Positions 1-63,433 of a stretch of 63,433 nt of DNA are shown here, in pieces (the first letter of the stretch is position 1; every line of letters starts with the position of its first letter). Under the pieces are notes generated by a model. The model was not told the origin of the DNA, did not search any database, and saw only the letters and a program-made list of their open reading frames with translations. Position numbers and translations under genes: made by a program. Source of the DNA: Neoconidiobolus thromboides FSU 785 (taxonomy: Eukaryota > Fungi > Entomophthoromycota); NCBI GenBank assembly GCA_025603075.1, contig MU626379.1, positions 1 to 63,433 on the forward strand, in the 5' to 3' direction.

Positions 1-91
1 ACAAGTTTTAAAAGAAAGTGGTGAACTTGCGAAAGGGTATATCAAAGATAACTTCAGTGATATTATCAAATCTGTTAAAAAGATATTATAA
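1..91 (+). CDS. 3' end of a tandem paralog of the secreted protein at 3483-4601 (partial, runs off the window start)
   Basis: Frame from nt 2 reads QVLKESGELAKGYIKDNFSDIIKSVKKIL*. Bases 1-110 match 4511-4620 with a handful of substitutions, including the stop and proximal 3' UTR. Confidence 0.9.
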   Translation, partial: QVLKESGELAKGYIKDNFSDIIKSVKKIL

Positions 92-898
92 CCTTAGATT
101 TTTAAATAAACATACATTATATTACTATATATAGTTATTATTTTTTCGTGCGTCTCAAAAAATTTATTTTATTTTAGTAAAATATGAAATTTCACAGGTT
201 TAAGTATGTACAAAAAACTAAAGTATAAATCCCACCTAATTCACTTAGCTTTTAACACTAATTGTAATTTTTTTTATAAGAGATAAGCTACAAGTAAAAT
301 TAGTCATTAAAGCTATATGCAAAATATTTCATATTTTTATATTCATATTTAACAATAAAGAGCTATCGATAAATTTCACATATTTAACTTTAAATATTAC
401 TACCTCTACAATCAAAACTGAAACTAAGGTGCAAATATACTCATATCTAAAAATCTTATTTATGTATTGATAATAAGTTGTTAATTATAGTCATATTAAT
501 GTCCGAAATCTACTCTTTGAAAATTGCCAGTTTTATTGTGGTAAATTACACTGCAAAAGGATGACAAGCTAAAATAAAGCTACATATATTTATTGATTGA
601 TTTCAATTTCATTTTTATTGTGCTCATAAAAAATAAACTAAACAATTTATAGCTACACTCTCTTTTATTTAAAAAATACCACTATTCCACCATTTGACTT
701 ATCCTATTTTTGAAATTCAAAGCTTCACTTTTCATATCACAGTAATTCTAAAATCATTTAATAAGCAAGAGTCGACCAAGGTAGTTAAAGCATCTTTTCT
801 ACTTTGGAAGCTGACAAAAGCCTTTGGAAGTACATTTTACAATTTATATTCTTACTTTTATTGTTACTTTCTTTTTGTTATGTTAGATATTTGGTCAC

Positions 899-995
899 TG
901 ATGATGTCTTTTTCTATTCAAGAATTTACAAATATTCGATTCAAATAGTGCCTAAAAAGATGGAAAAAGTGATGAAGCTAAAAAAACATCATTAT
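899..995 (-). mobile_element. MITE-like ~105-bp element, degenerate copy 1
   Basis: Matches the reverse complement of the family core (TTCAAATAGTGCCTAAAAAGATGGAAAAAGTGATGAAGCTAAAAAAACATC); termini eroded. Confidence 0.65.
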
Positions 996-1849
996 CACCC
1001 ATACACACTATACGCTGATCTGATATTGAAGTTAAAAGATACAAAACTTGAAAAAAAGACACTATAATAGATATAATAATAAGCAATAAAAGAGGATAAA
1101 AGATATTTAGATATATAAAAATTAACTACAATAATTAACTAGCTAACAAAGGTGCAAAAATTATTCAGCTTAAAAAAGGTTAGTATCAAAGGACAAGCTA
1201 AAATAAAGAAGACCAAAAGTAAGAAAAAAAGGGCTGTCTATCTCATAATATTATTAAGTAATTTCAAAATCAAAAGATAAGTGTGGGACAAACAATGGAT
1301 ACAGGGTTTAACTTGGTGGGGACAAGATTGAGATGCTAGCAAAAGAAGGAAGGCATAGTAAGTTAAAGTGAGTTAAAGAAAGAAAAGGCCTAGGTACAAT
1401 AAATGGATAAACGATTATTCTATAAAATAATGTGAATGCGAAAAACTGTTTATGGAAAGAGAAACCTATTGTAAAAGTAAGAGCTATAACTTTTAATAAA
1501 AAGAGCAAATACAATAAAGTAAGGAAAAAATCGCGTGGATATTAGAAAATTCTAAAATAAAGTAATTACTGAAGGAAATTGATTGTACTGTTTATCACCA
1601 TTAGTAGTAGTATTGTTGTTTGGTAATAAAAATTATTTTTAATATTATGATAATAAATACAATTCTATTAATAGTTTCTTTATTATAAAAAGATAGAATA
1701 TTTAATTGCTAAAGCTTGATAAATATCTCAAAATTTTATGTTAAATAAATTGTTTTCAATCAAACTATAAGCTTTTCAAAATATATATCCAAACAAGATT
1801 TAAGGCAAGAATATTAATATAACGAAAATAGGGAAAGATTAAATGTTTA

Positions 1850-1937
1850 ATATGGGAGCATTTTTTTTCATTTTTCAAGCACTATTTGAGCGGAAAAATT
1901 GTTAGTAAAATTCTTACACAAAAATACATCCCCATAT
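1850..1937 (+). mobile_element. MITE-like element, copy 2 (left-arm deletion)
   Basis: ATATGGGAGCA...AAGCACTATTTGAGCGGAAAAATTGTTAGTAAAATTCTT...ACATCCCCATAT. Confidence 0.85.
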
Positions 1938-3482
1938 GGTAAACAATATTTGAAAATATATTTAATGTACATTAAAAAATTCATGTTAAGAATAGTTAGA
2001 ATTTCGTTTTTTTAACTGAGGTTAAGCTTTGAATACTTTTAGAAAATTACTCTACTTTATATTATTATTTCAATATTAACTGCTTTAATCTTTTTTTGAT
2101 AAAAACAAGATATAGCGCTATTATAATATCGAACTTAGATTATTTGAGCTGTTTTTTCATTTTTAATTCTTATTTTTATTACAATTTATTAAGTTTCTAC
2201 AATCACCAAAAACAACCTGTATTCCATCTTTGAATTAAAAAACAACTACAATTTATATAATTGCCTTTTGATAATATCTAAAGTTAAAATTTGATACTAC
2301 GTTTTAACAAAAAATAGTGTCAATAAAGTATATCAAGATAGTAAAGATATGAAATGTGATTTTAAAATAAGATACCCGTCGAAATATAAATTTAAAGCAT
2401 GAATTTTAGTATGATCTAACTATAATAGTATCCTCGAGCTAGAAATAGTTAATTTCATTCTATCTTAATCGATTTTATCTATAAACCGTAACTTCAGATT
2501 TGCGCTTTTTTTGTATGTGAAATGATCTTGCCAAACTATATTCTTTAAATCAATCGAACTTTTTGAGTCATTAAATACACCACATATACCTTTTGGCCTG
2601 ATATACAACTTTAGGAAAACTACATTTAAACATTTTTAGAATTTTTAAGCAAATGAGAAGCAGGTAATTCTTTTATTCTCAATAATATGTGCTTATACTG
2701 TAAAGTCGATTTTTGTATATTAATTTAATACAAATAGTAGTTATATTATATTCAAACACTGCTATCAAAATAAATCATATTTTTAATAAATATTAGACCG
2801 AAGCTTAATAAATGACATTAATGTAGCATACTAAATATGGGAACATAGTTTCTATAATAAAAAACTAATAAATATAAACACTTAGTTCTCGAAGAAATAT
2901 AATAAATATAATAACTGAAGCATTATTGATTAGCAGCAAACTAGGTAACTTGTATGGCGTCAAGTACAGTGAGTAATTTAGCATAATTTTAAAGAGCCAA
3001 TTAATTTAAAATAAATTCACAGAATAGAATAGAGCTCTTAGATCTCTATTGCGACTTAACTTGCGATGAATTTTAGAATATGTTGTTTGATTTTTTAGGC
3101 CTATCTCTTGGAATTTTAGCCTGACTTTAACAAAATTTTATTCTCAAATTAATAGTTAATAAAGTCGTAATATAACTGTAACAGCTGTAAAGAATTTCAA
3201 CAGGCTGAAAGTTAAATAAAGTTAAAAAAATTCTTTAGATTATTCATTAAACTTTCGAGGAATGTAACTGCCTGTACTATTTTAGTACCTTTATGCTTAC
3301 TTTATAATAGAAGTATCTCTTAAGAATTCTATTTATTTATTCTTTAATAATTTATACTCATTATTAGCTAAAATTACTAAACTAGAATCTTATTATGATT
3401 AATACTTATTTCATATTTGGTATTTTAGTATTAAAAAAAACTATATATATGAAGCGAAAACAAGCCAACAATATACAAAAAA

Positions 3483-4601
3483 ATGTTTCTATTATTATCA
3501 CTTCTATTTTTCATCACTGACATCTTAAGTCAAGATCCTCTTGGATTGACTTACTTAGATAAGACCTGTTATAAAGTTGACTATGATATGGTTTGGTTTG
3601 AAGTTGATATCTCACCAAAATACCAACGTAATTGCCAACCACTACACCACTGGGTACCGATATTAGGAAAAGATAAGCAGTCAAAGGACTGGTATTATGG
3701 GAAGAGTTGTCACCATTGGTCCAAGTCCTGTTGCTTAACATGCCGACAATATTGTACTGATAATTTTCGTGTAAAGACCTCGGATTCAATTAGTGAAATG
3801 AAAGATTTAAATGTCATGGAAATCACATCTACAAACAAAGAGAGAGATTATTTGTATGTTGCACCTAATATTGGAAGTAAAAATTATGTTTCTGTGGATT
3901 TAAGACAAGGTTTAAGATCAATCATCATTCCTATGGACAATTTACATCCAGATGATCAAAACTATCGTCAAGTCTTTCAAATTAAAATGACTGAAAGTAT
4001 AGTCACCAAGATCTTGAATAACACCAACTTATATAAAAGGGATGCTCAAACAATTCAATCTGATGATCATGTATTAGGAGTTGACAAGATTTGTTTATTG
4101 GCTAATGATGTGTTACGAACTGCTGCTATGCAGTATGATTTTAGTAGATGTTTTCAACTAATCTCAAACAAAGATACTCGTTCTAGTTGTGGTTTTTGGG
4201 GTACTGATTATGATAATGATCGTGGCTACTACTGCGGATCAAGTAAAGTATCCAATAAAGCTACTGATTTAGCCTCTTGTCTTCGAAACTTACCTTTAAT
4301 TAATGCTTCAAAAATGGCCTATAACAATAAAGCTTTAGATGTTTTAAGAACTGCTGTAATTGCTGGGATTGAATCCATTCCGTACGCAGGGTTAGTTTTA
4401 GCTGCTACCACCAATGCCATTTTAGGTCCTACTGCAGATGAAATGATCCTAAATGAATATAAAGGAGCTCAGTTTAATGAAAAACTAATTATCCTTAATG
4501 GGGTTCGTAAACAAGTTTTAAAAGAAAGTGGTAATCTTGCAAAAGGGTATATCAAAGACAACTTCAGTGACATTATCAAATCTGTTAAAAAGATATTATA
4601 A
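3483..4601 (+). CDS. Secreted Cys-rich protein of unknown function, 372 aa, single exon
   Basis: Uninterrupted ORF with an N-terminal hydrophobic signal-like segment, 12 Cys, LYKR|DA at residues 183-188, a hydrophobic segment at ~285-316 and an amphipathic C-terminus. A near-identical paralog ends at nt 91. Confidence 0.8.
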   Translation: MFLLLSLLFFITDILSQDPLGLTYLDKTCYKVDYDMVWFEVDISPKYQRNCQPLHHWVPILGKDKQSKDWYYGKSCHHWSKSCCLTCRQYCTDNFRVKTSDSISEMKDLNVMEITSTNKERDYLYVAPNIGSKNYVSVDLRQGLRSIIIPMDNLHPDDQNYRQVFQIKMTESIVTKILNNTNLYKRDAQTIQSDDHVLGVDKICLLANDVLRTAAMQYDFSRCFQLISNKDTRSSCGFWGTDYDNDRGYYCGSSKVSNKATDLASCLRNLPLINASKMAYNNKALDVLRTAVIAGIESIPYAGLVLAATTNAILGPTADEMILNEYKGAQFNEKLIILNGVRKQVLKESGNLAKGYIKDNFSDIIKSVKKIL

Positions 4602-4978
4602 CCTTAGATTTTTAAATAAACGTACATCAAATTTACTATTATTACTATTTTTTTTACAAGTCTAAAAAAAAATTAATGATAAAAAACTATTGATACCTTC
4701 AATTATTTGATCCTGAAGATTATATTTATACAATCTAACTTTAGCATCTAATTACACTCATATTAATATGTTCATTTGTGTATATTTAATAGTTAATTAT
4801 TAACTATAGAAATAATTGTTTTTAAAACCAAATCTTTAAAAATAGTTGTCTAATAATCGAATCTACAATTTAAAATAAAATAGAGACAAAAGTTTATAAA
4901 CCCATATAATTAATAGACTCTTAAAAATATATAACTCATCAAAACATTTATTAATAAATCAAACTTGTACGATTTAAT

Positions 4979-6256
4979 TCATTCCTTTCTCTTTTCTACT
5001 TCTTTTTCCCACTGTTTATCTGCTTTACTTTGTATACTTGATACCAACTGTGCCACTCCTAATAAAAACATATTAGCTCTACACTGATTCTGCCTTTAAT
5101 ATCAAATTATATTACCTCTTCCACTATTGACACCTAGATTTAAAGAAACAGTCAAGGGGCTCATAGCCCCCATCTCCAAACCTTGTTGTAATCGATGAAC
5201 CAACTGTTGAAACGATTCACTATTTAAAACTTGTTGAATTCCTTTTTTACCTTGAGGCCTTAAACTAGCTGGAATTAAAGGTAATAATTCTAACTATCAT
5301 AAGCTATTATATTAAAATAATAACAGTTAAATTACTTTCAGTAACCCCTGGGTCGTCTAACAAATTTGATAATTGATTGGGTTGAAAGACACTGTTTAAT
5401 TGAATATTATTTGATATATCATATTTCTTTAAACTGGAGTTAACTGGATCCGAATTTGTAATAGATTCTAATAAAAGCTATTAGTAGGGGAATATATAAA
5501 TCAATTTAAAATTACGTAAATTCGTTGGAATCATATTGCTTAGCATTCTAGCTTCATTCAACCTTTTTTCTTTTTCTTCTGCAGTCTCACTAAAAAATAA
5601 AAATGCTATATAGTAATCATAGTACAAATCTTACTCATCTAATAAAGATGTAAATATTTATTAATGTGTTTTTTTTAAAGAACGTTACCTGAAATAGAAA
5701 ATAGATCCCAATCTTTAATAGGGTCATTATTTTCCCCTTTAAATAGAGCATTAAAAAAGTGAAATGCTTTTTTTAAGTTATTTTCATTTTCGTTTTTAAA
5801 CCAAAATAAACTCATTTTTCCCTCTTCATCTTTTAAATAAAAACTACTGCGACCTTCTATTGCCCTCAACTCCCCCTTTCCTTGTTTGAAATACCATCTC
5901 TGATTAAAATTAGTTATTTTATCTTTATTGCTAAGCATTGTATTTACTTCGTTTTCACTGCTATCAGTATTGGTATTATTAGAACTAATCTCCTCCCAAC
6001 TTAAACTCCATGTTAATTGAGGTTCATGACTCTTTTTTGATTAAGTTCATAATAGCCTTTAAATTAAAAAAATGTAATTTACCTTGAGAAGATAAAGATA
6101 ACTTTTAATAAATTAGTGTTAATGAAGTAAAGATCAAATTAAACAATTTTAATACCCTAATCGATTATCTGGTTCTACTAAATTACTGTCTTTAACCCTC
6201 TTCAATTTACCACAAGTTATTGGAAATGGATGTTCAAATTTTTCAATATTACTCAT
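4979..6256 (-). CDS. RPN13: Divergent Rpn13/ADRM1-like proteasome ubiquitin receptor (multi-exon)
   Basis: Spliced N-terminus CGKLKRVKDSNLVEPDNRLGYLYL...W...EGRSSFYLK...LFWFK resembles the Pru domain. C-terminus LLPLIPASLRPQGKKGIQQVLNSESFQQLVHRLQQGLEMGAMSPL...GVAQLVSSIQ resembles the UCH37-binding (DEUBAD) domain. ORF-track entry 5675..5938 is part of this gene and reads on the minus strand. Confidence 0.7.
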
Positions 6257-6473
6257 CGTTTCTAAAAGTTAAAAGAATTAAATTATTTTCAAAAAACTTA
6301 AAGTCTGTTTATAAAACTGCAATTTCTAATTACGTAGCTTTTTTGAGTTTTGAAGCAAATAATTTTAAAATAGTTAGATAAAAATTATCAAATAACATAA
6401 CTGAAGATAATATGGAATAATGCTTTATTTATTGACTAATATACAAATATACAGATAACACAGATAGTACTAA

Positions 6474-7255
6474 TTAAACAAGATTCATAATGACACCATT
6501 GAAACTAATTGAGTTCTTATTTAAAAACTTGACTTTATCAGAATTTCGGGTACCATTAAACGTAGTGGTAATAATCAAAGTTTCATTATCAAATCTATCT
6601 AAAGTAAAGAAACCACGAGAGAACCATGTCGGTACACCATCTTTGCAATAATATTTGAGTATCTGTCCATTATTAGTGATCTCCAATTTGGTTGCAATCG
6701 AGCATTTATCTTCCTATAATCCCGTTATTATATTACTAAATTCCATATAGCACTACAAAATCAACTTACCTGATTTGGTGCAGCTTGATATTTGCCAAAC
6801 AGATCTTCTAATTTTGAAAATCTAGAGTCATCGTTGACTTTTATCAACTCCAGATTATTATAAACTAGAACCGAGTCATTCGATTCTAGCTTATATTCCA
6901 CTTGATTATTTCCACCATTACTATATAATTCTTGAATAGTATTATCATCCTTTTTATGCCTAATTATAATTTTAGTGCTGTTGATTATTAATTAAATAAT
7001 GTTATTACCATATTCCAAAGACCAATTTATAGCCACTGCTTGTATCACATATCTTTTTAATTAAAGTTTGGTCTTTAGCATAGGTAAGATCCATAACTGT
7101 TGAGTTAGTACAATCCGCCTAGTAATCAAATATAAGTAAACAACATAAAGGTAGTGAGTAAACTAAGTTACATTAGTAGAAGTTAACTTATAGGTACCAG
7201 TAATATCGGATACTACAAGGGAAGCTAAATAGAAGAATAATACAGAGTACTTCAT
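6474..7255 (-). CDS. Small secreted protein (~207 aa, 4 exons) with two repeated beta-rich, lipocalin-like units
   Basis: ATG at 7255 and signal peptide MKYSVLFFYLASLVVS. Three GT-AG introns join into a stop-free frame ending in the ORF-track peptide EITNNGQILKYYCKDG...NLV*. Confidence 0.7.
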
Positions 7256-8352
7256 TTTGTTGGTATTTTTTGATATTTTTTTGATAATGTTGTTGATAAA
7301 TTCAGTTTCTATTTATACTTTTTTTTTCTGTTATAATCTAAACTGTAAATTAAGCTTATTATAAAATTAGACTTGATGTGATGTCATTTTTAAAATGTTT
7401 TAAAAATCGACTTGTCAATTAGTATTATTTTATCCAGGTTTTAAAAATGACCTTATTCTTTTTTAATATTTTATTTTTTTATAAATTATAATCAAGAGAG
7501 TTTTCATGTAGAACTCTATTATTGTCTTTACAATTTATTATTATCATCATTAATATACTAAGAAATCTATTTTTAAACATTGAATAAAAAAATAAATAAC
7601 AGTTCGACCTAAAATAGAATGTCATTATCTATTAACTTGTATTATTTTTCATAATACGTCAATAGTTTTTGTTTTTAGTGGTATTAAATATAAAAATATA
7701 ATTTTATTGCAATATTACTAATTTATCACTTAATAATATTAAAAATATCTTTATAAGCTTAAAAATATAATAAATTTCTATTTAGCTAAATATAGTTAAT
7801 TAATCAGCTTTTTATTTATAAAGTATAGCTAAATATTAAACTAAAAACACCAACTGTTAAACAACATAATCTTTTATTTAGTTAAATTACTTGAATACTT
7901 TTAAATTTGAACATTAAAATATAGCTTTTATTATATTATATTTCAATAGAATATCCCCACCCCCATAAAACTGATTAATGAGTTTTTGTCCCCTAAGTTT
8001 AAAGTTATTTCTATTCAACATTGGCCTTATTTTAAAAAATAAACTGGGCTGAATAGTTGAATAATAATACTTAAAAGAATTCAAGGCTGCGGTTCAAATA
8101 TTCAGAAAATTGACTTAATGTAAGCTTCAGTTTAAATATAATCAGTTAAAAATAAAAGAGACGATAAAATAAGATTAAAACATAAACTATTTCATAATAA
8201 GACCCATGATACAATGTAATAAAAAATGAAGGTCATAGATTCAATTAACATCATTATTAAATAAATAACATACTTTAGTTAGCTATTAATAGCCAAAACA
8301 ATGAAAAATGCTATAGTAAAAATAGATAAAAATAACTGGAATAATTACCAGT

Positions 8353-8455
8353 ATATGTGGATGTATTTTTTTGCTTAACAATTTTTCTATTTTTTAAGCA
8401 ATATTTGAGTGGAAAAATCGCTAGTAAATTCCTTAAATAAAGATATATCTCATAT
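8353..8455 (+). mobile_element. MITE-like element, copy 3
   Basis: ATATGTGGATGT...AAGCAATATTTGAGTGGAAAAATCGCTAGTAAA...ATCTCATAT. Confidence 0.8.
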
Positions 8456-8955
8456 GCTTGGGATTCTCAGAAAAGTAACTTAAATACTGATATAGAAAAT
8501 AGAATAATATAAAAACTCTATGATTAGACTATATTATAGCTTATCAACTATGGTATATAGAAGATAATGATATACTGAAATTAAGAATAAATGGTAAAAG
8601 AAATAGTTTATATAAAAATAATTCAAAATAAAAGTGAGAAAGTATAAATGAGACAAAGTGATCAATTATTAAATTACTATAAAGCTATAGAAACAAAGAA
8701 TGGTCCAACAAGTACATTTTCACCTTCATTATAGCTTCCAGTTAATTTCTACAATATAATTTTCCATTCAATACAAGTATATGTTTCAATATCTTAACCG
8801 AGTGTAGTAAAAAATATGTTTTTATAACAGACAAACTTTTTTACAAATTTATTATTAATAAAATCTATTTATATATAGTGCTCGTTTTCAATCACAAGAT
8901 ATATATATTATAGTATCTTTATTTTTATATTAAAGAAAAAATCATAAAAGTACTT

Positions 8956-9057
8956 TATAGAGATGCATTTTTTAGTTAAAATTTTACTAAACAATCTTCT
9001 GTTCAAACAGCACTTAAAAATGGAAAAAGTGATGAAGCCAAAAAAACATCCCCATAT
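8956..9057 (-). mobile_element. MITE-like element, copy 4
   Basis: Reverse orientation; ends TGGAAAAAGTGATGAAGCCAAAAAAACATCCCCATAT. Confidence 0.8.
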
Positions 9058-9506
9058 CTAGCTCAAGGATAATGAATATAAAGGTTTTTAAACTATTAAG
9101 ATTTTTTGTAACTATTTGTAACTTTTTTTATAAAATAGTAATTAAATGTATCAGTATTCTTTATTCAATATATTAATATTAATATTGTATATATAAAATC
9201 AATTAATATGTTAATTTATTGATATTTAATACAACCAATAAATTTCAAAAAACAAAAATTTCAAAAGTAATATTCAATTTCAAGTTCTAGATTTAAAAAA
9301 AACAATTAAAAGTTCTAAAATATAATTAAATAAAATATAAAATAAAACACTTTTAATAAATTGACATAATTAATTAAACTAAACATTTATTGTAAATATT
9401 TAATTATAAAACTATGTGATTTATATGAACTTAGTTGAATTTTTGTTTTTTAAAAAAGTATTTGAAGTTACTTGAATTCTAACTTACGTTTTGATAACGT
9501 CTTAGA

Positions 9507-10514
9507 ATGGATATAGAAAAGTATCATAGTAGTATTATAGAATGGATTCAATTTTTATTAAGTATTCTATCAATTATGTTAAATTTAATAGTGATTATTA
9601 AAACATTTAAAAATAAGCAAGGAAACAATATTCAATTTAACATAACTTTTATTTTAATTCTAGCTTCTTGTTTAATCAATTTACTCTTACCGACTTTTAG
9701 TATATCGCAACATATAATTAGTATTATATCAAATGATAACTTTTTAAATAATGTAATTTTTTGTCAATCGCTAGGTTTAATAACGACTTTGATACCTTAT
9801 TTATCAGTTTGTCTTACGACTATTTTAACTATACATAAGTATCAACATATTCAAGATAATAATAATGATAATAATAGTAATAGTAATAAAAAAAGATATA
9901 TAATTTATTTTTTAATATCAATAATACTTGGAATTATCTTAAGTGTATTACCAATCATTAATAAAGAATATATAATAACTAATTCTCAATTGACGTGTTA
10001 TTTTAATACTAATATGTCCATCTTAGGAAATTTGTGGTATATTTATTGGATATTATTTATGAGTATAAATTTATTAATGATTGTTATATTTCATTTAAAA
10101 TGTATAATTTATATAAGAAATAAAAATAAACGATTAAGTAAACCGTTAGAAAAATTGGGATTAAAAATAGAAGATGTTGTTATACAAGAAGAGATTGTCA
10201 AAAAGCCAACAGCTACTTTCAATAAATTAGAACATATTATGAATTTAAATTTAAAAAAGAAACATATAACTACAACTAAAACTAGTTCAAAATCAAAAGT
10301 TTCAGTATTATTTAGTTTAATTATTTTTTTAACAACATATAATTTGATTTATATACCTGTCATTCTCTTGACTCTTTTAAATTTATTCAATGTTAATGTA
10401 TCTTCATTTGGATTTATTATATTATCTTTATTATTATCATTCAATACTTTAATTGATCCCATCTTGATCCTTTTTCTATATCCTTCTTATTATAAATTTA
10501 GTTCTACTTTTTAA
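9507..10514 (+). CDS. Class A (rhodopsin-like) 7TM receptor-like protein, single exon
   Basis: 335 aa with seven hydrophobic segments. TM3 Cys (FCQSLG) and ECL2 Cys (LTCY) are present; HKY sits at the DRY position, YIP in TM6 and DPIL at the NPxxY position. Confidence 0.75.
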   Translation: MDIEKYHSSIIEWIQFLLSILSIMLNLIVIIKTFKNKQGNNIQFNITFILILASCLINLLLPTFSISQHIISIISNDNFLNNVIFCQSLGLITTLIPYLSVCLTTILTIHKYQHIQDNNNDNNSNSNKKRYIIYFLISIILGIILSVLPIINKEYIITNSQLTCYFNTNMSILGNLWYIYWILFMSINLLMIVIFHLKCIIYIRNKNKRLSKPLEKLGLKIEDVVIQEEIVKKPTATFNKLEHIMNLNLKKKHITTTKTSSKSKVSVLFSLIIFLTTYNLIYIPVILLTLLNLFNVNVSSFGFIILSLLLSFNTLIDPILILFLYPSYYKFSSTF

Positions 10515-10641
10515 AGAATATACTTCTCTGGTTCAGAATTATAAATAAATTATAATAAATAAAATTAATTATAAAAAAACATACTTTGTTATTATCAATT
10601 TTTTCTTTATTTTCTTCATTAATCATTTCATGGACTCTTGT

Positions 10642-11385
10642 TCACTCTCTTTCCACCAAGTATAACTTATACAAAGCGGGAGTAACTTGTTTAAAAGTTT
10701 GTTCATAACAACTAATTACTGTTACTTTACAGCCCAATGGTTCATAAAGTTCTCTAACATTATCTTCCGAAACCGAATGAGGTGGTCCATTTTGATATTT
10801 TAAATCATAATAAAAACAATTCAATAATATCTTTGCTCTAGGTTTCAATAATTTCATTATAGTATTTACATATTTTTTTCTTAATTCTGGGTTCATAGCA
10901 GTCAATGCTCCACGATCAAAACAAAAATCAGCCAACTGAACCTTCCCATCGGTAACTAATTCTGGTGTATTGAACAAATCTCCTTTGATGATTTTCAAAT
11001 TTGTATTATCTTGAACATATTCATAGATTTGTGCGTCTTTTACTTCATTAACGTTATATGACATTAACTCATTCTCACTAAAAAATTCTTTAATACATTG
11101 TTCAACGAGTTCGATACCAATAACATTCATCTTCCTTTCTTGGATACAATAAGCCATATCAATAGTTTTTCCACATAATGGAAATAAAATTGTTTTATCG
11201 TAATTGCTCTCATCTAAAGTTAATTTGTCAAAGTTATTGAATAAGTCACTAAAAAATAATATTTAGTATATTATTATAACTAGTAAGATCACAAATTACG
11301 GATGCTTCTCTGCTTTATGCCAAAAATTGAGATTATCTTTCCATAAGCCTTGCCAAAACTCTTTGTTTTTAGTGGAATCTTCCAT
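10642..11385 (-). CDS. TPMT: Thiopurine S-methyltransferase (TPMT)-family SAM-dependent methyltransferase
   Basis: Exon 1 reads MEDSTKNKEFWQGLWKDNLNFWHKAEKHP. Later motifs ILFPLCGKTIDM, VIGIELVEQCI, GDLF, FDRGALTAM and GPPHSV are typical of the TPMT family. Confidence 0.85.
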
Positions 11386-12356
11386 TTCTTCTTTCAATTA
11401 ATATAAAGCTTACGTGATGATCTTTCTATTTATAGTTTAAAAATTGAATTTCTAATCCAAATCTAAAAGTGACAAAAGTCCTAAAAATCGGATTTTTACA
11501 ATCAACCTTAATTTGTTTGACATTACAGAATTTAATTGTTGACAGAAATTCAATTTTTAGTGTTATGTTAGATAATTATGATATTTGAAATATCACCTAT
11601 GTATATTATTTGTAAAAAAAACTTAAAAAGCTAGAGCGTAAAGTAAATTTATAACATTATTTAACTTTACTCTGTCATTTTTTGTTCTTATTTTATAGCT
11701 ATTACTACCCATTCTATTTATTACCATTCTAAATATTAATCACCGTAAACTATTATGTGTTAATAAAAATTTCCACCCTTAATTACTAATCCAACTATAA
11801 AAAACTTCCACATAAAATAGCTTCCAGCTATCAATTTTTTATTTGTTGAAAGACCCATTATTACTTAGTCAATTTAACCCATCGTACCATTTAATTTTTT
11901 TTCATAAGAATAAAGTGACGATAAATATTCTTTCAATAGCCTTCAAACATTACTTAGTATTTCTCTTTTATATCTACTTTGCTCGAATTTCATAGTAAAA
12001 TATTTGTATTAACCATGGACAATATAAATTAATAGCAAACTTTTTAAAGAATAAGCTTCAAGATCTAGAGAATAAACTATATACTTAGCCAATAAAACAT
12101 TTCATTTGCTCAAATCAACCAATCAAGCACTTCAAATTATTGTTTCCTTGAATACCAAGAATATAAAATCCTGGCCATGTCAAAATCAACTGACTTATTG
12201 GACTCTCCCTACAGACTCAAAAGCAACAAATCAAACCACTAAATTAGGCCATCCAAAAGTTTACTAACCAAACTCAACATTTAACTTGATTTACTCAAAA
12301 ATTAATACTTGGATCTTTTTTAACCTTCCAACTAATAAAACAGATTAATTTTCAAT

Positions 12357-14092
<1,736 letters not shown>

Positions 14093-14236
14093 GATATATA
14101 AAAATACTCAACTATTTTTTAAAAATATTATATTCTTCTCTTTTTTATAATAAATTTTAATTTTTTTTATTAAGTTTTATTTTTTACAAGTAAAAAAGTA
14201 TTAAATTTAAAAAAATTAAAATGCTAGTTAGTGAAT

Positions 14237-16230
14237 TTAAAAAGCATCCGCATATGGATTCATAAGATGAGAATCTGGGAAAGTGGAAGTATCTTTTGAT
14301 TCATTTTGTTGAGTTGATTGAGTAGTTATACCTTTTGATGCTTCTTCTAATTTTGGTATAATATTTTGCCAGATTTGTAAACTCTAAAATGATGTTAGCT
14401 AAGAATAAAATCACAATGTAATAGAAACGTACATTTTTAAAAAAATCAACTTTGTTTTTTGAATAATTTACTAAAGCCTCTTTAAGGTCCACTGTTTTAG
14501 AATGTTGAAAGACTTCAAATTCCTTTTCTACTTCTTGATTAAATGCTTCTGATACTTCATGAGAACTTGAAACAGCTTCTTCTAACTGATAAATTTATTG
14601 TTATTGACTATCAATTTTTAATTAAATATTAATTTTACCTCTTTAATTTTCTCTTCACATTTAGTAATCCTTGCTTGTTTAGCTTGTTCTTGGTCTACTC
14701 CTTTCATACCTTCATACTTCTCTTTAAAAAAAGAAGATAACCCACCTGCTCTACCAGTACTTCGAATACGATCTAATTCAGATACTTGCGCTTGTAAATA
14801 ATCAGTAAGTTCTTCAAAATCTACTTGTTTTTGATCTCTCAATTTAAGTACTCCCTAATTGAATAAATATGATTTCAATTGTACTCAATATTAATTACTT
14901 TTACTGCATTCGAATAGGCCAAATACTCTCTTAAATGACTAAGGTAATACATATCTTCTGTTTTTACCTTTTAAACCAAGTTTAGTTATTGTTTATTACA
15001 CTATGTTATATTATATGAACCATACCAATCTCTTTATTTCATCTCCAAACTCTTCATTAACTTTTGCAAACAAATTTAATGAAGTAACCATACCCGTTTC
15101 TAATTCACCTAATGAAGCGACCGCTTTATTTAATTCCAAATATTCCATTTGAATTTCTATCAATCAAAATTAGCATGTAATATTTTTATGATTATTTCAT
15201 TATTACCAAGCTGTTTCTTTAATATCTTTTGATGCATCTTCTCAATTCCCATTATATTTTCTTCAAATTTATCCACATTTTCTTTAATATTAATAAATTT
15301 TTCATCCGCTTTTTTAACCCTTGAAAACGCATTTACTATAGAATCACTTAAATTTTCTAACATTCCTTCCCCTTTTACTTTTTCTACGGAATTCGAACTC
15401 TAAATCATTATGAATATTGGATTTGATTTATATATTAAATCTTTTACCCAATCTGGAGAATCTAAAAATTTTTTCAAATAGCTAGTACGTTGTAAAGTAG
15501 GATGGTTAGCTAATCTATTGAGGAAACGCTCCAAACTAGTTTAAAATTCATAAAAAAATGATCCAAAAACTTAGTAAACCAAACTTACGCCACTCTACGT
15601 TTTTCAATAAAATCTTCCCCAAATCTATCTCCAGTGACATATTCTATTCAACGATAAATCATCACTTTCGAAAAATTATCAAAAAACTTACCCAAACGAT
15701 GTTTCTCCGGCAAAGGAGGTATGACACAAGCAGGATAATCTTGAATTAATCCGTTATATAACCAAACAAAATCCATAAATCTTCTTCTAACAGAAACTTC
15801 TGGGGCCGTAAAGGAGGGCAAATTAGTCTAAATAAAGTTTAGTTTTTACTATACAATTATCCGAGCTTAAGCTTTACATGGGTAGTTATAAGATAACTTA
15901 TATGAGCATCACTAGTGCCTTCATTCTCTTTTTGAAAATTGGTAACGTAGATAGTCATTGGTACAATTCTAAGTTTATTCGCTTGTTCATCATTAGTGTT
16001 TAAAGGAACATCTTCTTTAATACCAGTGTCTTTACTTGAGCTTGCAAAGGGGATATCACTATACTAAAATTATTTTAAATGGTTGTTTTAAAAACAATAA
16101 TAATAATTACAGTCGGATTGTCTAAATTAGCTTCAAATCCATTACTTGTTTCTAAATTAAATGGGTTGCTAGCATTAGCTCCCTTATTGTCGGTTTCCCA
16201 TGCTACTGAACTATAATCAAAGCCATCCAT
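14237..16230 (-). CDS. SNX4: Sorting nexin SNX4/Atg24 (PX-BAR), multi-exon
   Basis: Starts MDGFDYSSVAWETD, includes PX-domain exons and BAR segments ELTDYLQAQVSELDRI and KGVDQEQAKQARITKCEEKIKE, and ends ...LQIWQNIIPKLE...PYADAF*. Confidence 0.85.
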
Positions 16231-16433
16231 TTTAAAAATATTAAAATTAAAAAAAGCAGTTCTTTTTTAAAAATGACTAAATAATTAGAAATTTTGCATG
16301 AACTAATTTATAGTTTATTTTAAGCAAAATTTTAAAATGAGAACACATAATTTAATTTAAATTTATTTTATTTTAAAATAAATGAATCAAAGGACAATTT
16401 TACTATATGATTAAATAGCTATCTTTAATAAAT

Positions 16434-18679
16434 CTATTTAGCATGGTCTTTTTCTGTAGCTTCATTAATACTTTTTGATACTGCAAGATATTTCTCACCA
16501 TGTTCTCGAAGGTTTTTGGCGTGTGATAAATAATCTTCTGTTAACTAAAAAACAATAAATAAAATGTCAAATAAACTTAAATAAACTTACATATGAAATT
16601 TCATTCTTTTGTTCACTTGACAATAACTGTTCATTATTTTTCTTAACAATTAAATCCAAATTAGCACGAATTGCGTTAATTTGTTCCCAAAGTTCTTTTT
16701 TCATTGCATTAAATTTTTCTTCACTAAGTAATCTTTTCTCTACTTCAGCTAATCCTTTCTTTAGTTCAATTTCTTCACTACTTAATGGTTCCCCTTCACT
16801 ACTTATTTTAATCAATTCTTTAGCAAGGTTGGTAGCTCTTTGGTCGATGTCTTCTTTACGTAATAATAGTTTTTGTACCCTTAATGCTATTTTGTCATGT
16901 TGTCTTTTTTCAAGTTCTTCAATTTTTGCATAAATTCCTTCAACTGCGTTATTTTTCTTTTCAATTTGTTTCTTTATCAAATCACTTCGGTTACTTAATC
17001 CTTCATAACCTACTACTGGTACTGGTACCATACTAATATATTATTATATTGTAACTATTATAAGATATTAATAACTTACCATCTTGGATCTGGATTCTCT
17101 CTTACTGCTTTTTGATAAGCTTCATTTTTAAGATCAATTACTGGGAAATATTCAATCGTACTTGGATGTACTAAATTATAAAAGTATTTCTAATAAAAAT
17201 TTTAACATCAATAATGTCATTTTTAAGATAAAATAAAATTACCTGAAATGTATAATTATTTGAATTTGGCTGTAAGGAACTTTCTAAGGCAATATAACTT
17301 TCAACAATTGATTCATCCTTAATTTCTATGCAAAATTTTTGCTATATTAATAATTATTAAAATATATCATATTATCATCTTACCTGTAACGATCCCCGAA
17401 TTTAGCAAGGCATTCTTCATTATAAGTTCTTCAAATTTGTTCATCCCATTTGGAGCTACTTGTTGTTGATTTAAATTGTTAGCTCCCATATTACTAGCAT
17501 TCTGCCCAAGAAATCCTGTTCCAGTACTTTGTCCAAACCCAGTACTCCCTCCAAATGATTTATTTAAACTTGATCCAAAACCTGTACTACTAGTACCAGT
17601 ATTTTGTCCGAATAAACCTCCTCCAGTGCTCTGTCCAAGAGTATTGGTACTAGTGTTTTGTCCGAATAGGCTTCCACCAGTACTTTGTCCAAGAGTGTTC
17701 GTACTAGTATTTTGTCCAAGGGTATTAGTACCAGTATTTTGTCCAAACAAACCTCCTCCGGTGTTTTGTCCAAGAGTATTTGTACTGGAATTTTGTCCAA
17801 ATAAACCTCCCCCGGTGCTTTGCCCAAGTGTACCAGTACCTGTACTTTGTCCAAAAGCATTAGTAGTTCCAGTGCTAAGTGTGTTAGTACCAAAAGCGGG
17901 TTTACTAGTTAATGTTGCAGTTGCATTTCCAAATCCTGTGTTGGTATTTTGACCAAATCCTGTATTTGTAGTTTGGCCAAAACCTGTACTAGTATTGATA
18001 CCTTGCCCAAAACCTGTGCTACTAGCTTGACCAAAACCTGTACTAGTGTTAATACTTTGCCCAAAGCCTGCTCCACTACTTTGTCCAAACCCTGTTCCAG
18101 TGCTAGCAGTTTGTCCAAATCCTGTACCACTACTTTGTCCAAATCCTGTATTGGTACTCATATTTTGTCCAAATCCTGTTCCTGTACTAGCAGTTTGTCC
18201 AAATCCTGTTCCTGTATTAGTAGTTTGTCCAAATCCTGTTCCTGTATTAGTAGTTTGTCCAAATCCTGTTCCTGTATTAGCAGTTTGTCCAAATCCTGTT
18301 CCTGTATTAGCAGTTTGTCCAAATCCTGTACCACTGCTTTGTCCAAATCCAGTGCCTGTGTTAGCACTTTGTCCAAACCCTGTTCCAGTGCTAGCAGTTT
18401 GTCCAAATCCTGTACCACTACTTTGTCCAAATCCTGTATTGGTACTCGTATTTTGGCCAAATCCTGTTCCTGTACTAGCAGTTTGTCCAAATCCTGTTCC
18501 TGTATTAGTAGTTTGTCCAAATCCTGTTCCTGTATTAGCACTTTGACCAAATCCAGTATTAGCACTTTGACCAAATCCAGTATTAGCACTTTGACCAAAA
18601 CCAGAGTTATTGCCTAAAATTTCATATAATTGTTATTTTTTATATTATTTGTTATTAGTTAGCTATTACTTGAAAACAT
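16434..18679 (-). CDS. NUP57: FG-repeat nucleoporin of the Nup57/Nup54 family, multi-exon
   Basis: MFS|SNNSGFG start, a long GFGQ/GLFGQ repeat region, then YQKAVRENPDPR|W..VPVPVVGYEGLSNR (Nup54 domain) and a C-terminal coiled coil. Confidence 0.85.
17480..18610 (-). repeat. Coding tandem repeat (FG domain), mostly 24- and 30-bp units
   Basis: Repeated GTTTGTCCAAATCCTGTTCCTGTATTAGCA units (ANTGTGFGQT on the minus strand). A ~170-bp block at 18079-18250 recurs at 18367-18538. Confidence 0.95.
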
Positions 18680-19452
18680 TTTTAATTAAGAATGGTAGAA
18701 TGATTAAAAAATATAGTCAAAAAAGTGAATTTTTTAAATGGGATTTCATTTGCTTTCACTTATTATTTTTAGCCAAATTTGATTGGTTTAGAATTTCATA
18801 GAAAGGTTACTTTTGAGCATGTCTACTTTGCAACATGGGTTGATCTAAAGTTTGTTTCAATTTTGGTTAATTTAAAATAACTCAAAACTATTTTTTATCC
18901 AGCTTTTATATTTTTAAAATTTGTGCCACATAGAAAATAGTTAAGAGTGAGGTTGAAGAATTTCATTAGCTTTATTCGAACTTTAAACATTACTCATATT
19001 CAATTTCTAGTAATTAATACTATATCAAAAACTTTATCATCATTCCTATTTAAGTAAGCAAATAATATAGTTTACTATACATGTAGCGAAACACCTTATT
19101 AACTTAATTTTCAATATTAGCAATAAAGAATATCTAAGAATCTATCCTTTATAAATCAACCATTTACTACATAAAAATGGATTTTGTTTCTAATCCATAT
19201 ATATAGAAAATATCACACCTATTATGAAATTGAAAACTATTATTTAGCTATGCTTAGTTGAGGCGTATATAGTATGTTTTTATATTGAGCAAATAATTTG
19301 ATGTTATGTGTTAGAATTTAATTAGAATCTAAGTGGATTTAAAATTAAATAATTTTATTCGGTAAGCTATTCAATTTCATCAAAATCTTTCATTCTACAT
19401 TTACCATAATAACAACTTAAAATAAAGTTCCAAAATTTTAATTTACAATACT

Positions 19453-21410
19453 TCAAATTATGACTTTAAAACTACATTTAAAATAAAATCCAGCGATGTT
19501 TCTATTTAACCTCTATTTTATTTTAGAATTTTAGAATTTAAATACTCACCCCTCCCGTTTCAATATATCTTCTTAAAGATGGTGGTGGATTATAACCCAA
19601 TTGAAACATTTCATCTAATGCAATATAAGCTCTTGGATCCCTAGCTTTAGCACATCTTCGAATTAGTGTAGCATAGAGATGATACGAAGGTAAATAGTTC
19701 TTCTGCTTCATTTCTTCAAGATATGTGAATGCTTCTTCATAATTGTGATTGGATAGTGTTAATGGAGCTAAAATTAATTGAATTAATTGTGTATAAGTTT
19801 CTTGATCTTTTGGGATGTTGTAAGAAGTCATTTGGGTTAGTAAAGCGTCTTTCTTGTCTATTGAATTTGATTTGGAATATCCTTTTAACATGATGTTAAA
19901 GGTATCGATATCTGGCGTTAGGTCGTCATTGGTTAATATTAAATTAAAAATTTCATTGGCTCTACCAACATCCATAATCTCCCAGTAGGTGGATAATAAT
20001 AAGTTATAGCACAATATAAAATTGATATTATTCTCTTTTAAAAATTGAAAAAATAGTTTACTTTGATGCAGATTAGTAATGAAATATTCTGTCATCTGGT
20101 TCCCCAGTAACTTGTACTCCAATTTTAAATGACTTTGTTCCATTAATTTTAATAAATAAATTGCTTTTTCATAATCTTCCATTTTGTTACCTTTGAGATA
20201 GCTCTCAATAATTGGTATAAAATGTTGTTCTTTTAAATTCACTTTGATTTTACTTAATGCTTTTAAACTTAATGTAGTTAACATAGTATCTCCATATCTC
20301 CCGGCTACATTTAAAGCATTTAAACAAGTACCTTCATCCAAATGGATACCTTTATTACTTATCAATTGAAATAAATAAGAGGAGCCTTTAATCTAAAAAC
20401 AGCATTAGTATATATAAACAATAAACAATAAGGATAAAGCTTACATGATAATTTTCCAAAAATAATCGAAGATAAGTAACTAAATGAATGGGATCGGAAG
20501 GTATTGCCCAATTTAAAATTTTCTTATTAGGTTTTTGAATTAATTCTAATACCAAATCAAATTGACCTAATTTACAATGAGTTATTATAATCATTTGATA
20601 AGTTTTATATGATAACTGAATGTCTTTTTTAGTTAAGTATCTCTCATAATATAATATTAAGGATTCATATTCTTTACGTAAAAAATACCCTTTTAGTATA
20701 ATTTCATAAGATTGGGAATTAAGTTTAATGTTTAATTCTTTCGCAATTTCTTTCACCAATTCTATTTTTAATCCACTATTGATGGCTATCTATATTGTTA
20801 TTTATTAATATAAAATTTTAATAAACTATTAAAAAGAAAAAACTTTCTACCTCCAATAAATGATTAATAGTAATAACATCTGGTGTTAATCCAAGGCTCA
20901 ATAAATCTTTTAACACATTTAGACTTAAATTAAAGTCTTTGTTAAATTGAATACTTGACAATATTAAATTAAAAGTGACTAAATCAGGTTGTATATTTTT
21001 AGTTTTGATCTTTTGGATGATTTTATAAGCTTCATCAAGTCGTTTGTTTTTTATTTTTGATTCTAAATCTCGATTGTATTTGCCTAATTCGTGACCTTGA
21101 TATGTATTCGTTAATGGTGTTACTTTAGCTGCTTCTTTTTTTATTTCCGCAGTTTCTATGATTTTATTGTTCTCTATCAAAGTACCGTCATATATATCAC
21201 TCTTGTTTTCTATATTATTATTATTTGCATTATTAAAATTACTGTCCTGATAATTGATTTTAAGTGTATGAAATTTATCTAAATTGAAAATGTCAATTAA
21301 ATTCTATCATATAATAGTTCAATAATAATATACCTACCTGTCTTTAAAAAAGTGGTTCTAATTAAATTTAGTTGATTTTTATTAATTAGTCTATAATATC
21401 TATTTATCAT
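19453..21410 (-). CDS. Pentatricopeptide-repeat (PPR) protein, probably mitochondrial; ends uncertain
   Basis: PPR motifs PDLVTFNLILS, PDVITINHLL, PDIDTFNIMLKGY and PSYHLYATLIRRC; basic N-terminal leader MINRYYRLINKNQLNLIRTT. The last exon is uncertain and the gene could end at 19538. Confidence 0.8.
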
Positions 21411-21560
21411 TTTTTAAAATTATTAAAAAAAGAACAAAAGAAATATTTGAGTAAATTTTTGAATTTAAAAAGTTCTAATATTAAAAGTGAAAATTTAAAA
21501 ATTTAAAATCAAATAATAAACAATTCTTAATTCTCTCTTATTATATCAAATAAATTTAAT

Positions 21561-21668
21561 TATTGGAGATGTATTTTTGTGCTTAAGAATTTTACTAACA
21601 ATCTTTCCACCCAAATAGTGCTTAAAAGATGGGAAAAAAAGTAATAAAACCAGAAAAATTATCCCCTA
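21561..21668 (-). mobile_element. MITE-like element, copy 5
   Basis: TATTGGAGATGTATTTTTGTGCTTAAGAATTTTACTAAC...CCAAATAGTGCTTAAAAGATGG...ATCCCCTA. Confidence 0.8.
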
Positions 21669-22231
21669 CTATTAATTTTTCAATTAACTTTAGTTTTTCA
21701 TAATGAACAATAGAATAAATTGAATCAACATAGACTTCCTCCATATTATTATTATATAGCTTAATAGCTCTTTCTTTGATTCTGAACTCTATATCATAAA
21801 TATCTATGATAATTTTATCAACTTAACAAATATAATATAATTTAAGATTAAATAAAATTTTAATTATTAAACTTCTTAAAAATATTAAATAATCTGTATA
21901 AATTGAAATGATTATAGATGGTATTTGACCATTAGTAATTAATTGTTTAACAATAAATATAGATAAATGAAAAGCAGGTGCATAATTAATAGTATATTTA
22001 AAATATAATATAAATCAGAATTTAATTTATATTTTAATAGTTGTTTTTATCTAAATTAGCAATATTAGAAGCTTGTTATAATTTACAAAAATAAAATAAA
22101 ATCTCATTGTAACTAATAGCTCTTTTTTGTTCTAATATCAATTAATGTCTTAGGCATAACAATTGTTTTAGAATAGAAGCCATAAACACAAATCCTTGGG
22201 ATTGTACATTATTAACAAAACATAAAAAGTA

Positions 22232-22334
22232 AATAGGAATGTTTTTTTGGGTTTATTGTTTTTTCTGTCTTTTAAGTACTATTTGAGTGGAAAAATTGCT
22301 AGTAAATTCTTAAATAAAAAAATACATCCCCAAA
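22232..22334 (+). mobile_element. MITE-like element, copy 6
   Basis: AATAGGAATGTTTTTTTGG...AAGTACTATTTGAGTGGAAAAATTGCTAGTAAATTCTT...ACATCCCCAAA. Confidence 0.8.
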
Positions 22335-22836
22335 CGTTATTTCATTAAATTTATCAATAGATAATATAATAATAATAATATTAATTATTAAATATATATA
22401 ATAGATAATACAAAATTGAATTATAACAATTATATATTTCTGTAATCTTAAATTATTTGTCATATAACTTTTTTTTATAAAAAAATCATAATGAATAAAA
22501 AATAGTGATATTAACACTTGATGTGATATTAAAGTTGTAATATAAGCTAACACTAAATAATGTAGCTTAATAAAAATATAAGTTGCCATAAAGAATAAAT
22601 TATTAATACTTACTATACTAATATATTTAGTATTAGTTGAAAGGCTGCTTTGTTGTTGTACAATTCCTGATCGTTTTTAAATACATTATATTCAATTTTT
22701 TCATTTAATTTATTTGGTATTTTAGTTTGTTAATTTTTTGAATATTGAAAATAAGTATAGTAATAATTATATTTTAATATCTCAAATAGTTAATTACATT
22801 ATCTTTAAATTTGCATAATTGCTATTTCAAATAAGG

Positions 22837-22942
22837 ATATGAGAGTGTTTTTTTTGACTTCATTATTTTTTCCATTTTTAAGTGTTATTTGAGTGGAAAA
22901 TTTGTTAGTAAAATTCTTAAACACAAAAATACATCCCAATAT
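22837..22942 (+). mobile_element. MITE-like element, copy 7
   Basis: ATATGAGAGTGTTTTTTTTGACTTCATTATTTTTTCCATTTTTAAGTGTTATTTGAGTGG...ACATCCCAATAT. Confidence 0.85.
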
Positions 22943-23334
22943 GTTAATAATGAGATAATAACTAAAAAACTGAAATATATTATTAAAAGTTAAAAGAAGT
23001 TTATGAATAAAACAAAATAGCTACGATATCAAATGTAAAGCTTTTCATTATAATTGTAATTTAGTAAAAATAATAAATTAAATATCAAGTGTTTTATTTT
23101 ATAACTATCTACACTTTATTTATAATAAGGTGAAACTTTGATTTAATAAAAATACCTTATTAATTAAAGCAAAGAGTTATATTTTTAATATTATAATTAA
23201 TCAATAAGAATTAGATATAATCAAAAATTAATAAAAAAAACTTCTATTTTATTTTTTTAGTATGTTGAAGGAGTTAGACTACTAAGTGGTTTATTGTTGG
23301 GTGTAGTAAAAAGTATAAAGAACCTAAAGGGGAA

Positions 23335-24979
23335 TTAACGTGGACGTTGAGCTGATATAGAAGCGGAGAGACTAAGAAATGCTGAAGAATTGTTTATTCT
23401 GGCTTCACTTAATTTCTTTTTTTTTTTCTTATATTCATTTTGAATATAATAATCAATTGCCATTACTCTTTCAGTTAATCTAGGTTTTTGATAATTTATA
23501 ATTGAATATAATTTACTAATCCTTATTTCTCCTAAATTAGTATAATAAGAACAAATTAAATTTTCTTTGACATTAATCTCATTGTCATAAGTATCAACAA
23601 TAGTTTTATCTATTTCAAAATAAATTGATCTTAGTATTAAATTAAAGAATATTTCAATTAATAGATTGATGGGTGATACAAAATAAATTATATAAACAAC
23701 AGCAACTATGACGGGGATGCTATCATTGGTATAGAATTGGGTTGTAAGCGTATTAAACAGATACATGTTAATTAACACAATTAAATTATCTTTTAAGCGA
23801 CAATTGAAACTATAGCCTAACTTTGATTGAATTAATTTAGTAGCTGAATAAAATTAGATCAATAATTAAAATAATAATAATAATTACCTATGATAATTAC
23901 TATTTCATCATTTGATTTATTATTTATTAATTCTTTACTTAATATAATAGTTTTATCATCAAAGCCATAAATATGTAATTTTAAAGATGAAAATATATTA
24001 CTAAGTTTCGATGGACTATTATTGATATATATTTTCTTTAACGGAATATTAATTGAATTACTTAATTTAACAATCTTCTCTTTTAAAAAACCTTCTTCTA
24101 GTTCAACTGTTCTTTTCATTTTATAATAAAATGGTGTTATTTTATGTGGTAGTATTATTGAATAAATAAATTGGAAAACAGTACTAAATAAGAATAAAAT
24201 AGAAATAAAAATTCTATTGATAATAATATAATAATTAAACTTACAATAATAGCCAACTAAAAGCTAATAATCTATATATACCAAATTCTTTGTTTATGTT
24301 TCTACTAGCAATTTCAATGATGACTTTTACTACTATAGATTGAAACATTGTTGAAATTAAACTTTTAATTAAACTCATTATAACTCCTTTACTATCCGCT
24401 TGATATTCTTTTATAATAAATATAGAGTTATGAATATCAAACGGTAAATTGAGTAAGGTGATCAATATTAAATATAAGTTAAAAAATAAAATAGATTGAT
24501 TTATCTAAATCAAAGAATAAATATTAATTAATGAGCAAATTAAAGATACACTTACAATATTTTGATATCCCACGGATTCTAATATACTCTTTGAATAATC
24601 CCATAAATAAAAAAAAGCATCAAAATAAAAAAAGGTTATAAACTCCAATAAACTAAAGATGGATTTGTAAAATCTTAATGCTGATCTATCCTCATTAACC
24701 ACTTGTATTTTTTGTAATACTTTAGAATGAATAACTCCCTCAAATTCATTAGATATTTCTTTTTCACTTGATTTCTGCCATTGAAAATAACTATAAGATA
24801 TCTCAGGTTTTTATTAGTTTAATGTACATTTACTATTACTTACTTTCCAAGGATTTCAATCAATGATATGCTGATAACAATATAATAACTCAATGGTATA
24901 AACTCTTCTGTAATTTTGAAGTTAATTAAAAAAATAGACTCAATGAATTAAAATTAATACCAAATGGAGAACCTTTCAT
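23335..24979 (-). CDS. Ste24/ZMPSTE24 (peptidase M48)-like membrane protein lacking catalytic residues, multi-exon
   Basis: Segments align in order to Ste24: YFQWQKSSEKEISNEFEGVI, LWDYSK, LPFDIH, ELEEGFLKEKIVKLSNSINIPLKKIYI, YGFDDKTIIL, NDEIVIII and YQKPRLTERV. No HExxH is present after splicing. Confidence 0.7.
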
Positions 24980-25877
24980 TATATTTAGTTTATAATCTCG
25001 ATAGCTTATATTTTTTGATATTAAAAACTAATGAAAACTTATATGCTTCTTAAATTTAAAAAAATCGATTACGTGTTTTAGAGCTAATGAAATATCTGTC
25101 TAATCTGGAGTAAGAAAACCCCTTATTATATATAAATGCTAAAAAATATTAGTATGATTAATGTCTAATAGGTGGTATTTAACTATTCTAGGTTAAAGGA
25201 GGCAATTTGTTTAATTATTATAGTAAAATGTACTAAGTATAAAAATTCAAAAATAAAAATAAAAACTATCTATAATACAGCTTAGCTGGGTTCATCTTGA
25301 ATTGAAAATAAAAAACAGCTTATTTAAAATAAAAATTAGGCCTAAATTTCTAGTAAAATTAGGCTTAAATTCTTAGTTAACAATTTTTACTAAATTTTAC
25401 TAAACTATAGCTTATAAATTGAATTAGTATTTTTTTCTTAGAACTTACTATGATCAATAATAAGTCGCTTTTATACTATTAAATTTAAAATGAAAAAGTC
25501 AAAAATCTCAAATATTTTAGCTTTCTCTTACTTTAAAATTATGTAGCTTATACTTTTTATTTTAAAATGTCTTTAACTAAGCCTAATTTAATATTATCAA
25601 TATAAGGAAAAGATACCAACAATAACAATAGTTAAAATGGTAGCACATCAGATAAATTTTATTAGAATTTAACTTTACAAGTTATTGAGTTAAGTAGCAA
25701 ACTTTAAAAATTAACCAATCAAACAACTGATTTTAAAAAATACCATTTTATTTTCAATTCAAGATGAACCAGGCTGTAAAAAAGAAATTAATTTGATTTG
25801 ATCCCATCAATAGAAACTTCAATTCAATAAAAAAAAGAACAAATTAAAAAATAGAGATGTCATTGAATTGTAATCAT

Positions 25878-25984
25878 TGATGGGGATGTATTTTTGTGTC
25901 TAACAATTTTACTAACAATTTTTCCACTTAAATAGCGCTTGGAAGGTGGAAAAAGTAATGAAGCCAAAAAAAACATCCCCAATG
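25878..25984 (-). mobile_element. MITE-like element, copy 8
   Basis: TGATGGGGATGTATTTTTGTG...AAATAGCGCTT...GTAATGAAGCCAAAAAAAACATCCCCAATG. Confidence 0.85.
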
Positions 25985-27663
25985 CTATTGAATAAAAGAT
26001 AATAACCAGACAAGTTTAAATTTGATCCATTTCAAAAAAAGATGATAAAATCTTAATAAAAATCTAGATCTGTAACCCTAATCAAATTATATCAAAAGCT
26101 TATAGTAACTATATTTTCAATTTAAATGATCTTATTTTTTAACTAAGTTTCAATTTTATTGTATATCTTCAATACTATTGTAATGTCAAGTTCATAAGTT
26201 GTCCAACTTTATTAGTGTATAAAAAACTAATAACTAAATGAAACTGATAAAGATCACCTAACTAACAATCTATTATCAAAAAATAATCATGTAGTTGACT
26301 AATTGTCCCTTCTCAATACAAATGAGTTATTTTATAATTTCAATATTTGTTATATTGCTATTATAAACACATAAACTTTGTTGAATTTTTTTTAGCTTTT
26401 TTGCATTATTAATGCAAATGATCAAAATTGCTATCTTTATTGATCAAGTTGGCTAGATTAATCTAATAGTTATCTTGGATGATAATAATTATATTATCTT
26501 TTTTAAATATATTGATTTGAGGATATAGTAATTTTTTTGTAACATTTGAAATACTAAGATACATTGATCGGAAACTATATTAGTTCTATTAATCATTTAA
26601 AAGGACAATAAAACCCTGATGCGGCTTTTAACAAAGAAAATGTATAAAGAATAATTAACAGAGGAAACAAGAGCCGAGAAATGGACTAAGTTTATTATGA
26701 TTTACTTGATTTCTTGTAAATTTTTATTGGAGAATAAATATTAAATTAAATTAACTCATCGTTGCTATTCTTTTCCGATCCTAATTTTTAAAATATATAC
26801 ATTATAGGAACTCAAATAATGAATTTAATGTTCATTGATTTTATTTATATACTCTAGTATTATATAAATGTTATTAATATAATAAAAGTAAGATAGTTGT
26901 TTATAAATAGACTTTTTGTTTATTTCAATTTTTTGATTTTTTTGATTTTGATAAATTGGGTATTATTTTATTTTTAAATTGATTTAAAAATAGAAAATGG
27001 AAGGTATATTTATAGTTTGAAGCTGCAAAATTAGAATGACTAAGGAGAAATTTAAGAAAAAAGTAAAATAAATAAATCAGAAATTGGGATTTTTCAAATA
27101 AAATGGGCAGAGTAATAAAACTTGAAGTCGATTAACAAATTAATCTAAAAATAGAAACTCAAGTTAACAACTCGATAAAAACATTGGCTCTATATTTTCA
27201 CCGTAATTTATTATGAAGTAAAGATTTCATAGATAAACCAATAATATAGTACTATAAAGTTCAAAGTACTTGGTCTATTTGTTCAATCTATTATTAGTTT
27301 TGGAACAATCAAAATTTATAAGAATAAGAGGTTCGCGGAAACTATAATAACTCCAAGGCCTGATTTTATATTTAAATTAACAAATAAAAGCAGATAGTTA
27401 CTATTATAAAATATATTTTTAAATACCCCTTTTTATATTGCAATTTATAATTAATTTATTAATTTAATTTCTTTTCAATTTTTATTGATTGTTTATCTTT
27501 CTTATTAATATTGATTAATTTGAAGAAAAATATTATTATCTATTATAGAGACGTCAAGTCTATCCATTTAGTTTTTATTGTATAATTTAATTTAATTTTT
27601 TATCTTATTGAAAAGAAATTGTGTAATTGTAAATAATTTTATTAAGCTTTAATTATTTCAAAG

Positions 27664-27715
27664 GTAGGCTAACTTGAGCTTTGATTGTAAACATGATATT
27701 AACTAATTTCTTTAG
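27664..27715 (+). other. Probable 5' UTR intron ending immediately before the chitin synthase ATG
   Basis: GTAGGC donor, ACTAAT branch-like motif and TTCTTTAG acceptor directly before the ATG at 27716. The 52-nt length matches other introns here, and the upstream frame is closed by TAA. Confidence 0.55.
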
Positions 27716-30700
27716 ATGGCTACTCATATGAAATCAAACATCAATGATATTCCATCCGAACGTAGTACTCCAGTTGAGGGCTCAAGGGATCAAGATTTAT
27801 CAAAAGCCAGTCAAAAAACTACTAATAGTATTGTACATACATTAGTAGAAAAATATAAATCCAAGAATCAAACGTATACTAAAGTTGGATCAAGAGTATT
27901 GCTCTCCATCAATCCATTGCATCTTAGTAACCCACTTCAAGGAGATTCCGTTCAAGCCGAGTATGTTGAAGACTTTGAAGACTTTTCTGGACGTCGTTCC
28001 ACTCAATTACCAGCTCATATTTATCAATTAGCTAATACTACTTATTTTCATTTACGTCGTTCAGCTATTGATCAATCTGTTATCTTTGTTGGTGATTCTG
28101 GTTCTGGAAAATCCAAAGCAAAAGAATTATTTGTATCCCAATTAGCTGCTTTGAGAAAAAGTTCTAAAAAAGAATCCAAGCTTTTTAAGCAACTTCTAAA
28201 TTCATACACTGTTATTAATTCGTTTGGTCAAGCAGCTACTAGTATCAATTCTCATGCTTCTAGATTTGGTCTTTATACTGAAATTCAATTTGATCATAAA
28301 GGTAGAGCTGTTGGATTTAAACATTTAGATTATCTTTTAGAAAGAAATCGTGTTTGCTTCCCTGGTTCTCAAGAATCGAATTTTTATGCCTTTTATCAAT
28401 TGCTTGCCGGTACTTCCGCTGATGAAAGAGCTCATTTTCATCTTATGCAAGAGTCATCTCATTACAATTATCTTCGTGGAACTCGAGTTCAAGTTTCTAA
28501 TTCTCAACTTAGTTCCGAATTTAAAGCCTTAAAAGCAGCTATGAGAACATTGGGTTTTAATCCTAAATTTCAGAGTCAAGTATTTCAACTCCTTGCTGCT
28601 ATCTTACATCTTGGTAATATTAATTTTGAGAATCCAGCTCATCATACTGGTGATGATGCTGCTTTAATTAAAAATACCGATGTACTTGATTTAGTTGCTG
28701 ATTTCCTTGGACTTCATCCAGGAACTTTAGAAGGTTTGCTTACTTATAAAACCAAGATTATTAAAAAGGAAGCATGTACTGTATTTTTAGATGCTGCTCA
28801 AGCTGTTGTTCAACGTGATGATTTAGCAAGATGTCTTTATTCATTACTCTTTTCTTGGGTAACTGAATTTATTAATACTCGTCTTTGTGTTAAAGAACAA
28901 GCTAATTTCCTTGGACTTCTTGATTTACCTGGTACTACTCAAATTAATTCAACAAATAATTTCCAACAATTTTGTGCTAATTACGCTAATGAACGACTTT
29001 ATAATTATATTTGTTACCATGTATTTGAAGCTTCAAATGACTCTTATCTTGAAGACCAAATTCAAATGCCAATTGTTGATTATTTTAGTAATCAACCAAC
29101 CGTTCAACTACTAAGTAAAAAAGCCACTGGTCTAGTTAATATCCTTCAACGTCAAGCTAATCGTTCTCGTGGACCCGCTACTGATGCAGCAGCACTTCAA
29201 GCTATGATTAAAGAACATGAAGATGAAAGTGCTGAAATTTTCCAAGCTAATCAAGCTATGGCTCAATTTACTGTTCGTCATTACTTTGGGGATGTGACCT
29301 ATTCTATCAATGGATTTATGGATAGTAACATGGGTGGTATTGCACCCGATTTTGTTCAAACGTTCCGTGGGTCTGGAGCAGTTACTGGAAATCCATTTGT
29401 TACTGGTTTATTTAGTAATGGTAGTCTTACTATTGAATCTCATCCAAAAGCTTCTGGTGCTATTGTTTCTGCTCAACAATCAGGCATGCCGCTTCGTCAA
29501 CCTTCAATGAAACGTGCTCGTGTTAAGGGCAATTTAACTGATGGTAAAATACCCTGTATGGCAAGTCAACTCCAAAATGCTATGGATGAATTATTTGATA
29601 CTTTTGATAACGCAGAAACTTGGTTTGTTATTTGTATGTCACCTGGTCCACATCATATTGATTCTGAAACCATTCGTGAACAGTTGGTTCGATACAGTGT
29701 TGATATTATGGCTGAAAGAAAAAGTCTCGAGTACACTGCTTGTTATCAACATGATGAATTTATATCTCGTTACCAAAATGTTTTAGAACCCATGGGTGTT
29801 GATTTAACAAGATCTGCTGATCAATCTATTGAAGCTGTTCGTACTATATTTGGTTGGAATTATGATCGTTTAGCTATTGGATCTCAATTTGTTTACCTTT
29901 CAGATGAAGCATGGAGGGATCTTGAAGATAATTTAAGAGCTATTGAACATGGTCAAAATCCTTTAGGTATGGGTGGAGATGATCGTGGTTCACTTTATAG
30001 TGAAGCCGATAGTAACTTTGATAATGAATCTATTGCAACTGCAGATCAATATGGTGATTTTGATTTAACTCGCGCTGCTAATGAATTGAATAATGAAAAA
30101 GGAAACTTGATTGAAGAAGAAGAAGAAGATACTAAGATTCCAAAAACTAAAACCCGTAAAGCATGGATTTGTTGTACATGGGCTTTAACTTGGTGGATTC
30201 CATCCTCTTTCCTTTCATGCTGTGGTAGAATGAAATTAAAAGAGGTTAGATTTGCATGGAGAGAAAAAGTAGCGCTTTGTATTATTATTATGTTCTTTTG
30301 TTTATTTGTAGTGGCCTTTATTGCTTTGTTTAATCCTTTGATTTGTCCAACTAGAGCAATTTACGGTTTAGGGGATATCGCTGTAGACCAAGATAAAGGG
30401 ATAAAAGAAAAGGCTTTGGTTGTTTTACGTGGTAAAGTATACGATTTGAGAAAAGTGAGAACATTTAAAGATGGTACTCATGGAAATAAACCTGTTGATA
30501 AAATTCTTGATCAAGTTGCTGGTAACGATATGTCTGATTTATTCCCAATGCAAATCAGTGCATTGTGTAATAAAATCGATGGTACTGAAATCAGTCCTCA
30601 AGTTGTGTTTGGAAATATGACACCTTGGGATCTCCCTCCTCCACATGACAATAGGTATTTTAGACGATCAGATGATGATGATAATCGGTATCAGAAGTTT

Positions 30701-33160
30701 GACAATGCTTTAATAACCATGTTGAAACCAGGGTTTTTGGGGGATATGGCCTATTCTGCTGAAGATATAGAAAAAAATTTCGATAGAAAAAAGTTCTTTG
30801 TTTATAAAGATAAAGATAAAGGCACTGAAAAGATTTACAGTCTACAGCAATATGCAAACACATATATAAAAGCACCAGGAGGCGAAGCACGAGATTCAAT
30901 GACTGAAACGGAATTCCTTCCAAATGAGTTCATTAATGGCTTTATCCCTAAATTAAGAGGAACAGAAGATTCTAATCAATTTAATACCAAGGTAGTGCCT
31001 GATAGACAAGAAAGGCAGCGATTGATAAGATGCCTTGATAATTTGTTTTACGCAGGTGTTATTGATGATCGTAAATCTTTCCAATGTCTTTTTGCGCAAT
31101 ATCTCTTACTAGCTGTATCTGTTTTCTTGTTTGCCATTCTTTTTATTAAATTTTTGGCCTCATTACAATTGGGATCACATCCGGAGCCAGAAGATCATGA
31201 TAAATTTGTTATTTGTAACGTACCATGTTATACCGAAGGTGAAGAATCTCTAAGGCTCACAATTGATTCATTGGCTGCACTAAAGTATGATGATAAGCGT
31301 AAATTATTATTTATTATTCCAGATGGTATGGTTATTGGTGGTGGTAATGATCTCCCAACTCCAAGAATTGTACTCAATCTCCTTGGTGCAGACCCTAATG
31401 AAGAAGAAAGTGAGCCATTATCTTTCATTTCTTTAGGTGAAGGTAGTAAGCAACATAATATGGGTAAAGTTTACACTGGGTTATATGAATGCAAAGGGCA
31501 TGTTGTTCCTTATATTGTCGTTGTTAAAGTAGGAAAACCAACCGAACGTTCTAAACCAGGCAATCGTGGTAAACGTGATTCCCAAATGGTCTTAATGAAG
31601 TTCTTTAACAAAGTACATTATGATTACCCTATGGTTCCTCTTGAGTTAGAAATGTATCATCAAATCAAGAATGTAATTGGTGTTGATCCTCATTTCTATG
31701 AATTCGTATTAATGGTGGACGCTGATACTATGGTTATGCCTGATTCTCTTAATAGACTTGTAGCAGCTATGTTACATGATACCAAAGTCATGGGTATTTG
31801 TGGTGAAACTGCATTATTAAATGAAACTGACACTTGGGCTACTATGATTCAAGTATATGAATACTATATGTCCCATTATTTGGCTAAATCATTTGAATCT
31901 TTATTTGGTTCTGTTACTTGTTTACCAGGTTGTTTCTCCATGTATCGTCTTCGTTCTGCTGATGGCACCAAACCATTGTTAGTAAACAATGTAATTATCA
32001 AAGACTATTCTGAGAACGTTGTTGAAACTTTACACATGAAAAATTTACTTCATTTAGGTGAAGATCGTTATCTTACAACCCTTATGTTGAAGCACTTCCC
32101 ATTCTTTAAGATGACCTTTACACCCGACGCTAAGTGCTTAACTAATGCACCTGATACTTTCTCAGTTCTTTTATCACAAAGAAGAAGATGGATTAACTCT
32201 ACTGTTCATAATCTTATGGAACTTGTTTTCTTACCTAGATTATGTGGTTTCTGTTGTTTCTCTATGAGATTTGTTGTCTTTATGGATTTATTCTCTACCC
32301 TTGTCATGCCTGCCACTTTATTATATCTTGGTTACATTATCTACAGACTTATTGTCGATGATAGTAAATTGATTGGTGCTCTTTCTATTCTGTTCTTAGT
32401 TGCACCCTATGCACTACAAATGCTTGTCTTCTTACTTCGTCGTCAATGGAATCAAATAGGATGGATGATGATCTACTTATGCGCTCTTCCAGTCTTTGCC
32501 TTCTTTATTCCAATTTATTCTTTCTGGCATTTTGATGATTTCTCATGGGGTAATACTCGTGTTGTATTAGGTGATGGTGGTAAAAAGAAGAAAGTTGCAG
32601 CCGTTGAAGATGTCAAATTCGACCCAAGTTCTATTCCAACTCGTAAATGGGATGAATATGAAAGAGATCTTTTAGAAGCTCAAACTGAAAAATCATCAAC
32701 ACACGAACCATCCATTAGGTCTCACTCACCAATGTCACAAGCACCAGAGAAAGGATTATATCCCTCAAATGCTTATTTGAATACCCAGATGCCACAGCCA
32801 CATTTAAGCACTGAATCTTACCAAAGACAATCTGCTTTTAGACCACAATCACAAATGTCCTTAGCACATGCAGCACCACCACAATACATTCCAATGGGTA
32901 ATATTGCATCACGTAATCCTTCTCCACTACCACAAGGTTTACATCCTGCCTTACCACAATACCACCAATTACCTAATTACCCAACCGAACACCAAGTCAT
33001 TGATGGTATCAAGCAAATATTATCTGGAGTAGATCTTATGCAAGTCACTAAACGTCAGCTCAGAGAACGTTTAGATAGCATGTTCCAGCTCGACATTAGC
33101 AAGAGCAACAAAGAATTTGTTAATCGCGCTATTGAACTCATCCTTCAAGATGACCTTTAA
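27716..33160 (+). CDS. Chitin synthase with N-terminal myosin motor-like domain (class V type), 1814 aa, no coding introns
   Basis: P-loop GDSGSGKS and myosin-like head, cytochrome b5-like segment, CS2 motifs (DADT, CLPGCFSMYR, LGEDRYLT, QRRRW), C-terminal TM helices and a DEK_C-like tail. Confidence 0.97.
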   Translation: MATHMKSNINDIPSERSTPVEGSRDQDLSKASQKTTNSIVHTLVEKYKSKNQTYTKVGSRVLLSINPLHLSNPLQGDSVQAEYVEDFEDFSGRRSTQLPAHIYQLANTTYFHLRRSAIDQSVIFVGDSGSGKSKAKELFVSQLAALRKSSKKESKLFKQLLNSYTVINSFGQAATSINSHASRFGLYTEIQFDHKGRAVGFKHLDYLLERNRVCFPGSQESNFYAFYQLLAGTSADERAHFHLMQESSHYNYLRGTRVQVSNSQLSSEFKALKAAMRTLGFNPKFQSQVFQLLAAILHLGNINFENPAHHTGDDAALIKNTDVLDLVADFLGLHPGTLEGLLTYKTKIIKKEACTVFLDAAQAVVQRDDLARCLYSLLFSWVTEFINTRLCVKEQANFLGLLDLPGTTQINSTNNFQQFCANYANERLYNYICYHVFEASNDSYLEDQIQMPIVDYFSNQPTVQLLSKKATGLVNILQRQANRSRGPATDAAALQAMIKEHEDESAEIFQANQAMAQFTVRHYFGDVTYSINGFMDSNMGGIAPDFVQTFRGSGAVTGNPFVTGLFSNGSLTIESHPKASGAIVSAQQSGMPLRQPSMKRARVKGNLTDGKIPCMASQLQNAMDELFDTFDNAETWFVICMSPGPHHIDSETIREQLVRYSVDIMAERKSLEYTACYQHDEFISRYQNVLEPMGVDLTRSADQSIEAVRTIFGWNYDRLAIGSQFVYLSDEAWRDLEDNLRAIEHGQNPLGMGGDDRGSLYSEADSNFDNESIATADQYGDFDLTRAANELNNEKGNLIEEEEEDTKIPKTKTRKAWICCTWALTWWIPSSFLSCCGRMKLKEVRFAWREKVALCIIIMFFCLFVVAFIALFNPLICPTRAIYGLGDIAVDQDKGIKEKALVVLRGKVYDLRKVRTFKDGTHGNKPVDKILDQVAGNDMSDLFPMQISALCNKIDGTEISPQVVFGNMTPWDLPPPHDNRYFRRSDDDDNRYQKFDNALITMLKPGFLGDMAYSAEDIEKNFDRKKFFVYKDKDKGTEKIYSLQQYANTYIKAPGGEARDSMTETEFLPNEFINGFIPKLRGTEDSNQFNTKVVPDRQERQRLIRCLDNLFYAGVIDDRKSFQCLFAQYLLLAVSVFLFAILFIKFLASLQLGSHPEPEDHDKFVICNVPCYTEGEESLRLTIDSLAALKYDDKRKLLFIIPDGMVIGGGNDLPTPRIVLNLLGADPNEEESEPLSFISLGEGSKQHNMGKVYTGLYECKGHVVPYIVVVKVGKPTERSKPGNRGKRDSQMVLMKFFNKVHYDYPMVPLELEMYHQIKNVIGVDPHFYEFVLMVDADTMVMPDSLNRLVAAMLHDTKVMGICGETALLNETDTWATMIQVYEYYMSHYLAKSFESLFGSVTCLPGCFSMYRLRSADGTKPLLVNNVIIKDYSENVVETLHMKNLLHLGEDRYLTTLMLKHFPFFKMTFTPDAKCLTNAPDTFSVLLSQRRRWINSTVHNLMELVFLPRLCGFCCFSMRFVVFMDLFSTLVMPATLLYLGYIIYRLIVDDSKLIGALSILFLVAPYALQMLVFLLRRQWNQIGWMMIYLCALPVFAFFIPIYSFWHFDDFSWGNTRVVLGDGGKKKKVAAVEDVKFDPSSIPTRKWDEYERDLLEAQTEKSSTHEPSIRSHSPMSQAPEKGLYPSNAYLNTQMPQPHLSTESYQRQSAFRPQSQMSLAHAAPPQYIPMGNIASRNPSPLPQGLHPALPQYHQLPNYPTEHQVIDGIKQILSGVDLMQVTKRQLRERLDSMFQLDISKSNKEFVNRAIELILQDDL

Positions 33161-33450
33161 TTAAATAATTCATTTTGTATAACTAAATCATAACCATTGA
33201 ATTCTATTCTCTTTAATCCTTAATTTTTAAATAAAATTACCTTTATGTAACTATTTTTATTGAGCAAATTATAATTTATTATATCTAAGCTATAATTTAT
33301 TACATCTAAACTATATCAAAGCTGGTTAATAAATGATATATTATAACATCTACATTATCATCTCATCCTTAGATTTAAAAACTTCACAAGATATTATTGG
33401 TTTATGGTCAAATTATAAACACACATCAAAAATTAACCTAATTATTTTTT

Positions 33451-34275
<825 letters not shown>

Positions 34276-34494
34276 TATCATATAATAAATTACATGAATT
34301 AATTTAATCCTTAAAGGCATAGTAGCTGTTTTAATAAATATTTTAATCCTAAAATCAATAGTTTTTGACAATCTACATTTCATTTGCTTTTTTAATCATC
34401 ATATAGTTTAAACTTCATGTTTGTGATTAGACAAATAAAAGTTTTGTCTTTAACTATGAATAAATTGATACAAATTAATAGTAGATTATTGATT

Positions 34495-34595
34495 ACATGG
34501 GAATGTATTTTTATATTTAAGAATTTTACTAATTTTTCCACTCAAATAGTGCTTGAAAGATAGAAAAAGTGAAGCCAAAAAAAAAATCCTCATAT
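34495..34595 (-). mobile_element. MITE-like element, copy 9
   Basis: ACATGGGAATGTATTTT...TTCCACTCAAATAGTGCTTG...GAAGCCAAAAAAAAAATCCTCATAT. Confidence 0.8.
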
Positions 34596-34730
34596 GATTG
34601 ATTATTTTCAAATTGATTTAATTTTTTAACAATAACTCAACAATCTTGTTCGAGAATAGATTAGACTAAAATCAAAAAGATTATACAACTGGTATTTAGC
34701 AAAATATATGATACAATAAAAGCTTTTTAT

Positions 34731-35894
34731 TTATGCTGAACCATTGAAGAGTAAATAATTTTTGGTATCAGAATTGAATCCGGAGATAACATTTTTGGTA
34801 GAAATATTTTGAATATAGGCCTTGATTTGTGGAATGGTATATGAGCTACTAGAATACAATGTAGCTGCGAAACCGGCAACATGAGGAGTAGCCATAGAAG
34901 TTCCAGAAATGGTATTAGTACCACCATTATTCCAGGTTGATAATACATTGACACCTGGTGCAATCATATCAACACATTTTCCATAATTAGAAAATGAAGC
35001 TTTTCTATCATTTACATCGGAAGCAGCAATAGTAAAAGAAGTCTCAGCAGAAGCTGGGGATACATTACAAGCATCTGAGTTATCATTCATGGCTGCAATA
35101 ACAGATAGTACACCTTTACTGGTAGCAGCATCAACAGCATTATTAACAGAATCAGTCTTACCGCCGCCTAAACTTGCAGAAATAATATTTCCTTTAGTAC
35201 CACGAAGATCTCCAGCTACCCAGTTAAACCCAGCAATGATTGAGCTCCATGAGCCACTAGAGTTTTTGTCCAATACTTTAACAGCAACAATATTTACTTT
35301 TTTAGCTACCCCATAAGTACGCGAACCCACGGTACCAGCACAATGAGTACCATGTCCATTTTCATCACTATTAGGGCTCCCATTAACAAAATTGGCTCCC
35401 CATACGGCTCTCCCTTCAAATTCTGGATGACCAACGGCAACACCAGTGTCAACAACATAAACCACTACACCTTTGCCATCAGCTGAATAAGTATAAGTAG
35501 ACTTATTATTAAATTGTCTTTGAGAAATACGAGCTAAGCCCCAGGGAGCATTATTTTGAACAGTTTGACCATGAGCTTTACCATCACTTTCAATAAAATC
35601 AACTTCTGCTAAGTTACGCACTTTATCTAATACGTCTTTAGAGAATTTAGCATGATACATGTTTCCAATGTGTTGGTATACTTGGATAATTTCATTACCA
35701 TTGTTACGGTCGTTAAATAAAGATTTAACTGATTGAATGTGTGCGTCCAATGTAGTACGGGTACCTTTTTTTAAATTAATAATGTATTCCCCTTCTATAG
35801 TATCTTTTACAATTTTAAGTGGTGCAATGTCACTATAGACCAAAGAAAGTAAATTGGAAGCAACGAATATTAATGCTGTGATTCTCATTTTCAT
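34731..35894 (-). CDS. Secreted subtilisin (S8A, proteinase K type) with I9 propeptide, single exon
   Basis: Signal peptide, propeptide, APWGLARIS, VVDTG (Asp), NGHGTHCAG (His) and GTSMATPHVAG (Ser). AAMN replaces AAGN. Confidence 0.97.
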   Translation of the reverse strand: MKMRITALIFVASNLLSLVYSDIAPLKIVKDTIEGEYIINLKKGTRTTLDAHIQSVKSLFNDRNNGNEIIQVYQHIGNMYHAKFSKDVLDKVRNLAEVDFIESDGKAHGQTVQNNAPWGLARISQRQFNNKSTYTYSADGKGVVVYVVDTGVAVGHPEFEGRAVWGANFVNGSPNSDENGHGTHCAGTVGSRTYGVAKKVNIVAVKVLDKNSSGSWSSIIAGFNWVAGDLRGTKGNIISASLGGGKTDSVNNAVDAATSKGVLSVIAAMNDNSDACNVSPASAETSFTIAASDVNDRKASFSNYGKCVDMIAPGVNVLSTWNNGGTNTISGTSMATPHVAGFAATLYSSSSYTIPQIKAYIQNISTKNVISGFNSDTKNYLLFNGSA

Positions 35895-38022
35895 TTTTAT
35901 TATTTTTAGTTGTTTATTTTTGATTTTTATACTGCTATATTTCTTTCATTATATATTTTACTACTATTTTATTACTTTTTTTATATTGCAGGTGATTTTG
36001 ACTTTATCATTTGAAAAGTCATTAATATTTAAGATTTTTTGCCATATTTAATTATGCATCTATTTATTTACTATTACCCATTCTAGTTTACTAACTAAAT
36101 AATTCGTTTTTATCATATCATAGTATTTTATTAACGTGTATAATACAATTGTAAAAATTAGCACATGTATTCTTAACCACAATTTTATGTGCTGTATACT
36201 ATTGTTTTCTCTTAAAATATTTAAAAAGGTGTTTTTTTAGAAGCCAGTAATAAATCTGAAGTTTTGTATCAATTATATTCTAACAAAGAGTTATTATTTA
36301 TTCTGCTTTTAAAGTCCATATATTATCTTTATTATGAGTAGTTTTTAGAATGTTTCTTTATAGTCACATTTTTGATTTACTACAAAATAGTTATAAATAT
36401 AGAAAAAAGATAAATATTTAGCGAGCATTCAGTTATTTTTTAATATAAACTATTGCAAATGAACCATTATATCATAACTTATCCCCAGCAATTTATCATT
36501 TTCTATTATTTTATTTAAATATATTCTACTCTCCTGTTAGGGTTAAGTTCATTTCAATACATTTATTTAATTGATAATAAAATTTAAAAAACCATACCCA
36601 GGCATTAGGTTGGAGTGACTTATTAAAGGGAGGCCTTTAGAAATTTGCTAATAAGTAAATAATCAGTTATTTTATTTAGTAGTTTTATTTTGTCAATTAA
36701 TAGGCTTTAAATATAAGCTTTAAATAATTAAAGCGCAAACATGCTATTGGATTTTTTTATAAAGATACCTTTGATATGAACAATCATAGCAGATTAATTT
36801 ATTAAATTAGATCTAGTTATTCCGTAGTGTGTTATTTGTAAGATACAATAGCTAATAAGATCATGGTCAAATTAAGATATCATCATGTATTATAATAATA
36901 GTTATGTGCAAATGTCCCATTTACCATTTTTTCCTCTGTAGTAATAGTTGTTAACCAGTATAAACACAAAAAATATAATTACAACCCTTAATATTATTGA
37001 ATCACATGCTATAGAGTCTAAACCTCCGCATGATTCCAATAGTTCAATAGTCCAAAATCGACAGGAATACTTGAACTCCCTAAAAGTAGCGGAAATTCCA
37101 TTTATAAAGTAAAAAGAACAACTTCCTGTATATTATTAACTGGTGTTTTATTGATTTTTATACTATTACTTATTTGGTTTTATGTTGACTCAGTTTTAAT
37201 ATTGGGTATTTTAATTTAATGGTGTTTGTAAACAGCTTTTGCGCATTTTTGTGCAAGTTTTTATTAAGTTAATGCTACTTCTAAATTAATAAAAAGTAAT
37301 TTAAGCCAAAAAGTTAGTCTAAAATCGATTTTAAATTTTACCTTATCTTCTTGTGTAACCAAAAATTAAACTACTAAATTGAAATAAAACAGGATATTAA
37401 ACTATGGCTAGAAATTAGATCAGTATTCTATTGTTTTTTTAAACCTTTAGTATTAAAGTCTATCCCTAAAAATGATATATTTCTATTTCTATTCCTATTC
37501 CTATTTTTATATAACAAACATCTGAACTAAATCGCGCTCATACTAGACTTTACCAAAATATCTTAAAGTCTGTTTATTTGTTATCAATAAGCGTGATAGT
37601 CATAAAATAATATAAGAAATCGCAAAAATGAAATAATTCAAAGAATAAAACTTTCATTTGATTAACAATTTATCTCACTATGGAGCCTTATTAAGTTAAA
37701 AACTAGTAAATATGTAAAATAGCACAAAAATGCTTTAATTTTATTTAGCAACTTTCTACGGTTTAAATAATAATAAACTATAGCCTTCTCACCTGACAAA
37801 GCTTATAGAGAGTAAGCTAACTAAATGAAACACCTGAAGCTAAGTATATCCTATTCGACTATTAAATAAAAATAAGGATAAGTAATAAATGGTACTATGA
37901 TGACATGTAATATTTGAAAACAAAGGTACATTATTTAAGAACTATTTGGTTATGGCAATATAAGGTATATATATCACATAAGAAAATCGGAATTCATTAA
38001 ACATCAATAAAATCTATTAACT

Positions 38023-39180
38023 ATGAGAGTTATCACTATATTAGCCATTTCAAGCAGTTTAATTTCAGCAATTTTTGCCGAATTAGCTCCACTTCGTCAA
38101 GTAAAAAATAGTATACCAGACGAATATATTATCAACCTAAAAAAGGACACTCGTACCACTATTGATGCTCATTTGGATGTTGTCCAGTCTTTATTTAAAG
38201 ATCGTAGTGATAGTAACAAAATCAAAAATGTTTACAAGAACCTTGGGAAGATGTACCATGCTAAATTTACTCCAGAAATATTAGATAAAGTTAGAAACCT
38301 TCCTGATGTTGATTTTGTTGAGACTGATGGTAAAGTTAGTATACAAGCCGTTCAAACAAACGCACCATGGGGTTTAGCTCGTATTTCTCAAAGACAATTT
38401 ACTAATAAATCCACCTATACTTATAATGGAGATGGTAATGGCGTAGTAGTATATGTTGTCGATACTGGTATTGCTATTGGTCATCCAGAATTTGAAGGGA
38501 GAGCCGTATGGGGAGCCAATTTTGTTAATGGGAGCCCTAACAATGATGAAAACGGCCATGGTAGTCATTGTGCTGGCACTATAGGGTCACGCACCTATGG
38601 TGTAAGCAAAAAGGTCACAATTGTTGCCGTCAAAGTATTAGACAAAAATGGTTCAGGATCTTGGAGTGGTATTATCTCTGGCTTCAATTGGGTAGCTGGA
38701 GACCGCCGCGGTGCTAAAGGAAATATCATCTCTGCAAGTTTGGGTGGTGGTAAAATCGACTCAGTTAACAATGCTGTTGATGCTGCTACAAGTAAAGGTG
38801 TGTTATGTGTTGTAGCAGCTGGTAATGATAACAAAGATGCCTGTGATGTATCCCCAGCTTCTGCTCAAACTGCTTTTACTGTTGGTGCCTCTGATATTAA
38901 TGATAACAAAGCTTCGTTTTCGAACTATGGTCAATGTGTCGATATTATTGCACCAGGTGTCAATGTATTATCAACCTGGAATAATGGTGGTACTAATACC
39001 ATTTCTGGAACTTCTATGGCTACCCCTCACGTCGCTGGGCTCGCTGCTTACTATTATTCTCAAGGGTCATACACTATTCCACAAATTAAAGCTCAACTTC
39101 AAAACACTTCTACTAAAAATGCTATTAAGGGATTCAGTTCAACCACAAAGAACTATTTAGCATATAATAGTGTCGCATAA
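38023..39180 (+). CDS. Secreted subtilisin (S8A, proteinase K type) paralog, single exon
   Basis: Same architecture as 34731-35894, with VVDTG, NGHGSHCAG, AAGN and GTSMATPHVAG; the two genes are divergently oriented. Confidence 0.97.
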   Translation: MRVITILAISSSLISAIFAELAPLRQVKNSIPDEYIINLKKDTRTTIDAHLDVVQSLFKDRSDSNKIKNVYKNLGKMYHAKFTPEILDKVRNLPDVDFVETDGKVSIQAVQTNAPWGLARISQRQFTNKSTYTYNGDGNGVVVYVVDTGIAIGHPEFEGRAVWGANFVNGSPNNDENGHGSHCAGTIGSRTYGVSKKVTIVAVKVLDKNGSGSWSGIISGFNWVAGDRRGAKGNIISASLGGGKIDSVNNAVDAATSKGVLCVVAAGNDNKDACDVSPASAQTAFTVGASDINDNKASFSNYGQCVDIIAPGVNVLSTWNNGGTNTISGTSMATPHVAGLAAYYYSQGSYTIPQIKAQLQNTSTKNAIKGFSSTTKNYLAYNSVA

Positions 39181-39884
39181 ATAAACTTAATAAATTGTAG
39201 CACAAATCATTTTAAGATAATTTTCTTTACACTATTTTTTATCTCTTCAAAGCTTAAAAAATACTTAGTCATCAGTTCAATCAAATATATTTATAACTAA
39301 AAGTACTAACTGTAAGTAATAATAGTAACTTAAAGTATATACAAGTAACTTATTGGAATCATTGGTACAGCAATACAATATTCTTATAAGCTTTTATAAA
39401 AAAATTTCAATATCACTTCATATCTCTTTGTTTGTTGTTCATTATAGCATAAAATATAGTACTTATAGTCCATTTATATAGCATTTGTATTATAACACAT
39501 ATAGGGAGCCGAGGTATCATTTAGTTAATTATTGACTTTATTTAGCTAATGGCTCTGATATGTTTAATGCTTTGTTAATATAATACTCTAGAGCCATCAG
39601 TAATACCTTCAGTAAAACAGGTTCTTGTAGTTTTGAAGTGCTTCAACTAGACTTTTAAATCAAGTAAACAAATCCAAAAGGATGAACATCCCAGTACTAA
39701 CAATATCATACTACATGATAGTAATAGTTTATGTGTTTTAAGCTATTTTCTTAAATTTAATTCTCTTTACGTGGTTATTTAATAAAATGCTAAGATTAAA
39801 TATGATGATTGATTTTTATTTTTACCAAAAATAATTTATAAAAAAGTTTGACAAAATTTTGCATAACTCATAAAGTGAAGAAAC

Positions 39885-39991
39885 ATATGGGGGATATTTT
39901 TTTGGCTTCATTACTTTTTCGATGTTTTAAACACTATTTGAGTGAAAAAATTGTTAGTAAAATTCTTAAATACAAGAATACATCCACATAT
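39885..39991 (+). mobile_element. MITE-like element, copy 10
   Basis: ATATGGGGGATATTTTTTTGGCTTCATTACTTTTTCG...ACATCCACATAT. Confidence 0.85.
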
Positions 39992-40668
39992 AATAGTTCT
40001 ATTTCAATTCTAAACAATTGTTTTTTATTTGGAATAAAATTTTATTCAAAATAGGAAATTTTTTTAGGGTGAAGGGGAAACTACCTATTTAGTTAGTACA
40101 GTAGTGCCCTTTACTAAGGGATATACTGCATTGACCCAATATTTTAGTTTAAGCCACAAGCTTTTAGTTAACTTGTTACAGCTGTTCCAACTCTTTTTCG
40201 AAGTATTTAGTGGTGATTTTTATGGCCAGGTTATTTATTTAACTGATTTTTAATTTAAATCTAAATTTCAATAGTATTTTGTGAATTTTACTCTAAAATG
40301 AACAAATAATAATCTTGAAAAAGGGTAGAATAGCTGTATAAATTAAAAGCATTAAACAAGATAAGGTCAAAAGACAAATGATATTGCAGAACTAATACAT
40401 TGGCTATATCTTCAAAACATATCTTATAAAATCAATTGGATGAGGCTAAATTTTGATTGATTTCGGTTAACAATATTGTTCAAAACAACTACTTTGACGA
40501 TATTTTTATTAGTTCCAATTTTGTTAGCTTTTAATTTAAGGGATTATTGGTATGTAGATTTCACAGATAATAAATTAATGGAAAACTAAATTTTACTTCA
40601 TTCCAAAATTAAGCTACAAATTAGCTAATTCTATAATAAACTTGTTGCTGTTATTTACAAGCTTTACA

Positions 40669-42533
40669 ATGAGGTAATAGAATTTGGGGTTTTAATTAGC
40701 TATAGTTTAACCCACCTTTAGCCAAAAAGGTACTTATCGTGGATATGAAAGGAATCCACAGCCTCAACTCAATGATAGAGGTAAACACACCAACTCGCAT
40801 CGTAATTCGCCACGTCAAAATGATTTGGACTACGATAGAAGCAGGCATGCCAACTCGCATCGTAATTCGCCACGCCAAAACGAACTAGATTACGATAGAA
40901 ATTCAGACAGGAGAAGTTACAGAGCAGACTCAAATAGTAGAAATGGTTACAAAGATTCCTATAGATCACCAAATAATAGTCGACGCAGAGAGTATACAAA
41001 CGAATATCCAAGGTCACCAATAGCCAATACTAATAGAGCCAACCATCGAAACTCAGAAAGATCGCCTTATAGGTCAACAAATCGTGTGAGCAATGGAGGC
41101 TATGGATCTAATGGGCATGCTATCAGTAGGACGAGTACACGTAATGAGAATGAAAATGGAAGATCTCTAGAACGTAGACATAATAGAAATAAAAGTACTT
41201 CACCACAAAGACAAAGAAACAATGGTCGTGAGCCTGTTCGAGAACCTACTCTAACTCGAGAGCCCCGAGTCCACGAGCCTAAAGCTATGGATGCTGAGTT
41301 AAAGTTACATTTTTCAAATAGGATTGAAAAGCTTAAGAATCAAATACCAAAGGGGATTACAAAATACACGGATAGAACTTCGGTTGGGGATTCTTTTAGG
41401 GTATATTTTAAGGATGAAAGATGTAATGTACAGTATAAAGATAAAATTACACTTAATCCAAGGCCTCTGTCTGAAATGAATATGCCTCTATTAACTCCAG
41501 AAGAGTATAGAAAGGCTTTGTGGCCATCTTTTCCAGGCGCTGTCGATAATTATGAATTATATAGAATCTCAAGTAAGTTTATCTTTTGCTTTAAATTTTC
41601 ATATCTAATAGTAATTTCAGTTCCTAAGCCAAAGGAGTCAATAATGGAAGAAAAAGAAAAGTATTTCGATAAGGTATTTTTAAGCTTTAAAAAGTTTGGC
41701 GAGGATAAAACAATCGAGAAAAACAAAGTTAAGTTTTCTTCAGAAGATTCTGTATATAATCCAGTTGAACAAGAGGTAAGTAAGGTAGAGTTTTCAGATG
41801 AAAGAGTTGAAAGGTAATTGGATTTTTATACTATATCTTTCATTTTCATCTCTCTGTTTAGATTATTGGATAATATAGCAAGGTTCTGTAACCGAGGGTA
41901 TGGAAATGCGATTTCAAATGAGGCTAAAACGAAAGAAGCAGGGTATATTCAATTAGTTGAAGCAGGTATCCTTAAGGTTGAGGTTCTTCAAACATATTTA
42001 GTAATTAAATTCATTTTTATCAACTTATTTAAATAATTTAACCTAATTGGTAGAGCTCTAAAAAAAGCTTCAAGTCTAAATTCCAATTATTGGCTGAAAC
42101 TTCCAATTATATTGATCGGCTACAAAGCAACTTGGAATATGACGATCCACCAAGTTACATTACTTCCTTATTAGACTTACTAAGAGCTTCTGTCAATTCC
42201 ACTGCCATCAATATTATCAAAAAAGCAAACGTTTATAAAAATCCTTATTATAATCATATGAGTGAAGTGAATGATTTTCTTTTTTGGAAAGCTTCTTCAG
42301 CCATAAGAGCTTTCCATTATAGTTTTACTAAAAACAAACTTAAGTCAGAGTTCCCTAAAACGTATAATCTTATGGGAGCTAATGGTAATACCTTGAAATT
42401 CCCTTCAATCTGGATCACTACAGTTGTAATTGGAGATTCGGTTGCGTTCTGTCGCTCAGTCATTGATGAAATGGTAGAAAAGTTGGCAGTGGAAAACTTT
42501 GGAAGGGCTCCTGTTACCCAATTTATTGAATGA
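40669..42533 (+). CDS. Hypothetical protein with R/S/N-rich low-complexity N-terminus and unrecognised C-terminal region, multi-exon
   Basis: ATG AG|intron 40674-40721|C CAA gives MSQKGTYRGYERN in frame with ORF 40825-41817. Further short GT-AG introns (e.g. 42001-42053) join ORF 42090-42533. Confidence 0.6.
40791..40900 (+). repeat. 60-bp coding tandem duplication
   Basis: CAACTCGCATCGTAATTCGCCACG(T/C)CAAAA...TACGATAGAA occurs at 40791 and 40851 (NSHRNSPRQN(D/E)LDYDR twice). Confidence 0.9.
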
Positions 42534-43306
42534 ATTCGTAATTTGCTCTTGCTAATTATTTAACTAATTTATGTTTTGTTTAATTAAACATTCTTTCATT
42601 TATTTTGTTATAGAGTTTTATTCATTTAACATAAAATCAAGTATTACTAAATGAAATTTAATATTTTGTGTTTTATATTAATAGGGTAGTGGTTAGCTAT
42701 GAGTTGAAACATGTTCGTATAGCTACCTAACATGAAGTAATAGGTTGTTTTTGTCAATTTCGTAATTTATAATTACTTCAAGGATAATAAACACGCTAGC
42801 AAAATCTAATTTATATAACAAAGAATCTAGAACCTCAATGTAAAATAAAGACGTCTTTTATAAATTTTATTGAACAAATTAGTATACGTTCAATTGTGTA
42901 TTTTCATGTATTTTAAGTTTAAAAACAAAGTACATCATAGTTTACAATTTTATTTGTCTGCTTTTAGCACTTTCCAAAAATGGATTATTTGGCATTTAAA
43001 TGAACAGCTTGCCCGAATATTTAATTTTAAACAAACATAGTATATTGTACTTAAGTAATGTTAACAGTTGGTATTTAGATGTTACATATTGAAAATAATA
43101 ACTATTTGACAGATAGTAGCAAGCTTATTTAATACTCTTGAATTTTTTATATCTAATAAAACTCTAAATAAATGTTTTGATCAAAAAATTGTTTAAGTAC
43201 AAATGATCAAATAAGATAGAACAATCATTTGATTTTATAAAAAATAAATGTTTAATTAACCAGAATATTTGGTCACCATTTAGGTCCTTAAAATAAGTTT
43301 AAAAAT

Positions 43307-44323
43307 TTAACAACAGCCATTCTTATTGCCTCCGAAAGGTGTCTCATTCTCAGAATCCCTGCTGATACCAAACGCATTAGCCCCTCCTCCCTCTCTGAGT
43401 AGGTCAATTCTACCATTGCCACTGTTCAATCCAGATGCACGGGTAGTACGTGACATTAAAGACTCAAATGGGATTTTTTTGGCTATTCAAATGTTAATTT
43501 ATTTATTGATGGAAAAATTAATGCGTACCTATTTCTTTAAAAATCTCGGTTACATTCAATCCCGTTTTTGCTGATGTTTCAAAGTGAATAAGGCCTAACT
43601 CTTGGGCGTATTTAGATGCTTCTTCGAATGATACTTGACGTCCACCACTTTTTTGCACTTCTTCATTTTCTTCTCCTGAACCCACAGCTTCCTCTGGAAC
43701 CTCACTTTCTCCTTCGGATTGTGTAACTCCAGTAGAAGATTCATTTTCAGCTAAATCACACTTATTTCCAGCTAATGCTATAACAACATTAGCGCTAGCT
43801 TGATGAGTAAGTTCGTGAACCCAATGCTTTGCCTTTTTAAAAGAGCTCTAAAAGTAGGGATTAATGACTTGAAAATAAACTAAAAGTTGCTATTACAGGT
43901 TTAGTAATATCATAAACGACAATGGAAGCTTGAGCGTTACGATAATACATTGGAGCCAATGAAGAAAAGCGCTCTTGGCCAGCAGTATCCCAAATTTCAA
44001 ATTTAATAGATTTATCTCCAAGTTTAATTTTTTTAGTTAAAAAAGCAGCTACATAAATTAATGTTAATTTGGGCCTAGTTTAGGGGAAAAAATGTATTAC
44101 ATCCAATAGTTGGTTCTGTGTTTTCTTTAAAATCATCACTAGTAAAACGTAAAGATAAGCTTGATTTTCCAACTGCCGACTCTCCTTTTATAAAAGTTTA
44201 ATAAATTTTTCAGCTTCTTTGAGTTTCTTAATTACCTAATAAAACTAATTTAACATGCACTGTATTTTCTTTGTTGTTTCCAGGAGTATTGACCTCTTCT
44301 TGATGACTGCTTGATTCTGCCAT
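43307..44323 (-). CDS. Rab5-family GTPase (Vps21/Ypt52-like), multi-exon
   Basis: [13 protein letters not shown]|[34 protein letters not shown] and C-terminal GCC*. Confidence 0.92.
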
Positions 44324-45430
44324 TTTGAATTTAAAAGATTAAAGAATAAAAATTTTAATCTTGGAAAATATTAGTTTAAATTATTCAATTATAAAATATT
44401 TCATCATAACTGTAGCAATTTCTACTATTTTGGAAATAATGACTTTTTGAAACGTTTTTTTTGGGCTATTATGATTATGCTAAGCCATATACTAAGAGAA
44501 AATTTAAAGTGGCTATTTAAAAATAACTTTATTAAAAAAGGCTGATTTATAGAATGATAATTGAAGACGTATATTATTACAATGCATATTTGCTTCCCCT
44601 TTTTATCGATTTGTTGCTAAATTGTTCTTTTTAATGATTTTTTCTTTGTTATTCTTATCGTTATTAGGATAACTATTGGAACTATCATAAAACTATTCAT
44701 CTACTTCACTTCTATCTTACAACTAAATAATGCTTTAAATAAAGTTTGTAAATGATTCCACTATTTGCATAGTAATGGACAAAATCACACTCAAAACAAT
44801 AATAAATATATACAAACTTCAAGCCAATACCCATTGATCTCATCCCATATGTATTATAAAAAAATACGGTTTTTGATATTAAGCTGATTTAACCACACTA
44901 ATTTTTATAAATTTAACATCAAAATTATGAAGTATTTTTGAAATTACTGCCTTCAAATTAATCAAAAAGCAACTTTTTTATTTCACTATTAGTTGGCATT
45001 TTTTACTGTTTTATGCTAGACAAAAAATGAACAAAAAAATCAAATTTAAAAAATAGCCTAGCTAGAATTCCAATGCAGAAATTGTAATTTCTATTTTTGG
45101 TATGAGGTTTTAAGCTATTTTATTATGCAAAGGTGGGACCTATTATTAGAAGGTTTGGCAATGAGAGCAGTATGTATAAGAGACTAAATTCATCTAACTA
45201 GATAATATTTTTAGTTTTGTTGTGTATCTTTTGCAAAACAAATCAATATCAGCTTTAAGCAAATAACTTACTTAAACTATTTAATAAATTGCTTTCCCTA
45301 AAATTCAGTTCTAATTCATTAAAGGAACAAAAAACAATAAATTTTTACTAATTTAATCTTATTTATTAAATTCAGATCATAATTCAAGATTCCTTTGTTT
45401 TTTATAACATAATCCCGTCCTTTTGTTATC

Positions 45431-46427
45431 ATGACTAAAAAAATTACTGGATTAACTTCATCAAAGCCACTATTAATATCCTTAGTATGTGGGGCGGTAA
45501 GTTGATTATTAATCAGTTCAAAGTCCCTTTTTAATAGTATGATTTAGTTATTTTGGATTATGACTGTAGCTTCTGCAGCCTTGTCATCCAACGTAAGTCC
45601 CATAGTATGGTTTTATTTGGCTTTTTCTCTAGCTGTTCTCATTGGAATGACTGGAATATTAGTTACTGGAAACTTATACACTTATAGGGTTTTGGTAACT
45701 TTGCTTTAAAATGTATGATTAAGATAGACTAATTCAAATTAAGGTCCTATCTTTTTGTTCCATGGCGTTTGCTTTTTCTATCCTTGGAATTCAAGATTTT
45801 ACATCTAGCGTTGATGCTACACCCGTCATCGCTGTGGTTGGATTTCTACTTTTTACATTTGTATTGGTATGAATATTTATCAATTGATAGTTTAAAATGT
45901 TAATTTATTTATCTAGCTTTTCTGGATTTTAGCCATTGGACAGCTTACAACAAAATTAGAAAATCTACCAGATACACCTGTTGTTATGAACCCTTATTTG
46001 ACACCTAGAGCTTCAAATGATAAAATAAATTCAAGGACTTTTGATACCAACCCATTTGCAACAAGACAGCGCTTATCTCAATTTTTATCATCTGGAGATG
46101 AAAGTGAACCTATTTCAGCTAATCAAAACTCAAGTCAAAGTGCTACCATATATAAATTGAAAGCTAGAGCTTTATATTCATGTATTTATTTTTAAATTTT
46201 TACAATGAGGATTTATTAACGGTTTAAATAGATCAAGCCAACTCAGAAGATAAATCAGAACTTTCATTTGAAAAAGGAGAACTCCTCGAGGTTGGAGACA
46301 CCAAAGGGAAATGGTGGGCAGCACGTAATGAAAATGGAGTTACAGGTATTGTACCTTCGAATTATGTAATAGTTTTTTAACTTATTTTTGAATGAGATAT
46401 TAATTGTTTTAGCTTCAACTCTTATAA
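45431..46427 (+). CDS. SHO1: Sho1-like osmosensor (about four TM segments plus C-terminal SH3), multi-exon
   Basis: N-terminal hydrophobic exons; C-terminal KARALYS|[21 protein letters not shown]...GKWWAAR...GIVPSNY|LQLL*. Confidence 0.8.
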
Positions 46428-46873
46428 TGGTATTAGCAATAATTTAACTATAATGTATATCAAAGCCTTTAATTAATAATCTTGTGCTATATAAATTAAA
46501 TATGACAGCTTTGATCCTAGTTTTTATACATTATACTATTTGTTAGCTGTTAACAGCAATTCTTTCTACTTTGATAATAAATAATTTCTTATTATCTCTT
46601 TTCTTCTTATTAATATTCTATATCCTTATTTGGTCATAATAAATAAAGATTGCTTTGATTCCTTATACTAAATGTATTTTTACATAGTATATCGTTACAA
46701 ATTTATAGCCAAAATTTGGATAATTGCTATTCATTAATTTAAAATCCAATCCATTGAATAATAAATCTTAAGCACAAAATCCGAAAAATTTTAAACCTAT
46801 CAAACCTAAATTAAAGGTGCAATAATAGATAATAATTTCGGGAAACTTAAAAAGACTTTTATATAAAACTAAG

Positions 46874-48598
46874 ATGAATAACGATAGTGTAGCAGTAAAA
46901 AAGACTAAAACCAAGGCCAACAGGAAAGGAAAGAAACAATGGAGAAAGAACGTTGATCTTACTGAAGTTGAACAAAGTCTTGAACAGCTTGAAAAGCAAA
47001 AGATAACTTTTGGGTAAGTTATTAATTTATAAACTATCTCATTTCAGGTCCTAATATTTACCAAAGTGAAAAGTTATCTAAGAAAGGAGACGATGAGCTT
47101 TTCACTTTAGATGTTGGAGGTGCTCAAGAAGATGGTATGAATTATTTGTATCATTTTAAGCATTTGATTAATTCTTTTGTAGAAGCAAAACCTGAAAAGA
47201 AGAGGAAGTCCACCCTTGACATCATTTTAGGAAAACGTTCTGAAGTTCCAGCTATTATAAACCCTCGTCAACAAAACAGAGTGAGCAAAAAAGACAAGAA
47301 GCTACCTGTTATTAAACCACAAGTCAGACCTGTTGCTAAAAGTAGTGGTTCAAAGCTAATCGATTTATGGGATGAATCAGCAGGTAGATTGAGCTCTAGT
47401 CACATAGGTTTAAATCCTAATTTTTCTTAGTAGAAGTAAAAGCACCTCCAAAGGAGTATTTAGAGCATCTCGAACCAGTTATACCAAAGGTAAATTAAAA
47501 AGCTAGTTAATATTTTACTAATTTAAAACTTAGAAACCAGAAACAATTAAAAAAGTTGAGCTTAAAAAGAATGCTATTCATCCAGGAACATCTTATAAGC
47601 CATCTAAAGAGGATCATGAAGTAATATTATTTTACAAACTCAAGTTCTACTAATAAATATTTTTAATAGAACTTGAAAAAAGTAAGAGAAGAACAAAAAC
47701 AAAAGTATTTAGAGCATAAAGCGATCAAACATGATTTACCAAAACTATCCAAAGATGAACTTGCTATATCGGTACTTTTATTTTTCTAAATTTTTTATTG
47801 TGATTAGCTAAAATCCTAAAGGCCGAAGAAATGAAGCAAATAATTGTAGAAGAAAAAGAAAAAGAAGAAGAAGAGAGTGATGAAGAGGCTAAGCAAGTAA
47901 CTAAGAAGCAACCTAAAGCATTAACCAAAAAAGATATTAAAAATAAAATGCTAAAGAAAGGGATGGTAAGTCTATTATCAATAGTAAATACTTTACTTAT
48001 TTAATTATTGATATTAGGAAAAACGTCATTTAGAAAAAGTAGAAAGGAAGAAGCAAACTAAAGATATTTTAAAGTAAGAATAGTTTTGGTATTGTATATG
48101 GAATAATTTAATATTTAGTTTGGATACTATAACCAAAACTATTGAGGAAGAAGAGGTTAAGAAAGGGGAACATAAGGAAACACTCTTGGCCAAAAAAGTA
48201 GCCGAAGAAGGTAAAATACCTAGAAAGATTGGTAAAAAACGGTAAGATCATTGGTATTTGTTAGTATATTAAATTGATCCTTTTTTCATCATTAGTACCT
48301 ACGTTAATGAAATCGAATATGTAAAAACATTACCTGGAAGTTTAAGACAAGTTAAGGTAAACTTTAAAGTTTGAATAAGTGGAACGCTTTTTAAGTTAAT
48401 TATTTAGAATGGATGTAATTTGTTCAAAGACCAATTTATTACTGTACAACAAAACAACCTAATGGAACCTCATTCTGGAATAACGTAATTACTTTTATTT
48501 GATATAATATAAAATATTAATGAGTGTTTTTTCTAGTAAAAAACGAAAGGCATGGAAAAAGACATACACTCTTCCTGGTCATAGAGACCATGATTAGA
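46874..48598 (+). CDS. NOP53: Nop53/GLTSCR2 60S ribosome biogenesis factor, multi-exon
   Basis: NRKGKKQWRKNVDLTEVE, LFTLD (Mtr4 arch-interacting-like motif), IHPGTSYKP and C-terminal LPGSLRQVK|NGCNLFKDQF; Lys/Glu-rich throughout. Confidence 0.85.
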
Positions 48599-48904
48599 TT
48601 GATTACTAATTCGATTCCACTTCCTATATGTTATCTTTATATATTATAGATATTTTAATAGAATTATTAAGTTTACTTTTATTATTAATTAAAATTGAGT
48701 AACTTTAATTGTTTTAAATTCTAATATGCCTAATACTATTTTGAATTAATTTTGAAAATTAATAATGCTTTATACATAGCTATAAGGCGAAATATGACTA
48801 TAGCTACTAAAACATTTATAATTAATAAGCGGCATAATTTGACCATTACGTTTCTCAAAAAGAACTAAATAGATTTTATTAAAACTGCTATTGTTATTAT
48901 AAAC

Positions 48905-49744
48905 TTATTTGGTCTCATTTAACCAAAAGCACAGCTTAGAGTTAAGCCACTCTACGCTTAAATTATTTCTCCAAAAATGATCTGCATCTTTTCTTATATG
49001 ATATACCATATTATCAGTAGTCCTGCCCTCTTCAATATGCTCAAAAAAGTTACTGATCCATTCTTGATAGTGTTCTAAACTAGTAAACTGATCCCTAGTT
49101 CCAAAACATAAAAACAACTTCATTTCATCTGCTTTAGTCAATTCAACAGCTTCTTTTAGATATTGATTAAACTTTGTTGAATTGAATAAAGTTAACGCCC
49201 ATAAATAACCATAAGGGTAACTAATTAAAGCTAAATAGAAAGTTGTTATTTCACTTGATGTCTCTCCATTGATTTCTTTAAAAATCTGTTTTAATTTTTT
49301 AGAGTTAAAACTACTAGCTATCACTGATCCATAAGAATATCCTAATACCATCAATTTTTTACAGTTAAAGTTTGTTATTGGTGTATTTATTATATCTTTT
49401 AACAAACTTTCTTCTTTTAAAAAGATTGATTTTATCAATAAATAAAGGTCTTCACATTCAGAACTCCCAGTCCAAGTGGTCCTCCCACCTGAATTACCAC
49501 TCCCTCTTAAATTTGGTCGAATCACCAGATAACCAAGTAGGTTTAGTTGTCGAGATAAACTGACTATTAATGGATCGTGCATAGTTCCGCCCAAAGGACC
49601 GTAGGGGTGAAGTAAAATGGCTATCTTGTACTCCTTTTGAGTGGCTAGATCAACATTTAAAGGTAAAGAAATCAGTAGTTCAAGGTTTGTGGAGTCATAG
49701 GAAGTGAATGATAATTTTGTAACCATTTTTGAGTTTTGAAACAA
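48905..49744 (-). CDS. Alpha/beta-hydrolase fold protein, single exon
   Basis: HPYGPLGGTMHDP, PNLRGSGNSGG, nucleophile elbow GYSYGS, GTRDQF (Asp) and DADHFW (His). Confidence 0.88.
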   Translation of the reverse strand: MFQNSKMVTKLSFTSYDSTNLELLISLPLNVDLATQKEYKIAILLHPYGPLGGTMHDPLIVSLSRQLNLLGYLVIRPNLRGSGNSGGRTTWTGSSECEDLYLLIKSIFLKEESLLKDIINTPITNFNCKKLMVLGYSYGSVIASSFNSKKLKQIFKEINGETSSEITTFYLALISYPYGYLWALTLFNSTKFNQYLKEAVELTKADEMKLFLCFGTRDQFTSLEHYQEWISNFFEHIEEGRTTDNMVYHIRKDADHFWRNNLSVEWLNSKLCFWLNETK

Positions 49745-50122
49745 TAATAAACTTGTAGGTTATTTTAGATAAAATATAATGGATTTTATTTAAAACACTA
49801 AAATAGCAAAATAAAGCAAAAATTGTTCATAATTTAATTTGGTGTGTCTTAATGAAATATTTTCAATTACGTTATAATCTGTTAAATCTATATCTGATCT
49901 AACAGGGTGGACAAAAGTAAAAGAGCATTAGGTCAATAGTTATATCAAACTAAAATTAACAATTTATAAGATTTCAAGGTTTGGAAAAAGAAAAAACAAA
50001 TGATCAAGCGTTATCCAAATTTTCTAGTCTTAATTTGTTTTATATACTTATATTTGATTGAATCATTATCCTCTTTATTGTCAACATTATTTGTATTTAA
50101 AATATTTTACATCATTTTCGAT

Positions 50123-50224
50123 CATATGGGGACATATTGTGTTTAAGAATTTTACCATCTTTTAAGCGCTATTTGAGCGGGAAGATTGTTAGTAAAATTC
50201 TTAAACACAATACGTCCCCATATG
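50123..50224 (+). mobile_element. MITE-like element, copy 11, with 33-bp near-perfect inverted arms
   Basis: 50123-50155 is the reverse complement of 50192-50224 with one mismatch; the centre is the family core AAGCGCTATTTGAGCGGG. Confidence 0.9.
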
Positions 50225-50299
50225 TACAACCAAAACAAGTAGATTGAATATTTGGCAATGAAAGGGTCGGATGTAAAAATTCTATTGATAAACCCATCA

Positions 50300-51110
50300 A
50301 TGTAAATTTCTCTTAACGTTGATAGTTTGAAAGAGTCATGATTGAGTTTAATAGTATTATTGGAATAGCCTAAAGAAATAGCACTACTATTCTCAAACAA
50401 CCCTAATTTTCTTTTACTATAATTGTTAAGAAAATATTTACTATAATCTAACAACTTGATACTGTGAAATATCGCTTTGTCAGTCCCGTGGTTAATTATA
50501 GCATAATAATCGCCTAAGCTGTTGTGCTCTCAAGTTCAGAGGAAACCAATCCCACGTTCTTAGTTTGATTTCATATGAGAATTTCTAGCTCCATCCCAAA
50601 GAATATTATCTTCCCATTTTAATATTTGCACTTTTCAGAGTATAGTAACTTGAGGCTTTTTAACTGAATTATTCCGATATCTCAAACATTTAATAAAGCC
50701 ACTAAGTTTTCTTAATAATATTTTACATAGGTTTTACATTAGAAGTGTCTATTCTATTTGTCTTATATAGTCTGTAGCCTATTACGTGTGCTATTCTTCA
50801 TAATCCAAGTCTACCTTAGTCACATAAACTAAGATCTTTCGACTTATAGTGTAGTCAATCAAGCAATAGCTGTTTTTGACTCCAAACACTGAGTACTAGG
50901 TTTCACAATACTCTTAAATATAGTATTTTTGATCTCTTAAATCGTGCTTTAATGGTATCTATTTTATCAATGAAAACATTATTTGAAGTATTTATTTTAA
51001 GCACTTTAATATACTTGCATTAAAATACTTAATTACATCTTTGATAGTTACACTTTGTACAGGAATTTCAATTACCTCAAGTTGATTCAAATAAATTTTA
51101 AACTCTTTCA
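50300..51110 (-). pseudogene. Possible decayed coding sequence (F-box/LRR-like remnant?)
   Basis: Minus-strand fragments such as LKEFKIYLNQLEVIEIPVQ and a ~100-aa open stretch are interrupted by many stops. The family assignment is only a weak resemblance. Confidence 0.25.
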
Positions 51111-51706
51111 ATAGCTGCTCATAGTCATAGGAACATATCCATTTGTTTTAGTTTTGGCAATTATATATTCAATATCGATATCACTAATGTCATCATTATA
51201 ATATTATCATCATTGTTATCACTAGAACAATTGCCATCGTTTTCACCATCATTCTCATGATTAATTTTGTTATCTATATTATCTTTATCATAAAATATAT
51301 TATTATACTCTATTGAAATAATACTTGAAAAGCTCAAACATTCTATACTAATATCAGTCAACTTCAAAGGACACATTAACAACCCGTGTTTTTTAATAAA
51401 CTTATTTTAATAATCATAATACTCCCCAAAGTCATAAACAAGAAAATACATCCCCAAATGCCTGTTTAGAAAGCACAACTCGAATAATTTAATTGAACCT
51501 AACGATTTGAGTACTTTTTCTAGTAAAATTTCCGATAGGGATTCGAATTAGGATAGTATTTCAACTTAATTTTAATAAAAAAAGGATCATTATTATTAAA
51601 AGTAGGGGTTTGTAATATCTAGTATAAAACTTGATAATTCGTTTTGGTATATAACGTTTTAATGCTTACCTATGCTGCTTTTTTTGCAGTTAAAAAATCT
51701 AACATG

Positions 51707-51807
51707 ATACGCGGATATTTTTTTAAGAATTTTACTAGCAAGTTTTCCACTCAAATAATGCTTAAAAGATGGAAAAAATAATGAAGCCGAAAAAAACACT
51801 CCCATAC
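51707..51807 (-). mobile_element. MITE-like element, copy 12
   Basis: GCGGATATTTTTTTAAGAATTTTACTAGC...CAAATAATGCTTAAAAGATGG...AATGAAGCCGAAAAAAACACTCCCATAC. Confidence 0.8.
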
Positions 51808-51810
51808 TAT

Positions 51811-51890
51811 CTTAAGAATTCCACTAACAATTTTTCCATTCAACAGTACTTAAAAAGTGAATAAACGAAGTTAAAAGTATCTTCCTACAT
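51811..51890 (-). mobile_element. MITE-like element, copy 13, truncated and abutting copy 12
   Basis: CTTAAGAATTCCACTAACAATTTTTCCATTCAACAGTACTTAAAAAG...GAAGTTAAAAGTATCTTCCTACAT; lacks one terminus. Confidence 0.65.
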
Positions 51891-52227
51891 TAGTTAATTT
51901 GAAGTGTTAATAGTAAATTGTACCAGTTGAGATCATGAATTTTGATGAATGGCCATCTATAGATAAACCATTATTTCTAATATTAAAAATTATAATCAAT
52001 TGTATAATATTATGACCAAATATATTAAAAAACAGCTTTTATAATTGATTATTTTGTTTACACTACTGTTTTATGTAAAGATATGATATTGATATTTAAG
52101 TACAAAGTGTTTTATTAATAGGATAAGGACTGAAATCCACTGACAAAATGGTTGCTGCTTTTGAAACTTTTTTATTACAAGCAGCTCAATTTAATATTGA
52201 AAACAAAAAATATAGGACAGGCTAGAT

Positions 52228-53374
52228 TTATTTATCAATAGAAGCCATTTCACCAATGATCAGCGGCATAGCATTCCCCTTTGGCATTGACTTAACTAAC
52301 TTACGAATCTGTTCACTTTCTTCTAAAGACTTGCTTCTTCTAGTACCTGGGATAGGAATAAAATATTCACCCTAAAACAATTAGCCAAATGATAATAAAA
52401 ACTAATGTTTATCTGAGCTAATGCCCAAGAAAAACAAAGGTGGGAAGCCTTAGTATTTTTAGTTTGCGCAATGGCTTTGAACTTTTTAAACAACTGTATG
52501 TTGTGGTTAATATTTTCAGAAGTAAATTGTGGATTACCAGAATTACGAAAGCCCCCTTTTCTTAATTTATTCACTTCCGATTTATCAGTTAAGAAACTCT
52601 TTCCTACTGGTGAATAAGCAGCTACACCAACTCCAAGCTCTTGATATGTTTTTAGCAAGCCATTAGTTTTAATATTAGTTTCCCGTTGGCTTCAAAAAAG
52701 CCATTAGCTTGTCATTCAAGGTTAAATGAATAAACTTACCTATATCCGGCCTGTACTGCAGCAATAAAACATACTTTATAAGCTCTTCTTAAAGTTTCCT
52801 CACTACATTCAGATAATCCTAGGCATTTAGCTTTCCCTTCTTTTACTAGCTCTACCATAGTTTCAATGGTTTCCTCAATTGGTCTATGAGTTAAACCAGA
52901 ACAACTAATTATACAATATACTATAGTATGATATATGTATTATGATCAATTACATGTTGATAATATAAGTCAATAGCCTCAATACTTAAGCCTTTTAAAC
53001 TGGCACTACAATATTGCTTAACATGTTCTTTATTCCCTAAGATTCCGTTCTTTTGTTTTTGGATCTATTGCTAAAACAAACTTGGTATAAAAAACTTTAT
53101 CTCTACGATCCTTCAACACTTTAGCTATAAGCTTTTTATTTCCTCTACTACTATATACATCCTATAAATATCTTAGTAAAACAGAATTTTGACTTGAAAC
53201 AAAGTATATCGCAGCATTCCAAAAGCTACGTCCTAAACCTAAAATATGGTTTAACACCTTAAAGTTCTCTTCTTAATTGCTAGAACCATAAAATGCACTC
53301 ATGCCCATACATCCCAACCCGGTAAATGAAACGAGGTCCGTTTTTTCCTAATTGATGGGTTGGTTTTTACTCAT
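52228..53374 (-). pseudogene. Aldo-keto reductase pseudogene
   Basis: LGKNGP and GLGCMGMSAFYG are in different frames, and an in-frame TAA follows (SSN*EENFKVL). Later remnants include IDLYYQH, ELVKEGKAKCLGLSEC and VAAYSPVGK. The C-terminus after PGTR appears shortened. Confidence 0.85.
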
Positions 53375-54611
53375 TTTTAATACTTATTTTGTTCTATTGT
53401 TATAGTAATCTTTTGCATTTATACTTTTTTATCTGATTCATTTTTTGAGTTTTTGTTATGTTTTATTGTTAGCTGGAACTAAATGTTATGTGGTCGAAAC
53501 TTACTTAGCTTAAAATTAGCAAATTTTTTGTAAGTGACATTAGATTAAATTACTATTTGCTCAAATACCAGGCGTTTATAAATCTAACAATAAAAAATTG
53601 CTTTTTAATGAGGCTTGTTCTTTATATAGAGTCTAATCTAGTTTTTGTATATGTATGACTTGTATGTATCTCTATTATAAGGCTACCAAATTGATGATTT
53701 GACTGATTTTAATTTAAAGATCATCGAGATTGTCGAATTAGTACAAAGAATTATTAAAGGTGATATTAAAAAAATTATATTTTAGATACAGAAACTAGGA
53801 ACCCGTCTACCAAGAGACTCAATAAATTATTACATTATTACATTATTCATTTTATAACTATTAGTGAGAAATATATATTGATTTAATTCCGACATTTGAA
53901 ATCAAGCAGGATCGGCATTACCCATTAACATAAGCTCTTTTATTTACTATAATTACTAAATTAAATATAGTCAATCTAATAATAATTATTAAAAAGAATT
54001 AAATTATTCAATATTGGGTTAATAAACAGAGCTTAATTTGAAGAAGAAGAAGTAAGGTCGGGTTTATATCTGACCTTAGTTTTGGTAATATAGAAAATCC
54101 CAACATTCTGAAAGTCTATAAAATTATTGGGATAAGAACAAATAAAGCCTTATAAAGGTGAGGAATTCCTCCACACTATTCCCTGTGGCCTTTGTGTTAA
54201 AGTAATTGACCACTGTCTCCTTTTTCCACCTTAAATATGGGTTTGGGTCCTCTGGAGGATGGATAGTATCCTTATTTAGCATTTAAGTTTGTTTAAGTAT
54301 GTCATCATTTTTTTACACTTTGGTTCTTCTTTTTTGATTTCTATTTTCTCCGATATTTGTTTTCCTCCTCTTTTTCTTACTAATAAAAGGCTACTCGTTG
54401 GAGTAAGGATAAAAAAAAGGATTATCAAAGCGATGATTATTATTAATTTATAAATAATAAGGATCAAAATTATGCATTTGCGCTTTGATAGTGTAATAAA
54501 TATTGATAAGTATTATTTTCTTATTAACTTGGTTTAAAACCTAATTAAAGAAACTGCAGGAACTATAAGAGGATTGAATAATATTTTAATTTACTTAAAA
54601 CAACTATTAAC

Positions 54612-54714
54612 ATATGGCAGTGTTTTTTGATTTCATTACTTTTTCCATTTTTTAGGCGCTATTTAGGTGGAAAAACTAGTAAAATTCTTAAACAAAAAAA
54701 ATACATCTCCATAT
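54612..54714 (+). mobile_element. MITE-like element, copy 14
   Basis: ATATGGCAGTGTTTTTTGATTTCATTACTTTTTCCATTTTTTAGGCGCT...ACATCTCCATAT. Confidence 0.85.
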
Positions 54715-55559
54715 ATATTAATATATCCCCTGTTTAAGCATACTTTTAATTTTTTATTATTTGAAGATTACTCAAGGCGAGGAAATATTTAAAGATATTG
54801 TACTCTAACTAGCAGTTGTCTGATGATAGTAGTTTAGAAAATAAATACAGTTTTTTCAACTTTTTACTATACTCAATAAAATATAATAGCCTCAATAGCA
54901 ATTGTTAAAATAAGTTTAATAAAAAACGAAATTTTCATTATTTTATTTATTTTTACTCTATTTGATATAGCAGTATTTAAGTAATATATTGCATGAGGGT
55001 TAAAACAAACCAATGTATATCGGAAAGCTAATAAACAGCTTTTGCTTATTTCAAGTATTAAGTAAATGTTTGAACAAGTATGCTCAAAATGGTAGATGTA
55101 ACAATAGTTAAAAAGACACTAATTTATAATAGAATTTTAGGTAGATTGTTAAAAATTATTGAAGTTTCAAGTATATTGAATTAAAAAAATTTAACATAGT
55201 AGTGTGATAAAACAAATTTATTTAATAGCGACCACAGGAGGCTTAAGTCTTCATAGAATTCAGTAAAAGATAATTAAAATCAAAACAATTTTTAATTACT
55301 ATTCATTCTTTTATGGTTTCGATTTAATTAAGTCTTTATTTTATTATTAATAAAACACTTGTCAGCTATGTTGTATCTGCATAATAGCATTTTCTTAAAG
55401 TTCAAAGCTAAAATAAAAATAAAAATAAAAATTTGAAAAAGATGAGTTTACTAAAATTGGTGTTTTGGAATATCAAAATTAAATTTAAGAATATTTAATA
55501 TTGCTTGTATTAAGATGCCAGAATAATAAATAATACGGCAAATGTGTTTTAATCATAAC

Positions 55560-55666
55560 ATATGGGGATGTTTCTTCTGATTTCATTACTTTTTCGATCT
55601 TTTAGGCGCTATTTGAGCGGAAAGATTGTTAGTAAAACTCTTAAATACAAAGATACATCCCCATAT
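55560..55666 (+). mobile_element. MITE-like element, copy 15 (near-consensus, 107 bp)
   Basis: ATATGGGGATGT...AGGCGCTATTTGAGCGGAAAG...ACATCCCCATAT; perfect 12-bp terminal inverted repeat. Confidence 0.92.
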
Positions 55667-56653
55667 ATCCATCAGAAATCAATGAAATTTTATTTTACTA
55701 TAATGTCAAAAAAAAAGATTAAATGAATACATAATCCATAGTAGCTTCGAAGCATTTTTTGCATATTTTATTTTGATATAGTTGAATGCTATATATGGGT
55801 GGTGGTAGGTTTAGAACTTTGGTTAAAACTAGGAATTAAATTTTCCATTTTTGTCCATCTTTTATATAATGTAAATTTTGAAAAAAGATATTGAACATTG
55901 TATAAATAAACATTAGATATATGTAATTTTACTTGAGCAAAAAAGCAATTAATTTCTAGTATCTTGTGCTTGATCCACAATTTTTACTAAAAATTCATAA
56001 TGGACGGAAATTGAACTGAGCTTTTAAACTAATTCATATTAATGGGTTATAACAGGAGACATAAAAAATATTAGTAATAAGGCCAAAATTAAGGGATGAA
56101 AAGAAAAAGATGACTAAAATAATTCATTTAAATAACATCACTTAGTCACTGATAGCTTAATTAAGTAATCCGAAATACTGAAACCTTATATCTTTATTCT
56201 TAATATTAATTTATTGTTATTACTTTAGTGATAAAACCCTCTAAAAGGCGATATCAAAAATAAAACTAATAAATTAATAATTATAAAATTTCATTTTTTT
56301 CAAGTTTATAATTAGGAAAGTGGCATTTATTATATGAACATGCATAAAAGGAACAAATAAAAACAAAAATAGTTAAAATAATAATGCCAGCATAATTTGA
56401 TATTTATGATTTAAAAAGCAATACAAAATTAATAGGATTATAGAATAATGTGAATTTATAACAGTGGTTTTTAATCCATAAAAGGATACAAATAAAATAA
56501 AAAACAAATATTTTCTAAATAAAATAAGATTTTAATTAAACAGGTCAATAAATGGATTTCATTGAATAGTTTATGATAAGTGATTTTTATTTACAGGTAG
56601 TAGTGAAAAGTATATAAACAAGAGAAAGATAAATGTAATCCCTAACTTAAAAA

Positions 56654-58333
56654 ATGTTGAAGTTTATTTATTTCGCTCTAATTTTACTAACAAACTCAAT
56701 AGTGACAACCACTTTGGTTGATAAGCCATTAAATGTGTTAATTTTCTGTGATATAAGTAGTAGATCCCATGTAAAATCATTCTTTGAGATATTTAAAGTA
56801 TTGCAGCAGAAAGGTCATGAATTCACTTTTGTATCTTCCTCAGATAATGCCCATTACAACAAAGGTTATAATGTAAGCTCAATAATATTTGATACCGCTC
56901 CACCAGACACTGTAAACCTACATAGTTTATATAGTACCGAGATACCTATAAGTTATGCTGGTATACATAAAGCTTTATTTCCAGATAGAATGGTAGATTT
57001 ATTTACTTATACCTATGAAGCCAATTATCCTAAATTAAACCAACTAGTAAAAGAAAATAAATATGATTTAATGATATGTGATTTTATGTCAAATCCATGT
57101 CAAGATGTAGCACAAAGTAATAGCTTACCTCTAATTATCGGGATTCAATCCTTAGATTTGTTGATTCCGATGACACCTGCATTTAAGATATCGACCACTT
57201 GGTATGCCCCACTTACGACCGAAGGTATGGACTTTTTTACAAGATATTATTATAAAGTTATCCATGCTTTTGAAAGGACAAAAAGGGGGTTGAATTATGT
57301 TAAAATGATTAAAGAGCTAAGAAAGAAATATAATGTTGTTGGTGCTAAGGGATATGCAGGAAATTTTAATTATGGATTAGGACTTGCCAATACTTTCTTT
57401 GGATTTGAATTGGCACAAGAGTTACCACCTATTATTAAAACTATAGGGCCTATTTTGCCAAAATCAGGTAACAAAGTTAGTTCAGAAATTCAAAGTTTTA
57501 TAGATGAGCATAAATCGATTCTTTATATTGGGTATGGATCTTTAAGTATAATAGATAAACATACTATGAGTTTATTATTACAAAAAGTTTTAACATTAAT
57601 TGACTCCAAAGTTATTGATGGTGCTATATGGGGATTAGTACGCTCAGTGGAATCTTTAGACTTACTACCAGAAGATATAAGCTATAATGGCAAAAAAGTA
57701 AAGACATCTGAAATAATCAAAGGTAAACATGAGCATATCAGATTATTAAAATGGGCTCCACAATCAGAAATATTGCAACATGAAAATGTGAAACTATTTA
57801 TTACTCATTCAGGCTTAGAAAGTGTATTTGAAGCCATTGATGCTATGACTCCAATGATTTGTATGCCAACTTTTGGAGACCAGGCACGTAATGCAGCTAA
57901 GGTAGAATCTATTGGGATAGGTAAACATATATCGTTTGAACAGATTGAGGATGGGCTGATACCTGCAATTACTGAAATGATCCAAGACAAAAATCAAAGT
58001 GTTCAAATGAATCTAGAAAGAATGAAATTGTTAGCTAATGGTAGCGATTTACGAATCCAATTAGGAGCTAAAGTCATTGAGGATTTTGCTAAAACTGCTA
58101 AAATTTGTAGGAAATTGAAACCATATGATCCTACCTCTAATTTACCTCCATGTGAAATTGAACATTTGGTTCCAGTTAGTAATAGAATGAACTTCATAAA
58201 GTTATACTCTTTGGATCTTATCGGGTTGAATTTCTTAGCTGCCTTTTTGTTTATTTATGGGTTTTATCGGGCTGTCAAAGCTATTTTAGTAAGGATTTTC
58301 AAACCTTCTATTAAACATAAAAAGGTGGAATAA
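56654..58333 (+). CDS. UDP-glycosyltransferase (GT1) with signal peptide and C-terminal TM anchor, single exon
   Basis: N-terminal SRSH (catalytic His position), signature WAPQSEILQHENVKLFITHSGLESVFEA...PTFGDQ, C-terminal TM helix and KKVE* end. Confidence 0.92.
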   Translation: MLKFIYFALILLTNSIVTTTLVDKPLNVLIFCDISSRSHVKSFFEIFKVLQQKGHEFTFVSSSDNAHYNKGYNVSSIIFDTAPPDTVNLHSLYSTEIPISYAGIHKALFPDRMVDLFTYTYEANYPKLNQLVKENKYDLMICDFMSNPCQDVAQSNSLPLIIGIQSLDLLIPMTPAFKISTTWYAPLTTEGMDFFTRYYYKVIHAFERTKRGLNYVKMIKELRKKYNVVGAKGYAGNFNYGLGLANTFFGFELAQELPPIIKTIGPILPKSGNKVSSEIQSFIDEHKSILYIGYGSLSIIDKHTMSLLLQKVLTLIDSKVIDGAIWGLVRSVESLDLLPEDISYNGKKVKTSEIIKGKHEHIRLLKWAPQSEILQHENVKLFITHSGLESVFEAIDAMTPMICMPTFGDQARNAAKVESIGIGKHISFEQIEDGLIPAITEMIQDKNQSVQMNLERMKLLANGSDLRIQLGAKVIEDFAKTAKICRKLKPYDPTSNLPPCEIEHLVPVSNRMNFIKLYSLDLIGLNFLAAFLFIYGFYRAVKAILVRIFKPSIKHKKVE

Positions 58334-58578
58334 AAAATAAAAAAGATTTATTAAACAAAGTATTCAATTTATTATTTATTTTATAAAAGTAATAATGTTA
58401 TTAACACTCTTTTATTAATCTGATAAGTACCAATCTTTACAAAACTATTTTTATTTTATTAACTTCATTCATTGATTTCATTATTATATATGCTTATTTT
58501 ATTGGCTATTGCTCTCCCTTAATTGGCAATCGAGATCATATAATAAAATTTTAACCTAAGCGATTTTTTATTTTTAAA

Positions 58579-60873
58579 ATGCCATTGACACGAAAATTAG
58601 CAGAATTATATGGAGTGAGTAGTTCAGTAGCTAACATTGCTAGAATAGCGATCAACCATACATTGATTGATTTGAAACTCAAATATAAGACTTCTGGATT
58701 ACCTAAGTTTCAAGAGGAAGGGAAGTGGAATCAAGCTGAGTTCAAAGATGTAGGAGTTAAGTTTACAGAATTAGATAGAGGATTCAACAATTCAATAAAT
58801 CAAATGGGCAATAATGACAGCTTAAATGAGAAAGAGCGCGGTTTAGCAAGAGATTTAGAAGAAAATGAAATTTATCCTGATTTAGGTGAGAAGCAAGAGT
58901 ATATTAAAAAACAAAATGAAGAAAATGAAATGAGGATCTTGAATGAAAAAAATGAGATTGAAAAAATAGACAATAAGCTGAATCATGGCATAGAATTACC
59001 AAATACTGAAGAGAAAGTTACGGAATTGCCTAAAAGGATTTCAGAAACTACAGATGATTTAGTTGTGGTTCCAAAATCGGATCTAAATTCAGTTCCCAAT
59101 TCTGAAATCAAAGAAAATAGCCCTGAAATTAAAGGAAGTGATTCAGAAATTTTATATAATAGAAATAGAGAATATACCGTTGAGACTCAATACCAGGTAA
59201 TTTAAATTAGAGTTCTTGTAAATAAATTGCACAATTTTATTTCTAAACATTTATTAAAAAAATGATCAGGATGATAGTAGGCCAAAAGAATACTTAGAGG
59301 TTAATGTTCCAACCACCAAATTTGGAAGATTTTTACAATATGGAGGTTAGCTATTGTATATTTAAAAATAAAAATATATAACAGATAGTTAGGCTTAGCA
59401 GTATCAATGGGATCAGGGATGTTAGGAGAGGCGTTTAAGCGTAGTGTAGGGCTTTCAAAATCAGAATTAGGAGGTAGCTATTATGGAATTCAATTTATAA
59501 AAATAATATAATCTTTAGAATCGGCATTATGGAGTGAAGGTAATGTAAAGAGGCTAGTGAATCGACTATCTAAGATGCGTGGAGCTGCTCAAAAATTAGG
59601 CCAAGTTTTAGCGATTCAAGATGCTAATGTATTGCCCCCTCAAATTGAGAAAATTTTATTTCAAATTCAACACTCAGGTGCTTATATGCCACAAAAGCAA
59701 CTGAAGGTAACATATAATTATATTTTTAATACACGAATATCTATAACATAATAGAGAGTATTAAGTGAAGAGATTGGAGAAGACTGGCAGAACAAATTGA
59801 TGGATTTTGAAATGACACCTTTCGCTGCAGCTTCAATTGGACAAGTTCATTGGGCAAATATAAAGGATTCTTCTGAACAAATAAGATCAGCAGCAGTGAA
59901 AGTTCAATACCCTGGGGTTGCACAATCAATCGATAGTGATCTAGATAGTTTAAAGCTACTTTTATTAGCATCAAAAGTATTGCCTCGTGGTCTATACTTA
60001 GATAAAACTATCCAAGTAACTAGAATGGAGTTGAAGTGGGAAACTGATTACTTGAGAGAAGCAAAATATGCTGAAATGTTTAAAGAGGCTTTAAAGGATA
60101 GTCCTGAATATCATGTACCTGCCATTTATAGAGAGCTTACAACAAGTAACGTATTAACTATGGAACGTTTACCTGGAGTACCTCTCAATCAAATATTAGA
60201 TGCAAAGCAAGAAGTTAGGGATTGGGTAATAAATAATATAGAAACAGAGATTGATAATAATTTTATTTATAGATTGCTACTAAAATTATGGAATTATGCT
60301 TAAGAGAGTTATTTGAATTTAAATTTATGCAAACAGACCCTAATTGGACAAATTTCTTATATGACCCAGTTGACCACAAAGTAAAAAATTTAATGATAAA
60401 CCGATATTTAATTAAATAACCACTTTGACTAGATTGGCTTATTAGATTTCGGGGCTACAAGAGAATTTGATGATGCTTTCCTTTCAAATTATTTAGGCGT
60501 GTTAAAAGCAGCAGCAGAAAATGATCGTGAAGGTTGCTTGGACTATTCATATCGTTTAGGCTATTTAACTGGGGATGAGCATAGCACTATGAAGGAAGCA
60601 CATATTAATTCAATATTAACATTAGCAGAACCCTTCCAAGTGAAAGAAGATGCGGAGTATGATTTTTCAGATCAAACTATTACTAAAAGAGTCAGAGATC
60701 TTATTCCAGTTATGCTAAACCTGAGACTCACACCACCACCTGAGCAAACCTATTCACTACATAGAAAGTTATCTGGTGCCTTTTTATTATGCTCAAGGTT
60801 AAGAGCTAAAGTCAAGTGTTCTCAATTGTTTTATGACACTATAGGAAAATTTAAAATGGAGGGGAAGTTATAA
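58579..60873 (+). CDS. COQ8: COQ8/ABC1 (ADCK3-like) atypical kinase, multi-exon
   Basis: [57 protein letters not shown] and [23 protein letters not shown]. Confidence 0.95.
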
Positions 60874-60949
60874 ATAAAACAGTCAATACTTTTCTAAATT
60901 TGATAGTTTAGTTCATATACTTATGTACAATTTCTTATAGAATTTTAAG

Positions 60950-61055
60950 ATATGGGGATGTTTCTTTTGATTTCATTACTTTTCCATTTTTTAAGCACTA
61001 TTTGAGCGGAAAATTTGTTAGTAAAATTCTTCAATACAAAAATACATCCCCATAT
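60950..61055 (+). mobile_element. MITE-like element, copy 16 (near-consensus, 106 bp)
   Basis: ATATGGGGATGTTTCTTTTGATTTCATTAC...AAGCACTATTTGAGCGG...ACATCCCCATAT; perfect 12-bp terminal inverted repeat, 76 bp after the COQ8 stop. Confidence 0.92.
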
Positions 61056-61546
61056 AATGAAAAACAATGAATAATCAATAGTGCATTTTAAATTATATTT
61101 GAAGCTAATTTAGTTTCAAAAATTTACATAATTTTTACGAAAAATGTTCAAATTTTGTATAAAAAAACAATACTCTTGTACAAGTAACCCTTCAAAAAAG
61201 AAAAGCACGACTTAGTCACACAGTCAGTCAGTCACATTTAACATCAGAGTGAAAGCTTAATAAAGCCTAATTCTGGATCTAATATTCAAAATTTATACCA
61301 TTATTAGAAGATTACGAAAGGACTTATAAAACAAACATATAGCAACTAAATAACATAACGATTTGACTAAAACTATAGATATTTGAGCCAATGATATTTT
61401 TATAATTAGTCAATTCTAAACCTTAATTAATTAGAACTAATGTCATTTCCTCGTATATATTTGATTTTGGTTCCTCAAAACAAACTATTCTCAGTATATT
61501 TTGAATATAAATAGGGGTCAAAATGATTTTTCAGAATTAAAATTAA

Positions 61547-63433
61547 ATGACACAAAATCCAAGCTTATTACCAACTGCTATTAAACCTATCCACTATGAT
61601 CTAACGATTCTACCAAAAATAACTAGCTTAACTTTTGATGGCCTAGTATATATTAATTTGTTAGTCAAGAAAGATACGGATAGTATTGTATTCAACTGTA
61701 AAGCACTTGATATAAAAGTGGCCCAGGTAACTAAAGACAAAGATAACAGTGAAATAGAAATTGCAGAAACGATTGTTAACAGTGAAAAACAAACATGTAC
61801 ATTGAGGCTTACCAGCTATTTAAAAAAAGATGAAAAGTGGACTTTATACATAGAGTTTCATGGAACAATTAATCGAGGAATGGCAGGATTTTATGGTTCT
61901 TCTTATAATGATTTAGAGGGCAATGAAAAGATGGTCGTATCTACTCATTTTGAATCTTCAGATGCTAGACAAGCTTTCCCTTGTTGGGATGAGGTAAGGA
62001 TTTTATTATTTATTTTTGCTTTTAATTTATTTTTTAGCCAGCGTTAAGGGCAACTTTTGATATAAAGTTAATAGTTGAAAAAGATTTGATAGCATTAGCT
62101 AATACGCCAGTTGAATCAAAAAATGAGATTGAAATCAACGGAGAGAGATTTGATGAATATACTTTTGAAAGAACCCCAAATATGTCAACTTATGTAACTT
62201 AATATTTTATTAATTACTATTTAATCCCATTTCATAGATAGTTGCATTTGCAATCGGCGATTTCGATTATGTTGAAGGCCGAACTGTAGAGCAAGACATA
62301 GTAACAAGAGTGTACGCCACACGTGGCAGCGCCCATCTTGGCAAATTTGCTTTAGATGTGGCTGTGAGATCAATGGACTTGTATTACAAGTTATTTGACC
62401 AACCCTATCCAATTAAAAAATTAGACTTAATTGCTATACCTGATTTCAATATAGCAGCCATGGAAAATTGGGGCTTGATTACATTCAGAACAGTACGTTT
62501 ATTAAATGAGGATGGGATCAGTTCTCTTGAATCAACCCAAAGTGTTGCTGATAGCGTAGCTCATGAGGTAGCTCATCAATGGTTTGGTAATTTAGTGGCC
62601 TTAGAATGGTGGTCTCAACTTTGGTTAAAAGAAGGATTTGCAACATATATTGCTAGTTATGCAGTGGATAAACTATTTCCAGAATGGGATACATGGACGA
62701 AGTTTATAATAGATAATTAACAAAAAGCATTAAAATTAGATACCTTAAAAGCCTCACATCCCATACAAGTACCAGTCAATGATCCAAAACAAATTGGACA
62801 AATATTCGATGATATTTCCTATTCTAAAGGAGCTTCTATTTTGAGAATGTTATTTTCCTATCTTGGTGAGGATAAGTTTTTTGAAGGAATAAGAGTTTAT
62901 CTTGATAAATATCAATATTCAAATGCAACTACTAGTGAGTTATGGCAATGTCTAGAACAAGCTTCTAATAAACCAGTATCAGAGTTTATGGATTTATGGA
63001 CTAATGTAGCTGGATATCCATTATTATCAGTCAAACGTCATAATAACAATCAATTATTAATTGAGCAAAGTAGGTTTTATTCCAACAATGATACTAAAGA
63101 TAAAGATACAACTACACTTTGGTGGATACCCTTATTATTAAACCAAACAAACTCAATTGAAGTATTAAATGAGAAACAAATGATTTTAGATATCCAATTA
63201 GATCAATTTATTAAGTTTAATATTAATTCTATTGGTGTTTACAGAGTATGTTATGATGAGCAATGTTTGTTAGATTTAGGCAAACAAATTGAATCTGGAA
63301 ATTCTTTAACAGATTCAGATAAAATAGGTTTATTATCTGATGTTTACCATACAGCTATTTCTGGACATTCAAGTATTACATTTTATTTAAATTTCATATT
63401 TAAATTCAAAAATGAAAAGAATCCATTGTAAGT
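61547..63433 (+). CDS. M1-family zinc aminopeptidase (Ape2/puromycin-sensitive type), multi-exon, 3' partial
   Basis: [49 protein letters not shown]...WLKEGFA and [10 protein letters not shown]; runs to the window end. Confidence 0.93.

Follow-up and report, generated by a model that had tools for sequence, protein, structure and literature searches.

A high-copy 99-bp MITE in the fungus Neoconidiobolus thromboides, probably derived from a Sola2-type transposon

Findings

The genome of Neoconidiobolus thromboides FSU 785 (24.6 Mb) contains about 5,000-7,000 copies of a short repeat, and the evidence supports its identification as a high-copy, non-coding MITE of 99 bp with terminal inverted repeats (TIRs) and a target-site duplication. 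The MITE is probably a non-coding deletion derivative of a Sola2-type cut-and-paste transposon.

The repeat was noticed in a stretch of 63,433 nt, here called the window, for which the initial annotation had reported 16 copies in both orientations, about one per 4 kb, eight of them flanked by ATAT on both sides, all outside coding sequence and with no transposase in the window. All of this is borne out. An nhmmer profile, seeded with two good copies and iterated once, recovers the same starts, offset by four flanking bases, and finds exactly 16 matches in the window and no others (9 on the plus strand and 7 on the minus strand, E-values from 1.6e-27 to 1.6e-6, Table 1). Copies occur on average every 3.96 kb, the count of eight copies with ATAT on both sides stands, no copy overlaps an open reading frame of at least 100 aa, and no transposase is found in the window by tblastn. 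The copies lie in spacer DNA with a local GC of 0.18-0.28, in both orientations and without regard to the neighbouring genes, and the terminus GGGGATGT occurs 11 times in the window, where 0.48 occurrences are expected from shuffles. Four copies, those starting at 903, 1854, 50127 and 51812, are truncated or degenerate. Copy 9 sits 141 bp past the stop of a subtilase open reading frame (34731-35894, minus strand).

An all-against-all comparison of 193 kb with blastn and tblastx likewise turned up gene paralogues and a solo-LTR family but no transposase. A terminus-like sequence at 51436-51455 in the window was considered as the end of an autonomous copy and rejected, as the inner 548 bp are unique in the genome; the 82-aa frame adjoining it matches a family of open reading frames of about 450 aa without a Pfam domain.

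Table 1. The 16 MITE copies in the window, with the start of the corresponding nhmmer match, the state of their ends, their flanks (left/right) and the part of the profile that is matched.
Copy	Position	Strand	Match start	Ends and other features	Flanks	Profile	E-value
1	903..990	-	903	both termini decayed	non-ATAT	4-96	2.3e-13
2	1854..1933	+	1853	left arm lacks ~18 bp internally	ATAT both sides	15-99	2.2e-17
3	8357..8451	+	8359	mutated termini (GTGGATGT...)	ATAT both sides		8.2e-14
4	8960..9053	-	8961	one end ACATCCCC, other decayed	ATAT after the ACATCCCC end		1.6e-15
5	21565..21666	-	21565	full length, 102 bp	TATT/TACT	1-99	1.1e-22
6	22236..22331	+	22236		AATA/AAAC		2.5e-19
7	22841..22938	+	22843		ATAT both sides		4.7e-23
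8	25882..25980	-	25882	best preserved in window; perfect GGGGATGT...ACATCCCC ends; hairpin z -4.41	TGAT/AATG (unmatched)		1.6e-27
9	34499..34591	-	34499		ACAT/ATAT		7.1e-19
10	39889..39987	+	39890		ATAT both sides		2e-22
11	50127..50219	+	50137	right-arm type on both arms (near-perfect palindrome); internal 18-mer on both strands, at 50142 and 50188	ATAT both sides	14-99	
12	51711..51803	-	51714	one terminus decayed, other ACACTCCC	ATAC after the ACACTCCC end		1.6e-20
13	51812..51884	-	51812	truncated, one terminus missing, diverged; 8 bp from copy 12		4-81	1.6e-6
14	54616..54710	+	54616		ATAT both sides		1.7e-19
15	55564..55662	+	55564	full length, 99 bp, perfect ends; hairpin z -4.76	ATAT both sides		3.3e-27
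16	60954..61051	+	60954	full length, 98 bp, perfect ends	ATAT both sides		5.9e-26

The high copy number that had been assumed from the window is confirmed by the search of the whole genome, in which the 12-mer ATATGGGGATGT occurs 2,450 times (3 for the control) and an internal 18-mer, with at most two mismatches, 5,169 times (25 for the control). The copies are 91-102 bp long, contain no open reading frame, end in the inverted repeats GGGGATGT...ACATCCCC and have a mean identity of 90.5% to the consensus. The features of a MITE, namely shortness, absence of coding capacity, TIRs, high copy number and a target-site duplication, are all present. Identical copies occur at four unrelated loci, and 10 neighbouring pairs, in a set of 185 copies, lie exactly 4 bp apart. 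Longer elements bounded by the 12-mer terminus were not found in nine regions fetched from the first 100 sites listed, all of which are clusters of separate MITEs.

A longer element with similar TIRs and a transposase, as had been anticipated for a non-autonomous repeat, does exist outside the window, as an ATAT-flanked, Sola2-like family. It was searched for with a degenerate DNA pattern of the catalytic motif HGKSxxDxHF from published Sola2 transposases, which matches the genome 67 times, against a single match for the control. An earlier DFKEN pattern was not enriched (15 matches, 17 for the control) because the fungal copies carry DFKQN. A protein search of the genome gave 468 first-look transposase candidates and 130 matches at E <= 1e-10. 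The elements are about 2,364-2,430 bp long (approximately 2.4 kb), with the ends ATAT-GG[A/G]G[T/C]TGTCC (5') and GACA[A/T]CCCC-ATAT (3'), and with ATAT, AAAT or ACAT as flanks; one copy has GGAGATGTC-type ends.

The transposase was compared by eye, by its motifs, with two sequences, Sola2_DFa-2 and Sola2_PPa-1, from the supplement of PMC3627910. The blocks RSTF, TDxC, DFK[E/Q]N, LNHxS, WxDxxxHF[K/R]S and HGKSxxDxHF follow in the same order as in these two, and the spacings are 54/30/43 residues in the fungal protein against 55/32/43 in the published Sola2. Judged by motif order and spacing relative to the two published sequences, with the five signature blocks of Sola2 present, the transposase of the 2.4-kb family thus appears to be Sola2-like. 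It contains no Pfam domain, neither of Tc1/mariner nor any other, and Pfam includes no model for Sola2. No named relatives were found apart from hypothetical proteins in Smittium angustum and in N. thromboides itself, and a profile of the homologues, used in a word-indexed search, failed to retrieve Sola2 proteins of dictyostelids. None of the 104 scored candidates is intact, every copy examined is broken, and in the only stop-free stretch among them (398 aa) an N replaces the first catalytic D. Membership in DUF7869, suggested by a protein language-model atlas, was rejected, since the Pfam model for it finds no match among the aligned proteins.

The MITE and the 2.4-kb element have the tips GGGGnTGT and the ATAT flanks in common. 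Counted in register from the tip, the left arm of the MITE is identical to the reverse-complemented 3' end of the transposon at 29 of 40 positions (z 2.6-3.7), and the right arm resembles its 5' end (z 2.8), although this subterminal similarity is modest and lies in AT-rich sequence, with p of approximately 0.001-0.02 per comparison and some comparisons not significant. At position 5, and again from position 9 onwards, the MITE departs from the ends of the major transposon subfamily, and the sampled 2.4-kb family may be a cousin of the true parent of the MITE.

Alternatively, the MITE could belong to another superfamily that duplicates 4 bp (piggyBac, Kolobok, Ginger, Sola1/3 or an undescribed one), with ends that resemble those of the Sola2-like element by chance. 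The identity between MITE and transposon is firm only at GGGGnTGT and the ATAT flank, and a protein language-model search pointed to DUF7869 clusters. However, both arms resemble their cognate ends in register, the rare GGGG tip is shared together with the target, and MITE insertions are very frequent within and beside Sola2-like elements. In addition, the flanks of 86 unique full-length copies showed no TTAA, the duplication made by piggyBac and Kolobok, whereas ATAT, AAAT and ATTT are published Sola2 targets (PMC3627910). I regard another superfamily as decidedly improbable.

The initial annotation had also proposed that the whole element folds as one long imperfect hairpin. This holds for well-preserved copies, with z from -4.4 to -4.8 relative to shuffles, but not for decayed copies, in which the fold is lost (z around 0). 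A functional structured element, such as a non-coding RNA gene, a terminator, an insulator or a replication-related hairpin, spread or kept for its fold, would accord with complementarity across the whole repeat, with the folding of the best copies and with the intergenic position of all copies in the window. Nevertheless, no Rfam family matches the element, RNAalifold finds 0 pairs in a consensus structure of 82 copies, and over 36 arm pairs in these copies 84.7% of the cells are complementary, against 84.9% in shuffles, with 24 compensatory changes where 40 would be expected. Loss of the fold in older copies and indifference to the orientation of neighbouring genes also speak against such a function, and the target duplications and paralogous empty sites described below show insertion by transposition; I consider this explanation highly improbable. 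The hairpin is inherited terminal symmetry, without a sign of selection.

The initial annotation had left undecided whether the duplication is ATAT, or TA or AT within a preferred ATAT site. ATAT does flank 61 of the 86 unique full-length copies on both sides, but it is not the only site, as six others have identical non-ATAT direct flanks (ATTT in three, and ATCA, AAAT and ACTT once each). In total, 67 of the 86 have 4-bp direct flanks and none has reverse-complement flanks. Where MITEs are inserted in Sola2-like copies, comparison with uninterrupted paralogues shows an overlap of exactly 4 bp, present as a single site when empty; for one AAAT-flanked insertion, six paralogues carry a single AAAT at the matching site. 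The duplication is thus 4 bp long, AWWT-like and mostly ATAT (about three quarters of the copies), and not TA. Copy 8 of the window is at odds with this, its ends being perfect but its flanks, TGAT and AATG, unmatched. Because the duplication is 4 bp long, has the sequences given above and stands as a single 4-bp site in empty paralogues, I take Tc1/mariner (TA) and piggyBac (TTAA) to be excluded as sources. A Stowaway-like Tc1/mariner MITE, inserted at the TA inside a preferred ATAT and ending in T-GGGG...CCCC-A, would come from the commonest source of fungal MITEs (PMC5751038) and at ATAT sites would produce filled and empty sequences no different from those of a 4-bp duplication, but it is extremely improbable, as the matched flanks ATTT, AAAT, ACTT and ATCA have TT, AA, CT and TC at their centre instead of TA, the pair ATCA/ATCA needs a direct repeat of the first and last flank bases that a 2-bp model does not predict, and the related transposase has no Tc1/mariner Pfam domain and carries Sola2 motifs. 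The distinction from Tc1/mariner made in the initial annotation is upheld by these 4-bp duplications at sites with and without TA.

Discussion

A Sola2 origin would mean that the MITE keeps only the two ends of such a transposon, approximately 45-50 bp each. A Sola2 transposase (DDD-type), supplied in trans, would bind the terminal and subterminal bases, and the MITE would be excised and re-inserted at a 4-nt staggered cut, with repair of the gaps giving the 4-bp duplication. Copies could multiply when the donor site is repaired from the sister chromatid, or when transposition takes place during replication. The ability to form a hairpin would simply follow from the joining of two inverted ends, and would not be a selected structure.

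To my knowledge, few cut-and-paste superfamilies have been studied as little as Sola2, and fungal reports of it are very scarce; these DNA transposons were reportedly described by Bao, Jurka and Kapitonov in 2009. Fungal MITEs of similar appearance include the Stowaway-like derivatives of Tc1/mariner, such as mimp of Fusarium and Guest of Neurospora. The MITE of N. thromboides resembles them in being short (theirs measure about 100-200 bp), non-coding, intergenic, high-copy and hairpin-forming, whereas they duplicate TA and it duplicates 4 bp, including non-TA sites, and has GGGG tips. With the dictyostelid Sola2 elements DFa-1/2/3 and PPa-1/4/5 (PMC3627910), the fungal family shares a 4-bp AT-rich duplication (AWWT), short imperfect TIRs, and the motifs DFK[E/Q]N, WxDxxxHF[K/R]S and HGKSxxDxHF with matching distances between them. 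However, the dictyostelid elements are 10-15 kb long against about 2.4 kb in the fungus, the fungal copies were seen without the Fanzor passenger gene, their GGGG...CCCC tips are unlike the ends given in Additional file 11 of PMC3627910, and the fungal family is accompanied by a 99-bp MITE in thousands of copies. Sola2-type MITE families of insect genomes are catalogued in iMITEdb (PMC5199201), and these too are short and non-autonomous, with duplications and terminal repeats as the grounds for their assignment to Sola2; the host here is instead an early-diverging fungus. In fungi, a survey of cut-and-paste transposons from 2017, which did not include N. thromboides, recorded Sola2 once, in Aspergillus flavus (PMC5751038), and the published repeat analysis of N. 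thromboides does not mention the MITE (PMC10515909).

As all copies of the transposase that were examined are broken, the family looks largely extinct, and the small number of MITE copies that are identical suggests a burst late in its history. Alternatively, the family may still be mobile, with ongoing mobilisation in trans by a rare Sola2 transposase, either intact or domesticated, with a preference for targets beside its own ends. This reading takes the identical copies at four loci and the abutting pairs, in which a new copy frequently landed precisely within the 4-bp duplication left by an older copy (10 pairs among 185 copies), as signs of such mobilisation, and I consider it rather unlikely. 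Should it apply, N. thromboides would offer a natural setting in which to study Sola2 transposition, a process for which I know of no biochemistry.

The MITE is a known kind of element with ordinary biology, and it reveals no new mechanism; as a fungal record of Sola2 it is rare, and no description of it was found in the searchable literature. For transposon biology, the many nested insertions define the 4-bp target precisely. For annotation, the family accounts for thousands of hairpin-forming intergenic repeats that could otherwise be misread as RNA genes or as regulatory elements. Finally, since it makes up approximately 2-3% of a compact genome and recurs about every 4 kb between genes, the MITE is a major shaper of the intergenic DNA of N. 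thromboides.

Results

MITE copies in the window

A profile of the MITE, a 99-bp non-coding repeat with terminal inverted repeats, was started from two good copies, iterated once and run on the window, where it recovered 16 matches and no others (nine on the + strand, seven on the - strand), at the coordinates and in both orientations given in the initial annotation. The tip of the element, GGGGATGT, occurs 11 times in the window against 0.48 expected, and ATAT is found at both flanks of eight of the 16 copies, a count that reproduces the earlier one. The window is AT-rich (20-35% GC) and has fungal genes that include a myosin-chitin synthase with a DEK_C domain, two subtilases and a UDP-glycosyltransferase; all 16 copies are located in DNA of 18-28% GC and none overlaps an open reading frame of at least 100 amino acids. 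A tblastn search of the window found no transposase, as had been noted before. Some copies are damaged (see table); in the one with the altered left arm, this arm is the reverse complement of the copy's own right arm, giving a near-perfect 28-bp palindrome, which suggests either hairpin-templated repair or a right-end/right-end subfamily.

Coordinates of MITE copies and other features (L-numbers are genomic loci outside the window, with coordinates within the locus)
Feature	Location	Remark
Damaged MITE	window 903-990	ends decayed
Damaged MITE	window 1854-1933	internal deletion
Damaged MITE	window 50127-50219	right-arm type sequence in place of left arm
Damaged MITE	window 51812-51884	one terminus missing
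Abutting MITE pair	L007 1403-1603	
Abutting MITE pair	L010 1404-1603	
Abutting MITE pair	L003	
Abutting MITE pair	L058 1116-1316	
Abutting MITE pair	L057 1274-1473	
Identical MITE copies	L013:1507-1605, L018:1505-1603, L019:1505-1603, L025:1505-1603	100% over 99 bp
Transposase query	L062:772-1965	398-aa stop-free stretch
Run of N	L061 about 1077-1176	inside transposase region of a Sola2-like copy
Solo LTR	window 50464-50907	~445 bp
MITE terminus-like sequence	window 51436-51459	
82-aa open frame	window 50221-50466 (-)	between MITE and solo LTR
Subtilase genes	window 34704-35825 and 38086-39207	inverted duplicate pair
Coding-like repeat array	window 17400-18650 (-)	24/27/30-nt repeats
167-nt direct repeat	window 1-167 and 4511-4677	84%
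ORF bracketed by direct repeat	window 3483-4601	372 aa
Paralogous alignment of this ORF	window 3332-4600; L036 4858-6137	

Abundance and age

In the assembly (24.6 Mb, 799 contigs), the 12-mer ATATGGGGATGT occurs 2,450 times against three for the reversed control, and a conserved internal 18-mer, allowing up to two mismatches, has 5,169 matches against 25 for its control. This 18-mer picks up 11 of the 16 copies in the window; its count, together with the density in the window, gives a total of roughly 5,000-7,000 copies, or about 2-3% of the genome. A protein from related loci has homologues, at 69-76% identity, among the hypothetical proteins of N. thromboides. The 86 unique full-length copies, a sample skewed towards the best BLAST matches, have a mean identity of 90.5% to the consensus, and the window copies are older than this sample. 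Four identical copies lie on different contigs in unrelated flanking sequence, which points to a recent burst, although the sampled transposase copies are all dead.

Target-site duplication

ATAT stands on both sides of 61 of the 86 copies, and six more have other identical tetranucleotides as flanks (ATTT three times, ATCA, AAAT and ACTT); most of the remaining flank pairs differ at one position. As the flanks match directly and in none of the 86 copies as reverse complements, they are a direct repeat outside the element and not part of the inverted repeat. MITEs nested within copies of a larger transposon were compared with uninterrupted paralogous copies. When the two flanks of such a MITE are aligned to the empty sequence, they share exactly 4 bp of it in nearly all comparisons, the sole exceptions lying within an (AT)n run of ambiguous register. 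For one AAAT-flanked MITE, six paralogues have a single AAAT at the same site, and several ATAT-flanked MITEs show the same overlap. The initial annotation had hesitated between ATAT and TA/AT within an ATAT site; the non-ATAT flanks and paralogous empty sites establish the 4-bp duplication, and a strict TA target of the Tc1/mariner type is ruled out by central dinucleotides TT, AA, CT and TC. TTAA was not seen among the flanks of the 86 copies.

Ten neighbouring pairs among 185 copies are spaced by exactly 4 bp, usually ATAT, the spacing expected if a second copy had inserted into the ATAT duplicated by the first. The duplicated target beside an older copy is therefore a favoured site for new insertions.

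A candidate partner transposon

The target duplications of published Sola2 elements are AT-rich and 4 bp long, of the form AWWT (ATAT, AAAT, ATTT; PMC3627910), and the block YHGKSxxDxHF is among those common to two published dictyostelid transposases, Sola2_DFa-2 and Sola2_PPa-1. A degenerate DNA pattern for this block (up to two mismatches) had 67 matches in the genome against one in the control, at sites so nearly identical in DNA that they represent a repeat family; a DFKEN pattern showed no enrichment over the control in the genome, because the fungal copies carry DFKQN. A genome search with the 398-aa query, in which the first catalytic D is replaced by N, yielded 468 first-look candidates and, at E <= 1e-10, 130 matches, almost all with internal stops or partial coverage. 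One of the sampled Sola2-like copies is interrupted by a run of N, either an assembly gap or withheld sequence, and many MITEs are inserted throughout these loci. This Sola2-like family is a candidate for the longer element with the same ends that had been sought; it shares the MITE tips in part, and every copy examined is broken.

Decayed copies were translated, and metagenomic and Smittium homologues were aligned; the transposase so read has the blocks RSTF, TDxCxxC, DFK[E/Q]N, L[N/S]HxS, WxDxGxHF[R/K]S and HGKSIVDGHF, the same and in the same order as in Sola2_DFa-2 and Sola2_PPa-1. The spacings DFKxN/LNH/WxD/last D are 54, 30 and 43 residues, against 55, 32 and 43 in Sola2_DFa-2. No Pfam model matched the partner proteins, and the family can be placed in Sola2 by motifs and target duplication only.

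Similarity between partner copies stops at the 3' end at GACA[A/T]CCCC, followed directly by ATAT in nine of the 13 loci showing this end, which include two repeats of the same copies, and otherwise by AAAT, TTAT, ACAT or AATA. At the 5' end, ATAT is followed by GG[A/G]G[T/C]TGTCC, and the length between both ends is about 2,364-2,430 bp. On contig 28, the ends of one copy are of the GGAGATGTC type, equal to the MITE tip at seven of eight positions. With the tips in register, 29 of the first 40 positions of the MITE left arm are identical to the reverse-complemented 3' end of the partner (shuffle z 2.6-3.7), with one block of some 24 nt surrounding TTCATTA, and the right arm resembles the 5' end (z 2.8, including GTTT[A/C]AGAAT...TAC), while some other pairings are non-significant. 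For sequence this rich in T, the subterminal similarity is suggestive rather than overwhelming; on the simplest reading, the MITE would be the two joined ends of a member of the partner family, the sampled subfamilies not including the exact parent.

Folding

Of six window copies folded against shuffles, the two best fold far better (z -4.8 and -4.4), one has z -1.2 and three lie near 0, so that the long imperfect hairpin described initially holds for the best two and fails for three of the six. RNAalifold found no consensus pair in 82 copies; in the best copy's hairpin 84.7% of cells pair, against 84.9% with partners shuffled among sequences, compensatory changes fall below expectation (24 vs 40), and shuffling leaves the covariation score the same. 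Rfam gave no match to the MITE. The element inherits this fold from its inverted ends; the fold is not maintained.

Other features of the window

The solo LTR (TGTGAAAT...ATTTCACA) has a 4-bp duplication, ATAC, and at least six more copies of 79-94% identity (L004, L009 twice, L010, L021, L032, L038), several with 4-bp duplications. The isolated terminus-like sequence consists of the MITE right-end-like AAAATACATCCCC and AAAT, without a MITE body; the 548 bp inside it have no second occurrence in the genome, and it may be a short piece of a MITE or else the end of some other sequence. The 82-aa frame shows 31-40% identity to at least 16 further genomic sites, mostly in uninterrupted frames of 420-492 aa, four of them clustered on contig 9; no Pfam domain was found in this uncharacterised gene family, of which the frame is probably a pseudogene remnant. 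The subtilase genes (Peptidase_S8 and Inhibitor_I9), separated by 2.3 kb, share 77% identity over 1,122 nt, and a MITE lies downstream of each. The long array, with a + strand unit of roughly TTGTCCAAATCCTGT, would encode short repeats containing glycine and phenylalanine and may belong to a nucleoporin-like protein rich in phenylalanine-glycine repeats. The ORF bracketed by the direct repeat has no Pfam domain and a 76%-identical paralogue on contig 3.

Discussion

The MITE has terminal inverted repeats, a 4-bp duplication and an AT-rich target choice, inserts into other transposons and beside existing copies, and shares its genome with a related transposase family. A Sola2 transposase could mobilise it in trans via a 4-nt staggered cut, amplification may proceed by repair-mediated copying, and most or all transposase genes would now be inactive.

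Sola2-type MITEs have already been catalogued in insect genomes (PMC5199201). A survey of fungal cut-and-paste transposons, which did not include N. thromboides, reported Sola2 once, in Aspergillus flavus (PMC5751038), and the published repeat analysis of N. thromboides gives 13.5% repeats and mentions neither Sola nor MITEs (PMC10515909). My literature search found no paper connecting Sola2 with the Entomophthorales. The MITE reading of the initial annotation is borne out by the inverted ends, the duplication and the copy number, which word counts across the genome confirm as high. These repeats are a real and very abundant MITE, a mechanistically ordinary fungal addition to a known element type, and the family is of moderate use in annotation and in the study of Sola2.
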